From an uncultured virus (IMG/VR IMGVR_UViG_3300021963_006528) (Duplodnaviria > Heunggongvirae > Uroviricota > Caudoviricetes): a stretch of 64,000 nucleotides of DNA. Of this stretch, positions 1 to 64,000 are shown one piece after another. The stretch lies in IMG/VR virus record IMGVR_UViG_3300021963_006528. One strand, 5' to 3'. The notes below the pieces were generated by a model, which saw nothing but the letters and a program-made list of their open reading frames with translations, made no database searches and was not told where the DNA came from. Position numbers and translations under genes: made by a program. Numbering within the stretch: the first letter of the stretch is position 1; every line of letters begins with the position of its first letter.

Positions 1-23
1 TTAACACACACAAAGGAGAAATT

Positions 24-578
24 TTGAAAAAAACTATTGTTTTATTTACAATGATACTGGTTGCGAGTATAACAGTAACAGCAGTAGCTTCAGTAAACAA
101 TTTGCGGTCTATGCCTTATAAAGCAAACTTTAATATTATGAGCTCAGATGCCAAGAAACAGATTGAGTGTCTAGCAGAAAACATTTACTTTGAAGCTGGG
201 CATGAACCAGAAGTTGGTAAAATTGCCGTAGCATTTGTCACCATCAATCGTGTTAAAAGTGGTAGATTTGAAAATGACATTTGCGGAGTGGTCAAACAGA
301 AAATTCAAAACATTTGCCAATTTTCTTGGTGGTGTGAAGATCGACCAAAGGCAATATCTACAAACAAGGTCTTGACAAACACAAACAATTCGTTATATAA
401 TAGCATCCGTGAACTTGCAGTTTATGTATATGTAAATCACGAAAAGATGGAAGATCCATCTAAAGGTGCCTTATTTTACCATGCCGATTATGTTAATCCT
501 CAATGGCGAAATATGGAAAGATTGACCGTTATTGGTCGACACATTTTTTATAACAGGAAGGATTTAAAGTCAATATGA
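24..578 (+). CDS. Cell wall hydrolase, SleB/Hydrolase_2 family
   Basis: CLAENIYFEA, AVAFVTINRV, QFSW, GALFYHADYVNPQW and IGRHIFY motifs; N-terminal hydrophobic signal; TTG start after AAGGAG. Confidence 0.9.
   Translation: MKKTIVLFTMILVASITVTAVASVNNLRSMPYKANFNIMSSDAKKQIECLAENIYFEAGHEPEVGKIAVAFVTINRVKSGRFENDICGVVKQKIQNICQFSWWCEDRPKAISTNKVLTNTNNSLYNSIRELAVYVYVNHEKMEDPSKGALFYHADYVNPQWRNMERLTVIGRHIFYNRKDLKSI
372..401 (+). promoter_or_regulatory. Consensus sigma70-type promoter inside the hydrolase gene
   Basis: TTGACA (372-377), 18-nt spacer, TATAAT (396-401). Confidence 0.55.
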
Positions 579-832
579 TTACAGATAAGATAAACGATTT
601 CAAAATAATCGTTATTTGCGTTTCAACATTAATATTAGCCACAATTATTTCAATTGCTTGGTTTAATATTCACGATAGGTCACTAATGGCTGCAAATATG
701 GATGAAGCAATTAAAAAAGGAATAGATCCAATTTCGGTTCGTTGCTCATATGTTCAAAGCACAGATTTAATTTGTATTGCGTTTGCTGCTTCAGCGCAAT
801 CACACAATGTAGCTCAACAAGTTAAAAGATAA
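575..832 (+). CDS. Small membrane-anchored hypothetical protein
   Basis: One N-terminal hydrophobic helix; ATGA overlap with the upstream gene. Confidence 0.7.
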   Translation: MITDKINDFKIIVICVSTLILATIISIAWFNIHDRSLMAANMDEAIKKGIDPISVRCSYVQSTDLICIAFAASAQSHNVAQQVKR

Positions 833-849
833 AATAGGAGTATTATATT

Positions 850-1119
850 ATGGCAGTTAAACAATTGACAATTAATCAACTCAATGATTCAGATCGTGAG
901 AAGTTATTTAAAGTCGTTAAAGAATGTTCGGGATCATTAACCAGAATTGAAGGTGAACAAGACTACATTCGTGAGGCAGTTGCAGAGACCGCAAAAAAGA
1001 TGCAATTACCAAAAAGATTGGTTTCAAAACTAGTTAAGGTTTATCATAAACAAAACTATGATGAAGAAATTGCAATACATGAACAATTTGAAAATCTATA
1101 TGAAACGGTGGTAAAATAA
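850..1119 (+). CDS. dsbA: T4-like double-stranded DNA-binding protein DsbA
   Basis: 89 aa; LVKVYHKQNY...FENLYE pattern; upstream of gp33/gp59/gp32 as in T4; AGGAG RBS. Confidence 0.8.
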   Translation: MAVKQLTINQLNDSDREKLFKVVKECSGSLTRIEGEQDYIREAVAETAKKMQLPKRLVSKLVKVYHKQNYDEEIAIHEQFENLYETVVK

Positions 1120-1544
1120 TGTCTAAATTTACTTTTATATGTGAAGATGATCCAATGCCATTTAGTGATGGCATTGTTTCAAAGAAAACAGTTGAATTTA
1201 ATGGTGAATCCTTAGAGGGTATTATCAGCGAATTTGAAATGTTTCTAAAAGGTTGTGGATTTAATTTTGATGGTCAACAATTAGATTTTGTAGATAATCA
1301 TAGTGATAGTTTTGATTATGGTGAAGAACCATCAGAGTGGTATAATGAAGAATTTAAAACACCACAATCTGATCCTTGGACTAAAATTGTTAACCGACAT
1401 GAAGAAGATTTAGAACAACAATATTTAAATAATGTTTTTGGTTCTTCAGATTATATTTGTCCCATATGTAAGTTTTCCAAAAAAACAATGGAAGGTCATA
1501 AATGTTGGGATCCTAACTGTCCCATTACTGAATGTGGAAAATAA
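1119..1544 (+). CDS. Hypothetical protein with C-terminal Cys cluster (possible Zn finger)
   Basis: Coupled to dsbA; CPIC...HKC...C...C at the C-terminus. Confidence 0.65.
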   Translation: MSKFTFICEDDPMPFSDGIVSKKTVEFNGESLEGIISEFEMFLKGCGFNFDGQQLDFVDNHSDSFDYGEEPSEWYNEEFKTPQSDPWTKIVNRHEEDLEQQYLNNVFGSSDYICPICKFSKKTMEGHKCWDPNCPITECGK

Positions 1545-1768
1545 TGGCAACAAAAGAAGAAATGCGGAAGTTTGCTATGAAGATAGAAGGTCTAGTTGCT
1601 AATACCGACTATACTTATCTTGAAGCCATAGTTCAGCATTGTAAAGATACGGGATTAGAAATTGAAGTGGCAGCTACACTTGTGAATCCCACTCTAAAAG
1701 CAAAAATGCAAGAACAGGCAGAAAAAGCAAATTTACTCAAAGTGAAAACTTCTCGATTACCCATATGA
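1544..1768 (+). CDS. gp33: Late promoter transcription accessory protein gp33
   Basis: YLEAIVQHC...IEVAATLVNPTLKAKMQEQAEKANLLK...LPI is the gp33 pattern; start placed at the ATG (1544) overlapping the upstream stop. Confidence 0.85.
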   Translation: MATKEEMRKFAMKIEGLVANTDYTYLEAIVQHCKDTGLEIEVAATLVNPTLKAKMQEQAEKANLLKVKTSRLPI

Positions 1769-2388
1769 ATGGTTATGAAACTTTTGAAATATTTCAATCA
1801 TTAAAACTACATTTTACTACCGAAAAATACGACTATTTTAAGTATGGTGGTAAAACAAATGTTAGTGTTAATACCTTTGAGAATAGGAAAGACAAGTACC
1901 ACTTCTATAAACTCTCACGCAAATTTAATACCAAAGAAGATTTAGAATCTTTTATTGTTGCTAATTTTGTAGAGGACGATATTAAATGGGTTGGCGATCT
2001 ATTATTAGAAGAAGCCAAAAATACTCACCTAAAAAGGCAACGGGTATTACAGTCTTTATCTTATACCTTTGAAAATGATTGTAAAGTTATTTTAGAAGAT
2101 TGTAAAGAAAAACCGAAAGATTGTAAAGTTATTTTCAATCGAATGTTAAAGGTGAATGATGGTAATTATCCTTCATTACTTACATTGGCTTTGAGAAAAG
2201 AAATTCAAATAGAAACGGTAATTATACTGAACAATATTTTAGGTTTTGTACCGAACTGGTCTAAACAGATTACCGATAGTATTAGATGGCCAGATTACCG
2301 AAGAAAAATTGACAAGTATGCCTCTTTTTTACCACAAGATGTAGTAAAATATACATTGATACTAAAAAAGATGATGAATAATGATTGA
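1765..2388 (+). CDS. gp59: Helicase loader gp59
   Basis: LKLHF...YDYFKYGGK...FENRKDKYHFYKL motif; lies between gp33 and gp32. Confidence 0.9.
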   Translation: MNGYETFEIFQSLKLHFTTEKYDYFKYGGKTNVSVNTFENRKDKYHFYKLSRKFNTKEDLESFIVANFVEDDIKWVGDLLLEEAKNTHLKRQRVLQSLSYTFENDCKVILEDCKEKPKDCKVIFNRMLKVNDGNYPSLLTLALRKEIQIETVIILNNILGFVPNWSKQITDSIRWPDYRRKIDKYASFLPQDVVKYTLILKKMMNND

Positions 2389-2866
2389 GAAAATATATTT
2401 AGATATGGATGGAGTTATTGCTGATTTCAATAAGAAATATCGGCAACTCTACAAGATATACCCACATGAGGCGGATACTTACAAGGTATTTGATAAATTC
2501 TTTAACCAATTTATTGAATCGAGGGAATTCGCAAAATTAGATTTGATGCCAGATACTATGGAGTTAATTGAGTATCTGAGATCATTACCTATTCCTACAG
2601 AGATATTATCTTCAACATCTTCTGAAAAAAGAGATGCTCCTATTAGAGAACAAAAGCTGGAATGGTTAAAGAAACATGGTATTGATTTTCCAGTAATTTT
2701 AGTTCCAGGTAAAAGACATAAGAAAAATTATTCTAATGTAAATTCACTATTGATTGATGATACAGAACAAAATATCAATCAATGGCGAGAAGTAGGTGGT
2801 GTTGCTATTCACCACAAAGATGTTATTAGTACCTTAAAAATACTAAAAGATTTACTAAATAAATGA
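2381..2866 (+). CDS. HAD-family 5'(3')-deoxyribonucleotidase
   Basis: IYLDMDGVIADF, ILSS, K..WL and LIDD motifs. Confidence 0.85.
   Translation: MIEKIYLDMDGVIADFNKKYRQLYKIYPHEADTYKVFDKFFNQFIESREFAKLDLMPDTMELIEYLRSLPIPTEILSSTSSEKRDAPIREQKLEWLKKHGIDFPVILVPGKRHKKNYSNVNSLLIDDTEQNINQWREVGGVAIHHKDVISTLKILKDLLNK
2854..2861 (+). promoter_or_regulatory. Possible T4-type late promoter for gene 32
   Basis: ACTAAATA (variant of TATAAATA) upstream of gp32. Confidence 0.35.
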
Positions 2867-2934
2867 TATATTATGTTTATGTGGATAAGTCGTTTATATA
2901 CCGTTAATACTCCGTTTATACGAAAGGAAATACT

Positions 2935-3813
2935 ATGAGTAGTTTTGCTAACCTCAAGCGTGGCCGTAGTGATTTGGAAAAACTCACCAAAGCAATCGAA
3001 GCCACAACTCAATCCGCTGATGCGGGATCCAAAGATGACACCAGACTATGGCAACCAACTGTTGATAAAGCAGGCAATGGTATGGCTGTTATTCGTTTTC
3101 TTCCAGCACCTCAAGCCGATGGTGATGATGCACTCCCATGGATTCGCATTTTCTCCCACGGATTTCAGGGACCTGGTGGATGGTTAATTGATAATTGTCT
3201 TACAACGCTGAATGAGAAATGTCCAGTTTGTGAAGCCAATTCTATGTTATGGAATTCTGGAATCGAAGCAAACAAAAACATTGCTCGTGACCGCAAGCGT
3301 AAGTTAAGTTATCTTGCTAATGTACTTATTGTTTCTGATCCATCCAACAAAGATAATGAAGGTCAAATTAAGTTGTTTAAATTTGGTAAGAAAATCTTTG
3401 ATAAGATTTCGGAAGCAATGAATCCTGAGTTTCCCGATGAAAAGCCTATTAACCCATTTGATTTTTGGGAAGGTGCTAACTTTAAATTGAAGATTCGTAA
3501 TGTTGAAGGTTATCGTAATTATGATAAATCAGAGTTTGAAAGTCCTTCTGCTCTGTATGATGGTGATGATGAAAAACTCGAAGCATTGTGGAAATCAGAA
3601 TTTGGCTTAAAAGAATTTACTGATAAGAAGCACTTTAAATCTTATGACCAGTTGAAAGGTCGTTTAGATAAAGTTCTAGGTACAGCAGTTCCTGGACTTG
3701 CTGCTATTAAAGCTGCTGATGCAAATTTATCTGAGGAAGAGGAAGAGTTTAATACCTCTGGCGCTGAAGATGAAGATTTGGATTATTTCAAATCTCTTGC
3801 AAATCAGAATTAA
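2935..3813 (+). CDS. gp32: Single-stranded DNA-binding protein gp32
   Basis: GNGMAVIRFLPA, HGFQGPGGW..DNC, CPVC Zn site, FGKKIFDKI, GANFKLK, NYDKSEF; acidic C-terminal tail. Confidence 0.97.
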   Translation: MSSFANLKRGRSDLEKLTKAIEATTQSADAGSKDDTRLWQPTVDKAGNGMAVIRFLPAPQADGDDALPWIRIFSHGFQGPGGWLIDNCLTTLNEKCPVCEANSMLWNSGIEANKNIARDRKRKLSYLANVLIVSDPSNKDNEGQIKLFKFGKKIFDKISEAMNPEFPDEKPINPFDFWEGANFKLKIRNVEGYRNYDKSEFESPSALYDGDDEKLEALWKSEFGLKEFTDKKHFKSYDQLKGRLDKVLGTAVPGLAAIKAADANLSEEEEEFNTSGAEDEDLDYFKSLANQN

Positions 3814-3833
3814 GAAATCCCATGCAAGTATTG

Positions 3834-3857
3834 AACCCCGCTTAGGCGGGGTTTTTT
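3834..3857 (+). terminator. Rho-independent terminator between convergent genes
   Basis: AACCCCGC-TTAG-GCGGGGTT hairpin followed by a T run. Confidence 0.85.
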
Positions 3858-5401
3858 CATATTACTCGGGTAATCATATTCTCAAACATCAAATTATCCC
3901 AAGCACTTACTTGTGTACCTGATGGAGCACTTGCCATCTGAGTTCTACTATTATCTACATTGACGATTGGAGTTGTTGTAGATGGTGTGGAGGTTGATGC
4001 CGGAGGTGATGCAATAGCAACAGAAGCTTCATTAATCGTTGCACCACTAGGCGCTGACCCACTAGAATACAATGATGCCATATTCGTAGCACTTTTACCT
4101 ACACTTGCACCAGGTAAATATTTGTCATTTGTATTTTTGCCTTCCAAAAATAAAGCTTTGGCGCCACCAACACCACCATGATGAGCTGCATATAGTCTAG
4201 ATGCGATAGCTGCACCATCACCCTCTACACCTTTCATTACACCAGCTTTGTTCAAACCTACCATGTTCATTTGAGTATATTTTTTCATCAAATCTTCTTG
4301 AATTTGTAAATTATTCAAAAAGTCATCTTTATTTTTCATGCCGTCTTTGCCAGTCCAATTATTTGGATCATAAACAGCATTATCATTTCCTTTACTGGTT
4401 CCTTTTTTCAAATAACCAAAAGTTTCTAACGCTTGAGCGCCAAATTGATATTTTCCTAAAAAACCTTTACCATTATCAATAGATTTGTTTCCACTTTCTT
4501 GTTGAGCTACCAATTCTTTATATTTGTTATAATCAAAACCAATTGGAGATGGTGATGTACTTTGATTAGGAACTATATCGGATCCTGCGCCAACTTCGGG
4601 AGAATAAAATAATAATGCCGTACCTAAGGCCAATTTTGGAGGTGCCATTCTTCTTGGTGGAGGTGCGGCTTTTTTAGGTTTATCTTTATCGGTTTTTTTA
4701 TTTTCTTTTCTATCCGAATCTGGAACATCAGGTACGCTAGTTGGTACTGAATCAAGTAATTTCTTACCAAGAAGTAATGCTCCTAATTCAAGAAGAGCTG
4801 TTTTAATCACTCCACCTAAAGAACTTAATGCACCACTTATAATACTACTTAAACCTGATAGACCAGTAAATAATTGTTGTATGAGTGATTTAGATTCACC
4901 TTTTGCAACAGGTTGTGGAGAAGTTTTACTGCCTTTTTTAAATTGACTTTCATAGGCATCTTCACGAGCACCCGCTCTTTTGAAAAACATATCGGCTTTC
5001 ATTTCAGCCGTATCACCTTGAAGTCTTACCAACTTCATAATATTTAATTTTGCCAAATTAATATCTCTAGCAATTTGAGGCAAAGCTACCGAATTTTTTG
5101 CAGAAATCCTGGTATCATTTTTAATTGATAATAGTATTTCAATACTTTCTTGCGAAAAAATTTGTTGTGGAGGTTGAATACGATTTGATATACTTTCGGC
5201 TTTATCTTTATCAGCTGTAGCCGAATATCCTTTACCAAATATTTTTTTACCAATTTGTGAACCAAGGCCTCCACCAGAAAATAAGACATTTCGTATGTCA
5301 AACATTTCTTTTAGTCTTTTTCCACCAGCAGAAGCTAGACCACCGACTAAACCTTTGGTCTTATATTCTTGTTCTAGTATTCTAGCTAATCTTCCAGCCA
5401 T
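3857..5401 (-). CDS. Tape-measure/baseplate-hub-like virion protein with lysozyme-like (lytic transglycosylase) domain
   Basis: Helical/Gly-rich N-half; QESG...GKYQF...AAHHGG lysozyme-fold motifs; S/T/P-rich tail; directly downstream of gp26/gp51. Confidence 0.65.
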   Translation of the reverse strand: MAGRLARILEQEYKTKGLVGGLASAGGKRLKEMFDIRNVLFSGGGLGSQIGKKIFGKGYSATADKDKAESISNRIQPPQQIFSQESIEILLSIKNDTRISAKNSVALPQIARDINLAKLNIMKLVRLQGDTAEMKADMFFKRAGAREDAYESQFKKGSKTSPQPVAKGESKSLIQQLFTGLSGLSSIISGALSSLGGVIKTALLELGALLLGKKLLDSVPTSVPDVPDSDRKENKKTDKDKPKKAAPPPRRMAPPKLALGTALLFYSPEVGAGSDIVPNQSTSPSPIGFDYNKYKELVAQQESGNKSIDNGKGFLGKYQFGAQALETFGYLKKGTSKGNDNAVYDPNNWTGKDGMKNKDDFLNNLQIQEDLMKKYTQMNMVGLNKAGVMKGVEGDGAAIASRLYAAHHGGVGGAKALFLEGKNTNDKYLPGASVGKSATNMASLYSSGSAPSGATINEASVAIASPPASTSTPSTTTPIVNVDNSRTQMASAPSGTQVSAWDNLMFENMITRVI

Positions 5402-5405
5402 TTAA

Positions 5406-5546
5406 TTAACCTTTTCTTTGAGCATTTAATAATTTAATCTTTTCATTTTCTTCATCCAAATACTTCAGTAACATACCCACATAGATGCTTTTTTCCCACG
5501 GCATCATGTTTTCCAATTCAGTCAAACTATACTTGTGATGTTGCAT
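5406..5546 (-). CDS. gp51: gp51-like baseplate hub assembly protein (not in the ORF track)
   Basis: Translated by hand: MQHHKYSLTELENMMPWEKSIYVGMLLKYLDEENEKIKLLNAQRKG*. The frame stays open upstream to the end of gp26. Confidence 0.8.
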   Translation of the reverse strand: MQHHKYSLTELENMMPWEKSIYVGMLLKYLDEENEKIKLLNAQRKG

Positions 5547-5596
5547 TAAAGCAAAGTTCGTCTGAAAATGATTACCTAAATTATCATAACCAAATA

Positions 5597-6328
5597 TTAT
5601 ACGAAAAAACTTTCGATTCCTTCAACTAAAACATCTTCTTCATAACTACACTTAGGACATTTAAAGTTTATATTCTTCCGCAACTTTGGAGTAGTATCAA
5701 AAAACTCCTTAAACTTCTGTAAATCTTTGGTCTGTAATGATTCTACAAACTCACTTAATTCTTCTTTTGTCGAATCTTTTGCATAATATAAAGTTTCTTT
5801 ATCGTAAATATAATCAATACAACTTATAATAGTATTTAAAATAGATTCTGTTTCGTTTTCACCATCAAGAGATTCAAACACTTTGAAATTTGGGTACTTC
5901 ATTACTACACCCAAATTTTCGGTAATTTCTATTTTGTTTTTATCCGTCTTTTCAAACTCTGGAATTATGTCATTAATATTAACATCAATTTCCACTACTG
6001 TATTACATTTCTTTTCTTCTTCAGATTCGTCTTTAATTAAATTATTGCAACGATATTTTAAATTTACTAACTCACCAACTGATTTGGATCTGAGTTGTAA
6101 AAAAATCTGTTCAATATCAAACAAAGGTAATTCATCAATATCAAGTTCATCTAAAACGCAATTATTAATAACCTGTTTAACTGTATCGGTAATAGATTTT
6201 AAATCTCCTGCTTCCGCAGCCATCAAAAACAATTTTTCTTCTTTAACAGTAAAGGGTCTAAATCGTATTTTCTTTCCTGTTGATAACAACTTCAGATCAT
6301 ATATTGGTACATCAATTTTTGGTAACAT
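5597..6328 (-). CDS. gp26: gp26-like baseplate hub subunit/chaperone
   Basis: MLPKIDVPIY...RFRPFTVKEEK...FDIEQIFLQLRSKSVGE...CPKC...GIESFF. Confidence 0.9.
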   Translation of the reverse strand: MLPKIDVPIYDLKLLSTGKKIRFRPFTVKEEKLFLMAAEAGDLKSITDTVKQVINNCVLDELDIDELPLFDIEQIFLQLRSKSVGELVNLKYRCNNLIKDESEEEKKCNTVVEIDVNINDIIPEFEKTDKNKIEITENLGVVMKYPNFKVFESLDGENETESILNTIISCIDYIYDKETLYYAKDSTKEELSEFVESLQTKDLQKFKEFFDTTPKLRKNINFKCPKCSYEEDVLVEGIESFFV

Positions 6329-6343
6329 AATTTCCTCACTTAA

Positions 6344-7117
6344 TTAAAAGATTCTCCCTAATTTTTGGTCTACATTTTTTCCTAAACCACTCATTAATTT
6401 TTCGCCTTGTAAACCAAACAATGCGGCCGCAGCTTGAGTTAAATCGTAAGTGCCGTCATAGATGGTTCTATATTTCTGATATGCAAACTGCACAGTTAAT
6501 CTGTGTACATTATCATCCGTCCAAGTTAATTGTTGCGATGCTATTCCAATTGGAAAGGCATCAATTAATTCTACCGCATAAATTTGTTTGATAAATTCGT
6601 CATACTGAATAATTTTTATATTTGTCATGTACCTGGTTTTTTCATCTTTTGGAAACCTAAGGTTGTTCGTATCTGTTGGCATAATAGCTTCCAACCAACG
6701 ATCAAAAAGTTTACGCTCATAAAATTCATTTGTACATAAAAATGTTAATGATGTATCTGTATATTGAGATTGATATGGAACTTTAAAAGTTGGACCATAA
6801 ACTTTTACATCAGCCGTATTTAAAGTTTTTCCTGGTAACTCAGCAGATTCACATTGTAACGCCAAATATCTTGATATAGAAGCGTTAGTTGTTTTAGATT
6901 GTGGATCTTGCGGTTGACTACCAAATACTCCACCCAAAATTTCAGAAGCATTTGTAAATATGGTATTTGGTAAATTGAATAACTGTTCGAATACCGAATT
7001 ACCAATAAAGTTATTGATATATTGCGGAATAGGTAATACAACTTGAAAACGATTTGGTCTAGCTAAACCATCTTTAGCTTTAATGTTAGCTAGAAATAAA
7101 TTTGGTGCAAATGACAT
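6344..7117 (-). CDS. Tail tube family protein (gp19/gp54-like tube initiator)
   Basis: GLARPNRFQV, CESAELPG, DAFPIGI and LTVQFAY tube-fold motifs; synteny. Confidence 0.75.
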   Translation of the reverse strand: MSFAPNLFLANIKAKDGLARPNRFQVVLPIPQYINNFIGNSVFEQLFNLPNTIFTNASEILGGVFGSQPQDPQSKTTNASISRYLALQCESAELPGKTLNTADVKVYGPTFKVPYQSQYTDTSLTFLCTNEFYERKLFDRWLEAIMPTDTNNLRFPKDEKTRYMTNIKIIQYDEFIKQIYAVELIDAFPIGIASQQLTWTDDNVHRLTVQFAYQKYRTIYDGTYDLTQAAAALFGLQGEKLMSGLGKNVDQKLGRIF

Positions 7118-7695
7118 TAGAATTTGTTCCTTGAATCAGCGTATACTTTGTTTGTTCCAGCACCAACAAATGTTTCCATTGGTAACATGGCAGCTATGTC
7201 CCACTCATCAGCAAAAACTTCAACAAATCTGGATCTAACATGTGTAAACAAGTACCTTTTAATGCATGGTCTTGCTTCAAATGCTTTTGTTGCTCTTTTT
7301 AAATACTGATAATTTAATCTCAGCCTTGTATTAATATCAAAGCTTTTATCTGTTGCCGTTTCACTTAATTTATCGAGTAACACCATTCTTTCTCTTGGGT
7401 GAATGTAGTGTAAATTAATACCTAAAAATCCATCATTGTATTGTTCTACCGGCAACACCAAAGGAAATCGATCATAATATGGTAATTTTTCTTTATGCTT
7501 TGGATCATAGTAGAAAAAGTACATATGTCCAACAAAAGCGGATCTAGTTGTTCGGTCAACATCTCTAAATAAGGATCGTTGTGAAGCATTTAGAGAGCTT
7601 ATTTTATTTTGTAACCATGCTCTAGATTGTCGGGTTCTTGGTGCTAAACCTTCTTTATCTAAAGATTTTTGTATTCTGTCTATTAGTGTGGCCAT
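7117..7695 (-). CDS. gp2: DNA end protector protein gp2
   Basis: MYFFYYDPKHKEKLPYYDRFPLV...GINLHY...CIKRYL. Confidence 0.92.
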   Translation of the reverse strand: MATLIDRIQKSLDKEGLAPRTRQSRAWLQNKISSLNASQRSLFRDVDRTTRSAFVGHMYFFYYDPKHKEKLPYYDRFPLVLPVEQYNDGFLGINLHYIHPRERMVLLDKLSETATDKSFDINTRLRLNYQYLKRATKAFEARPCIKRYLFTHVRSRFVEVFADEWDIAAMLPMETFVGAGTNKVYADSRNKF

Positions 7696-7699
7696 TTAC

Positions 7700-7707
7700 T
7701 ATTTATA
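7700..7707 (-). promoter_or_regulatory. T4-type late promoter
   Basis: Perfect TATAAATA on the minus strand, 4 nt before the gp2 ATG. Confidence 0.75.
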
Positions 7708-8139
7708 CTAAATTCCTAAATCTTTTTCTGTAACCACTTTAAACTTCCAACCATGGTCTTGGCAAAATATGTCTGCAGCTCTCCACTTCTCTTGGTTAAT
7801 TGCGTATGTTGCAGCTTCTTGTAAATACTTTTGAGTTTTTCTTTTTTGAATAGGAACCTTGGTTTGTTTTTCAGGTTTAATTTCTAAAATATAGGTCATA
7901 ACCAGTCCAGTTTTTTCACGAACTTTTACTATAAAATCAGGAAAGTATCGATGCATTTTTTGATCTACTGGAGAACGATATGGAATGGCGAGTTCTTCCG
8001 AAGCCCACCAAATAATGTTAGGACTTTCATCAAAATACTTCATGACTCTCAATTCCCAAGAAGATCGATATATGATGTTATCTGCACCACCATTATATTT
8101 CTTAGGATTTTTAGGTTTAAATCTTCCTTTATATGACAT
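7708..8139 (-). CDS. gp4: Head completion nuclease gp4
   Basis: YKGRFKPKNPKKY...YRSSWE...WASEE...HRYFPDF...EIKP...NQEKWRAA. Confidence 0.95.
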   Translation of the reverse strand: MSYKGRFKPKNPKKYNGGADNIIYRSSWELRVMKYFDESPNIIWWASEELAIPYRSPVDQKMHRYFPDFIVKVREKTGLVMTYILEIKPEKQTKVPIQKRKTQKYLQEAATYAINQEKWRAADIFCQDHGWKFKVVTEKDLGI

Positions 8140-8144
8140 AAATA
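8137..8144 (+). promoter_or_regulatory. T4-type late promoter for the baseplate operon
   Basis: CATAAATA at the divergence point, overlapping the gp4 start codon, 27 nt before gp48. Confidence 0.6.
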
Positions 8145-8171
8145 CTATCTAGTTAACATTAAAGGCAAAAG

Positions 8172-9311
8172 ATGGGTATTTTTAACTTAACCGAAATAAC
8201 ATTCAATAAGAATCCTATCTCCAGAACTGGAGATTCCAGAAACAATTTGGTTGGTTCTGGATATAACTCAAACACATTCAAATATCCTATTGATTTGGGT
8301 AGTTACGATAAAGGTCATTATATGGTTATCCATATTAATGAACAAATCAAAACAAGTTATATTGGTCCATCATCTACAGATGTTCCATCAATTTTTACAA
8401 ATAGACAAAATTTAAATAAATCAATTGGCGGCACAGGAATTGGAGGTTTATCCAATTTCTCAGACTTATACGGTGACGTTATATCTAAAGCCACTAATTT
8501 TTTTAAAGGAAATCAAGGTTTCATATCTGGTTCAGATTATAGACCAGCACTAGAGGTTAGAACAATTCGTAGAACAACCGATACGATTGCTTTGTACATG
8601 CCTGATACTTTAAATTTCACACACAATCAAGGTTATAGTGATGTGAAGATGGGTGGCGGTATGTTTGCAGCTGCTGGTGCAGCTTTGCAGGCTGCTCAAG
8701 GATCTAATTCAATTGATGATTTTTTAAGTAAACTTGGAAATAATGCCTCACCATTTTTACTTAGTGGTTTGGCATCACTTGCTGGAGAATTGGGTGCTAC
8801 TGCATTTGCTGGTGCTTTTGGTTTTGTAACCAATCCAGCTTTAGAAGTTCTTTATTCTTCTCCTGCTCTCAGATCATTTAGATTTGATTTTATGTTTTAT
8901 CCAAGGTCAGAAAAAGAAGCTATAGAAGTCCAAAGTATTTTAGATAGATTGCGTTTTCATCAAGCACCAGAATTGTTAGGTTCACAAAATGCTGGTGGAC
9001 TTGGTGGATTTTTTATGGTACCTCCATCTGAATTTGATATTAAATTTTATTATAATGGATTAGAAAATCCAAATATACCAAAAATCTCCACATGTGCTTT
9101 AGAAACTATTGACATAGACTATGCACCAAATGGTTTTTCAACATATGAAGTCCCAAGTGGACAATATGCTACAAAAGGCGGCACAGGAATGCCAGTAGGT
9201 ATTCGCCTGTCGTTACAATTTAAAGAACTTGAAATGCTTACAAAATCAAATTTTTCAGATGACGCTAATAGAAAAACTCAATTTCAAAGTGGTGGAGGAG
9301 AGGCAGAATAA
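8172..9311 (+). CDS. gp48: Baseplate tail-tube cap gp48
   Basis: IALYMP, NPALEVLY...LRSFRFDFMFYPRSEKEA, PSEFDI and LSLQFKELE motifs. Confidence 0.88.
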   Translation: MGIFNLTEITFNKNPISRTGDSRNNLVGSGYNSNTFKYPIDLGSYDKGHYMVIHINEQIKTSYIGPSSTDVPSIFTNRQNLNKSIGGTGIGGLSNFSDLYGDVISKATNFFKGNQGFISGSDYRPALEVRTIRRTTDTIALYMPDTLNFTHNQGYSDVKMGGGMFAAAGAALQAAQGSNSIDDFLSKLGNNASPFLLSGLASLAGELGATAFAGAFGFVTNPALEVLYSSPALRSFRFDFMFYPRSEKEAIEVQSILDRLRFHQAPELLGSQNAGGLGGFFMVPPSEFDIKFYYNGLENPNIPKISTCALETIDIDYAPNGFSTYEVPSGQYATKGGTGMPVGIRLSLQFKELEMLTKSNFSDDANRKTQFQSGGGEAE

Positions 9312-9958
9312 TGGCAAAATATTTTAATTATTTCCCTAAAACTTCATATACCTTTGATGGTAAAAATATTCAATATGTAACAAATCTACTTTCTAAAGTT
9401 TCTTTTGAAAATGACTTTAAAGAAAATTCAGTAATTTATTATGAATATTTGGTTACTGACGGAGAAACACCAGAAATTGTTGCTCATAAGATATATGGTT
9501 CCGCTGAGAAACATTGGATCATTTTAATGTTAAATGATATTTTGCATCCACAGTTTGATTGGCCTTTAAATGAAAGTTCTCTACTTAAATATATCGATAT
9601 TAAATATCGTCAATCACAATACGCCAATAGTTCTACCGAAGGTACAGGTACAACATGGGCACAAACACATGTTAAAGAATACCACAAAATTGAAACAAAA
9701 ACAAATACAATATTAAATGAAACCATATCGGTTAATACTTTAAATGTAACCCAAAATGATTATGCCAATGTGGTTTCAACTTCAACAAATTATACTTTGA
9801 GTGATAACACCACAATTAATATTAGTGTAACAAAAGATACATTAAGTTATTATGATTATGAAATTGCTGAAAACGAAAACAAAAGATCAATTAAAATTTT
9901 AAAACCAGACTTTGTACCTGTTGTAGAACAAGAGTTTATTGGAGTTTTTACTAAATGA
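9311..9958 (+). CDS. gp53: Baseplate wedge subunit gp53
   Basis: YFNYFP...DGETPEIVAHKIYG...HWIILMLNDI...WP...YEIAENENKRSIKILKP. Confidence 0.92.
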   Translation: MAKYFNYFPKTSYTFDGKNIQYVTNLLSKVSFENDFKENSVIYYEYLVTDGETPEIVAHKIYGSAEKHWIILMLNDILHPQFDWPLNESSLLKYIDIKYRQSQYANSSTEGTGTTWAQTHVKEYHKIETKTNTILNETISVNTLNVTQNDYANVVSTSTNYTLSDNTTINISVTKDTLSYYDYEIAENENKRSIKILKPDFVPVVEQEFIGVFTK

Positions 9959-11304
9959 CCAGTGCAGTATCTAATTTTGTAATTAAAGAATTATCTTTAG
10001 TTTACAAAGACAAAAAAATTGACATATCTGGTTTATTTCAGGAATTAAATATACACGATAGTATATTGTTACCTTGTGTACATGGTAATGTTGTAATTCT
10101 CGATAGTCGAGGACTTACTGATAAACTGGCACTAGATGGATCTGAAAATTTAATTGTTGATATAAGAAAAAATAAAAATGATGATGCAGATAGTGATTTT
10201 GCATTTCAAAAAGTTTTTAGGGTATTTAAACAAAGTAACAGAAAAGGTGTAAATCAACGTTCTGAAGCTTATGTGTTACATTTTATTTCTGAAGAATTTA
10301 TTTTATCTGAACAACTACGGGTAAATCAATCTTATAGAGAAAAGTATTCAAATATTGCAAAGTCTATAATGAAAGACTATTTGAATATTGATATTGATAA
10401 ACAAATTGAAGATGGTAGTTTGTTTGTTGAATCTGAAGGATTAAAAAAAGTAGCAATACCTAATCTACATCCAATTGACGCTATTGATTGGTGTGCAAAA
10501 AGGTGTTTAGATAAAAATGAATCTCCATCTTTTTTATTTTTTGAAAATAACAAAGGTTATAATTTTGTAAGTCTATCAACATTACTTTCAATATCGCCGG
10601 TAGCTTCGTTAAATTTTACACCTAAAAATATAAATTTGGGTGACAAAACTGAAGAAACTCAATTTTTGGGCATCAAAGATTTTAAGGTTCTATCACAGTT
10701 TGACTTTTTAAAATCGGTTCAAAATGGAGTTTATGCTGGTAAATTTATTGGATTTGATCCAATAACCAGAACAATTGCACAAAGAGAAATTACTTTTGAT
10801 GACCATTATTATACTAGTGAACATGGTAATAAAGTTCCTAATTTAGCAGTTGTTGAAAATGTAAAAGGATTAAACAATACTCAAATGTTTGATGCTAAAC
10901 AATCTGTTTATGTTTTTGGGTATTATAGAAAAGAAAATGATTTCATTAATCAAAAAGATCCTGAATCATTAAACTATGTTGATGACCCTTATAAGTATAT
11001 CTTTCAAAGACGAGCAATAGTACAAAATTTAATGACACAAAGGGTGCAAATAGTTTTACCTGGAAATTTTCAAATAACATCTGGTGTAAATGTTAAATTA
11101 CTTGTACCTAAGATTGGTCAGTATTTAAAGAATGAAGATAATTTGGATAAATCATTGTATGGAAATCATTTGGTAATTGCAACACATCATTGTATACAAC
11201 CAAATAAACATGAAGTAGTAATTGAAGCAGTTTCAGATTCCTCAAATAGAGAATATGGAATATTAACTTCCAAACCAATTCAAGATTCGGCATATTACGC
11301 ATGA
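9955..11304 (+). CDS. Putative baseplate hub protein (gp27-like)
   Basis: Lies between gp53 and gp5; FLFFEN and PGN...G motifs typical of hub proteins. Confidence 0.65.
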   Translation: MTSAVSNFVIKELSLVYKDKKIDISGLFQELNIHDSILLPCVHGNVVILDSRGLTDKLALDGSENLIVDIRKNKNDDADSDFAFQKVFRVFKQSNRKGVNQRSEAYVLHFISEEFILSEQLRVNQSYREKYSNIAKSIMKDYLNIDIDKQIEDGSLFVESEGLKKVAIPNLHPIDAIDWCAKRCLDKNESPSFLFFENNKGYNFVSLSTLLSISPVASLNFTPKNINLGDKTEETQFLGIKDFKVLSQFDFLKSVQNGVYAGKFIGFDPITRTIAQREITFDDHYYTSEHGNKVPNLAVVENVKGLNNTQMFDAKQSVYVFGYYRKENDFINQKDPESLNYVDDPYKYIFQRRAIVQNLMTQRVQIVLPGNFQITSGVNVKLLVPKIGQYLKNEDNLDKSLYGNHLVIATHHCIQPNKHEVVIEAVSDSSNREYGILTSKPIQDSAYYA

Positions 11305-12350
11305 TAGTTAATCAACCTAAAAAAGACTATGGCACTTTTGACCCAACCAATTGGGTTGGTGTTGTTGAGAATAGTCACGACAAATTAAATATTGGAATGT
11401 ATAAAGTCCGCATTATTGGATTACATTCACCTAATGTTGAAGAAGTTCCTGTTGATAATCTTCCTTGGGCTCATGGAGCCATACCTTTATCACAAGGTTA
11501 TACCACTTCAGTTGCAAGACCTGGTGAATGGGTTGTTGGTTATTTTTTAGATCCTGAAACATTACAGTATCCTATTATTATTGGTATTCTTCCAGGAATA
11601 CAATCGACCAATGTGGTCAATGTTACAAGTTCTGGTTCTAAAGTTGGTTCATACAGTTACAACAAGTCAGCAGGATTTGTACCACAACTAACGCAAGAAC
11701 AAGCGGATAAAACTCCAGTATTACCTGAAGGTATTGTAACAAGGTCAGTTGGACAACCAACAACCGCACCTCTTGCTCGTGGAGTATATGAGAACAGTAG
11801 TATTTCAGTTGCTGATTCTAATGCAGAACATGTTTGTGATTTTAAAAAGAAACTTAGATACGATATTGCAATTGAAAAACTTAAAGTTTATGAATTTGTT
11901 CAAAAAGCGAGGGCTGCAATAAAAGCATATTTTACAAGTATCTCGTCAGGTCCAATGTCTACTGCTATTCAAGCTGCAATTAGGCAAATCAAAGAGATAT
12001 TAAAAATGATAAAGAAAGCTGCAGATTTTATTACTGATGTTGCAAAAGCCATTGCTGATTTTATTAAATATTGCAATGAACTTATTGCGTATATAGCAAG
12101 TCTACCTGCACAATTGGCGGCACAATTAAAAAAGTGTTTGCAAGAATTTACCAACGCTTTATCAGATGCTTTATCGTTTGATAGTGTAACTAAAGATGGT
12201 AATGCATCTCCATTTTCTGAAATTAAAAGTTTGGTTGAAACCGCAAAAGAAACCGGTCAAGCAATAGAAACAGCAGTAAATGCCTCAACAACCGCAGTAT
12301 CACAAGCAACAATATTGGCGGTTACAGCTAAATCATTTGGACGAGTATAA
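11301..12350 (+). CDS. gp5 N-terminal OB-fold protein (no lysozyme domain) with helical C-terminus
   Basis: WVGVVE...KVRIIGLH...LPWA...GEWVVGYFLD...QYPIIIGILPG. Confidence 0.85.
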   Translation: MIVNQPKKDYGTFDPTNWVGVVENSHDKLNIGMYKVRIIGLHSPNVEEVPVDNLPWAHGAIPLSQGYTTSVARPGEWVVGYFLDPETLQYPIIIGILPGIQSTNVVNVTSSGSKVGSYSYNKSAGFVPQLTQEQADKTPVLPEGIVTRSVGQPTTAPLARGVYENSSISVADSNAEHVCDFKKKLRYDIAIEKLKVYEFVQKARAAIKAYFTSISSGPMSTAIQAAIRQIKEILKMIKKAADFITDVAKAIADFIKYCNELIAYIASLPAQLAAQLKKCLQEFTNALSDALSFDSVTKDGNASPFSEIKSLVETAKETGQAIETAVNASTTAVSQATILAVTAKSFGRV

Positions 12351-13138
12351 TGGCAACTAAACCTAGTGGACTTGATTGGACAGAACCTTCATCAACATTT
12401 GTTGGTGAATATCCATATGCACATGTAACAGAAACACAATCGGGTCATCTATTTGCTATGGATGATACAAAAGATTCTGAAACAGTTAGACTAGCACATC
12501 GTTTAGGCACATTTACAGAATTTCAAAAAGATGGAACAAGAGTTGATAAGATTGTTGGTGATGGTTATCAAATTATTGCCAAAAATAACCACGTATTAAT
12601 TAAAGGCGTATGCAATATTGTAATTGAAGGAGATTCAGTATTGCGTGTTCAAGGTGATGCTGATGTAAAGGTTGATGGTGATGCATACACAATGGTTGAA
12701 GGAAATTTAACAACCAAAGTTAAAGGTGATGCTTCTATTTTTGCTGGTGGTGATTTAGATTTAGCAGCTGGCGGTGCAACAGGCACAGTAACAATCAATG
12801 CACCAGATGGAATAAATCTAAATGGTGATGTTACAGTTAATGGACTATTGACAGCTGCAAGTAGCATACATTCTGGTGATAACATTGTGGCTGGAAAACA
12901 ATTGTTCTCTTATTTGGGAATTCAAACTTTAGGTGGTATTAATTCAGGATTTACTTCAGAGAGTCCTGTGCCACCTGGCGTAATTACTTCAACTGTAACA
13001 GTAACTTCACCAATTATATTTGGATTGGCAGCAGTACAAGATTCTAGAGGACCAATGGAATTGATTCGACAGTTATATAATATACACATACATCCAACAC
13101 CTAAAGGACCATCAGGTACACCAACACCAATTCAATAA
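12350..13138 (+). CDS. gp5 C-terminal beta-helix spike protein
   Basis: YPYAHVTETQSGH...DDT...RLAHR.GTF.E; VxGD repeats; terminal HIHP..GPSG. Confidence 0.85.
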   Translation: MATKPSGLDWTEPSSTFVGEYPYAHVTETQSGHLFAMDDTKDSETVRLAHRLGTFTEFQKDGTRVDKIVGDGYQIIAKNNHVLIKGVCNIVIEGDSVLRVQGDADVKVDGDAYTMVEGNLTTKVKGDASIFAGGDLDLAAGGATGTVTINAPDGINLNGDVTVNGLLTAASSIHSGDNIVAGKQLFSYLGIQTLGGINSGFTSESPVPPGVITSTVTVTSPIIFGLAAVQDSRGPMELIRQLYNIHIHPTPKGPSGTPTPIQ

Positions 13139-13140
13139 TT

Positions 13141-13977
13141 ATGGCAAATACAATATCCTCAAGATTGACTTTTAGTTTTGATACCACAAAATTTGGTGGA
13201 GCTTATTATTTAAGTCAAGAAGCAAAAAACAGTATGAACGTATATCCTTCGGATGTAGTTCAATGGCAAACTCAAGAAATTGCTAATGGTACAATTTCAC
13301 CAAGTAACTATTTTAAAAATCCAGTACAAAGTGTTTGTTCTAGTATAACATCAAATACAAATTCAATTATAACATTTTGTACAAACGATGTTGCAAATAC
13401 TTTTCCAAGTACTTCAATTCAAGCCAGAAATTTGGCCAATACTGCAAATAATTTGTTAGTGCAAATATTAGATTTTAAATCTCATACTGATAATATGTCC
13501 CGTCTTGGAGCAACAACACTTAGTACAGAATTTTTAGTTGATTCTCCAAATATACCAAACTATCAGATGGCAATGGCACAAGGTAGTGAATTGACTAGAC
13601 TACTTTATTCTACCGAATCGGTACAAAACACAGATGCAATTTTAGGTTGCTTTACAAGTATTTTTGTAAATCCTGAGTTAACCGCAAACAGTTGGAATAT
13701 AGGAAATGGGTACATAAGTTTAACTAACTCCTATAATGGTCTTACAAGTAATATAACCAATTCAGCTTTAGTTAGCATTATTTCTACTTTAGAACAAGCC
13801 AATTCTTTAATGTTTACCAGAAGAACATCAGACTGGAATTTTTATAAAAAACAAAGACAAGTATTGAATGACTATCGTTTTGTTACACAATTTAACAATT
13901 CTGGCAATACGGATAATTATTTGATACAAAATTACATTGGTACAGACTTCCTTAAAAATAACCTGGCAAATACGTGA
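13141..13977 (+). CDS. Hypothetical virion protein
   Basis: 278-aa ORF within the baseplate operon; N/S/T-rich. Confidence 0.7.
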   Translation: MANTISSRLTFSFDTTKFGGAYYLSQEAKNSMNVYPSDVVQWQTQEIANGTISPSNYFKNPVQSVCSSITSNTNSIITFCTNDVANTFPSTSIQARNLANTANNLLVQILDFKSHTDNMSRLGATTLSTEFLVDSPNIPNYQMAMAQGSELTRLLYSTESVQNTDAILGCFTSIFVNPELTANSWNIGNGYISLTNSYNGLTSNITNSALVSIISTLEQANSLMFTRRTSDWNFYKKQRQVLNDYRFVTQFNNSGNTDNYLIQNYIGTDFLKNNLANT

Positions 13978-13983
13978 TAAATA
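13976..13983 (+). promoter_or_regulatory. T4-type late promoter
   Basis: GATAAATA, 4 nt before the gp25 ATG. Confidence 0.6.
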
Positions 13984-13987
13984 ACCC

Positions 13988-14392
13988 ATGGCTACAGTAA
14001 CCACACAAACAAGCAGACAATTTAAAGACTTAGACCTGTCTTTTAATATTCATCCAGTTAAAAAAGACATAAACAAACATGTGGATGAACAGGCAGTTAT
14101 TAATTCTTTAAAAAATATTATACTGACGAACCACTATGAGAAACCATTTAATCCAGATTATGGTTCCAACATTCGAGCTTTATTGTTTGAAAATATAGAT
14201 TCTATTACAGCAATTACTTTGGAAAGAGAAATTTTACAAACAATAGAAAATTTTGAACCTCGTGTTAGTGTGTCCAAAGTAACAGCCATACCAGATTTCG
14301 ATAATAACGGATATTCAATTAAGTTGGATTTTTTTATTATCAATTTAACTAACCCAATAACAATTCAATTCTTACTACAAAGAGTCAGATAA
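13988..14392 (+). CDS. gp25: Baseplate wedge subunit gp25
   Basis: FKDLDLSF..HP...AVINSLKNIILTNHYEKPFNPDYGS...FEPRV. Confidence 0.95.
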   Translation: MATVTTQTSRQFKDLDLSFNIHPVKKDINKHVDEQAVINSLKNIILTNHYEKPFNPDYGSNIRALLFENIDSITAITLEREILQTIENFEPRVSVSKVTAIPDFDNNGYSIKLDFFIINLTNPITIQFLLQRVR

Positions 14393-16464
14393 TGGCAGAC
14401 CGTTTAAATGTAACCGATTTAGATTTTGATACACTCAAATCTAATCTTAAAAGTTTTTTAAAACAACAATCCGAGTTTTCTGATTATGATTTCGAAGGAG
14501 CAGGTTTAAATGTTCTTTTGGATATTCTTGCCTATAATACGCATTACAATTCATATTATTTGAATATGTTGGCAAATGAATCTTTTTTAGATTCTGCAAT
14601 ACTAAGAAATTCTGTTGTATCTCATGCTAAACGATTTGGTTATACTCCACGTTCTGCATCGGCACCTTTAGCTAAAATTAATTTTTCAGTTGATTCTTTA
14701 TCTTCAACGCCAGGTTCATTAACATTACCTGAAGGTTATATTTTTCTTTCAAATTTAATTGATAGTAAATCCTACAATTTCATTACATTAGAAGATACGA
14801 CAGTTTCAAAAACTGGTAATAACTTTGTATTTAATAATTTGGAAATTTATGAAGGCCAATTAGCAACATATAGTTTTACACATGTTGAGGCTTCCAATCC
14901 AAAACAAATTTTTACTTTACCAGATATTAATATTGATACCTCAACAATTAAAGTTAGTGTAAGAGAATCAATTTCAAATTCAACCTCTACAGTTTATACA
15001 TTGAATACTGATGCTTTAGACATAGATTCAACCTCTGAGGTATATTATATACAAGAAGGCCAAAACAATAAGTATGAAATTTATTTTGGTAATAATGTTC
15101 TAGGTAAAAAAATACCTGATGGTGGCATTGTTTCAGTAAAATACTTAGTTACGAATGGTGATTTAGCAAACAAAGCTAATAGTTTTATTGCGACTTCTAC
15201 AGTTGGTGGTTATTCAATATTTACTGTTAATTCAGTATTGGCTGCTTCTGGTGGAGCACCAAGAGAAACAGTTGATCAAATTAAGTTTGCAGCTCCATTA
15301 CAATTTACTTCACAAAATCGTGCGGTAACAAAAAACGATTATATCAAACTCATTCAACAAAAATATCCACAGTTTGAAGCTGTCAATGTTTGGGGTGGAG
15401 AAGAAAATGATCCTCCAATTTATGGTAAAGTTTTTATTTCTGCAAAACCAAAAGAAGGTTTTGAAGTAACAGATGCCGAAAAAGAATTTGTTAAAGAAAA
15501 GATCATTAAGCCAATTAGTATTCTTACAGTAACACCTGAAATTGTTGATATTGATTATAACTTTTTAAAATTAATTTCTAAAGTTTATTATGATCCAACA
15601 AAAACAATTAGTAATACTAATACATTAAAATCTTCTATACAAACAGAAATTGAAAATTATTGTAATGATAATTTAAATACTTTTAATTCAATTTTTAAAT
15701 CATCTATATTGAGTTCTAGAATTGATAATTTAGATTCTGCAATTCAATCAAATGAATTGGAATTATTCTTAACTAAAAAATTTAGACCTGATTTAATCAA
15801 TTCTAATAGTTATATTTTAGACTATGGTGTTCCTTTACAAAAAGGCACTACATCAGATAATCTATATTCAAATCCAGAATTTACCATGTTGGATGAAGAA
15901 GGTATTTCAAGACAATCTTTCTTAGAAGAAGTACCATCTTCTTTTACTGGTGTCGAATCAATTACTGTTACAAATCCAGGCATTAATTATATGACAACAC
16001 CAACAATTGAAATTATTGGTGATGGACAAGGAGCAACTGCTATTGCGACCATAGTTAATTCTAAACTTTCTAAAGTTACAGTAACAAATCCAGGTGTTGG
16101 TTATACTACAGCTACAGTAAGAATTATTGGAGGTGGTGGACAATTAGGTGCCGCTTCAGCAGTATTAGAAGGTCGTTATGGTCAATTAAGAATTGTTTAC
16201 TATAAACCAGATGAAGTAACAAATGAAAATACAAAAGTAATTTTGAACTATGGTGCCAATTTTGGTGTTATGGGTTCAATTGATTATTATACAGGAAAAA
16301 TTTATATTAATAACTTTAATCCAACAGGCGTTGCAAATGATTTTGGAGAATTATCTGTTAATATTAGGCCACAAATTTCTGTTATTTCATCACAACAAAA
16401 CAAAATGTTGGCCTTTGACAATGAAGATCCAACAAGTATTGTTATAGAAATGAATAGTCTATAA
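14392..16464 (+). CDS. gp6: Baseplate wedge subunit gp6
   Basis: LDFDTLKSNLK.FL...DYDFEG.GL..LLD.LAYNTHY...ESFLDSA...QNRAVT..DY. Confidence 0.95.
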   Translation: MADRLNVTDLDFDTLKSNLKSFLKQQSEFSDYDFEGAGLNVLLDILAYNTHYNSYYLNMLANESFLDSAILRNSVVSHAKRFGYTPRSASAPLAKINFSVDSLSSTPGSLTLPEGYIFLSNLIDSKSYNFITLEDTTVSKTGNNFVFNNLEIYEGQLATYSFTHVEASNPKQIFTLPDINIDTSTIKVSVRESISNSTSTVYTLNTDALDIDSTSEVYYIQEGQNNKYEIYFGNNVLGKKIPDGGIVSVKYLVTNGDLANKANSFIATSTVGGYSIFTVNSVLAASGGAPRETVDQIKFAAPLQFTSQNRAVTKNDYIKLIQQKYPQFEAVNVWGGEENDPPIYGKVFISAKPKEGFEVTDAEKEFVKEKIIKPISILTVTPEIVDIDYNFLKLISKVYYDPTKTISNTNTLKSSIQTEIENYCNDNLNTFNSIFKSSILSSRIDNLDSAIQSNELELFLTKKFRPDLINSNSYILDYGVPLQKGTTSDNLYSNPEFTMLDEEGISRQSFLEEVPSSFTGVESITVTNPGINYMTTPTIEIIGDGQGATAIATIVNSKLSKVTVTNPGVGYTTATVRIIGGGGQLGAASAVLEGRYGQLRIVYYKPDEVTNENTKVILNYGANFGVMGSIDYYTGKIYINNFNPTGVANDFGELSVNIRPQISVISSQQNKMLAFDNEDPTSIVIEMNSL

Positions 16465-19265
16465 TGTCCGAATTATTAGTTTCCTCGTTAGTTGAAAAAC
16501 AATTACCTGAATTTGTAAGGGAAGACTACCCTAAATTTGTCACGTTCTTAGAAAAATATTATGAATGGACAAAAACAAATAATCAAATTCTAAGTGCTGT
16601 TGAATCTTTTGCTGAATCAAAAGATTTGGATTTAGCAACAAACACATATATTGAATTAATTAAACAAGAACTTGCACCATATTTTCCTGAAGAAATTATA
16701 TCAGACAAAGCAACTCTTTTAAAATTTATTAATCAATATTACCGAGCAAAAGGCACTCCTCAATCCGTTAAGTTCCTATTTCGAATTTTTTATAATGAAG
16801 ATATTGAAATTTATTATCCTAAAGAAGAAATATTAATTGCTTCAGATGGTAAATGGGTTTTACCATTGTCTTTGCGTGTTGATACCAGCGATAATAATAT
16901 TTTTAATTTGGTGGGTGTAAAAGTTACTGGAGATTTATCAAAGTCTACAGCAATTGTAGAAAGTGTTACAAGGTCTGTTGACCGACAATTAGGTATTCAA
17001 TATGTTGAAATGTTTGTTTCAAATGTTAAAAAATTGTTTCAAACGGGAGAAACAATTTCTGCCACATATATTTCCAATGGAACGCCAATTTCAGTAAGTG
17101 GTCGTTTGATTGGATCATTGTCTGAAATTAAAATTAATCCTGAATTTAGAGGTTTATTTTATAATGCATATGATCCAACAATAGGTTATGATGGTGATCC
17201 GGTTTCAATTGTTGGAGGACTAAATCCAACTCCACCAGTCAATCAAACACCTGTTGGTGCTATTGCTACTGTAGGATCAGTTACAAAAGGATCAATTATT
17301 CAAGTAGCTGTTAATAATGGAGGTTTTGGATTTAGATCACCAGATATTGTAAATAGTTCATTAATTGATTTTGTTGGAGGTTTTAAAAATTCAACTTTAG
17401 GTCAAGAGTCTAAAGCAACTATTTCTCTTGTAGATACCAATACACAAAGACTAGTCAATGTAAGTAATGTTGCAATTGAAACCATTCATACTTTAACACT
17501 AGATGGTGCAGCAAATACTGCAAATATTGAAAATTGCCAAATTAGTTTTATTACGACAACCCAAACACTAAATGTGTTCCCAATTTCATATGTAACAACA
17601 GATGGATCTGGTGGTGGTTATAAATCTTTACCTATAGCCAATTTTTATAGTTATTACTTAGAAGATATTGTTGATTCATTAATTATTTCTTCCACATCTC
17701 TTATAAAAGGAACAAAAATTGTATATGATGGTTCCCAGGATTTAACCAATTCTTTTGAAGCTGGTGATACAGTTCGTTTAAATTCTCCTAATAAATTTGA
17801 AGAAATTAGAAATATACAATCAGTAACAACAAATACACTTACATTAGAAGGTGATGATTTTGAAAATGATGTTGGTGCTGTGGATGTTTATAAAGTCTTT
17901 AGACGACCAATTAATGAGGTAGGTTCTTTAGGTAGAATTCAAATTACTAATGGCGGTTTAAATTATAATGTTGGTGAATATTTGGTATTTACAGGCTCTA
18001 CTGGTTATGGTGCAAACGCTTCAATTACACAAGTTCACGCTGGAAATAATGGCATCAAAGCAGTTACATTTAATGATAATGGTTCTTTGATTAAAGGCGG
18101 TGAAGGTTATTCACAAACAAATTTACCAACAATTACTGTTAATACAACAAGTGGTTCAAACGCAGTTCTTTCTGTTACTGAAATTCTAGGTGAAGGTGTT
18201 GATGTTAGTTTATTTACAACAAAAATTGGATCCATTTCATCTCTCAGAATTTCAAGTTATGGTTATGACTATGTTAGCGCTCCAACAATATCACTACGAA
18301 ATGCTGATTTGACTGTATCCAATGTTACATCAGGACAATTGTTTGTTTCAAATACAATAATTTATCAAGGTAATTCAAGTAGTAATGCCACATTTACAGC
18401 GTATGTTGAGAAATTCACTCCTTCAAATGGACTGTTGCGTATCTTCAATTACAAAGGTACACTCAATAACCAAATACAGATTTCATCATCCGATAATTCA
18501 GTAAAAGCAAATGTTAATTCTGTACTTTATTATGGAGATGGCAAAGCAAAAGCAACCGCCAGATTTGAAAATGGTCTAATTCGTTATTCTGGAATTTATT
18601 TAAATACCGATGGTCAACCTAGTTCCGATAAGAAAATACAAGATGGTACAAAATACCATAATTTCTCATATCAAATTCAAACCGAAAACGATTACAATAA
18701 ATTCAAGAAATCATTAAATGAAATTGTACACCCATTAGGTACCAAAACATTTGTCAATAGAATAAATTCTCATACTGAAGATGTAGCAAATACTTCTCTA
18801 ACAACAATTAATATTATTAGAACCGAACTTGCAAACACCTTTAATATTCGAAGTGGTTCAAACAATATGGTTGCCACAGGAGTATCACCAAATCTTACAA
18901 ATACTGTAAATGTTGGTGACATGGTTATTCTTACCACTTTATCTAAACGAGTTAACGGCACAGTAAATGTGGCGTCTACATCGAATGTGGTTACGGGTAA
19001 TGCAACAACCTTTATCAATGATATACAAGACGGTGATACCATTTACATTTCAAGTGGAAATACTGAAACTGTAACCTATGTTACAAATACCAGTAGTTTA
19101 CTGACACAAAATACCATTAATATTACTGCAAATAATCAAACAATTAATGTGATATTTGACGACATAAGAACTGTCACATTTGTCAATGCCAATACCATTT
19201 TGGTTTCTGGATCATTTACAACTACCGCAAACTTAGTCACCACAATCCTTCAAAAAGTTGAATAA
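16464..19265 (+). CDS. gp7: Baseplate wedge initiator gp7-like
   Basis: QLPEFVREDYPKFVTFLEKYYEW...YRAKGT..S.KFLFR...IQD..YHNFSY...VHPLG. Confidence 0.85.
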   Translation: MSELLVSSLVEKQLPEFVREDYPKFVTFLEKYYEWTKTNNQILSAVESFAESKDLDLATNTYIELIKQELAPYFPEEIISDKATLLKFINQYYRAKGTPQSVKFLFRIFYNEDIEIYYPKEEILIASDGKWVLPLSLRVDTSDNNIFNLVGVKVTGDLSKSTAIVESVTRSVDRQLGIQYVEMFVSNVKKLFQTGETISATYISNGTPISVSGRLIGSLSEIKINPEFRGLFYNAYDPTIGYDGDPVSIVGGLNPTPPVNQTPVGAIATVGSVTKGSIIQVAVNNGGFGFRSPDIVNSSLIDFVGGFKNSTLGQESKATISLVDTNTQRLVNVSNVAIETIHTLTLDGAANTANIENCQISFITTTQTLNVFPISYVTTDGSGGGYKSLPIANFYSYYLEDIVDSLIISSTSLIKGTKIVYDGSQDLTNSFEAGDTVRLNSPNKFEEIRNIQSVTTNTLTLEGDDFENDVGAVDVYKVFRRPINEVGSLGRIQITNGGLNYNVGEYLVFTGSTGYGANASITQVHAGNNGIKAVTFNDNGSLIKGGEGYSQTNLPTITVNTTSGSNAVLSVTEILGEGVDVSLFTTKIGSISSLRISSYGYDYVSAPTISLRNADLTVSNVTSGQLFVSNTIIYQGNSSSNATFTAYVEKFTPSNGLLRIFNYKGTLNNQIQISSSDNSVKANVNSVLYYGDGKAKATARFENGLIRYSGIYLNTDGQPSSDKKIQDGTKYHNFSYQIQTENDYNKFKKSLNEIVHPLGTKTFVNRINSHTEDVANTSLTTINIIRTELANTFNIRSGSNNMVATGVSPNLTNTVNVGDMVILTTLSKRVNGTVNVASTSNVVTGNATTFINDIQDGDTIYISSGNTETVTYVTNTSSLLTQNTINITANNQTINVIFDDIRTVTFVNANTILVSGSFTTTANLVTTILQKVE

Positions 19266-19268
19266 ATA
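19261..19268 (+). promoter_or_regulatory. T4-type late promoter
   Basis: AATAAATA, 5 nt before the gp8 ATG. Confidence 0.55.
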
Positions 19269-19273
19269 GAACT

Positions 19274-20614
19274 ATGGCTTCCTTACTGACTTATCAATTT
19301 TCCACACTACTGGCACAAAGCATCTATGATCTATTAGATGTAAGTGCCAATTCGTACCTTCCAACAAATAGAAAATCCTACATGTTTGTATCTTTAGGAA
19401 AAGAAACTGTTTGGAATACCGGTACTGAAGTTGCTCCAACACCAGGTCAAGCTATTAGAGATTTAAATTCCTACTATGATCGTGGAATGGTCGCAAAAAG
19501 AATATCGCAAGAAAATGCATCATTTGTTGTGCCTAGAGTAAATTGGACAACAGGTACAGTTTACAGATTTGCTGGTTGTACAGTATGTCCGGCCGGCACA
19601 AACTTTTATGTTTTAAACTCTAAAGATCAAGTTTTTAAATGTTTATGGAATAACAATGCAGCTGCATCGACTAGTGAACCACAATTATCGTTATCTTCTA
19701 CATCTTTGGAAGAGCCTTTCTTTTTAACTGCTGATGGTTATAAGTGGAAATATATGTACACTTTAACTGCTCAACAAAAACAAAAGTTTTTAACAAATGA
19801 TTATTTACCAGTTTTATATAACCGATTTGTTAGAGCGGCAGCTGTAAATAGAAGTATAGATATAGTACGAGTTACAAATACTGGTAACAATTATACCGAT
19901 GGTTCATCGCAAGATATTATTACTATTACAGGTGATGGTACAGGAGCAATTTTAAAAGCCAATGTGGCCAATGGTAAAATTGCAGGTGTTACCATTCAAA
20001 ATAGAGGTTTGGATTACACTAAAGCAAATTTAACTTTTAGAGATGTTGCTGGTGGTATTGGAACCTCAGCTGCAGCTGAAGTTATTCTGTCACCACAAAA
20101 CGGACACGGTTACGATCCGGTAGAAGAACTTTATGCCAATACTATTATATTTAATGTTGATTTTGATGGTAGTGAATCTGGTGTTTTTCCTACAGAGAAC
20201 GAATATCGTGAAGTTGTAATTATAAAAAATCCATATGAGTATGGAACAACAACTTTAGCATCAGATGAATTGTATACTTTATATACAAAAATTAAAACTT
20301 CAGCTGGTGTAGGCAATTATAACAACGATGAGATAGTTTATCAAGGTGTTGATTATGCATCATCAACATTTAGTGCAGAAGTAATTTCATTTGATGAAAC
20401 CAATAATTTACTTTACGTTAATAATGTAAATGGTACATTGGCCACAAATGAACCTATTAAAGGACAATCGAGTGGCTCTATCCGAGTAGCCATAAATAAA
20501 ACTGATCCATCATTAGAATTATATTCAGGTAAAGTTTTATATGTTTCGGATAAAACACCCATTACAAGAGATGCAGACCAAATAGATAGAATACGATTCA
20601 TTTTAAGTTTCTAG
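19274..20614 (+). CDS. gp8: Baseplate wedge subunit gp8
   Basis: VVPRVNWTTG...FYVLNS...VFKCLWN...DGYKWKYMY...PITRDADQ. Confidence 0.92.
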   Translation: MASLLTYQFSTLLAQSIYDLLDVSANSYLPTNRKSYMFVSLGKETVWNTGTEVAPTPGQAIRDLNSYYDRGMVAKRISQENASFVVPRVNWTTGTVYRFAGCTVCPAGTNFYVLNSKDQVFKCLWNNNAAASTSEPQLSLSSTSLEEPFFLTADGYKWKYMYTLTAQQKQKFLTNDYLPVLYNRFVRAAAVNRSIDIVRVTNTGNNYTDGSSQDIITITGDGTGAILKANVANGKIAGVTIQNRGLDYTKANLTFRDVAGGIGTSAAAEVILSPQNGHGYDPVEELYANTIIFNVDFDGSESGVFPTENEYREVVIIKNPYEYGTTTLASDELYTLYTKIKTSAGVGNYNNDEIVYQGVDYASSTFSAEVISFDETNNLLYVNNVNGTLATNEPIKGQSSGSIRVAINKTDPSLELYSGKVLYVSDKTPITRDADQIDRIRFILSF

Positions 20615-20622
20615 AGGAATAA

Positions 20623-23600
20623 ATGACTACTTTTTTTAATTACGATCCATACTATGATGATTTTGACGAAGATAAGAATTACATGCGAGTTCTTTTCAGG
20701 CCTGGATATTCCGTTCAAGCTCGTGAATTAACTCAATTACAAACAATCTTATCAAATCAAATTGAAAAATTTGGTAACCACATTTTCAAAAGTGGTAGTC
20801 CAATTGTTGGTGGTAAAATCTCTTTAGATGATCGTGCTTTTTATTTGATACTAAACACACAATATAATAATGAAGATATTGATGTTACTCAATTTGCCGA
20901 TAAAACTATTATAAGTTATAATTCTGGCAAAAATGTTCGTGCTAAAGTAATTGCAATCGATGACAGCACAACAAATCCAATTTTAGTTTTAAAGTATTTG
21001 AGTTCAGATACTTTTTCAGAAAATGACGAAATTAAAATTTTTGGGCAAAATATATTTGCTCAAGCAAAAGATACTTCAGCCGTAGGACGATCCTATGTTG
21101 CAAGTATTCAAGAAGGTGTTTATTATTTTAAAGGTAATTTTGTAAAAGTTGTTCCACAATTTCTAGTATTAGAATTGTTTTATCGTATAGGTTATAATGC
21201 AACAACAATAAACACTCAACCATCATATAAAATTGGTATTGAATTTGAAGAAAATATTATAGATGAAGTTGATGATACTTCTCTATTAGATCCAGCTCAA
21301 GGTGCTTTTAATTATCAAGCTCCTGGTGCCACACGATTTGAAGTTGCAACTAGACTATCAAAAAGAACACTAGATTCTACCGATGAATCTTCTTTCTTTG
21401 AAGTTATTCGAATTGTTAATGGAGTCAAAACTAAAGAAATTAATTATCCAGTTTATAGTGAAATTGAAAAAACTCTTGCTCGTAGAACATTTGAAGAATC
21501 AGGTAATTATACTGTTGATCCTTTTGTGTTGTCGCTTGAAGAAGAAGCTTACGATGCAAACAATAATTTAATTGTAGATTCATTTACAGCTGTATTAGAT
21601 CCAGGTAAAGCTTATGTTGGCGGTTATGAAGTTCAAACAATTGCTCCTACTCGTTTAACTATACCTAGAGCAAGAACTACAGCCAATGTATCTGATTATG
21701 ATTTACCAACAAATTATTCTAGTTACATTGTTGTAGCCAATACTTATGGTACATTAGATATATCTAGCTTTCCAAAACTTGATATTCATTGTACAAGTTT
21801 TAATACAATTAATCCGACTTCATCTAACGAATATAATTCAACAAAGATTGGTACACTTCGTGCTGATATGATGAAGTATAATACATCTTTTGCCTCTGAT
21901 GTAGGCACCTCACATTCTTTCTATGTAAATGTTTTTGATGTGACTTCAACTCCAATTACTGGTATTATACCAAGTTCTGGATCCACAAATACTGTTATTG
22001 AATTGGAATCTTCTTTCTCAACAACAGCACAAGCAAATTGTTATGCTAACATGTATTTTAGAGTTACTGACGGTGCAGGTTTATTTTTAGCACCAATTTT
22101 AATTCGAGAATCTAATAGTGTGGCTCAAACAATTACACTTTCTCAAGCATTACCATTTATACCTGCTTCGAATACTTATTCTATCGAATCAGACTTTAAA
22201 GTGGCAGAATCGATTTCAGTAAAATCTGGATCATCTTTATCTTTTGCAGCCAATGTTCACAGTAGTTCTAAAGATGTTGCAACTGGTGACGCTTACATTA
22301 CCGAACCATCAAAAACAAGTTTAATATTTGATACTCCCTTTGAATCTATTAAAGCTGGTTCAATTAATAACTTGGATTTTTATGCTCGAAAAGTATACTC
22401 TGATAAACTTGCTGATGGTGGTGGTTCATTAACAATTTCAACAACTGGTACAGATACTTTTGCATTTGCAGGTTCACCAGGTGTTCTTAACGATTCACAA
22501 ATTTTAAATAATATTATTTGCTTTATTCGTTACAATTCAACATCAAATTCAGCTTCTGGTATTGCACCAAATACTGTTGTAAGTTTAGCAAACAATTTGT
22601 TTACTGTTACTGCTGTAAGTAATAACTCTATTACTGTTGATTTTGATACTGCTGGTGTTCGTGCAGATTTCATTATTACGACAAAAGTAAACAATGCTGA
22701 AAATGGAACATCTGGTGCAATTCGTGGTAAACAAATGATACCATTGACCACAGGTGCAAATTTACATGCAAAAGTTCCTTACAATTTAGATACTGCTGGT
22801 GATTCATTATCTTCAGGTAATACTGGTACTGTAACCACTATTACAGGTGGATATGTTTTTCAAGATGTTGGTGCAACATTCTTTAATAATGCATCACTAA
22901 TGCAACAATTAAAAACTCCTGGTACTGCTGTTAGTTTACAGGTACCAGATGTTTATGAAATTGTTCGAATTACAGATTCACGTGGCACAGGCAATGTAAC
23001 AACTGCGATGTTAACAGATGCAACTTATGATGTAACTAATAATTATGAGTTTGATAATGGTCAGCGTAAAACACATTACGATCATGCAACAATTAAATTA
23101 AAGCGTGGTTATAGTTCACCAACAGGTTCTTCATTGTTGGTACAATACAAATATTTAAAACATCAAGCTGCTCCATCACCACAAAATATTGGTTTGTTTA
23201 CTGTTGATTCTTATTTAAAAACTGGATCAAATTTCACCTATGATGAAATGTCCAAATTTTTAAGTAATGAAGATGGTAAATTAATTTCTCTGCGTTCTTG
23301 TTTAGACTTTAGACCAACACGACAAATTGCTTCGGAAACAATATCTGGTGCTGTCAATGCCGATCCTGATTATACGGCAGAACTTGGTTTTGAATATTAT
23401 TTAAGTCGCATTGATAAATTGGTAGTTAAACCATCTAAAGAATTTTCGGTTGTTTCGGGTAAATCTTCTGTTACACCAATTCCACCTCCTATCGATCCAA
23501 ACGATATGATGATTTATACTTTGACTATTCCTCCTTATACAGAAAGTGTCAAAGAAATTAATGCGGAGTTTAAAAATAATCGCCGCTTTACAATGAATGA

Positions 23601-26600
23601 TATTGGTGCTTTTGAAAAACGAATTAAAGGTTTGGAGTATTATGTTGCTCTTACAAACTTAGAAAAGAACGCAGCTGATTCTAAAATATTGGATGCTGAT
23701 GGCCTTGAAAGATCCAAATATGGTATTCTTGTAGACAATTTTACTACAAGAGATGTACAAGCAACCTATAGTGATGTTGGCTTTGATAACCGCAACCTTA
23801 TTGAAGAAGCTCAATTAAAACCAGCTTCATTAATGAGAACATTTAAATTAAAATGGTCTCAAGCAAATTCCTCAGGTTCTTATGCTGCTGTAGGTGTTAA
23901 TGATCAAAAATCATTAATGTTAAGTTATGCAAATACTGCTTTTGCATCACAGCCTTATGCAACAAAATCTATACCAGTTGCAAGTGCTTTATTTGCTAAC
24001 TTTAAAGGTAACATCAAATTGTTGCCTGAGTATACCGGTGATGTTGATACCAATCATACTGCAAAAGTTACAATCAATTCTGCACAAGGTTTAGAAAATG
24101 CATTTAATTTTGTAAACGATGCTTTCAAATATATCTCTGATCAAAATCCAACATGGGTAAATGATAAAGATAATCCTTTTGCTAAAGTTGTTGATAGTAA
24201 ATGGTTTGAAACTGTAACTACAGTAGACAACCGAACAATTGGCCTTGGTGGCAATTCGTTTGGTAATTTACAAACAACAACAGACCGAGTTTATGTACAA
24301 AAAGGTGCAGAACTCAACATGAAACAAATTAGTAGTTCGACAACTGAAGTCGATCTTGGAACATATGTAACTGATCTTGCAATTCAACCATACATCAAAC
24401 CAAGAGATATTACTTTTGTTGGTACATCATTAAAACCAAATGCGAGATTCTATGCATTTTTTGATGATGTTTCGGTTGACGAATATATTGTAATACCAAA
24501 TAAATTACAAGTAACTTCAGGTGTACATTCGAATACTATTTTTGTATCTGGCGAAATTGCTCTGATTGCAAATAATGGTTCCGACTTAGCATTCAATATT
24601 GCTAGTTACCTTGCTGGTGGAACAAATTACGATATGGTAATTGTTTCAAATAGCGAAAGAGGATCTTCAAATGTAAGCGTTATTAATGAAACTGGTAAAC
24701 CACTTTCAAGTAAAGTAATTTATGGATTAGAATCTAAGAGCACATATGCAATTGCATCCGTATTAGATCATCGTTCAGGTTTAACAAGAGGTGTTGGTCC
24801 AAATACGATTACATTAGCTTCTGATGCTCCTTCCGTAAACATTGCAGGTAACACATTGACTCTAGTTCATGAAACTGGTAGTTATGAAGGTCATGGCAGA
24901 GAGTTTACTGTTGTGGCTTACAATACTTCTACAAAAGTTGCAACCGTAACCGAAACAACAACCACCGCTGAACAAGCTGCAACAAGTTGGACATATAGTA
25001 TTGGTTATAATTCCGCAAATAAATTAGGTGATATTTCTGGTGTATTTTATCCTCCAGTTGCAACATTTAGAAACGGTGAAAGAAATTTCCGTTTAACTGA
25101 ATCATTTAGTAATACTTACGATGCAGATGCAATTTCTTTTGCTGAGAAAACTTTTGTGTCATCGGGTATTAAAGTAAACAAAACAAATCTATTAAATACT
25201 GTTTACAATGTGGATGTTGGAGTTAAATTTGTTGGTAATGCTACTTCACCATTGTTACAGTCTACAACTTCTAGAGAGGTTGTTACAAGTACTTGGCGTG
25301 TTGACCCATTGGCACAAACCTTCTTTGTAGATCCAGAGGTTTATCCAAATGGCCTTTTTGTTGAGAATGTTAAATTATTCTTCTCCGCAAAAGACGACAG
25401 TAATATTCCTGTTAATATACAAATTAGACCTACAGTCAATGCACTACCATCTTCAGATTTTTCATATCCAGAATCAGTAGTAACAAAGTATCCATTTGAA
25501 ATTAATACAACTGCAACACCAGATTTTGCTTCTGATACAAGTTATACCAAGTTTACTTTTGGTTCACCAGTATTCTTAAAACCTGGTTTATATGCTTTAG
25601 TGGTACTCACAGATAGTCCACAATACTCATTATGGGTTGCTGAAAAAGGTGGTACAACAGTAAACAATCAATATGTTTCTGTAAACCCTTATGTTGGCAC
25701 TCTGTATAAATCTCAAAATGCAATGGAATATGTTCCATATTTAAATGAAGATTTAATGTTTTCATTAGATCGTTGTTTATTTACCAGTTCTCCAGCAACA
25801 TTTGTTTTAGAAAATGAAAAACAATCTAGTAAATATTACATTGATAAATTCAGATTGATTCAAAAACATTTAGAAACCGAATCTGACAATCCATTTACGA
25901 TGGATTACAAATTTATTTCTAAAGTGGTTGATGGTGCAAAAGAAACCAATTACCGTGATTTATTGCCCTTTGTAACTTATTCAATGGGTGATGATGACCT
26001 ATACATTGCTGGAAGCCGTAGAAAAGAATTGCAAAATCAAGGCGACTTTAAAATTGCTTTGACTATCGCTTCAACTGATGATGCTGTGTCACCATTAATT
26101 TCGTTAGAAAGTGTTTACTTAAATGCATGGGAAAATTTCTTAGACAATTCAGAAATCAATTCTGATGATTTTAATATTATTGCACCAGGCGGTGGTTACT
26201 CAAATAGTAATACTGTAACAATAACATCCAATACAGGTACAGGAGCTCTTGTTTATCTTGTGACTAATGGTGCTGCTGGTAATGTTGTTGGAGTAAATGT
26301 GGCTGCAACAGGTTCTGGTTACTATGACGATTTCACAATCTCAATACCTGGAACAGGTTCTGGTGCAATCACATCCAATGCTTCTATTGTACTCAATTCA
26401 GAGTTTGATAGTGCTGGCGGTCCCTCATTAGCAAGATATATTACTAAGCCAATTACACTTGCTGACGGATTTGATGCTGGTGATTTGCGAGTATTCTTAT
26501 CCGCAAATAAACCTGGAACAACAGAAGTGCATGTATATTATAAAGTACTTTCTGGTTCAGATGCAACGCCATTTAAAGATCGTCCATATTTAAAAATGGA

Positions 26601-26823
26601 ATGTTACAATCCAACAACAGCGGCTTCTTTGACAACAGAAGATTTTAGGGAATATGAATATCGTCCATCTTTAACAAGTGATGTTATAACATACTCTACC
26701 GACACTGGTGTAACTTATGATTCGTTTAAGACTTTTGCAATTAAGATCGTAATGACTTCTACCGATCCGTCTATTGTACCAAAAGTAAAAGACCTTCGTG
26801 TGATTGCTTTACCAAGTGCATAA
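20623..26823 (+). CDS. Large virion structural protein, VrlC/DUF4815-like
   Basis: PYYDDFD..KNY.RVLFRPG.SVQARELTQLQ N-terminus; DPLAQTF; follows gp8 as in marine T4-like phages; GAGG RBS. Confidence 0.85.
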   Translation: MTTFFNYDPYYDDFDEDKNYMRVLFRPGYSVQARELTQLQTILSNQIEKFGNHIFKSGSPIVGGKISLDDRAFYLILNTQYNNEDIDVTQFADKTIISYNSGKNVRAKVIAIDDSTTNPILVLKYLSSDTFSENDEIKIFGQNIFAQAKDTSAVGRSYVASIQEGVYYFKGNFVKVVPQFLVLELFYRIGYNATTINTQPSYKIGIEFEENIIDEVDDTSLLDPAQGAFNYQAPGATRFEVATRLSKRTLDSTDESSFFEVIRIVNGVKTKEINYPVYSEIEKTLARRTFEESGNYTVDPFVLSLEEEAYDANNNLIVDSFTAVLDPGKAYVGGYEVQTIAPTRLTIPRARTTANVSDYDLPTNYSSYIVVANTYGTLDISSFPKLDIHCTSFNTINPTSSNEYNSTKIGTLRADMMKYNTSFASDVGTSHSFYVNVFDVTSTPITGIIPSSGSTNTVIELESSFSTTAQANCYANMYFRVTDGAGLFLAPILIRESNSVAQTITLSQALPFIPASNTYSIESDFKVAESISVKSGSSLSFAANVHSSSKDVATGDAYITEPSKTSLIFDTPFESIKAGSINNLDFYARKVYSDKLADGGGSLTISTTGTDTFAFAGSPGVLNDSQILNNIICFIRYNSTSNSASGIAPNTVVSLANNLFTVTAVSNNSITVDFDTAGVRADFIITTKVNNAENGTSGAIRGKQMIPLTTGANLHAKVPYNLDTAGDSLSSGNTGTVTTITGGYVFQDVGATFFNNASLMQQLKTPGTAVSLQVPDVYEIVRITDSRGTGNVTTAMLTDATYDVTNNYEFDNGQRKTHYDHATIKLKRGYSSPTGSSLLVQYKYLKHQAAPSPQNIGLFTVDSYLKTGSNFTYDEMSKFLSNEDGKLISLRSCLDFRPTRQIASETISGAVNADPDYTAELGFEYYLSRIDKLVVKPSKEFSVVSGKSSVTPIPPPIDPNDMMIYTLTIPPYTESVKEINAEFKNNRRFTMNDIGAFEKRIKGLEYYVALTNLEKNAADSKILDADGLERSKYGILVDNFTTRDVQATYSDVGFDNRNLIEEAQLKPASLMRTFKLKWSQANSSGSYAAVGVNDQKSLMLSYANTAFASQPYATKSIPVASALFANFKGNIKLLPEYTGDVDTNHTAKVTINSAQGLENAFNFVNDAFKYISDQNPTWVNDKDNPFAKVVDSKWFETVTTVDNRTIGLGGNSFGNLQTTTDRVYVQKGAELNMKQISSSTTEVDLGTYVTDLAIQPYIKPRDITFVGTSLKPNARFYAFFDDVSVDEYIVIPNKLQVTSGVHSNTIFVSGEIALIANNGSDLAFNIASYLAGGTNYDMVIVSNSERGSSNVSVINETGKPLSSKVIYGLESKSTYAIASVLDHRSGLTRGVGPNTITLASDAPSVNIAGNTLTLVHETGSYEGHGREFTVVAYNTSTKVATVTETTTTAEQAATSWTYSIGYNSANKLGDISGVFYPPVATFRNGERNFRLTESFSNTYDADAISFAEKTFVSSGIKVNKTNLLNTVYNVDVGVKFVGNATSPLLQSTTSREVVTSTWRVDPLAQTFFVDPEVYPNGLFVENVKLFFSAKDDSNIPVNIQIRPTVNALPSSDFSYPESVVTKYPFEINTTATPDFASDTSYTKFTFGSPVFLKPGLYALVVLTDSPQYSLWVAEKGGTTVNNQYVSVNPYVGTLYKSQNAMEYVPYLNEDLMFSLDRCLFTSSPATFVLENEKQSSKYYIDKFRLIQKHLETESDNPFTMDYKFISKVVDGAKETNYRDLLPFVTYSMGDDDLYIAGSRRKELQNQGDFKIALTIASTDDAVSPLISLESVYLNAWENFLDNSEINSDDFNIIAPGGGYSNSNTVTITSNTGTGALVYLVTNGAAGNVVGVNVAATGSGYYDDFTISIPGTGSGAITSNASIVLNSEFDSAGGPSLARYITKPITLADGFDAGDLRVFLSANKPGTTEVHVYYKVLSGSDATPFKDRPYLKMECYNPTTAASLTTEDFREYEYRPSLTSDVITYSTDTGVTYDSFKTFAIKIVMTSTDPSIVPKVKDLRVIALPSA

Positions 26824-26824
26824 T

Positions 26825-27052
26825 ATGAAATTGCCGGTTAGAGGAACTAATTTTGTAAAAGACACCAAAACTGGGGCTTTACTTACTGTAAACCCCAGCG
26901 TTTTGGCTGAAAATGAAGCCAGAAAAAGATTAAAAGCAAAATTAAACTCTAAAGATAATGAAATAAATAAACTAAAAGAACAAGTAGATTTACTTGGCCA
27001 AGATATTGGTGATATAAAAAATATGTTAAAACAATTAATTAAGAGAGATTAA
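26825..27052 (+). CDS. Small coiled-coil hypothetical protein typically following VrlC-like genes
   Basis: FVKDTKTGALL...IGDIKNMLKQL; start moved to ATG 26825. Confidence 0.7.
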   Translation: MKLPVRGTNFVKDTKTGALLTVNPSVLAENEARKRLKAKLNSKDNEINKLKEQVDLLGQDIGDIKNMLKQLIKRD

Positions 27053-27061
27053 AGTTCTAAA

Positions 27062-30000
27062 ATGCCTATTCCTATTATAACGAGAACAAATACGATTGAT
27101 GAATGGCGAATTCAAACCAATTTATCGGCTATTGATTTAAACAATTTATCATCTAACAATTTTACCAAGTCAAACGGAACTTTAACTCTTTCTGGTAATA
27201 GTTCATTATTGCTTACTGGTCCTGGTACAGTATTGCAAACTTCTAATAATGCTCTTATTGGTAAAGACCTTTCAGTTGCAAATAACCTTACAGTCGGTAC
27301 CGTAGGTTCAAATGTAGGTAATGTTTCGATTGGTAACACATTGACTGTTTCTGGTCGTGATACAGGTCTAAGTGTTTCAAATAGTGCAATTATCAATAAA
27401 GATTTAAATATTGTAGGAAATGTTTTTGTAAATTATGCAACAGTTAATACCAATGCAACAATTAGTAATAACGTATCCGTTGCTGGTGCTGTAGATTTAA
27501 GTGGTTCAGGAAAAGTTTTATCGGCTAACAATGGTACAGTATATGTAAAAGATGCATATCTAGCAAACGCATTTTTAACAAAAGCCAATGTAACAACAAT
27601 TTATGCTTTAGAAGCCTTTATTGATAATTTATCGGATATTGGTTCTATTGGTGTAAATATTTTAAGAGCCACAACTGGTAATGTATTTTATCTATCATCA
27701 AATACCTTGTATGCAAATACTGGTACAATAAAAGATTTTGTTGCTAATAATTCCGCAAATCTTGTAAATCTTATTTCCAATGTATCTACAATCAATACTG
27801 CAACCATTGGTAACCTTACTGCAACTAATGGTACAATTATTAGTGGTAATGTTGTAACCTTAACTTCTAATGTTGCAACACTAAACACATCAACATTAAT
27901 TAACAGTACTTTAACCAATACTGCAATTGCTAATGCTGTTATAGCAACAGCTACAATAACAACAGGTAATATAACCACAAGTAGAATTACTAATGGTACA
28001 ATTATTACTGGTAATGTTGTAACCTTGACTTCAAATTCCGCAACATTAAATAATTCCACATTACTTTCTACCAATATTGTATCCGCATTAATTGCTACTG
28101 CGAATGTAACTAGTAATTTGAATCTTCAAAATGCTACACTCAAAGTTAATACGGGTGCAAGTCAAGATGCTATTATTGTTGAAAGTGGTATCACAACTTT
28201 GCAAGCCGTAGTAATTGAAGGCAACTTAACAGTTTCCGGATCATTTACACAAACAGGCAATTTAAACTTTGAGGTTGATCGATTTGTTTTAAATGCAAAT
28301 ACGAGTACAAATAAAGACGGATTAATTGTCAATGATCGAGTAACCGGCAATGATGCCGTCATTAGATGGAATGAAACAAATGATCGTTGGGAAATTTCAA
28401 CTGGAAACACTTGGACGACCACTTATAAGATTTTAGATGGTGCAGACATATACACAGGAATTGATTCAACCAGTGACACTTTGGTTGCATCCGCAAGTGC
28501 TGTTAAGTTTGCATACGAAGCTGGAGGTGTGATTGCTGGTGGGTATGCAAATGCCGCTTATCGGCATGCTAACTCGGCATTTGTAAGTCAAAATACAACA
28601 GGCATTTATGCTAATTCGGCATACAATCATGCCAATGGTGCTTTCATTACCGCAAACACTCCAAGTCATGTTGCCAATTCTGGATCATCATATGCTAACG
28701 GAGCTTTTGCAAGAGCCAATACTGCCAACAATTTAGCACAACTTGCTTATGATGCTGCCAACACCGCATTTGTCGCTGGTGGCCAAATTGCTGGTGCTTA
28801 TGCTAATGCGGCTTTTGTTACCGCTAATGCTGCGTTTGCTGGTACTACTGGTACTCATGCTAACGCAGCTTACTCAACTGCAAACACCGCACTTGTTGAT
28901 GCTGCTTTGGCAGATCAAAAAGCTGTAACTGCAAATACTAACGCAACCTCTGCTTCAACATACGCTAACGGAGCTTTTGCAAGAGCCAATACTGCCAACA
29001 CAAATGCTATTAGTGCTGGTGTATATGCTAATGCAGCCTTTGGTGCAGCTAATTCAAAATTAAGTACTTCAGGTGGTACAATTTCTGGTGATTTAACAAT
29101 TACTGGAACATTAAATGCTGCTGGCGCAAGTATCTACGCAAACGATTTAAAAGTTGCAGATTCTATTATCACATTAAATGCTGATATTAGTCAGAGTGCA
29201 TCACCAATCGAAGATGCTGGTATTGAAGTTGATCGAGGCACTTCAGCAAACGTTTATGTTCTTTGGAATGAAACGACTGATAAATGGACATTCACCAATA
29301 ACGGAACAGACTACCAAAATATTATTGGTGCTACCGATGTTTCAACACAAATAGCAGCTTACTTACCACTTGCGGGTGGTACAATGACTGGTACTTTGGT
29401 ACTTGCTGGTGCGCCATCATCACCTTTACATGCCGCTACAAAAGCTTATGTTGATCAATCGTTGTCTGGTGTCGATCTTTCAAACCTCAATGCTTCTAAT
29501 TTAACATCAGGTACAGTACCATCAGCTCGTTTAAGTGGCACATATGGAATTAATATTTCAGGTACTGCTGTTTCAGCAACAACTGCCGGTAGTGCAACAA
29601 CAGCTTCATCAGCAACAACTGCTGGTACTGCAACAAACCTTAATGGCGGTAGTATTGCGGCCGCAACAGGTTATCAGCAATTAAGTGGAGCATTCCAAAC
29701 ATATGTAATGGGTCAGTTTTTATCTGGTGGTACAGGAACATCAACACCAGCACTCAGAGTTGTAGGTGATGCTTTTGCTCAAGGCAATATGTACGCAACT
29801 ACTTTCATTGGTAATTTAACTGGTACTGCAAGCTCTGCTCGATACGCTGACTTAGCTGAAAAATATCTTGCTGATGAAGAATATTCAGAGGGTACTGTAT
29901 TGGCAGTAGGTGGTAAAAAAGAAGTTACTGCTGCTACCGATTCACACTTTAGGCCTTTAGGTGTTGTTTCTAACTATCCAGCTTATTTGATGAATAGTGA

Positions 30001-30196
30001 TTTGAAAAACGGCACCGTGGTTGCTTTGAAAGGACGAGTACCAGTTCGTGTGATTGGTAAAGTTAAAAAAGGCCAACCATTAGGACCAAGTGATATTCCT
30101 GGAGTAGCTAAATATACTGAAGATAAGTATTTTGCAATTGCACTTAAATCTAAAACTGGTGAAGAGGAAGGATTAATCGAAGCGGTTATCCTATAA
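27062..30196 (+). CDS. Tail fibre protein with C-terminal autocleaving chaperone-like domain
   Basis: TIDEWRIQTN N-terminus; beta-repeat and ANxA heptad segments; YADLAEKY...VALKGRVPVRV C-terminal domain. Confidence 0.8.
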   Translation: MPIPIITRTNTIDEWRIQTNLSAIDLNNLSSNNFTKSNGTLTLSGNSSLLLTGPGTVLQTSNNALIGKDLSVANNLTVGTVGSNVGNVSIGNTLTVSGRDTGLSVSNSAIINKDLNIVGNVFVNYATVNTNATISNNVSVAGAVDLSGSGKVLSANNGTVYVKDAYLANAFLTKANVTTIYALEAFIDNLSDIGSIGVNILRATTGNVFYLSSNTLYANTGTIKDFVANNSANLVNLISNVSTINTATIGNLTATNGTIISGNVVTLTSNVATLNTSTLINSTLTNTAIANAVIATATITTGNITTSRITNGTIITGNVVTLTSNSATLNNSTLLSTNIVSALIATANVTSNLNLQNATLKVNTGASQDAIIVESGITTLQAVVIEGNLTVSGSFTQTGNLNFEVDRFVLNANTSTNKDGLIVNDRVTGNDAVIRWNETNDRWEISTGNTWTTTYKILDGADIYTGIDSTSDTLVASASAVKFAYEAGGVIAGGYANAAYRHANSAFVSQNTTGIYANSAYNHANGAFITANTPSHVANSGSSYANGAFARANTANNLAQLAYDAANTAFVAGGQIAGAYANAAFVTANAAFAGTTGTHANAAYSTANTALVDAALADQKAVTANTNATSASTYANGAFARANTANTNAISAGVYANAAFGAANSKLSTSGGTISGDLTITGTLNAAGASIYANDLKVADSIITLNADISQSASPIEDAGIEVDRGTSANVYVLWNETTDKWTFTNNGTDYQNIIGATDVSTQIAAYLPLAGGTMTGTLVLAGAPSSPLHAATKAYVDQSLSGVDLSNLNASNLTSGTVPSARLSGTYGINISGTAVSATTAGSATTASSATTAGTATNLNGGSIAAATGYQQLSGAFQTYVMGQFLSGGTGTSTPALRVVGDAFAQGNMYATTFIGNLTGTASSARYADLAEKYLADEEYSEGTVLAVGGKKEVTAATDSHFRPLGVVSNYPAYLMNSDLKNGTVVALKGRVPVRVIGKVKKGQPLGPSDIPGVAKYTEDKYFAIALKSKTGEEEGLIEAVIL

Positions 30197-30202
30197 TGTG
30201 AT

Positions 30203-30934
30203 ATGATTGGTATTGTTGGTTATGGTATGGTGGGGAAAGCCGTTGATTATGGCTTTCCCAATATATCTAAAGTTATTTGTGATCCCAAATATAATGATAC
30301 ATCATTAGAAGAAGTTTGTTCTTCAAATCCAAAGGCAATATTCATTTGCGTTCCAACTCCAACAGATAATACAAATTACAAAATTTTAAAAGATGTATTG
30401 AATCAGATTGTTAAATTTGATTACAAAGGACTAGTAGTAGTAAAATCAACAATATTGCCGCATGAATTAGAGGGTTATGATATAATTTATAATCCTGAAT
30501 TTCTATCAAGAAAAACTTCAAATGAAGATTTTGTTAACCCTCCAATGTTAATTATTGCTGGTAATAAAGCAAAAGAAGTTTTGGATATTTATCAAAAATA
30601 TTCTATTGTTAAAACTGATAATATTTTTTTAACTGATGTGCAAACGGCTAGTCTTGCAAAATATACAATGAATTCATTTTATGCTTTAAAAGTTACTTTT
30701 ATGAATTCGATATATGACATATCAAAAGAAATGAATGTTAACTATAATGAGTTGACTCGAATACTTTCAAAACAACCATGGATGGGTTCACATCATTTTG
30801 AAGTACCTGGTCCCGATGGCCAACGAGGATTTGGTGGTCCATGTTTACCAAAAGACACACAAGCTTTAAGTAAAAAATTTGATATGAAACTTTTAAATAC
30901 TGTATTAGAACTTAATGAACACTATAGGCCATGA
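30203..30934 (+). CDS. UDP-glucose/GDP-mannose dehydrogenase family (short form lacking the C-terminal domain)
   Basis: GYGMVG, ICVPTP, KSTI, YNPEFL, AKY..N.F.A.K and GFGGPCLPKD motifs. Confidence 0.9.
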   Translation: MIGIVGYGMVGKAVDYGFPNISKVICDPKYNDTSLEEVCSSNPKAIFICVPTPTDNTNYKILKDVLNQIVKFDYKGLVVVKSTILPHELEGYDIIYNPEFLSRKTSNEDFVNPPMLIIAGNKAKEVLDIYQKYSIVKTDNIFLTDVQTASLAKYTMNSFYALKVTFMNSIYDISKEMNVNYNELTRILSKQPWMGSHHFEVPGPDGQRGFGGPCLPKDTQALSKKFDMKLLNTVLELNEHYRP

Positions 30935-31935
30935 AACTAGTTACCGTATTTTTATCTGAGAAATGTAATCTCAATTGTTCATATTGCAATCAAGACAAGT
31001 TGTCTAAAGATGTTATAGATCCTCAACTATTTTTAAATGAGTATCGTAGGGTTAGAAAGTCTTTTCCTGATGAGTTGATACAAATCGATTTTTTTGGTGG
31101 TGAACCATTACTCTTTATGGATTTAATAAAGACTATTATTAGTGAAACGGAGAATGATGATAACATTCAATATGGAATGCCAACTAATGGTTTGTTACTT
31201 ACCGAAGAAATTTTAGAGTATTTGATTGAAAAAAAAGTAAATGTATCATTAAGTTTTGATGGATTGTGGCATGATAAAAACAGACTTCAGTTAAATGGTA
31301 AAGGTACTGTACCTAGATTTTTTGAGAAGCGAGAATTGTTCCAAAGAATACCAAATTTTAAGATACACACCATGATCTATAAAGGGTGTTATAACCTTTT
31401 GGAAAACCACCTATATATTAGGAAACACTTTGGTGTTAATCCCGAACTTACTTTGGTTCGTGACATGCATGTTTGGGATTCAAAGAGTGTGGAGAGATTA
31501 AAAACCGGTATAACAGAATTGTTCAATTGGTATATCGATAATCCTGAAGAAGAAATGCCGTATTTCATATTGTTTTATTTACGACATTTTATTAATTATG
31601 AATCTAGAGGATATGTTAAAGATTTTTGTGGTGCAGGAACAGACATTTTTATGTTTAGTGAAAACAAACCGGTACCTTGTAATCGATTTAAAGATAATCC
31701 AGAAATGGTAGAATTAATTCCGGAATATCAACGCATGTCTGAATGCCAAACATGTGAGGTAAAAAATTATTGCGAAAAAGGTTGTTTATTTGAACAGATA
31801 AAGAATAAAGGACCAATAAAAGAATTGTGTGATGTATATAAATTTATGTACAAGAATGTTGGTGATATGACAAAACAATTAAGAAATAATGAAAATTTTA
31901 AAAATACTGTTATGAAAGAACTGATGGATGGCTAA
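30931..31935 (+). CDS. Radical SAM/SPASM domain protein
   Basis: CNLNCSYC, FFGGEPLL, TNG, SFDG; C-terminal CGAG...PC...CQTC...C...C. Confidence 0.92.
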   Translation: MKLVTVFLSEKCNLNCSYCNQDKLSKDVIDPQLFLNEYRRVRKSFPDELIQIDFFGGEPLLFMDLIKTIISETENDDNIQYGMPTNGLLLTEEILEYLIEKKVNVSLSFDGLWHDKNRLQLNGKGTVPRFFEKRELFQRIPNFKIHTMIYKGCYNLLENHLYIRKHFGVNPELTLVRDMHVWDSKSVERLKTGITELFNWYIDNPEEEMPYFILFYLRHFINYESRGYVKDFCGAGTDIFMFSENKPVPCNRFKDNPEMVELIPEYQRMSECQTCEVKNYCEKGCLFEQIKNKGPIKELCDVYKFMYKNVGDMTKQLRNNENFKNTVMKELMDG

Positions 31936-32167
31936 TTCGATAAAGAAAATGAATAAAGCACTTTATGGTGCAGCGTTTCATTTAAATGAAGCTGGAAAAT
32001 ACTTAACTAATGTTGAGGACTTTAGACCTGACGCCGTTAAACTATTTCGTATGGCAGAAGAAATGATAGGTATTGTTAAACCGGAAGTAAACAAGGTTAC
32101 AGAAGAAAAAATGTTTTCAATACTCGATGAAATAATGGAGTTCTCTAAGGAAGAAAAAACTAAATGA
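31928..32167 (+). CDS. Small hypothetical protein between two SPASM enzymes
   Basis: 79 aa; overlaps both neighbours (translational coupling). Confidence 0.7.
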   Translation: MANSIKKMNKALYGAAFHLNEAGKYLTNVEDFRPDAVKLFRMAEEMIGIVKPEVNKVTEEKMFSILDEIMEFSKEEKTK

Positions 32168-33315
32168 ACAAAAAACATGACCAGTTCACATTAGAAATTA
32201 CAACTACTGCACTTTGCAATATGGGTTGCACATATTGTTTTGAAGGGGCAAAAACTAATACACAAAGATTAGATGATAAAGTTGATGTTGTCAAGAAACG
32301 AGTTTATGAACTTTTAGACAGTAGTTTTTTTAAAAACAATTATAAAATGTTAAATTTGACTTTTTGGGGTGGTGAGCCTACACTAAACGGAAATTTGATC
32401 GTAGATATAATGACCGAATTTCAACATTTAGATAAAGTTAACTTTCACATTTATACAAATGGTTATAATAGAAAAAGACTGGATGATATTCTCGATAAAG
32501 TGGATATTCATAAATTGTCCGTACAAATATCACATGATGGTAAAGAAATTGGTGATAAATTTAGAGTCACCCATTCGGGTAAACCAACTTCAGATCAAGT
32601 TGTCGAGAATATAGAATACTTTGCCAAAAAAGGTATTAATGTATTTCTTAAATCCACAATACCTTTAAAGAGTATGAAAGGCCTTTATAATACTTGGTTA
32701 GATTTTAAAGAGTTACATCTCAAACTCAATTCTATAGGACCAAACATTAATGTTTCGTATGCGCCTACAATTGATTATGTTGAAGAAATACCTAAAGAAA
32801 ACTTGGAAGAACTGATTCAAAATTTTAGATCCGAAATGATAAAAATTGCAGCCGAAGAAATCAAGTTTTTTAAAGAACATGGATATCATTTATGCTCATG
32901 GTTTAACGGTTCAGATTCAAAATCTCATTGCACATCTGGTGCTCATATGCATGCCATTGATGTTGATGGTAATAGTTATGCATGCCACGGTTCAATATAT
33001 TCACCTAATAAGGATTTAATGAAAGGTGGTAATATTATGGATGATGGTTTTATAAATAGTGTAGAATCTATGAGTAAGAAATATCAGACTCCTATTAAAG
33101 AAGTGTCTGATATATGTAAAGGATGCGTGGCCACAACATGTATGATTTGTCCAGTTAGTAGTTTGGACAACAGTAAAAAAGAAGATTATTTTGACCGATG
33201 GACGGATAGGTGGGTTAATAATATGTGTGGTTTCTTTAAAGCATTTGGTGAAATTGATAGATCGGTTCAATCATACTTAAATAAAGAAATAAAAATGGTA
33301 GAAAAGGAAATCTAA
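32164..33315 (+). CDS. Radical SAM/SPASM domain protein
   Basis: CNMGCTYC, FWGGEPTL, TNG, SHDG; CTSG...IDVDGNSYACH...CKGC...C..C...C. Confidence 0.92.
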   Translation: MNKKHDQFTLEITTTALCNMGCTYCFEGAKTNTQRLDDKVDVVKKRVYELLDSSFFKNNYKMLNLTFWGGEPTLNGNLIVDIMTEFQHLDKVNFHIYTNGYNRKRLDDILDKVDIHKLSVQISHDGKEIGDKFRVTHSGKPTSDQVVENIEYFAKKGINVFLKSTIPLKSMKGLYNTWLDFKELHLKLNSIGPNINVSYAPTIDYVEEIPKENLEELIQNFRSEMIKIAAEEIKFFKEHGYHLCSWFNGSDSKSHCTSGAHMHAIDVDGNSYACHGSIYSPNKDLMKGGNIMDDGFINSVESMSKKYQTPIKEVSDICKGCVATTCMICPVSSLDNSKKEDYFDRWTDRWVNNMCGFFKAFGEIDRSVQSYLNKEIKMVEKEI

Positions 33316-33316
33316 A

Positions 33317-34027
33317 ATGTGTACTGGAAATCGAGCCCCATGTTCTACAAATAACCCAATCACATTATCTGGTAATTTTGCAATAGCAGGAGCTGTAATT
33401 ACTGCTGAAGACATTAATAATTTAAAAAATGCTATTCGAGCCGAACTAGCAAGATATGCTCAACATAGAAGTTTTGCTAATGCTGGAGATATGGCTTCTG
33501 CTTATATCGCAAATGATTCGAGTGGTGCCAATCACGGCGCAGGTGTTACAGTAATTGATAATAGACATATCAATGATTATGAAACAATTGTACAAAGAGT
33601 AAATAATGTTGTTGAACCCGTTGGATCAAATTATGCCGTTCTTACAGAGCAACCTGATGCAACAACATCACCTAATAGTTATGCTGATGGAGAATTGGTT
33701 GAAGATACGCATTGGTCGGTACTTTTAGAAAAATACAATACTATGCGGCAAGATTGCATTTGCAATTCGGACTGTGCATGTAATTTAGTTTGTAGTTGCA
33801 ATGGTAATTGCGGTTGTAATTATAGTGATGAAAGATTGAAAGAAAATATCAAATATCTTTATACTAAAAAAGGTATTAATTTATACTCATTTAATTATAT
33901 TTGGGACAAAAGTATTACCAAAGTGGGTGTCATGGCGCAAGATTTGTTAAACACAATTTATTCAAACGCTGTTTTAACCGATGAAAACGGATATTATAAA
34001 GTAGACTATAAAAAATTACCAATTTAA
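33317..34027 (+). CDS. Fibre-like protein with Cys-rich (CxCN)x4 array and C-terminal peptidase S74 intramolecular chaperone
   Basis: CICNSDCACNLVCSCNGNCGCNY followed by SDERLKENIK...YSFNYIWD...GVMAQD...GYYKVDY; AAGGA RBS. Confidence 0.85.
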   Translation: MCTGNRAPCSTNNPITLSGNFAIAGAVITAEDINNLKNAIRAELARYAQHRSFANAGDMASAYIANDSSGANHGAGVTVIDNRHINDYETIVQRVNNVVEPVGSNYAVLTEQPDATTSPNSYADGELVEDTHWSVLLEKYNTMRQDCICNSDCACNLVCSCNGNCGCNYSDERLKENIKYLYTKKGINLYSFNYIWDKSITKVGVMAQDLLNTIYSNAVLTDENGYYKVDYKKLPI

Positions 34028-34043
34028 TGAAAGAAGGTTTGAA

Positions 34044-34661
34044 ATGAGTTCCATGATTTATGAATTAGCTACAGTTGTTGATTGCGGTACACATTGGAAA
34101 GTAACCAATGTAACAAAAAATACATTTGACAATTTAGTAAACAATAATGAAAAGTTATTAAAACTGTCTTATGTTTCTTATAAAAAAATTGAAGAAGCTT
34201 TATTGGCCAATAAAACGGTGCATATTACTAAAAATATGATGGCCAATGAAGTACTCCCTTTTGAAGTAGATGTAAAAAATACATCATTAGAAGATCCACT
34301 TCAAGAAGCAAAAAATTATAATTTAGCAAAAATTAGAATGTTGGTAACTCCTGATTTATCTAAAATTGCAGGATTAACACTATATGGTTTTATGGTTTTA
34401 AATAATGATTTAATTAATTCTGGATATGCAATTACAAATGAGAATCGAGAAGAAAAATATTTGCAAATATTAGAAACCGGTGATGAAAAATTAATTTCTA
34501 AATTGGAAGACTATTTGAATTATAAAGATGAAATAGAAAAAGTTGCTCATTTGGAAAGAAAGTTTTCTAAATTTAAAAATGATGTATTATCTTCGTCAAC
34601 AGTAGAAGATATTGATAATATTACAAATAAATTTTTAGAAAATTATTATTTAAATTATTGA
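34044..34661 (+). CDS. Hypothetical protein, possibly a tail-fibre assembly chaperone
   Basis: LQEAKNYNLAKIR and KNDVLSSSTVEDIDNI resemble DUF4376/Tfa-type segments (by eye only). Confidence 0.5.
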   Translation: MSSMIYELATVVDCGTHWKVTNVTKNTFDNLVNNNEKLLKLSYVSYKKIEEALLANKTVHITKNMMANEVLPFEVDVKNTSLEDPLQEAKNYNLAKIRMLVTPDLSKIAGLTLYGFMVLNNDLINSGYAITNENREEKYLQILETGDEKLISKLEDYLNYKDEIEKVAHLERKFSKFKNDVLSSSTVEDIDNITNKFLENYYLNY

Positions 34662-34662
34662 A

Positions 34663-35451
34663 ATGAAATATGGAGTTGTATATAAGTTTAAACCTAACCA
34701 TAAGATAAACGGAACTTTATTTTATTGTTTTGAATACTTTAAATTTTTAAGGCAATACAAAGATTTCAAATTCTATATTGTTGGCATTACGGATAAAGAT
34801 TTAAAGTTAGTACTCAAAATATTCTCCGACAAATACAATACTTCTTTTGATAATATTGTACCTATTAGTTTAGTTGATTTACATAAAGAAAAATTAGATA
34901 AAACATTAGTTTTAGATATTAGAAGTTTTAATGAATGTAAAGAATTTTTAACTAATGAGGTACATTGTTTTAGTAATGAATCTCATGAGGTTTTTCGTTA
35001 TAAAAATGATCGATCTGTAACTTATTATGGTTCATATAATTATCAACCTTTTGATGTTGAATGCCTTTTAAAACTCAATTTTAATTTATTTCATTCATTA
35101 AAACAAAACGGTTATGGAGTATTTGTTAGTGGTTTGAATTTAAATTTTATTCGCCAGAATTTAGAAAAGTGGAAAACTAAGTTCAATCGGCCTATTATAC
35201 TAAAGCAAAGTGATTGTGGATTTGGTAATTTATTTGATATGATAGATGCGGTACATTATGTTCACACTCAGCAAGATACCAATAATCGAATTATTCCTGA
35301 ATCATTTTTCTATAATAAACCGGTAACAATAGAGAAATTATTTAATGAACAAGACAGTATAGAATTGCGTTATAATGATATATTAAATAATGGTTTAAAA
35401 AATTACACCTTAACTGAAAATGATGCCATGGTGCAAGCATGTCTAAAATAG
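34663..35451 (+). CDS. Putative divergent GT-B glycosyltransferase
   Basis: DAVHYV...DTNNRIIPESFFYNKPV resembles the GT-B nucleotide-sugar motif; paralog of the next gene. Confidence 0.45.
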   Translation: MKYGVVYKFKPNHKINGTLFYCFEYFKFLRQYKDFKFYIVGITDKDLKLVLKIFSDKYNTSFDNIVPISLVDLHKEKLDKTLVLDIRSFNECKEFLTNEVHCFSNESHEVFRYKNDRSVTYYGSYNYQPFDVECLLKLNFNLFHSLKQNGYGVFVSGLNLNFIRQNLEKWKTKFNRPIILKQSDCGFGNLFDMIDAVHYVHTQQDTNNRIIPESFFYNKPVTIEKLFNEQDSIELRYNDILNNGLKNYTLTENDAMVQACLK

Positions 35452-36326
35452 TACAACTCGATCCAAAATATGATTTGTGGTTAAGTTACTCATGGAGTGA
35501 TAACAACCATGGTATTTGTGGTCACACATATGAAGTGATAGACTATTACCATATATTAAAAAATCATTTTAAAGTTGGCATACTATTGTGTGAGGATATT
35601 GATTGGAAAACATTTGAATTAAGTATCAAATCAAAATATAATTTTACTGATACTGAAATACAAGACATTAAAGACAATACAATATTTAATAATAGACCAA
35701 ATTTAATTAAAGGTAGTAATATATTATTCACAGATGGTGGTGTTGTGAATATGGAATCCATTACTCTATTATTTAATAACATATTTTATTTTGCTTGTGG
35801 TAATAAAGAAATAAAAAATAATGATAAAGATAATATTTACATATTACAAGATGATAGAGTTTATAAATCTGTAAAACGCAATGGTATCAATTATAAAAAA
35901 AGAATTTTATTTGATAGATTAAAACCTATTGATAAAAGTAAAAATCAAGTATTGATTTACGCTACAAAAAATTGCAGGCATATTTTTAATTTTGATGAGT
36001 ATACCAAATATGGTAAAATAATTGCAATCGTTAATTCTATTCCAAAATCTGTTAGTGGTGTAGAATTTTTAATTCCTCCTGTTGATAATATTTTTGAACA
36101 ATTTGATACCTATGTGTATACTCCTACACCTCGCAAATGGGATTGTAGTCCTAGATTTATTGCTGAATGTAAATATTATGGTAAAAAAGTAATATATTAC
36201 AATATAGACTATTGGGAAGAAGATCACGGATTGCGTGTGCGGAAATGGGACATAGATAATAATTTTGGTAGTTTATTCCTTCAAAAAGATGATGAGATAA
36301 TATCTATCTTAAAGGATAAAATATGA
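35439..36326 (+). CDS. Putative divergent GT-B glycosyltransferase
   Basis: FDTYVY...DCSPRFIAECKYYGKKV motif. Confidence 0.5.
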   Translation: MSKIVQLDPKYDLWLSYSWSDNNHGICGHTYEVIDYYHILKNHFKVGILLCEDIDWKTFELSIKSKYNFTDTEIQDIKDNTIFNNRPNLIKGSNILFTDGGVVNMESITLLFNNIFYFACGNKEIKNNDKDNIYILQDDRVYKSVKRNGINYKKRILFDRLKPIDKSKNQVLIYATKNCRHIFNFDEYTKYGKIIAIVNSIPKSVSGVEFLIPPVDNIFEQFDTYVYTPTPRKWDCSPRFIAECKYYGKKVIYYNIDYWEEDHGLRVRKWDIDNNFGSLFLQKDDEIISILKDKI

Positions 36327-37153
36327 TTTGCATAGACATTATTGAAAAATGTAATTTTAAGTGTCATTTTTGTATGGCCAAAGATATTACCAAACCTGAA
36401 TACATGTCATTGGATCTTTTTAAGAGTATTATTTTACAAGCAAAAGAAATGGGTATCACTAAAATTGATATGATTCCATCTAAAGGTGAACCGTTTTTGC
36501 ATCCAGACATATATGAAATGTTAGAATTTGCTAATACACATATGAAATATGTTATTATATTTACTAATGCTTCAGCAATTAATGTTGATAAATTAAAATT
36601 TATAAATCGAAACAATATTTTATTGTGTGTAAGTTATTACGGATCTACACCAGAAAAATTTAAAGAGTTGACTGCAATGGATAAAAATTTATTTGATGCA
36701 GTACATCGAAAATTATTGGAATTAGATAATAATAACATTAAATACAAACTTGAACATAGAGATTATGGTTGGACATTTAATTATCCAGGAACAGTTTCAG
36801 TTAAAAATCTTGATCCATCAATAAAATGTTCTTTTCATTCTATGCCAAAAATTACTGCAACTGGAGATGTTGTATTTTGTAAATTTATACGTGATAATAT
36901 TTGCACTACAAATTTAGTGGCATTTGCTAATTTAAATACAACATCTTTAAAAGATGCTTTAGAAAATCCTATCAGATATAAATTTTATGATAGTCAAAGT
37001 ATATGCGTTAAACATTGTAGTTCTTATAATGCTACTTGTTATAAAGAAGATATTACTAGTTTTAAAATATTATCGAATAGTAAAAAACATTATTTAAATA
37101 ATCAATCAACAATAGATTACAAATATAAAATTATGGAAAACAATATTAAATGA
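36323..37153 (+). CDS. Radical SAM protein
   Basis: CNFKCHFC, KGEPFLHP, TNA; C-terminal C...GDVVFC...C..HC. Confidence 0.9.
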   Translation: MICIDIIEKCNFKCHFCMAKDITKPEYMSLDLFKSIILQAKEMGITKIDMIPSKGEPFLHPDIYEMLEFANTHMKYVIIFTNASAINVDKLKFINRNNILLCVSYYGSTPEKFKELTAMDKNLFDAVHRKLLELDNNNIKYKLEHRDYGWTFNYPGTVSVKNLDPSIKCSFHSMPKITATGDVVFCKFIRDNICTTNLVAFANLNTTSLKDALENPIRYKFYDSQSICVKHCSSYNATCYKEDITSFKILSNSKKHYLNNQSTIDYKYKIMENNIK

Positions 37154-38190
37154 GAATCTATAACGAACTTAGTAATAAAGTTGATATTGATTACACAGAA
37201 CCTCTTAATAATAGAGCTAAACTAGACACAGGAACGCATTGTAATTATCGTTGTGAGTTTTGTTATTATAAAACGCAACTCAACAATGTAACCAAATTCA
37301 ATGTAATTAAAGAACGTATTGATTACCTTGTGGATTGCGGCATCAAAGAGGTAGACCTTTCTGGAGGAGAATCCAGTATACACAAACAATGGTTTGATAT
37401 ATTAGACTACTGTAAAAATAAAGGTTTGAAAATAAGTACTTTAAGTAATGGTTATAAATTTGCAGATAAACTATTTTTGGCCAAATCTAAAGAACATGGA
37501 TTAAACGAAATACTTTTTAGTGTTCATGGATATGATAAGGAAAGTCACAATACATTAGTTGGGCATCGTAAAGGATTTGAAAACATAGTTCAAGCCATAC
37601 ATAATGCTCATGAATTAGGTATATTAGTCCGTGTTAATTGTACTGTCACACATAAAAACTATGGAAATCTATCGACTCAATTTGTAGATTTGATGAAAGA
37701 ATTAACTCCATATGAAGTTAATTTTTTAACTTTGAATTATTGGAATGATGCGGGAATACAAGACACCATTAATTATAGTGAAGTAATGCCTCATGTACAT
37801 AGTGCTATAGATTTGTTAAAAAGTTTCATACCTATTATTAATGTAAGATACACACCTTATTGTTTCATGAAAGGATATGAACAGTATGTTTGCAATTATT
37901 ACCAACATATCTATGATGTGTATGATTGGAATATTGCTGTTTATGATGGTAAAATTGATCCAATAGATTATAAAAGTGATGTATATAAAGCAATGTATGA
38001 ATCTGCTGAGCTTAGGCGTAATTCAACATATTATAAAAAGAAAGAATGTTTAGATTGCAAACACTATTTTATTTGTGATGGTGTTGAAAAACAAATAAAA
38101 GAAATAGAATTAAAACCTGAAAAAGGTGAAAAGATAAAAGCCGTTAATTTTTATCGAAAAGGATGGTATGGCGGTTCTAGCTCTCGATAA
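37150..38190 (+). CDS. Radical SAM protein with C-terminal Cys cluster
   Basis: CNYRCEFC, SGGE, SNG, SVHG; PYC...CLDC...CDG. Confidence 0.92.
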   Translation: MRIYNELSNKVDIDYTEPLNNRAKLDTGTHCNYRCEFCYYKTQLNNVTKFNVIKERIDYLVDCGIKEVDLSGGESSIHKQWFDILDYCKNKGLKISTLSNGYKFADKLFLAKSKEHGLNEILFSVHGYDKESHNTLVGHRKGFENIVQAIHNAHELGILVRVNCTVTHKNYGNLSTQFVDLMKELTPYEVNFLTLNYWNDAGIQDTINYSEVMPHVHSAIDLLKSFIPIINVRYTPYCFMKGYEQYVCNYYQHIYDVYDWNIAVYDGKIDPIDYKSDVYKAMYESAELRRNSTYYKKKECLDCKHYFICDGVEKQIKEIELKPEKGEKIKAVNFYRKGWYGGSSSR

Positions 38191-38779
38191 TGAAATAGAG
38201 CTCATAGTTACTTGGGTATGTAATTGGCATTGTGAATATTGTTGTGTCGATACTCACAATAGGCCAGAATTAACCATGGATGAAGTTAAGTTAAAATTAC
38301 AAAAAATTATACCTGGATATAAAGTAACATTAAGTGGTGGTGAAGTTGGTACGATGAAAAGGAAAGATATTGAATATATTTTGGATGAGTTGGAGAAGAA
38401 AGGTTGTGAAATCAATATCAATACCAACGGATTATTTATTAAAAAATATAAAGATTTGTTGCCTAGATTTAAAACTGTATTATATCATTGTTCAGAAGAT
38501 TTAGAGAATGATAAAATTATTATTGATAGCAATTTGAATTTGCAATATCTATTAATTATTACCGATAATAATTATAATAGATTGGATAATTTCTTAAAAA
38601 AATATCCTGACATATCTTTTAGTTTGGTGGCGGCTTCAAATCCAGAAGGTATTCATAATGTAACACTAAGTAATAAATTAAAACACAAAATGTTGTCAAC
38701 ACAATATAAAAGGATGACTGTCGAATCTAAGAAACGAGTATTTAAAGAAAAAGATTTTGATCGTATAATATACTTATGA
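38168..38779 (+). CDS. Short radical SAM protein
   Basis: CNWHCEYC, SGGE, TNG. Confidence 0.88.
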   Translation: MAVLALDNEIELIVTWVCNWHCEYCCVDTHNRPELTMDEVKLKLQKIIPGYKVTLSGGEVGTMKRKDIEYILDELEKKGCEININTNGLFIKKYKDLLPRFKTVLYHCSEDLENDKIIIDSNLNLQYLLIITDNNYNRLDNFLKKYPDISFSLVAASNPEGIHNVTLSNKLKHKMLSTQYKRMTVESKKRVFKEKDFDRIIYL

Positions 38780-39690
38780 AAAAAGGTTTATCAGTAGAAC
38801 AAATTAGAGAAGTGGAATTGGAACTAACGGGAACATGTAATCTTGATTGTCCACTCTGCACACGTTCCTATGAGAACGGCAAACATCTTAATGTAAAAAA
38901 TATTAGACCATTGCAAGAATGGATTGATCAATTAGATACTTTTCCAAATTTACAATATGTTTGTGTGAGTGGTAGCGTTTCTGAACCTACCATGTATAAA
39001 GAATTTTTACCATTAATGCGGTACCTAGTTTCACGCAATTGTGAAATAGAAGTGTATACCAACGCAAATACGCACAATGAATCTTGGTGGACAGAATTAG
39101 GAACAATTTTAAAACCTACGGATAAAATTTGGTTTACTGTATGCGGTAGTACACAGGAGTTGCATGAAAAGTATCGTGTTGGTTCTAATTTAGAAGAAGT
39201 ATTAAGACATGCTCGAGCATATCGAGCTTCTGGTGCCAAAAATGATTGGTTACAATTGATCAAATTTGAATACAATAAAGATGACCTTGAATCAAAAGCA
39301 ATGGACAAAATTAAAGCTGAGTTTAATACAGTCTACTATTGTCAATCGGCACCATATCAAGAAAGATTTAATATTATTAAAGGTCCAACGGACATAAAAA
39401 TGCCTAAAGAAGTGAGTGAAAAATATAATGTTATTAGAAATGCATCACTAAAAAGATATGATGATGGTGTTAAATGTGAAATGAAGTGTAAAAGCTTTGA
39501 ATTGCGATTTTTAAGTATAGATAATTTTGGTAATATTCATCCATGTTTTCTTTATAGGATGTATAAAAAAACTCCTTTTGATCATACTGATTATAGTGAA
39601 ATACATGAATTTAAAAATAGATTTTGTTATGAGTGTGAAAGTCTTACCAAAACTATGTTAGAACGCAATGGTATGGAACGAATGGGATGA
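38776..39690 (+). CDS. Radical SAM protein (paralog 1 of 3)
   Basis: CNLDCPLC, SEPTMY, CGSTQELHEKYR; C...GNIHPC...CYEC. Confidence 0.9.
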   Translation: MKKGLSVEQIREVELELTGTCNLDCPLCTRSYENGKHLNVKNIRPLQEWIDQLDTFPNLQYVCVSGSVSEPTMYKEFLPLMRYLVSRNCEIEVYTNANTHNESWWTELGTILKPTDKIWFTVCGSTQELHEKYRVGSNLEEVLRHARAYRASGAKNDWLQLIKFEYNKDDLESKAMDKIKAEFNTVYYCQSAPYQERFNIIKGPTDIKMPKEVSEKYNVIRNASLKRYDDGVKCEMKCKSFELRFLSIDNFGNIHPCFLYRMYKKTPFDHTDYSEIHEFKNRFCYECESLTKTMLERNGMERMG

Positions 39691-40601
39691 TTGTTAAAAA
39701 ATCAGAAATACAAGAAATTGAAATGGACTTAACTGGAGTTTGTAATCTTTCTTGCCCATTATGCACTCGCAATTATCAACATGCTAATCATTTGGTGGAA
39801 AAAAATGTTCGCAGTATTGATAATATTATTAAACAATTAGATCAATACACAGGACTTAAAAGATTCTTTGTTGCTGGAGTTGTTAGTGAACCAACAATGT
39901 ATAAAGATTTTATTCCTTTTATAGAGTATTTAAATAGTCGTGATATTTACTATGAAATTTTTACCAATGGTAATACCCGTGATGTAAGATGGTGGGAAAA
40001 ATTAGGTAGTATAGTTCCCAAAAAATGTATGTGTGCGTTTACTATTTGTGGTAGCACTCAAGAATTACATGAAAAATATCGAGTTGGTTCCAGTTTACAG
40101 GAAATTTTAAATCATGCAGCTGCATTTCGTAAAAATGGTTTAAGTAATGATTGGGTGCAACATATAAGATTTGAATACAATGCAGAAGATAGAGAAAGTA
40201 TTGCAATGAAATCAATCTTTGATCAATTTAGTAATGTACTTAAAGTTGAAACTGAAGGTGTACGCAGAGTAAATGTCTATAACAAAGAAATTGAGCTTGG
40301 TATTAAACCTATAAAAGTTAGAGACCTTACAATTAAAAAGTTATTTGATAATAGGCCTAAACCAGATGATGGTAAAAATTATGAGATACAATGCCGAAGT
40401 TTACAACAAAAAAAAGTATACATTAATCAATGGGGACAAGTAAGTGCCTGTTACACCCATGCGGAGAATGAACAAGACTATTTTCAAAATGAAGAATTTG
40501 ATTATTCGGATATACTATCATTTAATTATCCCGATTGTTTTCTTTGCGAAAAAAGAACAAGAACATTTATTGATAAGATGGGTTTAGATTTCGTATGCTG
40601 A
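39687..40601 (+). CDS. Radical SAM protein (paralog 2 of 3)
   Basis: CNLSCPLC, SEPTMY, CGSTQELHEKYR; C...GQVSAC...CFLC. Confidence 0.9.
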   Translation: MIVKKSEIQEIEMDLTGVCNLSCPLCTRNYQHANHLVEKNVRSIDNIIKQLDQYTGLKRFFVAGVVSEPTMYKDFIPFIEYLNSRDIYYEIFTNGNTRDVRWWEKLGSIVPKKCMCAFTICGSTQELHEKYRVGSSLQEILNHAAAFRKNGLSNDWVQHIRFEYNAEDRESIAMKSIFDQFSNVLKVETEGVRRVNVYNKEIELGIKPIKVRDLTIKKLFDNRPKPDDGKNYEIQCRSLQQKKVYINQWGQVSACYTHAENEQDYFQNEEFDYSDILSFNYPDCFLCEKRTRTFIDKMGLDFVC

Positions 40602-41488
40602 ATAAAAATATTATTGAAGCTGGTCAACTTGGTGAAATGGTAGTGTTTTATTGGTCTATCATAGACTATTGCCAATGGAAATGTACTTATTGTTGCGCTA
40701 AAGGTATGATGGATGATAATTTATACCGCCAAGGATTATCGCATAGTGCGTATAAATTTGTACTTCATCGTTTAAAAAAATTGGATTTTAATTTTACAAT
40801 TGAAATTCTAGGTGGTGAACCTACATTACATCCAGAATTACCTTATGTTATAGATGAATTACAAAAAATAGAAAATTGTAAAGACATAAGTTTAATTACT
40901 AATTTTGCCAAAGGTTTGAATTATTATTTGCAATTTGATAAACCTAATATAGAAATTCATATAAGTTATCATGTTGAATATAGTAAAAATTTATTGAATA
41001 AAATAATCAAGTTAAATGAACAACTAAAACATGCAAGAGTACTCGTTGAAGTAATTTTATATCCTAAACAAAAATACTATCAACAGATGTTAGATTTTAT
41101 AAAAGGTATGGAAGATAACAACATAAATTTTTGTACTAATTTAACCAATAATAATGAATTTTGGGATGGAATTGTTGAAGATGGTTTTTATAAAACTTTT
41201 GACAAATATCTAACTAACATTGGCACCAAAATTAAACATGTTACGGATACTGGTGTTGAATATGTAACAGAAAATGACATACTTATAAACAATATTAGTT
41301 ATTATGGATATAAATGTCAACCATTAACTTATAAAATTGATGTTGCAGGTAATATTGCAAACCAATGTACCGATGAAAAAATTGGTTTAACCAGCAAAAC
41401 GGAAGACTACACAAAGTTTTTAATTTGTCCCAATAAAAAAAGATGTGCCTGTAGGCCAATGTTACATTATAAAAAATATAAATGTTAA
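40595..41488 (+). CDS. Radical SAM protein
   Basis: CQWKCTYC, GGEPTLHP, TNF, SYH; C-terminal C...C...CP...CAC. Confidence 0.9.
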   Translation: MLNKNIIEAGQLGEMVVFYWSIIDYCQWKCTYCCAKGMMDDNLYRQGLSHSAYKFVLHRLKKLDFNFTIEILGGEPTLHPELPYVIDELQKIENCKDISLITNFAKGLNYYLQFDKPNIEIHISYHVEYSKNLLNKIIKLNEQLKHARVLVEVILYPKQKYYQQMLDFIKGMEDNNINFCTNLTNNNEFWDGIVEDGFYKTFDKYLTNIGTKIKHVTDTGVEYVTENDILINNISYYGYKCQPLTYKIDVAGNIANQCTDEKIGLTSKTEDYTKFLICPNKKRCACRPMLHYKKYKC

Positions 41489-42393
41489 GTTTATCTAAAG
41501 TTATTGATATAGAATTAGAGCTTACAACATTATGTAATGCTCAATGCCAACTTTGTTATCGTAACTATACTTCTTTTACAGAACATTATCCTGAAAATAA
41601 AGTAAGGCCGCTACAAGAAGTTATTACACAACTAGAAACTTTTCCACATCTAGAATGGGTAAGACTTGTTGGTACAATAAGTGAGCCTACTTTATATAAA
41701 GATTTTTTTGGGTTAGTACAATACATTAAAGAACGTAATGTTAATATTGAAATATGCACAAATGGAGATACGCATAAACCAGATTGGTGGAAAGAATTAG
41801 CCACTTATATGAATTCTAATGATAAAGTGTATTTTAGTGTTTGCGGCAGCACACAAGAGTTGCATGAGGTGTATAGAACTAACACTAAGTTAAAACGAAT
41901 ACTTGATAATGCTCGTGCTTTTCGTGGTGCAAATAAAAATGACTATGCTCAATGTATTCGTTTTGATTATAATGATACTAATTTTGATAGTGATGCATTT
42001 AAAAATATGGTATCAGAATTTAGTAATGTATATTGGACAGAAACTTTTTTATTAAAAGATAGATCAAATTATGTAGATACAAGTCGATTAGACAAATTGC
42101 ATCCAAACTCCAAAAAAATAGCTGACTATGAATTTATGGATAAATTTGCAAGAGCTAAGTATGCTAGTCCTGTTAAAGGCAAAGCTTATTGTATGAGTTG
42201 GGAAAATAAAAGTCAACAAATTGATATTGATGGTAAAATATACCCTTGTTACTTATTTTTAGAAGCAAGTAAAGGTAAACCATGGGATGGAGATTATGAT
42301 AAAATTTTAAATATGCAATATGATGTATGTAAATATTGCGACAGAGCAGTTGTTGATTTATGTAATAAAAAAGATTTGAGATATATTATATGA
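41482..42393 (+). CDS. Radical SAM protein (paralog 3 of 3)
   Basis: CNAQCQLC, SEPTLY, CGSTQELHEVYR; C...GKIYPC...CKYC. Confidence 0.9.
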   Translation: MLSLSKVIDIELELTTLCNAQCQLCYRNYTSFTEHYPENKVRPLQEVITQLETFPHLEWVRLVGTISEPTLYKDFFGLVQYIKERNVNIEICTNGDTHKPDWWKELATYMNSNDKVYFSVCGSTQELHEVYRTNTKLKRILDNARAFRGANKNDYAQCIRFDYNDTNFDSDAFKNMVSEFSNVYWTETFLLKDRSNYVDTSRLDKLHPNSKKIADYEFMDKFARAKYASPVKGKAYCMSWENKSQQIDIDGKIYPCYLFLEASKGKPWDGDYDKILNMQYDVCKYCDRAVVDLCNKKDLRYII

Positions 42394-43349
42394 ATAATAA
42401 ATTGCCCATAGTTAAAAATTTAAATTTTAAAAATGATATTGTTTTGGTTGCAGGTGCAGGCGGTACAATTGGAAGTAACATTGTTAAACGCATAATAGCC
42501 AAACAAATTATTGCTATCGACATTAGTGAATATGCAATCTATAAATTGCAAAGAAATAATAATAATGGAAATATAAAATTTATTGTTGGTGATATTAGTG
42601 ATTTAAAATTTGTTAACATGATTTTTAACAAATATAAAATAGATTATGTTTTTAATGCAGCTGCTTATAAACATGTAGATAAGTTACAAGAAAATGATAA
42701 CACATATTCGGTAATTAAAAACAATATTTTATCCGTATTAAATTTATGCAAACACATTGATAAAATTAAAACACTAATACATATTAGTTCTGATAAGGCG
42801 GTTAATCCAATCAACAATATGGGATACACTAAATTATGGTGTGAAAGAATTGTACAACAATATAACAACTGCAAAATAGTTCGGTTTGGTAATGTTTATG
42901 GAAGTTCAGGTAGTTTTATTGAAACTTTAAAATGGCAATTAGAAAATAAACTACCTATTACAATTACCGATAAAAATATGAAAAGATATTTTATGACAGT
43001 AGATGATGCTGTTAGTTTGATACTAGATATTGGTGGTGTTGAATATACCAATGCAACTTATATATTAGATATGAGTAAAGAAATACCTATTGTTGACATT
43101 GTGAATGAATTGAATTATAATAATAGCCCAATAACATATATTGGAATTCGTTCTGGTGAAAAGCTTAATGAAGAATTAGTATGTGATTATGAAGTAATAG
43201 AAAACACAATTCATCCTATGATTAAACGAGTAGGTTGGAAATGTATTGATATGAAAAATAACATTAATATATTATTAAAAGAACTTGGAAAAAATGAAAT
43301 ATGTCTACCAACATTAAACAAAATTATAACAACAACAACGATTTTGTAG
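42390..43349 (+). CDS. UDP-GlcNAc 4,6-dehydratase (PglF/CapD/PseB-like, Polysacc_synt_2)
   Basis: GAGGTIG, AAAYKHV, SSDKAVNP..MG.TK, VRFGNV.GS.GS, MKRYFMT and GEKL.EEL motifs. Confidence 0.92.
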   Translation: MNNKLPIVKNLNFKNDIVLVAGAGGTIGSNIVKRIIAKQIIAIDISEYAIYKLQRNNNNGNIKFIVGDISDLKFVNMIFNKYKIDYVFNAAAYKHVDKLQENDNTYSVIKNNILSVLNLCKHIDKIKTLIHISSDKAVNPINNMGYTKLWCERIVQQYNNCKIVRFGNVYGSSGSFIETLKWQLENKLPITITDKNMKRYFMTVDDAVSLILDIGGVEYTNATYILDMSKEIPIVDIVNELNYNNSPITYIGIRSGEKLNEELVCDYEVIENTIHPMIKRVGWKCIDMKNNINILLKELGKNEICLPTLNKIITTTTIL

Positions 43350-43939
43350 AATTATTTGAACAACGATTATGTGAGTATACAGGCGCACCTTATGCCGTGG
43401 TTGTTGATCGTTGCACTAATGCCATTTTTCTTAGTTTGGAATATCAAGGTAAAAAGAAACAACGAATTACAATACCAATGCATACCTATCTTAGTGTGCC
43501 TATGACTTTAATCAACCATAATTACAATGTATGGTTTCAATTTAAGGAATGGGTTGGTCATTATCAATTAGGTAATACAAACATATATGACTATGCGGTG
43601 CAATTTGAAAAAAATATGTATATTTCTGGCCAAGTTCAATGTGTAAGCTTTCAACAAAAGAAAAGACTTGCAATAGGTAAGGGTGGCGCAATACTTTTAG
43701 ATAATGAAGAAATGTATAAAAAATTGAAACGTATGCGGCACGATGGAAGGAATAGTAGCATTCCGGTTATTCACGAAAAACCAGAAGATATTATAATGGG
43801 TTATCATATGTACATGAGTCCAGACGAAGCTGTAAAAGGACTATTGTTATTAAATCAGTTGACTAGTGATTATACTCTAGGAACATTTAAAGACTATCCT
43901 AACTTATCTTTAATACCTTGTTTGAAAGACTATGTATGA
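43301..43939 (+). CDS. DegT/DnrJ/StrS-family PLP sugar aminotransferase (short)
   Basis: FEQRLCEYTGAPYAVVVDRCTNA, DYA, SFQQKK..IGKGG, R.DGR. Confidence 0.88.
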   Translation: MSTNIKQNYNNNNDFVELFEQRLCEYTGAPYAVVVDRCTNAIFLSLEYQGKKKQRITIPMHTYLSVPMTLINHNYNVWFQFKEWVGHYQLGNTNIYDYAVQFEKNMYISGQVQCVSFQQKKRLAIGKGGAILLDNEEMYKKLKRMRHDGRNSSIPVIHEKPEDIIMGYHMYMSPDEAVKGLLLLNQLTSDYTLGTFKDYPNLSLIPCLKDYV

Positions 43940-44763
43940 AATACGCATTGATTACCGCTATTGAAGGTAATGGTAATAATTTAAACGAACAAAAAGGTAT
44001 AGTACAAACAAGAAGATTGTTCGAGAGTGAGGCCATACTTTGTTTTGAAAATTGGAGAAAAAATGGTGGATGGTTAAAAGACTGTTCAATCTATGCTTTC
44101 TGTCCAACAAAAAATGTTATATCAGAAAAAACAAAAAGTCGATTTAAAGAATTAAATGTAAATTACATTGAAGAATACCAACCTATTACAGAAACTTTTA
44201 TTAGTGGATTTTTAAATGTACCTTTAATTGGTAAATTATTAGAAGAAAGACTATCTGAAGATGTTCTAATTAAAATAGATTTAGATATGAATTTAATTAA
44301 ACCATTGCCACAAGATTTGGTCAATAGTGATATTTTAATTTGTGGGCAATATGATGACTATTGCACAGCTCAGCAACGAACTGTAACTGAAGGATGGTCA
44401 AATCCGTTCGATACAGGTTTTACTATTAGTAGAAAAAATAGTGGGTTCTACAAATTCTTTTTTGATGTATTGACCGATACCATGAATAATCACGATGAAG
44501 AATGGGAAAAAGTTCGTACAGTTTCAGGTAATTATTACCTAGAAGAATATGTTATGGATAAAATTTATAACAAAAAACTCTGGCCAGTAAAACCAATTCA
44601 AAAATACCAAATAGGTGAATGGTATACTCCAGTTAAAGAGTTTACTGATGACGAATTAAAGAATGTATATTTTTGGCACGAACATTTAATTAGTGATCCC
44701 GCTTATGATAAAATAAAACAAAAAGTTGAATACTTCAATAGAATGAAAAAAATAAATGATTAA
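43936..44763 (+). CDS. Putative GT-A glycosyltransferase (GT8-like)
   Basis: IKIDLDM DxD motif and FDTGF; start at the ATGA overlap (43936). Confidence 0.6.
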   Translation: MKYALITAIEGNGNNLNEQKGIVQTRRLFESEAILCFENWRKNGGWLKDCSIYAFCPTKNVISEKTKSRFKELNVNYIEEYQPITETFISGFLNVPLIGKLLEERLSEDVLIKIDLDMNLIKPLPQDLVNSDILICGQYDDYCTAQQRTVTEGWSNPFDTGFTISRKNSGFYKFFFDVLTDTMNNHDEEWEKVRTVSGNYYLEEYVMDKIYNKKLWPVKPIQKYQIGEWYTPVKEFTDDELKNVYFWHEHLISDPAYDKIKQKVEYFNRMKKIND

Positions 44764-45832
44764 TTCACATACCAGTTTTGGAAAATTAAAAGAGGTGGTT
44801 GTCGGTAGAGAATTGTCATTGACAAAAAGACTATCTGATATTACTTTTAAACAGTTCTATAAATCGGCAATTAATGAAAGTGTTTATGAAAGTCCTTTCG
44901 ATTCATATCATGTTAATATGGACTTAATTGATAAACGAAATGAACAACTGGACGATTTGGCTAAAACTTTAGAGAATAAAGGTATTATAGTTCATCGACC
45001 TGATCCTTTAAATAAAATTGTTCCTTTTACCACACCTAGTTTCAAATCTGAATTGAGTAGTGCCAGTAATGTAAGAGATGTTACTTGGGTGTATTGTAAC
45101 AAAATTATTGAAACACCAACATATGTAAGAAATCGGTATTATGAAAATACTTTATTATATAATGTTTATAATAAGGTGTGGGATAAAGGCCGAGGTGGCC
45201 AATGGATTAGATGCCCACAAACGGATTTATCAGAAGAAAAAATGGACTTAGAACATTGGGGTGATACAAGAGATTATTCTAATGTGCCGGCAAACTATAC
45301 CATGGCAATCGATGGCGCTCAATTTTTAAAAATAGGTAAAGATGTTATTGTCAATGTCAATAGTTACAATCAATACCTAGGTTACGAATGGGTTAAAAGT
45401 TTTTTTCCAGAAACCAATTTCCACATGATTAGTGTTGTGGACAATCACATAGATGGTTGTATCATTTCTTTGCGACCAGGAGTCTTTTTGGTCAATCCTA
45501 TCTATACTAATATTAGAGATGTAATGCCAGAAAGATTTAAAAACTGGACTTATTTGTACCCGAAAGACTTAACAGTAAATTTAGATGTTACGGGTATGAC
45601 AGATATAGACATTAGACTTGCCAGCTCAAGAGGCATGGATGTTAATATATTAAGTATAGATGAAAAAACAGTAGTTGTTAATAAACGGGCTTACGGAGTT
45701 AAAGACATTTTAAGTAAAAATGGATTTGATATTATCGAGGTTGAATTGGAAAATGGTGAGATATTTGCTGGCGGTATACATTGTTCCACTTTAGATTTGG
45801 TCCGAGAAGATGAATTTGTAACATATAAATAA
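44756..45832 (+). CDS. Amidinotransferase (glycine/inosamine-phosphate amidinotransferase family)
   Basis: LKEVVVG, VRD, R..E, DGA, HIDG, LRPG and GGIHCSTLDL catalytic motifs. Confidence 0.92.
   Translation: MINSHTSFGKLKEVVVGRELSLTKRLSDITFKQFYKSAINESVYESPFDSYHVNMDLIDKRNEQLDDLAKTLENKGIIVHRPDPLNKIVPFTTPSFKSELSSASNVRDVTWVYCNKIIETPTYVRNRYYENTLLYNVYNKVWDKGRGGQWIRCPQTDLSEEKMDLEHWGDTRDYSNVPANYTMAIDGAQFLKIGKDVIVNVNSYNQYLGYEWVKSFFPETNFHMISVVDNHIDGCIISLRPGVFLVNPIYTNIRDVMPERFKNWTYLYPKDLTVNLDVTGMTDIDIRLASSRGMDVNILSIDEKTVVVNKRAYGVKDILSKNGFDIIEVELENGEIFAGGIHCSTLDLVREDEFVTYK
45824..45831 (+). promoter_or_regulatory. T4-type late promoter inside the enzyme island
   Basis: Perfect TATAAATA, 27 nt before the ORF at 45859, which has an AGGA RBS. 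Confidence 0.65.
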
Positions 45833-45858
45833 TACACAATAAATTAGTTAGGAAAAAT

Positions 45859-46650
45859 ATGACAAATATACCAAGCGAATATAGAATACCTGGAGACGAA
45901 ACTCCATGGAGAAAAGCTGCCATACTTGCTTTTGAAGCTGAATTCGATACCTTTGTTGACGTTGATTTAAAATGGGGTATGCATCACATGTTTTTCAAAC
46001 ATGAAAATCATGCATATTATTATAAACCATTTTTGCAATTGGAAATTGATAATGATATTAAAGTCACTACAGAAGAAGGAGATTGTAGGCGTCCTTGGTT
46101 AACAGAAATTGAAAATTATTTGGGTTATGAAGTTCAAGCATTTACCAGACTTTTGCCTAATCCATCTTTAAGATGGATGAGAGAAACAATGGAAAAAAAT
46201 CCACCAGGTTTACCTAAATTTGTATTAGAAACTCCTAACTTTTTTAAATTAGAACTTGAATGTGATAATCCTGATAATATGAAACATATCAGTATCGATG
46301 ATTTGGATCGTCCAACTCTCGATAAAATTAAAAATTCTATTGGTGGTGATTATAATCCATTTTTAACTCCATATTTTGGTGAATCACTTTATGATTTTGA
46401 TGGTAGATATTACTGCATGGATCCTTTTGCATACTATTATAATCCTAGTCCTAAAGGACAAATTGGTATATTTTTGCATCCCGAATATGAATCTTCGAAA
46501 TATGAAAATACATTAAATAATTCATATTTTTTTACCTTTCAGAGAATTACACCAGAACAAAGACAATTTATTTTAAATTTAGGAAAAGTACATACTTCTC
46601 CACCACAATACTCAAATGATACTATCATAAAAGAATACTTTAAGTTATGA
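45859..46650 (+). CDS. Hypothetical protein
   Basis: 263-aa ORF with RBS; no recognisable motif. Confidence 0.7.
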   Translation: MTNIPSEYRIPGDETPWRKAAILAFEAEFDTFVDVDLKWGMHHMFFKHENHAYYYKPFLQLEIDNDIKVTTEEGDCRRPWLTEIENYLGYEVQAFTRLLPNPSLRWMRETMEKNPPGLPKFVLETPNFFKLELECDNPDNMKHISIDDLDRPTLDKIKNSIGGDYNPFLTPYFGESLYDFDGRYYCMDPFAYYYNPSPKGQIGIFLHPEYESSKYENTLNNSYFFTFQRITPEQRQFILNLGKVHTSPPQYSNDTIIKEYFKL

Positions 46651-47537
46651 AATATTTGTTATTAGGTGGTGCAGGATTTATAGGTCAAAATTTAGCTAAA
46701 AGACTAATCAAAACTGGTAATGAAGTTACCATTATTGATTCTTTGTTTACCTCACATAAACCCGATTTGAATTGTGAATTTGTATTGGGTGACATAACAA
46801 AAATTGATATTGAAAAATATATCAAAAAATGTCCAATAGTTTATTTTTTGGCCGGATCTGTAGGGGTGGATATGATTGTCAATCAACCTCAACGATGTTT
46901 AACTAACAATATTGATTTAATCACCACTCTTTTTCCACTCTTTAAAAAATATAAACCTAAAGTCATTTTTTCATCCACATCTGAAGTTTATGGTGATGGT
47001 CCTTTTAATGAATCAAGTAGTTTAACAATTGGGTCACCAGAAAATTTAAGATGGTCTTATGCTGCTTCAAAATTACTTACAGAATTTTTTATGACTTCAG
47101 GTAATTTTCCATATATCATAACAAGGTTTTTCAACATAGTAGGACCAGGTCAACTACCACATTTTGGTATGGTATTACCAAGATTTATTAAAGCTGCAAA
47201 AAATAATGAAGATTTAATTGTTTACGGAGATGGTTCACAGATTAGGTCTTTCTGTCATATAGACGATGCAATTAATATTTTATTGCAGGTGCAGGATTTG
47301 GAAGAACAAATATTTAATGTAGGTAACGATGAACCTATCACAATTAAAGAGTTGGCAGAAAAAGTTATTCAATTAAGTGGTAGTAAAAGTCAAATAAAAT
47401 TTGTGAATCCAAAAGAAATATATGCAAAAAATTATGCAGATATTAATAAACGAATACCTGACCTTACCAAATTAAAACAAACAATTATATATTCAAACAA
47501 ATATTCTATTGACGATATAATTAAATCTTTATTATGA
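46647..47537 (+). CDS. NAD-dependent epimerase/dehydratase (extended SDR)
   Basis: GGAGFIG, SSTSEVYG, YAASK, RFFNIVGP and GDGSQIRSFC motifs. Confidence 0.93.
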   Translation: MKYLLLGGAGFIGQNLAKRLIKTGNEVTIIDSLFTSHKPDLNCEFVLGDITKIDIEKYIKKCPIVYFLAGSVGVDMIVNQPQRCLTNNIDLITTLFPLFKKYKPKVIFSSTSEVYGDGPFNESSSLTIGSPENLRWSYAASKLLTEFFMTSGNFPYIITRFFNIVGPGQLPHFGMVLPRFIKAAKNNEDLIVYGDGSQIRSFCHIDDAINILLQVQDLEEQIFNVGNDEPITIKELAEKVIQLSGSKSQIKFVNPKEIYAKNYADINKRIPDLTKLKQTIIYSNKYSIDDIIKSLL

Positions 47538-48196
47538 AAATATTATTCATTGTTGCTCATCCTGATGATGAAGCTTACGGACCATTTGGAACTATTGCTA
47601 GAAAGGTTCAAGAAAATAACGAAGTTACGGTATTGTGCTTGTGTACAGGTAAAAGACCTAATGCAAACCAAGAAGTTTCAAAAAATAGAATTGAAACTTT
47701 TATTTTAAATTGTCATAATTTAAATGTTAAATATGAATTGTGGGATAATGATGATTTAAATTTAACTTTAAATGAAACTGCACACAAACTTACAAAATTT
47801 ATTGATTTGAATAAACCTGAAATAGTTTATACTCACAATATTTCTGATATAAATCACGATCATCAAATTGCAGCTGAAGCAACTTTAATTGCATGTAGAC
47901 CTAAGCCCGAATGTAGTGTAAATGAATTGTATTTTTTTGAAGTGCCATCAAGTACTGATTGGACTTTCTCACAAATACAACCACCATTTCAACCCAATAG
48001 TTATGTAGATATTGGTGATTATATTACTCTTAAGCAATTGGCGCTATCTAAATATACAACCGAAACTTATGATTATCCAGATGCAAGAAGTGTAGAGTCT
48101 ATGATTACTTTATCAAAGTACCGTGGTTATCAAGTAGGTTTTAATTATGCGGAAGCTTTTCAATTGGTGTTCTCTCGTTACCGTAAAAATCGGTAA
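47534..48196 (+). CDS. PIG-L/LmbE family N-acetyl-sugar deacetylase
   Basis: AHPDDE, THN.SD.N.DH and AEAF motifs. Confidence 0.92.
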   Translation: MKILFIVAHPDDEAYGPFGTIARKVQENNEVTVLCLCTGKRPNANQEVSKNRIETFILNCHNLNVKYELWDNDDLNLTLNETAHKLTKFIDLNKPEIVYTHNISDINHDHQIAAEATLIACRPKPECSVNELYFFEVPSSTDWTFSQIQPPFQPNSYVDIGDYITLKQLALSKYTTETYDYPDARSVESMITLSKYRGYQVGFNYAEAFQLVFSRYRKNR

Positions 48197-48701
48197 AACC
48201 ATATTTTTTAAGTAATGATTTATATAAACCATTATAGTCATTATTATAGGGAAAACAAAACTTGGTGGGTTTAAAATTTAGATTATTTTTGAACCATTCT
48301 ATCATAGATTTAGTATCATTTTCTATGTAAGTTATTTTTTCATATAGTGAAACAAAGTTGGTCAAATTTTTGTGATTATGAGAATGACCACCAATAGTAA
48401 CATTAGGTTTTGACATTAGTTCTTTAACTTGTTCTAAGGTCATATAATCTTCTTTGTTACCTAAAAAAGCCTTTTTGTGAGATTCGGAACAAGTTAAAAA
48501 ATTATTTGATTGATTACCATCACAAATAATGTTAGAAGATATGAAGAATATTTTTTCAGTATCTATTGACTCAAAGTGTTTAAAATGATAGTATTGACTA
48601 TAAAGACCATCGTCAAAAGTTAAGATGTAGTTTTCCAAAGGTAAGTTGAATAGTTTTTCAGTTACCTCATGGATCATTAGAACTTTTTTGTTGGTCATCA
48701 T
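48141..48701 (-). CDS. Polysaccharide deacetylase (NodB/CE4-like)
   Basis: LTFDDG, IGGHSHNH and FCFPYN motifs. Confidence 0.88.
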   Translation of the reverse strand: MMTNKKVLMIHEVTEKLFNLPLENYILTFDDGLYSQYYHFKHFESIDTEKIFFISSNIICDGNQSNNFLTCSESHKKAFLGNKEDYMTLEQVKELMSKPNVTIGGHSHNHKNLTNFVSLYEKITYIENDTKSMIEWFKNNLNFKPTKFCFPYNNDYNGLYKSLLKKYGFTDFYGNERTPIEKLPHN

Positions 48702-48722
48702 ATATCTATATTAGGAGAAAAA

Positions 48723-49043
48723 ATGATTGAAATTACTGAGGCCGCAGCCAAACAAATTAAAGAAATTATGTTAGATTCCGAACCCAATAAATTTTTAAGA
48801 ATTTATGTCGAGGGTGGTGGTTGTTCGGGTATGCGTTATGGTTTTGATTTGGAAGAATTTGCAAATGAAGATGATTTTTCTTTGGAAACAAAAGGTGTCA
48901 ATCTATTAATTGATGGTATGAGTATGTCATATCTAAATGGTGCCGAAGTTGACTATAAAGAAGATTTAATTGGTTCGTCTTTCAGTATAAACAATCCAAA
49001 TGCAGAAACAAGTTGTGGTTGCGGAAGTAGTTTTTCGGTATAA
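48723..49043 (+). CDS. erpA: A-type Fe-S cluster carrier (ErpA/IscA/HesB family)
   Basis: ITEAAA...LRIYVEGGGCSG..Y...YL.GAEVDY...NPNA.TSCGCGSSF; AGGAG RBS. Confidence 0.93.
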   Translation: MIEITEAAAKQIKEIMLDSEPNKFLRIYVEGGGCSGMRYGFDLEEFANEDDFSLETKGVNLLIDGMSMSYLNGAEVDYKEDLIGSSFSINNPNAETSCGCGSSFSV

Positions 49044-49060
49044 GCATAGCTGCCTTAATG

Positions 49061-49068
49061 ACTAAATA
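49061..49068 (+). promoter_or_regulatory. Possible T4-type late promoter for the fibre operon
   Basis: ACTAAATA in the intergenic gap. Confidence 0.5.
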
Positions 49069-49097
49069 GACGATAACAGGATTATAGGAGCGTCATT

Positions 49098-49430
49098 TTG
49101 GCAGATTTCGTAGAACTTACCTTAGAGCAAGGTGCAACATTCAACACAGTCATTAATGTAAACGATGGTACTGGCTCTCCTCAAAACCTGACTGGATACA
49201 CGGCTCGATCTATGATGCGCCGGTCCTACTACACCTCTTCCAAAAAAGATTTCACAGTTTCAGTATCTACACCAGCCTTGGGTGAAATTACCATGTCCAT
49301 GACTGCGGCCAATACGGCAAATTTAACTGCTGGTAGATATGTTTATGATGTGGAAATAGATGATGGTGCTGGTGAAGTCACAAGAATATTTGAAGGTATT
49401 ATTACAGTATTACCTAACGTAACGAGATAA
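49098..49430 (+). CDS. Small Ig-like virion protein (BppU-N-like)
   Basis: LEQGATF...NLTGYTARS.MR...GRYVYDVEI...RIFEG.ITV.P.VT; TTG start with AGGAG. Confidence 0.75.
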   Translation: MADFVELTLEQGATFNTVINVNDGTGSPQNLTGYTARSMMRRSYYTSSKKDFTVSVSTPALGEITMSMTAANTANLTAGRYVYDVEIDDGAGEVTRIFEGIITVLPNVTR

Positions 49431-49433
49431 AAA

Positions 49434-49634
49434 ATGGCCATCACAGTACAAGTTAAACCTAGAAAAACGACAATCTCATCTGTAACGGTTGCAAGAACCG
49501 CTAATTTAAATTTAACACAACTGAACAATGTTGATATTACTACACCAGCCAACAACGAAGTTTTAGTTTATGAATCTGGAACCGGACGCTGGCTAAATAA
49601 AAGTATTGCAACAATTTCAGGCGGATCGTTTTAA
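49434..49634 (+). CDS. Small fibre-associated protein
   Basis: LNNVDI...VLVY....W....ISGGSF fibre-type motif. Confidence 0.7.
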   Translation: MAITVQVKPRKTTISSVTVARTANLNLTQLNNVDITTPANNEVLVYESGTGRWLNKSIATISGGSF

Positions 49635-52600
49635 ATGACAATTATTCAGATAAAGTATTCCTCAGCGAATACTGCACCAGCTAATGGTTCATTAACCGCT
49701 GGTGAATTAGCTTATTCTGAAGTTTCCAAAAAGTTATTTATTGGAAATGAATATAGCGGTCAAGCCAATGTTATTGGTGGGCAATTTTATACTGATTTAA
49801 TAAATTCCAATACTTCTTTATCAGTAGCAAATACCATAGTAGTTCGAGATTCGCAAGGATCATTTTCTGCCAATGTAATTACTGCAAACAGTTTTGTTGG
49901 TACTATTGTTGGTAATTTAGATGGTAGTTCAGCAACTGCTAATAGACTTTCAAATCCATTTGTTATTACTTTAGGTAGTGATGCTTCTGGTAATATTTCA
50001 ATTGATGGTTCTGCAAATGTAACTCTCAATGTAGAATTAACAAATAGTGGTGTATCTTCTGGTACTTATGGTAATACAAGATTCATTCCTACATTTACTG
50101 TAGGTGCCGATGGTCGTATTACTGGTGTTTCAAATGTAGCAATTGATTTTCCTGATGCTGCCAATTTTTCGCAAGCATCTTATAATCAGGCTAACAGTTC
50201 TTACTTACATGCCAATGCGGCCTTTGCAGCTGCCAATACTGCATTAAATTCCAATGCACATGCCAACGCAGCTTTTAATGTTGCCAATACCGCCAACACT
50301 ACTGCAACTTCTTCTAGTTCATATTCTAATTCTGCATTTGCGGTGGCCAATACGGCCAATGCAACCGCAACGGCAGCTTCATCATACGCAAATTCAGCTT
50401 ATCAAATTGCCAATAGTGCAAGCTCTTATGCTAATGGTGCTTTTGTTGCCGCTAATACTGGTCTACTTTCCTATGGTCATGCTAATGCAGCTTTCAATGT
50501 TGCTAATACTGCAATCACCAATTCTGTAAATACTTCATTATTACTAACAGAAATTTTTGCTAATGTTACAGCTACAGAAACACAGATACAAACTGCTGGT
50601 GGTTATGCTAACGCTGCTTACAGACATGCTAATGCAGCCTACGTTAATTCAAATACTAAATTCAGTTCATCTGGTGGTACAATTTCGGGTGATGTAAATG
50701 TTACTGGCAATCTTACCATTTCTGGTAATGTAACTTATGTAGCTACAAATCAATTAAATCTTGGTGATGCAATTATCACTCTTAATGCGGATTTAGGACA
50801 AGCTGCCACGCCAACTGAAAATGCTGGTATTGAAATTGAACGAGGCAATCAAGCAAACGCTTCTATTATTTGGAATGAAACTTTAGATCGTTGGCAGTTT
50901 ACTGGTAATACCGGCACAAGCAATATTGCTTCTGATGCGGCCGAAAGTTATGCCAATTCTTCTTTTGAGGCTGCCAATGCAGCTTATGCTTTTTCCGGCC
51001 AAACACAGATTTTAGTATTAGGTGCTGCTCTTGCGGCCAATGCTGGTGGTTCATATGCCAATTCAGCATTTTTAAGAGCTAATAATGCTTTTAATGGTAC
51101 TTCAGGTAGTCATTCTAATGCCGCTTACGCACATGCCAATGCAGCCTTTACTGTTGCTAATGCTTCAGGATTATTATTTGTTACATCTTCATATAATCAT
51201 GCTAATGCGGCTTTTGATGCAGCTAATAATGCTTACGAATCTGGTGGTATAATTGCTGGAGGTTATGCTAACTCTGCGTATTTAAAAGCCAATGCAGCTT
51301 ATACAAGTCAAAATACAACTGGTGTATATGCAAACACCTCATATCGCCATGCAAATTCAGGTTATCAAGAAGCAAATTCTGCCACATTAATTGCTTTGGC
51401 AGCTTATGCATTAGCTAATAGTATTCAAATATCACAAGGTAGTTTAATTGCCGAAGCAGCTTACAGACATGCCAACGCTTCTTATGTTCAAGCAAATTTA
51501 GCAGGTTCTTATGCTAACTCTGCATATCTACATGCAAACGCAGGATACACACAGGCGAATGTTTCAGGTTCATATGCTAACTCTGCATACGCATTAGCTA
51601 ATACAAAATTATCTGCTTCTGGTGGAACAATTACTGGTGATCTTACTGTTTCAGGTAATTTACGAGTTGATGGTGATCGTGCAACATTCTTTGTTTCTTC
51701 ACTATCAATTGAAGATAATTTAGTTGATATTGCTGCAGATCAAATAGGAACTCCAACACTTAATGCTGGTTTGCGTGTAATTCGTGGTGATGAAAGTGCT
51801 GTACAATTTAGATGGAATGAATCTCTTGATAAATGGCAATATACAACTGACGGTTCAGCCTTTATTAATATTGGTGCAGAATCAAATGGATTGTATGCTA
51901 ATGCCGCTTTTGCGGTTGCAAATACTGCCAATGCACATTCTATATCAGGATATAGTTTAGCAAATACTGCTAACAGTTTAGCACAGGCTGCATATGATAC
52001 TGCCAACAATGCTGGTAGTAGTACGATTCTTCAAGCGGCTTTTAACACAGCAAACGCAGCCAGTTCTTATGCTAATGGTGCTTTTGGAGCTGCCAACTCA
52101 GCAGGTTCATTTGCTAACTCTGCATTAGGAGCCGCAAGTACGGCAGACCAAAGAGCTACTACTGCTGGCATATACGCCAATGGTGCATTTGAGATTGCTA
52201 ACGTAGCCAATGAAAAAGCTGCTTCTGGATGGCGTCATGCAAATTCATCTTACATACAAGCCAATGCGGCTTTTAGTGCTGCTAATAATAAATTAGATTT
52301 ATCTGGTGGTACACTTACTGGCGGTTTAACTGTTCAAGGTAGTGTTACAGTTATTGGTGGTTTGTTATATGCAAATTCTAGTACAGTTCTTTTAGCGGAT
52401 AATATTGTAACACTTAATGCGGCTATCAATCAATCATCAGCACCAGAGTTTAATGCTGGTATTGAAATTGATCGTGGTTCTTCAGATAATGTTTCTTTAC
52501 TTTGGAATGAGTCTGTAGATTCGTGGCAATTTACTAATGATGGTACTAACTATATTAATATTGCATCGAGTTCGGCTGGCACATATGCTAATGCAGCTTT

Positions 52601-53411
52601 CTTGACCGCTAACTCCGCATCTTCATATGCCAATGGTGCATTTGAAAAATCCAATACTAATACTCTTTTGGCTCAGGCTGCATTTAATCAAGCCAATACA
52701 GGAAACACAACTGCTCAGGCTGCATTTAATAGAGCAAACTCCGCATATGAATTGGCTAACGGCAAAAGTACATTTACATTTAACTCATTTCCACCAGGTG
52801 ATCCAAAAGTTGGTGATCGTTGGATTGACTCCGATTTGGGTCAAGAGTTTATATACATTAATGATGGTGATTCAGCTCAATGGATTGAGTTGTCCGCCTT
52901 TGTTGATCAAAATTTAGTCGATGATAATATCTACTATGTCTTAGAAAATGATCATCTAGGTACAGATTTAAATACAGTACAGAGTATTTACGGTGTCAGT
53001 ATTACACTTGGTTCAAATGTCGTATATGAATTTGAAGCTTCTTTTGCATTAAAGAAAACTTCTGGTACAAATCCACATAGTATTGAACTTGGTTTTGCAG
53101 GTACTTCAGCTATAAATCATATACTTTATCGTGTAAATTATACTGGTTCCGCATTGAATTCCATAGCAACACCAACCTCAATTATGATAAATAGTATATC
53201 AAACACAACAGTATCATCAAATACGAATGTGAATAATCATAACATATTCTTAAAAGGTATGATTTCTGTTGGATCTGGTGGTACTTTTACTCCACAATAT
53301 AGGTTATCTGATGTAACCGGTGGAGCATTTAGTACATTAGCTGGATCATATTTTAAAATGGAACCAGTAGGTGCAGCAAATACAAATATAAACGTAGGAA
53401 CTTGGTCCTAA
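49635..53411 (+). CDS. Long tail fibre protein with Ala/Asn heptad repeats
   Basis: IIQIK...L.AGELAY...LFIG N-terminus; repeated ANAAF/ANSAY; three D...LN...AG.E..RG...WNE..D.W domains. Confidence 0.82.
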   Translation: MTIIQIKYSSANTAPANGSLTAGELAYSEVSKKLFIGNEYSGQANVIGGQFYTDLINSNTSLSVANTIVVRDSQGSFSANVITANSFVGTIVGNLDGSSATANRLSNPFVITLGSDASGNISIDGSANVTLNVELTNSGVSSGTYGNTRFIPTFTVGADGRITGVSNVAIDFPDAANFSQASYNQANSSYLHANAAFAAANTALNSNAHANAAFNVANTANTTATSSSSYSNSAFAVANTANATATAASSYANSAYQIANSASSYANGAFVAANTGLLSYGHANAAFNVANTAITNSVNTSLLLTEIFANVTATETQIQTAGGYANAAYRHANAAYVNSNTKFSSSGGTISGDVNVTGNLTISGNVTYVATNQLNLGDAIITLNADLGQAATPTENAGIEIERGNQANASIIWNETLDRWQFTGNTGTSNIASDAAESYANSSFEAANAAYAFSGQTQILVLGAALAANAGGSYANSAFLRANNAFNGTSGSHSNAAYAHANAAFTVANASGLLFVTSSYNHANAAFDAANNAYESGGIIAGGYANSAYLKANAAYTSQNTTGVYANTSYRHANSGYQEANSATLIALAAYALANSIQISQGSLIAEAAYRHANASYVQANLAGSYANSAYLHANAGYTQANVSGSYANSAYALANTKLSASGGTITGDLTVSGNLRVDGDRATFFVSSLSIEDNLVDIAADQIGTPTLNAGLRVIRGDESAVQFRWNESLDKWQYTTDGSAFINIGAESNGLYANAAFAVANTANAHSISGYSLANTANSLAQAAYDTANNAGSSTILQAAFNTANAASSYANGAFGAANSAGSFANSALGAASTADQRATTAGIYANGAFEIANVANEKAASGWRHANSSYIQANAAFSAANNKLDLSGGTLTGGLTVQGSVTVIGGLLYANSSTVLLADNIVTLNAAINQSSAPEFNAGIEIDRGSSDNVSLLWNESVDSWQFTNDGTNYINIASSSAGTYANAAFLTANSASSYANGAFEKSNTNTLLAQAAFNQANTGNTTAQAAFNRANSAYELANGKSTFTFNSFPPGDPKVGDRWIDSDLGQEFIYINDGDSAQWIELSAFVDQNLVDDNIYYVLENDHLGTDLNTVQSIYGVSITLGSNVVYEFEASFALKKTSGTNPHSIELGFAGTSAINHILYRVNYTGSALNSIATPTSIMINSISNTTVSSNTNVNNHNIFLKGMISVGSGGTFTPQYRLSDVTGGAFSTLAGSYFKMEPVGAANTNINVGTWS

Positions 53412-53429
53412 AAACGAGAGAAAAAAAAC

Positions 53430-55049
53430 ATGCCGACAATTAATTTTCCAACCGGTCCAACATTAAATGACGAATATTCCTTTGGAGGTAAAACGTGGAA
53501 GTATAACGGTACCGCATGGGAACTAATCTCGACCGGTATTACATCCACAATTCGACTACATGCCAATGCAGCTTTTGATGCCGCTAATACTGCGGATCAA
53601 AAAGGAACAAGTGCTGGGTCGTATGCAAACGGTGCCTTTGCAAAAGCAAACACCGCAAATACTTTAGCTCAAGCGGCTTTCGATGCCGCTAACGCTGCAG
53701 CCGGTGTCTTTGCACAAGCTTCTTTCAATCATGCAAATGCAGCTTATCAAACTGCTAATTCTGCATCGTCTTATGCCAATGGTGCCTTTACTGCCGCCAA
53801 TACTGCTGATCAAAAAGCCGTAAGTGCTGGTTCATATGCCAATGGTGCATTTACTGCCGCCAATACTGCTGATCAAAAAGCCGTAAGTGCTGGTTCATAT
53901 GCTAACGCAGCCTTTGCAGCTGCCAATACAGCCGATCAGAAAGCTGTAAGTGCTGGATCATATGCAAACGGAGCTTTTGCGGCCGCTAACAGTAAATTTA
54001 GTTCTTCTGGTGGTACTGTTTCTGGTGATGTAATAATTACAGGCAATTTGAGTGTTGAAGGTACCACTCTTACAGTCAATGTAACTAGTTTATCCGTTGA
54101 AGATTCTATTATTCAGTTGGCCAATGGTAATATTAGTGATGCTATTGATATTGGATTTGCAGGTCATTACAGTAACGGTACCGCAAATGTACATACAGGT
54201 TTGGTTCGTCATGCAGCCGATGATACTTATTATTTGTTTAAGGAATATTTACCTGATATTTCAAATGTTATTGATGTTGCCAATGCACAAATTGCTACAA
54301 TCAATACCAATGTAATTGCTTCTTCAATACTGTTAAGAAATGTTGATCCACTTACACAAGCCAATGCGGCTTTTGCAGTTGCTAACACAGCAGATCAAAA
54401 AGCAGTCAGCGCTGGTTCATATGCTAATGGTGCCTTCGTAGCAGCTAACACTGCTGACCAAAGAGCAGTTACTTCTGGATCATATGCTAATTCAGCCTTT
54501 GCAGCTGCCAATACTGCCGATCAAAAAGCAGTTAGTGCTGGTTCGTATGCCAATGGTGCCTTTGCAGCTGCAAATACTGCTGATCAAAGAGCAGTAACAA
54601 GTGGTTCGTATGCCAACTCTGCATATTTACATGCTAATGCGGCTTTCAATGCAGCCAATAATGCAGTAGATACATGGGTTCGTGATGCTGCCAATAGTGC
54701 TTCAAGTTATGCCAATAGTGCATACATTAAAGCCAATGCGGCTTTTGGTGTTGCTAACTCTGCTTCATCTTATGCTAATGGTGCTTTTGAAGCCGCTAAC
54801 ACCGCAGATCAGAAAGCCGTTACTTCTGGTTCATATGCTAACTCTGCTTTTGGTACTGCTAACTCAGCTTCTTCTTATGCTAATGGTGCCTTTACTACTG
54901 CTAATAGTCGAGTATTGTTTACATATTCTGATACTGCGCCAGGCGGAACACCGAAACAAGGTGATCAATGGTATGAATCGGATTCAGGCATTTTGTTCAC
55001 TTATATAAACGATGGCGACAATTCGCAATGGGTACAACTTGGCATTTAA
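53430..55049 (+). CDS. Fibre protein with 21-aa repeats
   Basis: NFP..P..N....GKTW.YNG.AW N-module; YANGAFxAANTADQKAVSAGS repeats; GDQW...YINDG..QW C-module. Confidence 0.8.
   Translation: MPTINFPTGPTLNDEYSFGGKTWKYNGTAWELISTGITSTIRLHANAAFDAANTADQKGTSAGSYANGAFAKANTANTLAQAAFDAANAAAGVFAQASFNHANAAYQTANSASSYANGAFTAANTADQKAVSAGSYANGAFTAANTADQKAVSAGSYANAAFAAANTADQKAVSAGSYANGAFAAANSKFSSSGGTVSGDVIITGNLSVEGTTLTVNVTSLSVEDSIIQLANGNISDAIDIGFAGHYSNGTANVHTGLVRHAADDTYYLFKEYLPDISNVIDVANAQIATINTNVIASSILLRNVDPLTQANAAFAVANTADQKAVSAGSYANGAFVAANTADQRAVTSGSYANSAFAAANTADQKAVSAGSYANGAFAAANTADQRAVTSGSYANSAYLHANAAFNAANNAVDTWVRDAANSASSYANSAYIKANAAFGVANSASSYANGAFEAANTADQKAVTSGSYANSAFGTANSASSYANGAFTTANSRVLFTYSDTAPGGTPKQGDQWYESDSGILFTYINDGDNSQWVQLGI
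53772..53990 (+). repeat. 63-bp coding tandem repeat (~3.5 copies)
   Basis: Units start at 53772, 53835, 53898 and 53961; the first two are almost identical. Confidence 0.9.
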
Positions 55050-55074
55050 TCTAATTTAAAAGATTAAGTAGATT

Positions 55075-55533
55075 ATGCCGAATATTAATTTTCCTACAAG
55101 TCCAGCTTTAAATGATCAATATTCATTTCAAGGCAAAACCTGGACTTATAATGGAGTTGCTTGGGTATTAACATCAAGTCCTACATCGTTAAGACTTGAT
55201 TCGGCATATGGTCATGCTAATGCGGCTTTTGCTTATGCAAATACTATTTCTGCTGGATCAGTAGATACTTTTGCAAGAACTCAAGCTAATGCGGCTTTCT
55301 CTGCGGCTAATACTGCACAAAGTAGTGCAAGTTCGGCCGAAAGTGCGGCTTCTGCTGCTTTAGGTACAGCTACAGCTGCACAAGATACCGCAATTTCGGC
55401 CTACATCCAAGCTAATGCGGCTTTCTCTGCGGCTAATAATGCTTTTAATGCTTCACAACCACTTTCTGGTGAGTTCGATTATGGTTTAATAACTGATGTA
55501 AATAATACAATTCAAGATTACGGAACACTATAA
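55075..55533 (+). CDS. Short fibre/adaptor protein
   Basis: Same N-module as 53430; ANAAF heptads; ends DYG...DYGTL. Confidence 0.75.
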   Translation: MPNINFPTSPALNDQYSFQGKTWTYNGVAWVLTSSPTSLRLDSAYGHANAAFAYANTISAGSVDTFARTQANAAFSAANTAQSSASSAESAASAALGTATAAQDTAISAYIQANAAFSAANNAFNASQPLSGEFDYGLITDVNNTIQDYGTL

Positions 55534-55536
55534 ATA
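55529..55536 (+). promoter_or_regulatory. T4-type late promoter
   Basis: Perfect TATAAATA, 5 nt before ATG 55542. Confidence 0.7.
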
Positions 55537-55541
55537 GAATT

Positions 55542-57587
55542 ATGTCTATAACATTAAAACATCGCAGAGGTAATACATTATCCCACAGCACCTTTACAGG
55601 GGCTTTGGCTGAAATTACCGTAGATACAGATAAAAATACCGTTGTTGTCCACAACAATTCAAGTGCTGGTGGTTTTCCATTAGCAAGAGAATCTGCTGTA
55701 ACGACTGTAGGTTTATACGCTAACTCATCTTACATTCATGCTAATGCAGCCTTTGATAAAGCCAATACTTTAGCTGGTGGTTCTGCAATTGACAATGTTG
55801 CTAGAACGCAAGCTAATTCGTCTTACATTCACGCTAATGCTGCTTTCAATGCAGCTAATAATGCGGTAGATACATGGGTTCGTGATGCTGCTAATTCGGC
55901 ATCTTCTTATGCCAATGGTTCATTTGCTAAAGCCAATACTGCCAATACATTAGCACAAGCCGCTTTTGACAAAGCCAATTCTGTACAATCATTTTTAACC
56001 TTTGATGCAAATGGTACAAATGTTGTAGCAGATTCTCAAACAGATACAATTACAATAACACCAGCAAATGGTATTATTGTTACGGGTAATGCATCAGCAG
56101 ATTCAATTACATTAGGTCTTACTGAACTTGCACAAGGCAATACAGGCAGTCAAATATTTGTTTCACCTAATGGTAACGATAGTAATGATGGTCTTGCATC
56201 AAGTCGTGCAAAGAGAACCATTCGTGCTGCAATGAACGCAGCTCGTCCATTTACACAAGTTACAATTGCTTCAGGTACATACGAAGAAATTACTCCAATT
56301 ATTGTACCTCAATTTGTACAAGTAAAAGGTGATGGTGAAAGAACTACTATTATCAAACCATTAGATACTTCAAAAGATGTATTTTGGGTTAATAATGGTT
56401 GTTGGATTAGTTGCATGAAATTTGAAGGTTACTTAGCGAATGCTGTTGCTTTTCCGGGTTCAACAATTTCTTCTGGCACGGCTCAAAGTGGTGGTGCTAG
56501 TACAATTACTCTTGCTTCTGGTGAAGATTCTTTAGATGGCATTTATAGAGATATGACCATCAGTATTACAAGTGGTACAGGTGCAGGTCAAGGAAAAATA
56601 ATTTCTTCTTATAACGGAACAACAAAAGTTGTTACTGCTAACTCTGCATGGTCTACACAACCAGATAATACTTCTGTATATGCAATTAAAATTCCATTAA
56701 GATCAACACCAGCAGCCAATACTGCAAGATGGTCTACATGCATTACTGCATCACCATATGTTTATGTTTGTTCTTCAGGCACAACAACAGGCACAGGTTT
56801 GCGTGTTGATGGTTCTTTAGCCACCGGTAATAAAAGTATAATTTCTGCACAGTTTACACAAGTCAATGTGGGTGGCAAAGGATTCCATGTATCGAATGAT
56901 GGATATTCTCAGTTAGTTTCTATGTTTGGTATTTTCTGCGATATTGCTTTCTTAGCAGAATCAGGTGGTACTGCTTCAATGGGTAACTGCAACGTTAACT
57001 TTGGTAATAAAGGTCTTGTATCTAATGGCAAAGGTGCCTTAGTGATGACTGCAACATTCAATGGTGATACAACAGTTGGTTCATTTACCGCCAATCTAAA
57101 TAATGTATCAGCAAATACCGATCCATTTTTTAATATATTGGCAACTGAGCCGTATGTTGGTTTGATTGGTCTTGTAAATGGTGATACCTCAGGAACATAT
57201 TATTATGTTACAACTTCTTCACCAATTTCTAGTGGACAAACAGTAGTAGAATTTAGAGAATCGTTAGACAATGTATTTACAAGTGGTACAACAATTAATT
57301 TTTATCAACAAAGTCAATTAAGAGCAAGTGGTCAAACATTTGAATTTGTAGGAGCTGGAACATCAATAAGTACAGCATTACCAAGAAATGGTGGAGTCCC
57401 AAATACTGAATTACAGATTGTTCGTATCGCAGAGGGTGCAGTTTTCTGTACTTCTACCGATCAAAATGGAAATTTCTTAGTATCAGATTTGTCGATTGAC
57501 CAAGCAACAGGTACAATTTCTGGTACAACATTTACAAAGAGCTTGTTTGCTCAAATGACACCATTCATTCTTGCTTTGGAAGGCTAA
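55542..57587 (+). CDS. Tailspike-like protein: Mtd-N-type head, heptad stalk, putative beta-helix (pectin-lyase-like) domain
   Basis: LKHRRG...FTGALAEITVDTDKNTVVVH...GGFPLA; FVSPNGNDSNDG...KRTIRAA...G.YEE. Confidence 0.75.
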   Translation: MSITLKHRRGNTLSHSTFTGALAEITVDTDKNTVVVHNNSSAGGFPLARESAVTTVGLYANSSYIHANAAFDKANTLAGGSAIDNVARTQANSSYIHANAAFNAANNAVDTWVRDAANSASSYANGSFAKANTANTLAQAAFDKANSVQSFLTFDANGTNVVADSQTDTITITPANGIIVTGNASADSITLGLTELAQGNTGSQIFVSPNGNDSNDGLASSRAKRTIRAAMNAARPFTQVTIASGTYEEITPIIVPQFVQVKGDGERTTIIKPLDTSKDVFWVNNGCWISCMKFEGYLANAVAFPGSTISSGTAQSGGASTITLASGEDSLDGIYRDMTISITSGTGAGQGKIISSYNGTTKVVTANSAWSTQPDNTSVYAIKIPLRSTPAANTARWSTCITASPYVYVCSSGTTTGTGLRVDGSLATGNKSIISAQFTQVNVGGKGFHVSNDGYSQLVSMFGIFCDIAFLAESGGTASMGNCNVNFGNKGLVSNGKGALVMTATFNGDTTVGSFTANLNNVSANTDPFFNILATEPYVGLIGLVNGDTSGTYYYVTTSSPISSGQTVVEFRESLDNVFTSGTTINFYQQSQLRASGQTFEFVGAGTSISTALPRNGGVPNTELQIVRIAEGAVFCTSTDQNGNFLVSDLSIDQATGTISGTTFTKSLFAQMTPFILALEG

Positions 57588-57593
57588 TAAAAA

Positions 57594-57935
57594 ATGGCAC
57601 AAAATATACCTTTAAACGTTTTTAAAACAGTTGCATTACCGGTTACAACGGTTGCAAATACTGTTTATACTTGTCCAGCTGGAATTACAACAGTTGTTCT
57701 TCTAGCACAAGTATCTAATATTAATACATCAAGTTATGTTGATGTTACCGCTTCACATATTCGTAATGGTAATGTTACACGACTAATTGCAAATACAGAA
57801 ATACCTACAGAAGATGCAACTAATATGTTGATGGGTAAATTAGTTTTGGAAGCAGGAGACGGATTTAGAATTTCAGCAAGTGCAAATAGTAGTGCAGAGT
57901 TAACATTATCACTATTAGAAACCTCAAATGGCTAA
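57594..57935 (+). CDS. Small virion beta-sandwich protein
   Basis: VYTCPAG.TTVVL..QVSN...KLVLEAGD pattern, common next to phage fibre genes. Confidence 0.7.
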   Translation: MAQNIPLNVFKTVALPVTTVANTVYTCPAGITTVVLLAQVSNINTSSYVDVTASHIRNGNVTRLIANTEIPTEDATNMLMGKLVLEAGDGFRISASANSSAELTLSLLETSNG

Positions 57936-59130
57936 TCATAAATTATTAAGCGGCCGAGTAAAAGTAACACCTGCAGCTAATGTAGCGGCAGATCGTTATA
58001 ATTATCTTGGATTAGAACAAGCAGAACCAAACCTTGGCGTTGCAAATGCTGATGGTTGGGTTCTTACATACAGTACAGCTTCACCAGGCGGTAGACTATG
58101 GCAATCTTCTTCATTACTTTCTGGTGGATTAGTTGCTCAGTCTGCATTTCAAACTGCTAACAATGCTGAAGCGTTATCTACATCTGCATACATTCATGCT
58201 AATGCGGCTTTTGATAAAGCCAATACGGTTGGTTTACATGCCAATGCGGCCTTTACAACTGCTAATACAAAATTTAATTCATCAGGCGGAACAATTACTG
58301 GTGATGTAGTAATTACAGGCAATTTAAATGTTGAAGGTACCACTCTTACAGTCAATGTAACTACTCTGTCTGTTGAAGATTCTATTATTCAATTAGCAAA
58401 TGGCAATATTACAGATACTATCGATATTGGATTTATAGGTCACTACAATAATGGTAGTGCCAATATTCATACAGGACTTATTAGACACGCTGTAGATGAT
58501 ACTTACTATTTGTTTAAAGAATATTCTCCTGATATTACAAATATTATTGATATTGCCAATCCAAATTTTAAGATTGCTACATTAAGTGCCAATCTAACAG
58601 CCAACTCAGTATTAATCCGTGGATTAGATCCACTAACACAAGCTAATACCGCAGATCAAAGAGCAGTAACTTCTGGTACATATGCCAATGCAGCCTTTGG
58701 TATTGCTAACTCTGCTTCATCTTATGCTAATGGTGCCTTTGCAGCTGCTAATACTGCCGATCAAAGAGCAGTTACTTCTGGTTCATATGCCAATTCATCT
58801 TACATTCATGCTAACGCAGCCTTTGCAGCTGCCAATACTGTATCAGGCGGAGCTGCAATTGATAACGTTGCTAGACTACAAGCTAACAGTTCTTATTTAC
58901 ATGCTAATGCAGCCTTTGATAAAGCCAATACAAGTTCAAAATCCACCGCAAGTTCTACTGCACCAGTCAGTCCTTCTATAGGTGACTTGTGGTATGATAC
59001 CGATACTGATGTATTACTTCGTTACACAAATGACGGTACATCAAACAATTGGGTTGACATTACTGGACCAACAATTGGTAGATCGACTTATATAAGACCC
59101 ACCTATTTAATAACTGCTAATGCAAGTTAA
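57928..59130 (+). CDS. Fibre protein (heptad stalk; paralog of 53430)
   Basis: AEPNLG N-terminus; shared VEDSIIQLANGN...DIGF.GHY domain; GDLWYD C-module. Confidence 0.8.
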   Translation: MANHKLLSGRVKVTPAANVAADRYNYLGLEQAEPNLGVANADGWVLTYSTASPGGRLWQSSSLLSGGLVAQSAFQTANNAEALSTSAYIHANAAFDKANTVGLHANAAFTTANTKFNSSGGTITGDVVITGNLNVEGTTLTVNVTTLSVEDSIIQLANGNITDTIDIGFIGHYNNGSANIHTGLIRHAVDDTYYLFKEYSPDITNIIDIANPNFKIATLSANLTANSVLIRGLDPLTQANTADQRAVTSGTYANAAFGIANSASSYANGAFAAANTADQRAVTSGSYANSSYIHANAAFAAANTVSGGAAIDNVARLQANSSYLHANAAFDKANTSSKSTASSTAPVSPSIGDLWYDTDTDVLLRYTNDGTSNNWVDITGPTIGRSTYIRPTYLITANAS

Positions 59131-59171
59131 GGATTAAAAATGCCAGTTAATGAATCGAATACAATACAATA
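59116..59171 (+). repeat. 56-nt exact direct repeat spanning a fibre/tip gene junction (copy 1)
   Basis: GCTAATGCAAGTTAAGGATTAAAAATGCCAGTTAATGAATCGAATACAATACAATA; identical to 62211-62266. Confidence 0.92.
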
Positions 59172-60531
59172 TACAGTAACTACTTCTAGAGTATCTGATG
59201 GTACCATTTTGTATTGGAAAACTACAGGCAACACTACCAACTCTGACATTGTAGGTGGTAATACTGGATCAATTACGATTACAAATAATCAAGCCGTGTT
59301 TAATGTCACAATGGCAGCTGATGAAAGTCCTGATGGTACCAAATCATTAGGCATTGCTTTATTAACCGGATCACAAAATGGACCAACGGTAGCTGCTACA
59401 GATCCTAACATACCAATTATGATTAATGATACTTCAAATACACCTCCAGCTGCATACAAATTATTTGTTGTTGGCCAAAACGGTAGTGGCCAATTAGGAC
59501 TCAATAACACAGTTAATAAATCCAGTCCAACACAAGTAGGAACAGAAACCAATTGGAGTCAAATTGATGGAACAAATGAGATGGTTGGTGGAATTAAAAC
59601 TAATGGAACTTTATGGACATGGGGAAGTAATTTTCAAGGTCAATTGGGAATTGGAACACAAGTAGACCAGTCCAGTCCTGTCCAAGTTGGATCTTTAACA
59701 ACTTGGCGCAAAGCTATCTCTGGTTATCCTTATGCAATGCATTTTCTAAAAACTGATAATACTATATGGACATCCGGATCAAATAATGATCAGAGATTAG
59801 GTCTAACATCACTTGGAACTCCAAATAGAACTTTTAGTCCCAGACAAGTAGGATCTGATACAAATTGGAGTAATGTAGTTTCTGGTAGTGGTTTTTCTTT
59901 TGCCAATAAAACAACAGGTTCATTGTGGGCTTGGGGTCGATGTTATAGTGGAGAATTTGGAACAAGTCAAAATGCTCAAATATTATCTACTCCGACTCAA
60001 ATAGGGTCTTTAACGAATTGGACTGATAATATTATAATTGGTAATGGTACAGTTTTTGCAATTAAAAATGATGGTTCGTTATGGTCGTGGGGCATCAATG
60101 GTGTTGGCCAATTAGGATCAAACAATCTAACATACACAAATAGTCCAAATCAAGTTGGCACCAATACGAATTGGTCAAAAATTTCAGCACATTGGAATGC
60201 AACATTTGTAGCTGCTATTAAAACTGATGGAACTTTATGGACATGGGGCCAAAATGCTAACGGAGCTTTAGGTGCCAATGATATAGTTTATAGATCCAGC
60301 CCAACACAAGTAGGAACAGGAACAAATTGGGGAAATGTTTCAGTAACAAGTCAAAACATGATTGGAATTAAAACCGATGGCACACTATGGTTATGGGGAC
60401 GTAATAATTATGGCCAATTAGGATTCAATGATATAGTTAATAGATCCAGTCCAGTACAGGTTGGAACAGGAGCAAATTGGAGTTCTTCGTCTGGTGGATC
60501 GGCCACAAGCTTTTTCATTACAACTTATTAG
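59140..60531 (+). CDS. RCC1/BLIP-II beta-propeller protein with N-terminal Ig-like module (putative receptor-binding tip)
   Basis: Seven IKxDGxLWxWGxNxxGQLG...SSPxQVG repeats. Confidence 0.9.
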   Translation: MPVNESNTIQYTVTTSRVSDGTILYWKTTGNTTNSDIVGGNTGSITITNNQAVFNVTMAADESPDGTKSLGIALLTGSQNGPTVAATDPNIPIMINDTSNTPPAAYKLFVVGQNGSGQLGLNNTVNKSSPTQVGTETNWSQIDGTNEMVGGIKTNGTLWTWGSNFQGQLGIGTQVDQSSPVQVGSLTTWRKAISGYPYAMHFLKTDNTIWTSGSNNDQRLGLTSLGTPNRTFSPRQVGSDTNWSNVVSGSGFSFANKTTGSLWAWGRCYSGEFGTSQNAQILSTPTQIGSLTNWTDNIIIGNGTVFAIKNDGSLWSWGINGVGQLGSNNLTYTNSPNQVGTNTNWSKISAHWNATFVAAIKTDGTLWTWGQNANGALGANDIVYRSSPTQVGTGTNWGNVSVTSQNMIGIKTDGTLWLWGRNNYGQLGFNDIVNRSSPVQVGTGANWSSSSGGSATSFFITTY

Positions 60532-60536
60532 TGTAG

Positions 60537-60544
60537 AATAAATA
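60537..60544 (+). promoter_or_regulatory. Possible T4-type late promoter
   Basis: AATAAATA in the intergenic gap; AGGA RBS follows. Confidence 0.45.
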
Positions 60545-60566
60545 TAAAATAAAATCAGGATATTAA

Positions 60567-62225
60567 ATGTCATTTCCATTATCACCAACGAATAATCAAA
60601 TAGCATTAGTAAATGGTATTGAGTACTACTACAATACCACCAAAGGTGCGTGGTATCGCTATGGTGATGCGACAGCCAATGTAATTACTTCAAATACATT
60701 TCAAGTATTAAGTTCATTAGTATTCTTAGATACTACAAGTCAAAACACCGCATTTACTGGTACTGCAATTGATCCTACAGCAAGAATAATTGCTAACGCT
60801 GGTTTCTTGGCCGCTAATACTGCCGATCAAAGAGCAGTCACAAGTGGTTCGTATGCTAACAGTTCTTATATACATGCTAATGCGGCCTATGCAGAAGCTA
60901 ACTCCGCAAATATAACCGCACAAGCAGCTTTTAATACTGCTAACAATGCATCAGATACTTTTGCAAGAGCTCAAGCCAACGCAAGTTTTGGTGTTGCTAA
61001 TTCGGCATCAAGTTATGCTAATGGTGCTTTTGCGGCCGCCAATACTGCTGATCAAAGAGCTGTTACCTCAGGTTCATATGCTAATAGTTCTTATCTACAT
61101 GCCAATGCGGCCTATGCAGAAGCTAATTTAAGATATAGTACTAATGGTGGTACAATTTCTGGTGATGTAACAGTTACAGGCAATTTAACTGTATCGGGCC
61201 AAACAACTTATGCCAATAGTACTGTTATAAATCTTGGCGATGCCATCATTACTCTTAATGCAGATATTCCACAAGGATTCGCACCAACAGAAAATGCAGG
61301 TATTGAAATTGATCGTGGTTCATCTGATAACGTTTCTCTACTTTGGAATGAAACTTCTGACAAATGGACATTTACCAACGATGGTACAAATTACAGTTCA
61401 ATAGGTTCAGCAGCTGCCGAATCTTATGCTAATGGTGCCTTTGCAGCCGCTAATACCGCAGACCAAAGAGCAGTTACTTCTGGTGATTATGCTAACTCAG
61501 CTTTCGCTAAAGCAAATAGTGCGTTATCAAATACTAATTTAAATGTTTCAGGAACAATTAGAGCATTAAATCAAGGCGGCGATGAAGGTGGTGAATTTTT
61601 CTTAGACAAACCAGTAACCAATACATCTTTGGCAGCTGGTATAACAATTGATATTTTTCAAAATAAATTAAGAATTTTTGAAACTGGTGGTAGTGTTCGT
61701 GGTGTCTTTATTGACATAGCAAATAATGCCGCAGGAGGAGTTGGTACAGACTTATTAAATCCTACTGCAACACCTGATGCAGTAGCAAGAGCTACGGCTA
61801 ATGCAGCTTTTGGTGTTGCCAACTCAGCATCAAGTTATGCTAATGGAGCCTTTGCAGCTGCCAATACTGCCGATCAACGAGCAGTAACGAGTGGTTCATA
61901 TGCTAACTCCGCATATATTCATGCTAATGCGGCCTTTGCAGTTGCTAATAGTGCCAATGCTGCAGCTGGTTCTCCTATTGATGCCTTTGCACGAATTCAA
62001 GCCAATGCGGCCTTTGATAAAGCCAATTCAGGTGCAAGAGCAACCGCAAGTAACACAGCACCTACTGGTAATACAGTTGGTGATTTATGGTTAAGTTTAA
62101 CAGATGAAACATTATACATCTATTCATATGATGGTGTAAGTAATAATTGGGTTGATATTTCGGGACCAATATTAAGAACAAATGAAATACAAATTCAATA
62201 CACCATCACAGCTAATGCAAGTTAA
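60567..62225 (+). CDS. Fibre protein (heptad stalk)
   Basis: FPLSP.NNQ.ALVNG..Y N-module; ANTADQRAVTSGSY repeats; GDLW C-module; ends ITANAS. Confidence 0.8.
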   Translation: MSFPLSPTNNQIALVNGIEYYYNTTKGAWYRYGDATANVITSNTFQVLSSLVFLDTTSQNTAFTGTAIDPTARIIANAGFLAANTADQRAVTSGSYANSSYIHANAAYAEANSANITAQAAFNTANNASDTFARAQANASFGVANSASSYANGAFAAANTADQRAVTSGSYANSSYLHANAAYAEANLRYSTNGGTISGDVTVTGNLTVSGQTTYANSTVINLGDAIITLNADIPQGFAPTENAGIEIDRGSSDNVSLLWNETSDKWTFTNDGTNYSSIGSAAAESYANGAFAAANTADQRAVTSGDYANSAFAKANSALSNTNLNVSGTIRALNQGGDEGGEFFLDKPVTNTSLAAGITIDIFQNKLRIFETGGSVRGVFIDIANNAAGGVGTDLLNPTATPDAVARATANAAFGVANSASSYANGAFAAANTADQRAVTSGSYANSAYIHANAAFAVANSANAAAGSPIDAFARIQANAAFDKANSGARATASNTAPTGNTVGDLWLSLTDETLYIYSYDGVSNNWVDISGPILRTNEIQIQYTITANAS

Positions 62226-62266
62226 GGATTAAAAATGCCAGTTAATGAATCGAATACAATACAATA
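62211..62266 (+). repeat. 56-nt exact direct repeat spanning a fibre/tip gene junction (copy 2)
   Basis: Identical to 59116-59171. Confidence 0.92.
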
Positions 62267-63311
62267 CACAGTAACTACAACCAATACGGCTGATGGTACC
62301 ACTTTGTATTGGAAAACTACAGGCAACACTACCAATTCGGATATTGTTGGTGGCAATACAGGTTCTATATCAATTGTTAATAATCGAGCAATATTTAATG
62401 TTACTATTCTTGCTGATGAAAATACAGATGGAGCTAAAACTTTAGGTATTGCGGTGTCTACTGGATCTCAAGGCGGACCAACGGTAGTTACAACACCAAA
62501 TTTTATTACTATTAATGACACTTCAATATCTCCTGCTAATTTTACAGTTGAATATTTACTTATTGCTGGTGGCGGCGCTGGTGACGCAACAGGCGGTGGC
62601 GGTGCAGGAGGTGTGTTATATGGATCATTTTCTGCTAGAACAACATCACAATACACCCTTACTGTAGGTGCTGGCGGTGTAAACGCAAACGGAGCAAATT
62701 CAATTTTGTCTGGTCCCAATGATGTTTCTGCGATTGCAATTGGTGGAGGTCGAGGCGGAGGAGATTTTGCAAGATCCGGAGGATCTGGAGGTGGTGGCGG
62801 AGGATCTTATTCGGGTGGAGCTGGAACTTCTGGCCAAGGACAAAATGGTGGAGGAGGATACGCCGCCACATATTCTGGTGGTGGCGGTGGTGGTGCAGGT
62901 TCACCCGGTGTAACTGCAAGTTATTACTCTGCTGGAGCTGGTGGCTCAGGAACTAATGCATATAGTGCTTGGTTAAATGCAGTAAGTGAAGGAACCAGCG
63001 GATATACAGGTGGTGGTGGCGGTGGTGGCCAATTTACAACTTGTTGTGGATATCAAACAGCTGGCGGTGGATTTGGCGGCGGAGGAAGTGGAGGTGTTAG
63101 TAGTGGCAGCAACGGACAATACAATACCGGTAGTGGTGGCGGTGGCTCTGGCAGTAATCCTGGAAGCGGAGCATCTGGATTAATTTTGTTACGTTGGAAT
63201 GCATCAGTCGATAGTAATGGAGTGCCAATTAATTCTACTGGTGGATCAAATTATACTTCAGGTGGTTATACATATAGAAAATTTAATAGTTCAGGAACAT
63301 TTACAGCTTAA
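62235..63311 (+). CDS. Glycine-rich domain protein with N-terminal Ig-like module (putative adhesin tip)
   Basis: First ~95 aa paralogous to 59140; VEYLLIAGGG.G...GGGGAGG; poly-Gly; GSGASG..ILR...FNSSGTF. Confidence 0.85.
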   Translation: MPVNESNTIQYTVTTTNTADGTTLYWKTTGNTTNSDIVGGNTGSISIVNNRAIFNVTILADENTDGAKTLGIAVSTGSQGGPTVVTTPNFITINDTSISPANFTVEYLLIAGGGAGDATGGGGAGGVLYGSFSARTTSQYTLTVGAGGVNANGANSILSGPNDVSAIAIGGGRGGGDFARSGGSGGGGGGSYSGGAGTSGQGQNGGGGYAATYSGGGGGGAGSPGVTASYYSAGAGGSGTNAYSAWLNAVSEGTSGYTGGGGGGGQFTTCCGYQTAGGGFGGGGSGGVSSGSNGQYNTGSGGGGSGSNPGSGASGLILLRWNASVDSNGVPINSTGGSNYTSGGYTYRKFNSSGTFTA

Positions 63312-63322
63312 AAGGAAATGCA

Positions 63323-63703
63323 ATGAGTCATTTTGCAAAAGTAGAAAATGGAATAGTAACACAAGTTATTGTTATTGAGCAAAACGCTCTCAATACAGGT
63401 TATTGGGGTGATCCAGCATCTTGGGTACAAACTTCATATAACACACATGGTGGTGTTCACTCTAATGGTGGAACTCCGTTACGTAAAAACTACGCTGGTG
63501 TTGGCTACACATATGATTCGGTTCGAGATGCTTTTGTTCCACCAAAGCCATATTCTTCATGGGTATTAAATGAAGATACATGTTTATGGGAAGCACCAAT
63601 ACCAATGCCTGCACCAAAAGGTAATATAGTATATATTTGGAATGAAAACACAGTTTCTTGGACAGAATATAATCCTGAAGCCATTCACGAAACAACAGAA
63701 TAA
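63323..63703 (+). CDS. Conserved phage protein typically following Gly-rich fibre tips
   Basis: MSHFAKV...WVQTSYN...RKNYAGVGYTYD..RDAF.PPKPY.SW.LNE.TC.WEAP. Confidence 0.8.
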   Translation: MSHFAKVENGIVTQVIVIEQNALNTGYWGDPASWVQTSYNTHGGVHSNGGTPLRKNYAGVGYTYDSVRDAFVPPKPYSSWVLNEDTCLWEAPIPMPAPKGNIVYIWNENTVSWTEYNPEAIHETTE

Positions 63704-63706
63704 ATA
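63699..63706 (+). promoter_or_regulatory. Possible T4-type late promoter
   Basis: AATAAATA, 23 nt before ATG 63730. Confidence 0.4.
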
Positions 63707-63729
63707 AAGAATACACTTAGGAATATTAC

Positions 63730-64000
63730 ATGCCATTCCCATTATCACCAGCAAATAACCAAACTGCCCTCGTAAACGGCATTGTTTATCAATGGAACAA
63801 CACACTTGGTACATGGAAAAGAAATGGTTCCGTAACATCAATTAGCGCTGGTCAATTACTTTTAACTTCAGCACAAACATCTATTACTAACGGATCAGGT
63901 TCGTTAATTGTTTCAGGTGGTGCTGGTATTTCAGGCAATCTCTACTCAGGCGGAATCTATATTACAGGTTCTGCAAATGGCATTACATTCTCAGATAGTA
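63730..64000 (+). CDS. Fibre protein, 5' partial (runs off the window)
   Basis: MPFPLSPANNQTALVNGIVYQWNN..GTW... is paralogous to the 60567 N-terminus; GSLIVSGGAGISGNL fibre repeat. Confidence 0.8.
   Translation, partial: MPFPLSPANNQTALVNGIVYQWNNTLGTWKRNGSVTSISAGQLLLTSAQTSITNGSGSLIVSGGAGISGNLYSGGIYITGSANGITFSDS

Follow-up and report, generated by a model that had tools for sequence, protein, structure and literature searches.

The ~19-kb island at positions 30203..49043 of the 64,000-nucleotide stretch analysed here (the window), which belongs to an uncultured marine T4-like myophage, is an optional accessory insert outside the basic virion gene set, with a tail-fibre gene on either side. 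Judged by gene order and family likeness, its heart is RiPP-like, with two SPASM-type maturases followed by a Cys-array protein. We propose, with confidence somewhat short of an even chance, that the island enzymes staple a fibre-type protein through thioethers and perhaps decorate it with an amino- or guanidino-sugar. We found no paper in the literature describing such a cassette.

An optional cassette among tail-fibre genes

An ORF check of the window recovered the genes of an earlier, sequence-only reading at the same coordinates. That reading had set the island between two tail-fibre genes, and this was borne out: the gene at 49635 matches tail-fibre PHROGs, and the 1044-aa, Cys-free protein encoded at 27062..30196 (plus strand, as are all features below unless indicated) is fibre-like in its repeats and in a C-terminal likeness to the CP220 gp103 'tail fiber protein'. 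Its C-terminal ~100–140 residues, shared with gp103, also recur beside the cassette in relatives. Gene 27062 opens an abutting run, or operon, and an ATAAATA late-promoter-like motif stands 99 nt 5' of it (26963..26969); on the plus strand, seven of the 11 ATAAATA sites lie 11–99 nt upstream of a gene start. Between 30203 and 45832, 15 of the 18 junctions overlap, two have 1-nt gaps and one a 16-nt gap, in keeping with the tight coupling described before. The late-type promoter motif reported at 45824 is present (TATAAATA, 45824..45831), as a putative promoter 28 nt 5' of the ATG of a 263-aa protein with no match in family searches (45859..46650). Another TATAAATA site, within gene 32164 and 266 nt 5' of the array gene (33051..33058), is a possible internal late promoter; the window holds four such sites against 14 expected. 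The genes constitute a single unit, conserved and co-oriented, that follows a late-type promoter motif, consistent with the late expression suggested earlier, and the cassette would probably be transcribed together with the tail-fibre genes from late-type promoters.

Relatives carry at the same site other Cys-repeat/maturase cassettes, or none. The variants encode proteins of the (CTCNCNY)x4 or Cxxx-repeat kind along with different maturases, only 22–28% identical, and repeat type and maturase type change together. One complete cassette-less genome lacks both radical SAM genes and ErpA. In our island the ErpA-type A-type Fe-S carrier closes the cassette, as had been proposed (48723..49043; 141.6 bits against a cut-off of 117). 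This carrier tracks the cassettes: seven of nine sequences with a cassette have it, as against none of three relatives without one, and it is scarce in deposited phages (11 of 50,697 records). In an aerobic host, ErpA would assist in loading the numerous [4Fe-4S] clusters, and the optional cassette as a whole would be a mobile biosynthetic unit inserted between tail-fibre genes.

Halobacteriovorax chromosomes hold almost the entire gene set with a Cys protein devoid of the S74 domain, so the system is not virion-specific; the bacterial cluster includes a type-IV-pilin-signal protein that does have an S74 domain (a pilin-type fibre). The proposal of a virion-modification system is kept in part: the conserved unit, the tie to a maturase, the glycosyltransferase folds and the co-occurrence of ErpA support it, and the restriction to virions falls. 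Bacterial and S74-less array proteins, which show that no virion is needed, count against a virion role. The S74 domain of the phage array protein, the start of the operon at a fibre gene behind ATAAATA and the S74-bearing pilin-signal protein of Halobacteriovorax argue for a fibre context.

The Cys-array protein and its putative maturases

The array protein (236 aa, 33317..34027) carries at residues 147–169 the pattern (CxCxxx)3CxC-N-Y, with eight invariant Cys, abutting the self-cleavage site at which S170-D-x-R-L-K175 opens a Peptidase_S74 self-cleaving chaperone domain (Pfam score 30.1, cut-off 22). Across 22 core sequences with a mean identity of 28%, C147, C149, D152, C153, C155, N156, C159, C161, C165, C167 and Y169 are invariant; S170, D171, R173, L174 and K175 are likewise invariant at the S74 start of the array proteins. 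Exactly four CxC are present in 63 of 66 arrays, with a period of exactly six residues, four layers and Asn at position 4 of each repeat. In phage copies S-D-x-R-L-K follows Y169 directly; in Halobacteriovorax that Tyr is the last residue of the array protein, and a Bdellovibrionales copy extends past it by a single residue. The array also forms the C-terminal end of long proteins (672–833 aa), and the S74 domain is missing from some family members. No match to the array part of 33317 was obtained in 50,697 phage records. Like the S74 domain of endosialidase and of the T5 L-shaped fibre, that of 33317 is a C-terminal intramolecular chaperone domain with a Pfam match over the cut-off; those domains unmask a beta-helix stalk or a receptor-binding tip, in contrast to the Cys array here.

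The sequence-only reading had noted a Cys-rich ORF, which proved to be tied to a maturase-type radical SAM gene in all relatives whose flank was long enough. Immediately 5' of the array gene is a 32164-type gene in 14/14 viral, 49/49 metagenome (flank of 600 nt or more) and 3/3 Bdellovibrionota loci; a 34044-type gene lies 3' of it in 14/14 viral and 48/48 metagenome loci (the counts include some identical or near-identical contigs). The 34044 protein itself (205 aa, 34044..34661), directly 3' of the array gene in all loci checked, gave weak leads only, to tail-assembly chaperone/DUF4376. An acidic helical protein of 79 aa (31928..32167) is kept between the two maturases, Halobacteriovorax included.

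Both putative maturases align over their full length to PapB of the PapB/PapA (freyrasin) system, their best NCBIfam family, with further matches to QhpD, CcpM, SCIFF, CXXX-repeat and CrpC-family enzymes. Maturase A (30931..31935) has the complete 7-Cys SPASM pattern and matches PapB with E 1.6e-29 (103 bits, family cut-off 340); maturase B (32164..33315) matches PapB (E 9e-27, 94 bits against 340), CXXX-repeat (1.3e-20) and CrpC-family TIGR04463 (1e-17) profiles. Every such score is far under the curated cut-off, which counts against the maturase reading, and at 64 bits against a CrpC-family cut-off of 525, 32164 is not a member of that family. The second-best family of 30931 is QhpD (E 2.7e-23), the SPASM enzyme responsible for Cys–Asp/Glu cross-links within the quinohemoprotein amine dehydrogenase subunit QhpC; here, however, the N-terminal 127 residues alone align and a quinone cofactor context is absent. 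CteB of the CteB/CteA system (5wgg) is the best solved structure for the maturases, and the 32164 alignment begins at CteB residue 105, indicating that no RRE is fused; nor was one recognised in 31928 or 34044. PapB and CteB, as ranthipeptide enzymes, join Cys to the carbon beside a carboxylate, the C-terminal one included (accessible text of PMC12373016). The phage type differs from ranthipeptides in its presumed substrate, which is either a mature protein of 169 aa or the end of proteins reaching 833 aa, and in showing no leader-binding RRE.

A whole protein, not a short peptide, receives thioether (ranthionine) links from CrpC of Methanococcus voltae, according to the accessible text of PMC13692751 (2026). 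As portrayed there, that system resembles ours in that a SPASM radical SAM gene adjoins the gene of a protein rich in Cys, which has repeats in its C-terminal part and bears C-x-x-D/Q motifs, and the C-x-x-D spacing of the 33317 array is what that text takes as the thioether signature in CrpA/B. On the same description, CrpC has a fused RRE whereas the phage enzymes align only past it, and CrpA has ten 17-residue repeats against four CxC hexads in 33317. Absent from CrpC/CrpA and present in the phage are the S74 self-cleaving domain, the setting among fibre genes, the glycosyltransferases and sugar enzymes, and a further seven radical SAM genes.

Gene content, folds, family likeness, linkage and the optional nature of the cassette are what the analysis shows; each chemical step, its target and a virion location are inferred. 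In the proposed scheme, 30931 and 32164 would introduce thioethers into the C-terminal array of eight Cys in 33317, most likely joining the second Cys of each CxC to the residue three positions on (D152, V158, N/D164), with the terminal Tyr possibly taking part. The S74 domain would trimerise 33317 and then cut itself off after Tyr169, leaving a short fibre-type protein with the stapled array as its free end. Speaking for this scheme are the linkage, the family likeness, the invariant array, its end at Tyr and the joint change of repeat and maturase type. Against it, an invariant tip would be unusual, as receptor-binding fibre ends seldom are invariant, and the ladder of Asn at position 4 would fit a simple structural beta-helix.

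The array might instead be a metal-thiolate or disulfide knot stabilising a trimeric fibre, comparable to the His-x-His iron sites of T4 gp37 or to a metallothionein-like cluster, with the radical SAM enzymes acting on a sugar or another substrate and gene adjacency reflecting co-assembly only. The exact six-residue period in four layers, the position-4 Asn, the trimerising S74 domain and ErpA within the island agree with such a knot, as does the CxCxxxCxCxxxCxC pattern, which is also that of metal-binding metallothioneins. Modified CrpA may itself bind metals, in the view of its authors (accessible text of PMC13692751). We nevertheless consider a knot unlikely: every upstream gene belongs to the SPASM type of peptide/protein maturases, the repeat co-varies with the maturase type, and bacterial array proteins lack the S74 domain.

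Further radical SAM and sugar genes

Nine radical SAM ORFs had been reported, and all nine carry a single CxxxCxxC (at residues 10–31) and match Radical_SAM PF04055 (cut-off 29.5 bits): 30931, 32164, 36323, 37150, 38168, 38776, 39687 and 41482 above the cut-off, and 40595 below it (26.8 bits, E 7e-6; also phrog_13987, E 2.7e-28). The 36323 gene (36323..37153, weak SPASM match) is present in only some relatives. The core cassette member 37150 (37150..38190) is 48% identical to Campylobacter phage proteins, with a viperin-like enzyme (7n7h) and BlsE (7vob) as best PDB matches. Of a small 203-aa enzyme (38168..38779), relatives have between none and four tandem copies. Four genes follow (38776..42393), in which 40595, of the phrog_13987 type, sits among an old paralogue trio (38776, 39687, 41482), each with a separate Halobacteriovorax orthologue. 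As the radical SAM genes other than the maturases vary from 0 to 5 per type among relatives while the array is constant, most of the nine enzymes probably do not act on it.

Campylobacter phages CP220 and CPt10 have radical SAM and 'glycine amidinotransferase' genes as an interchangeable module among baseplate/fibre genes (accessible text of PMC2853527). They share with the island a 38776-type trio (30–40% identity; a clade of its own in CP220), the amidinotransferase (43%), GT-A-like proteins (28–37%) and a small radical SAM enzyme, yet have no PapB-like pair and no Cys-array protein; the lack of the latter counts against the stapled-tip proposal. Thymidine hypermodification involves radical SAM enzymes, the DNA of Campylobacter phages with the related module is modified, and QueD lies 6 kb away from the CP220 module. 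Hypermodification of the phage DNA by sugar or amino-acid adducts with radical SAM help is nonetheless very improbable here: as the sequence-only reading had observed, the island has no marker of it (no DpdA, QueC, FolE, hydroxymethylase, kinase or DNA glycosyltransferase match in family searches of its ORFs), a complete relative exists without any radical SAM gene, and the array protein would go unexplained.

The enzymes named earlier for a sugar pathway fared unevenly. The UDP-sugar dehydrogenase is a short UGDH-like protein (243 aa, 30203..30934) that retains the NAD and central domains and the catalytic-Cys motif and lacks the UDP-binding C-terminal domain; its gene type also opens variant-B cassettes (61% identity). 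The 4,6-dehydratase was upheld as PseB/FnlA-like (42390), and its partner is DegT-like in a shortened form (43301, 212 aa); the pair (42390..43939) is missing from two ~90%-identical relatives. The truncated UGDH-like and DegT-like proteins may not carry out the textbook reactions. Two of the three proposed glycosyltransferases have a GT-B fold in AlphaFold2 models searched with Foldseek: 34663..35451 (pLDDT 92; PglH 6eji E 2.5e-4, PimA TM 0.62) and 35439..36326 (pLDDT 90; WbnH 4xyw, PglA, OGT/SPY, EarP, BshA). The third (43918..44763; invariant IDLDM and F-x-H-x-H, homologues CP220 gp082/088/089) is GT-A-like only by its invariant DxD and a depositor's SUPERFAMILY note on a CP220 homologue.

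The amidinotransferase assignment was confirmed, 44756..45832 by its sequence being a true member of the L-arginine amidinotransferase family (AGAT 2jdx, E 1.8e-31, full length; GGxHC catalytic motif aligned) that also matches StrB1 and SxtG. The supposed SDR epimerase (46647..47537) is an extended SDR, though not a plain epimerase: its best match is UDP-xylose/4-keto-pentose synthase, so it looks like a UXS/ArnA-type decarboxylase. Family matches agree with the PIG-L (47534..48196, best match BshB1) and NodB-type (48141..48701, minus strand) deacetylases, the latter lying within the core cassette in some relatives.

These enzymes recall aminoglycoside and blasticidin pathways (44756 through StrB1 and SxtG, 37150 through BlsE), and the island might release a diffusible compound, namely a glycosylated, peptide-derived cofactor or antibiotic-like molecule cleaved off the 33317 C-terminus. 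The logic would be mycofactocin-like (C-terminal Tyr, SPASM enzyme, glycosyltransferase) or, alternatively, an aminoglycoside-like route (amidinotransferase, PIG-L, aminotransferase, radical SAM). The invariant terminal Tyr, freed through cleavage or a stop codon, and the bacterial copies of the cassette favour it, and the S-SCSM2R authors took similar genes for antibiotic synthesis genes (accessible text of PMC12801897). We doubt this, because no protease, exporter or immunity gene was found within the island, the array also ends proteins of 672–833 aa, S74 domains belong to trimeric fibres and the island sits amid fibre genes that follow late-type promoter motifs.

Pelagimyophage host-recognition clusters offer a model in which glycosyltransferases remodel the host surface glycan during infection (serotype conversion, superinfection exclusion). 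According to Zaragoza-Solas et al., this hypervariable cluster houses genes of the LPS type along with radical SAM cassettes, and they propose that the host O-chain is modified (accessible text of PMC7029224); the optional, patchy presence of the cassette would fit. It is decidedly unlikely for this island, whose proteins are all soluble (no membrane helix in any) and include no flippase, polymerase, ligase or polyprenyl-phosphate transferase; the late-type promoter motifs, the coupling to a fibre gene and the array protein with its maturases, left without explanation, also oppose it.

Under the proposed fibre decoration, the sugar set (two GT-B and one GT-A-like transferase, the UGDH-like, UXS/ArnA-like, PseB-like and DegT-like enzymes, both deacetylases, the arginine amidinotransferase and the seven more radical SAM enzymes) would probably assemble and modify an amino- or guanidino-sugar, placed probably on 33317 or on a neighbouring fibre. 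The GT-B folds, the amidinotransferase match and the lack of membrane helices speak for this sugar part, as does gene retention. In the most reduced variant (L020, L058, L061-63), NodB, PIG-L, the SDR and 35439 are retained with the array gene.

Cysteine-array protein and its candidate maturases

Directly behind two radical SAM genes of the island, 30931 and 32164 (genes are named by start coordinate), lies 33317, which encodes a 236-aa protein. Its residues 147–169 hold four CxC pairs with three-residue spacers and an N-Y end, and are followed by S-D-E-R-L-K and a Peptidase_S74 domain (30.1 bits, cut-off 22). The Ser and Lys at the cleavage site of S74 domains have a catalytic role. Here they lie five residues apart, S170 and K175 are invariant in 26 sequences, and cleavage is predicted at this site. 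The array family comprises 136 members in 90% clusters and, at 50% identity, 385 representatives with E up to 0.001 (194 up to 1e-10). The eight Cys, as well as D152, N156 and Y169, do not vary among 22 core sequences averaging 28% identity, and 63 of the 66 arrays found in 71 loci have exactly four CxC pairs. Four proteins of 672–833 aa (P0330, P0342, P0350 and P0367), none of which belongs to a Pfam family, terminate precisely with this eight-Cys array; like 33317, they have a Cys/His stretch near the N-terminus and a D-I-N-x-L helix motif.

Both 30931 and 32164 are SPASM radical SAM enzymes whose best family is PapB (NF047865; E 1.6e-29 and 9e-27, respectively, full-length alignment). Their scores of 103.2 and 94.1 bits lie below the curated cut-off of 340, and both carry the seven SPASM Cys for two auxiliary clusters that characterize PapB: C233, C250, Cx2Cx5Cx3C at 272–285 and C300 in 30931, and the same number with a Cx2Cx4Cx2C spacing in 32164. 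The next-best families are QhpD, CcpM, SCIFF, CXXX-repeat and CrpC-family maturases; for the CrpC family (TIGR04463), 32164 scores 64 bits against 525, and it has no fused RRE. Its best solved relative is CteB, in an alignment that begins at CteB residue 105, past the peptide-binding RRE. The 79-aa protein 31928, encoded between the maturases, looks all-helical by sequence and, considered as a stand-alone RRE, matched no family.

Two described enzymes bear on the chemistry of such a pair. PapB joins Cys to the carbon adjoining a carboxylate, and can do so at a C-terminal one (PMC12373016), and CrpC/CrpA shows that a SPASM enzyme makes thioethers on a whole Cys-rich protein (PMC13692751). A full-text literature search found no description of a phage Cys-array protein with maturases. 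To our knowledge, thioether stapling by radical SAM enzymes has been described in small peptides and, as of 2026, in one archaeal protein, and we know of no virus particle protein made in this way. In the window, the adjacency of the maturase genes to a Cys-bearing substrate is observed, and thioether formation on the array is predicted. Most likely, the two SPASM enzymes would staple the array of 33317 and the remaining enzymes would add a sugar decoration, a scheme in which we infer every chemical step. Alternatively, the array, with its eight invariant Cys, may bind metal.

The partner of the array protein, 34044, is encoded downstream of the array gene. Its complex prediction with the array protein (residues 1–169) scored 0.00, which is no call either way. 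Its family profile found nothing under E 0.03 among PDB sequences, and atlas leads (tail assembly chaperone, DUF4376) fell below the bar set by the search tool.

Remaining radical SAM, carrier and sugar-type genes

The observation of a radical SAM and sugar-enzyme island, made in the sequence-only reading, is confirmed. All nine radical SAM ORFs match Radical_SAM (PF04055) with one N-terminal CxxxCxxC each; eight pass the cut-off of 29.5 bits, and 40595 scores 26.8 bits. Three of them, 38776, 39687 and 41482, are old paralogues, each with its own Halobacteriovorax orthologue. The paralogue tree supports group a at 100/97 and group c at 99/99, does not resolve the branching of group b, and places three genes of the Campylobacter phage CP220 in a separate clade with those of one relative (L019). 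The copy numbers of the 38168 and 40595 types range from 0 to 5 among relatives. As the copy numbers of the radical SAM genes other than the maturases vary while the array is constant, we think that most of these enzymes edit something other than the array, most simply the sugar. An arrangement of nine enzymes each stapling one array site is unlikely on the same grounds. The nearest enzymes to 37150 are viperin-like enzymes and BlsE, alike through the core domain only; these act on nucleotides or nucleoside sugars.

The ErpA-type carrier at 48723 stands, with 141.6 bits against an equivalog cut-off of 117 (NF010147) and three cluster-binding Cys (C34, C98 and C100). ErpA is present in the window and in L007, G002, G003, G004, G012 and G013; G005 and G006, which are both incomplete, lack it. 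Among 50,697 deposited phage records only 11 contain ErpA, several of them resembling bacterial fragments.

Family searches upheld the other gene names, with corrections to 30203, 43301 and 46647. The gene taken for a UDP-sugar dehydrogenase, 30203, is UGDH-like, but its 243 aa cover only the N-terminal and central domains of the three that define UDP-glucose/GDP-mannose dehydrogenases, without the UDP-binding C-terminal domain. The supposed DegT aminotransferase, 43301, is DegT-like, but has just 212 aa and two short matching stretches compared with a full fold-type I domain of ~360 residues. An SDR protein is indeed encoded at 46647, but its best matches are UDP-xylose/4-keto-pentose synthase and ArnA rather than an epimerase. 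The amidinotransferase 44756 is related over its full length to arginine amidinotransferases (AGAT 2jdx, E 1.8e-31, residues 3–354, GGxHC aligned); it also matches HsvA, SxtG and StrB1, and Pfam ADI with just 17.7 bits.

The three genes read as glycosyltransferase-like keep that description by fold or homology, their activity being predicted. Confident AlphaFold2 models of 34663 and 35439 (pLDDT 92 and 90) have as best Foldseek matches the GT-B glycosyltransferases PglH, PimA, WbnH, PglA, OGT/SPY, EarP and BshA (TM 0.43–0.62, probability up to 1.00); neither protein has a Pfam match, and their family profiles found nothing under E 0.03 among PDB sequences. The third, 43918, has invariant IDLDM and F-x-H-x-H motifs and is homologous to three CP220 proteins marked by the depositors as nucleotide-diphospho-sugar transferase-like. 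Its family has no Pfam match, and a PDB-sequence profile search gave nothing under E 0.03. The PseB-like and short DegT-like genes (42390–43939) are absent from L006 and L007, relatives about 90% identical elsewhere, where 41482 is directly adjoined by a 43918 homologue of 61–63% identity; even closely related phages are thus mosaic in gene content.

Modification of DNA by the island is unlikely: as the sequence-only reading had stated, no marker family of DNA hypermodification was found, here by family searches of the island. The cassette may yield a diffusible product instead of decorating a protein. Similar genes in S-SCSM2R are termed antibiotic synthesis genes (PMC12801897), and for CP220/CPt10 an interchangeable module of five radical SAM genes and a putative glycine amidinotransferase is described, with a metabolic benefit guessed there (PMC2853527). 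The same combination, several radical SAM genes and an amidinotransferase in one block of a T4-like phage, is found here, and the families common to both are 28–43% identical.

Linkage, variants and bacterial copies of the cassette

The linkage of maturase, array, partner and glycosyltransferase-like genes is conserved in relatives, and these genes are not scattered. We counted 14 viral loci and 54 metagenome loci, the latter only where there was enough flank; several are the same or near-identical contigs, so the counts are not independent. The 32164 type lies directly upstream of the array gene in 14/14 viral and 49/49 metagenome loci, and the 34044 type downstream of it in 14/14 and 48/48. 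The corresponding counts are 13/14 and 33/36 for the 30931 type, 14/14 and 31/33 for 35439, 13/14 and 28/33 for 34663, and 13/14 and 26/27 for 37150. The linkage is very strong. The most reduced variant (L020, L058, L061–63) retains 32164, the array gene, 34044, NodB, 35439, 37150, PIG-L and SDR.

The cassette is optional. Among 25 relatives with at least 6 kb after the VrlC-like gene, four have this cassette, seven (six near-identical) a cassette with a Cys protein ending in (CTCNCNY)x4, two a Cxxx-repeat protein with three other SPASM enzymes, and 12 no Cys-repeat gene. In 10 of these 12, the homologues of the fibre gene 27062 and of 49098/49635 are neighbours or are separated by a few kb that contain no island gene. 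A complete 162-kb relative lacking the cassette is devoid of both Radical_SAM matches and ErpA. In three cassette-bearing records there are 8 to 12 Radical_SAM matches, of which nearly all fall within the cassette. The Cys proteins of the sister cassettes (L111:25212-25820, L127:25168-26115 and L097:20993-21619) occupy the same site and carry (CTCNCNY)x4, with or without S74, or a Cxxx repeat; in L127 the (CTCNCNY)x4 repeat is again followed by S-D-R-R-L-K and an S74 domain. Each sister cassette has its own set of distant SPASM enzymes, and the maturases of the other variants are only 22–28% identical to those of the window, which indicates that repeat type and enzyme type change together, as they do in RiPP systems. 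The truncated UGDH-like genes of this cassette type and its (CTCNCNY)x4 sister (30203–30934 and L111:19709-20443) are 61% identical, compared with only 24–28% for the maturases; this gene is missing from cassette-less relatives.

The cassette is also found in two Halobacteriovorax genomes and one Bdellovibrionales MAG, at 31–60% identity. In Halobacteriovorax it adjoins chorismate synthase and aroBA, with no recognisable prophage around. The array protein ends exactly at the Tyr in Halobacteriovorax and one residue later in the MAG, which supports the view that S74 cleavage frees the same end in phages. Downstream in Halobacteriovorax are a GT-A-like gene (52%), DegT (full length, 357 aa), PIG-L, a 40595-type radical SAM gene, NodB, SDR, UGDH (full length, 398 aa) and a 38168-type radical SAM gene, a set that marks nearly the whole island as one portable unit. 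The cassette copy also includes, on the minus strand (L082:11487-13067), a 526-aa protein in which a type-IV-pilin methylation signal at the N-terminus is combined with Thr/Asn-rich repeats and, at the C-terminus, a Peptidase_S74 domain. It is a pilin-fibre chimera, of which we know of no earlier description. In phage and bacterial settings alike, the unit sits with an extracellular fibre-type protein.

A broader reading, which we put forward tentatively and regard as rather doubtful, is that phages have in common with predatory bacteria a transferable kit by which a small protein becomes a fibre tip with enzyme-made staples and a guanidino-sugar. A virus particle would then be known for the first time as a target of radical-SAM post-translational modification, and alternative Cys-repeat/maturase cassettes exchanged at one hot spot between tail-fibre genes would form a new layer of variation in host recognition or particle stability. 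If so, abundant ocean phages would chemically harden or tune the fibre tip with oxygen-sensitive enzymes in aerobic hosts, and the radical SAM modules of Campylobacter phages and pelagimyophages, which have long lacked an explanation, would gain a function. Compact RRE-less maturases and a self-cleaving tag would become available for protein engineering, and phage adsorption devices would be linked with the prey-attachment fibres of predatory bacteria.

Setting in the phage genome

The window derives from a T4-like myophage that is uncultured. By the gp6 homologue, its closest cultured kin are Methylophilales phage Melnitz (44% identity) and Pelagibacter phage HTVC008M (42%). The nearest record (G001), a 46-kb fragment, holds the start of the same island, and a megablast search with the island gave no match among 50,697 phage records. 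Left of the island are genes for the baseplate, tail tube and hub, and one for a 2066-aa DUF4815 protein (20623–26823), which we take to be the same as VrlC; to the right are several fibre-type genes. The DUF4815 gene is followed by fibres and the island, and this region is variable among relatives. It has the make-up of the pelagimyophage host recognition cluster, a hypervariable region after the VrlC gene with fibre and non-fibre genes (PMC7029224). That account also mentions radical SAM cassettes in the cluster and proposes a change of the host O-chain; likewise, the island may change the host surface rather than the particle.

The twenty genes between 27062 and 45832 adjoin or overlap one another; the 18 junctions between 30203 and 45832 comprise 15 overlaps, two 1-nt gaps and one 16-nt gap. 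The late promoter proposed at 45824 is borne out as a TATAAATA motif, promoter-like by sequence. This octamer is under-represented in the window (4 sites versus 14 expected), and all but one of these sites stand 4 to 28 nt ahead of gene starts (7695 on the minus strand, 45859 and 55542). The shorter motif ATAAATA, also promoter-like, stands 11–99 nt ahead of seven gene starts, including that of 27062.

No island protein has a membrane-helix-like stretch. Over 30001–48000, the G+C content of the island is 0.25–0.32, compared with 0.38–0.40 in the adjoining fibre genes and about 0.32 in the left half of the window. GC skew is strongly positive over most of the island (0.14–0.23) and 0.03 at 46001–48000. 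Of the proteins encoded in the fibre region further right, one has Mtd_N (major tropism determinant) as its N-terminal domain (55542–57587) and another is a 463-aa RCC1-repeat (beta-propeller) protein (59140–60531). In the fibre encoded at 27062–30196, the C-terminal ~100–140 residues (about 904–1044) are kept beside the cassette in many relatives with otherwise differing fibres, and this C-terminus resembles the end of CP220 gp103 (36% over 101 aa).
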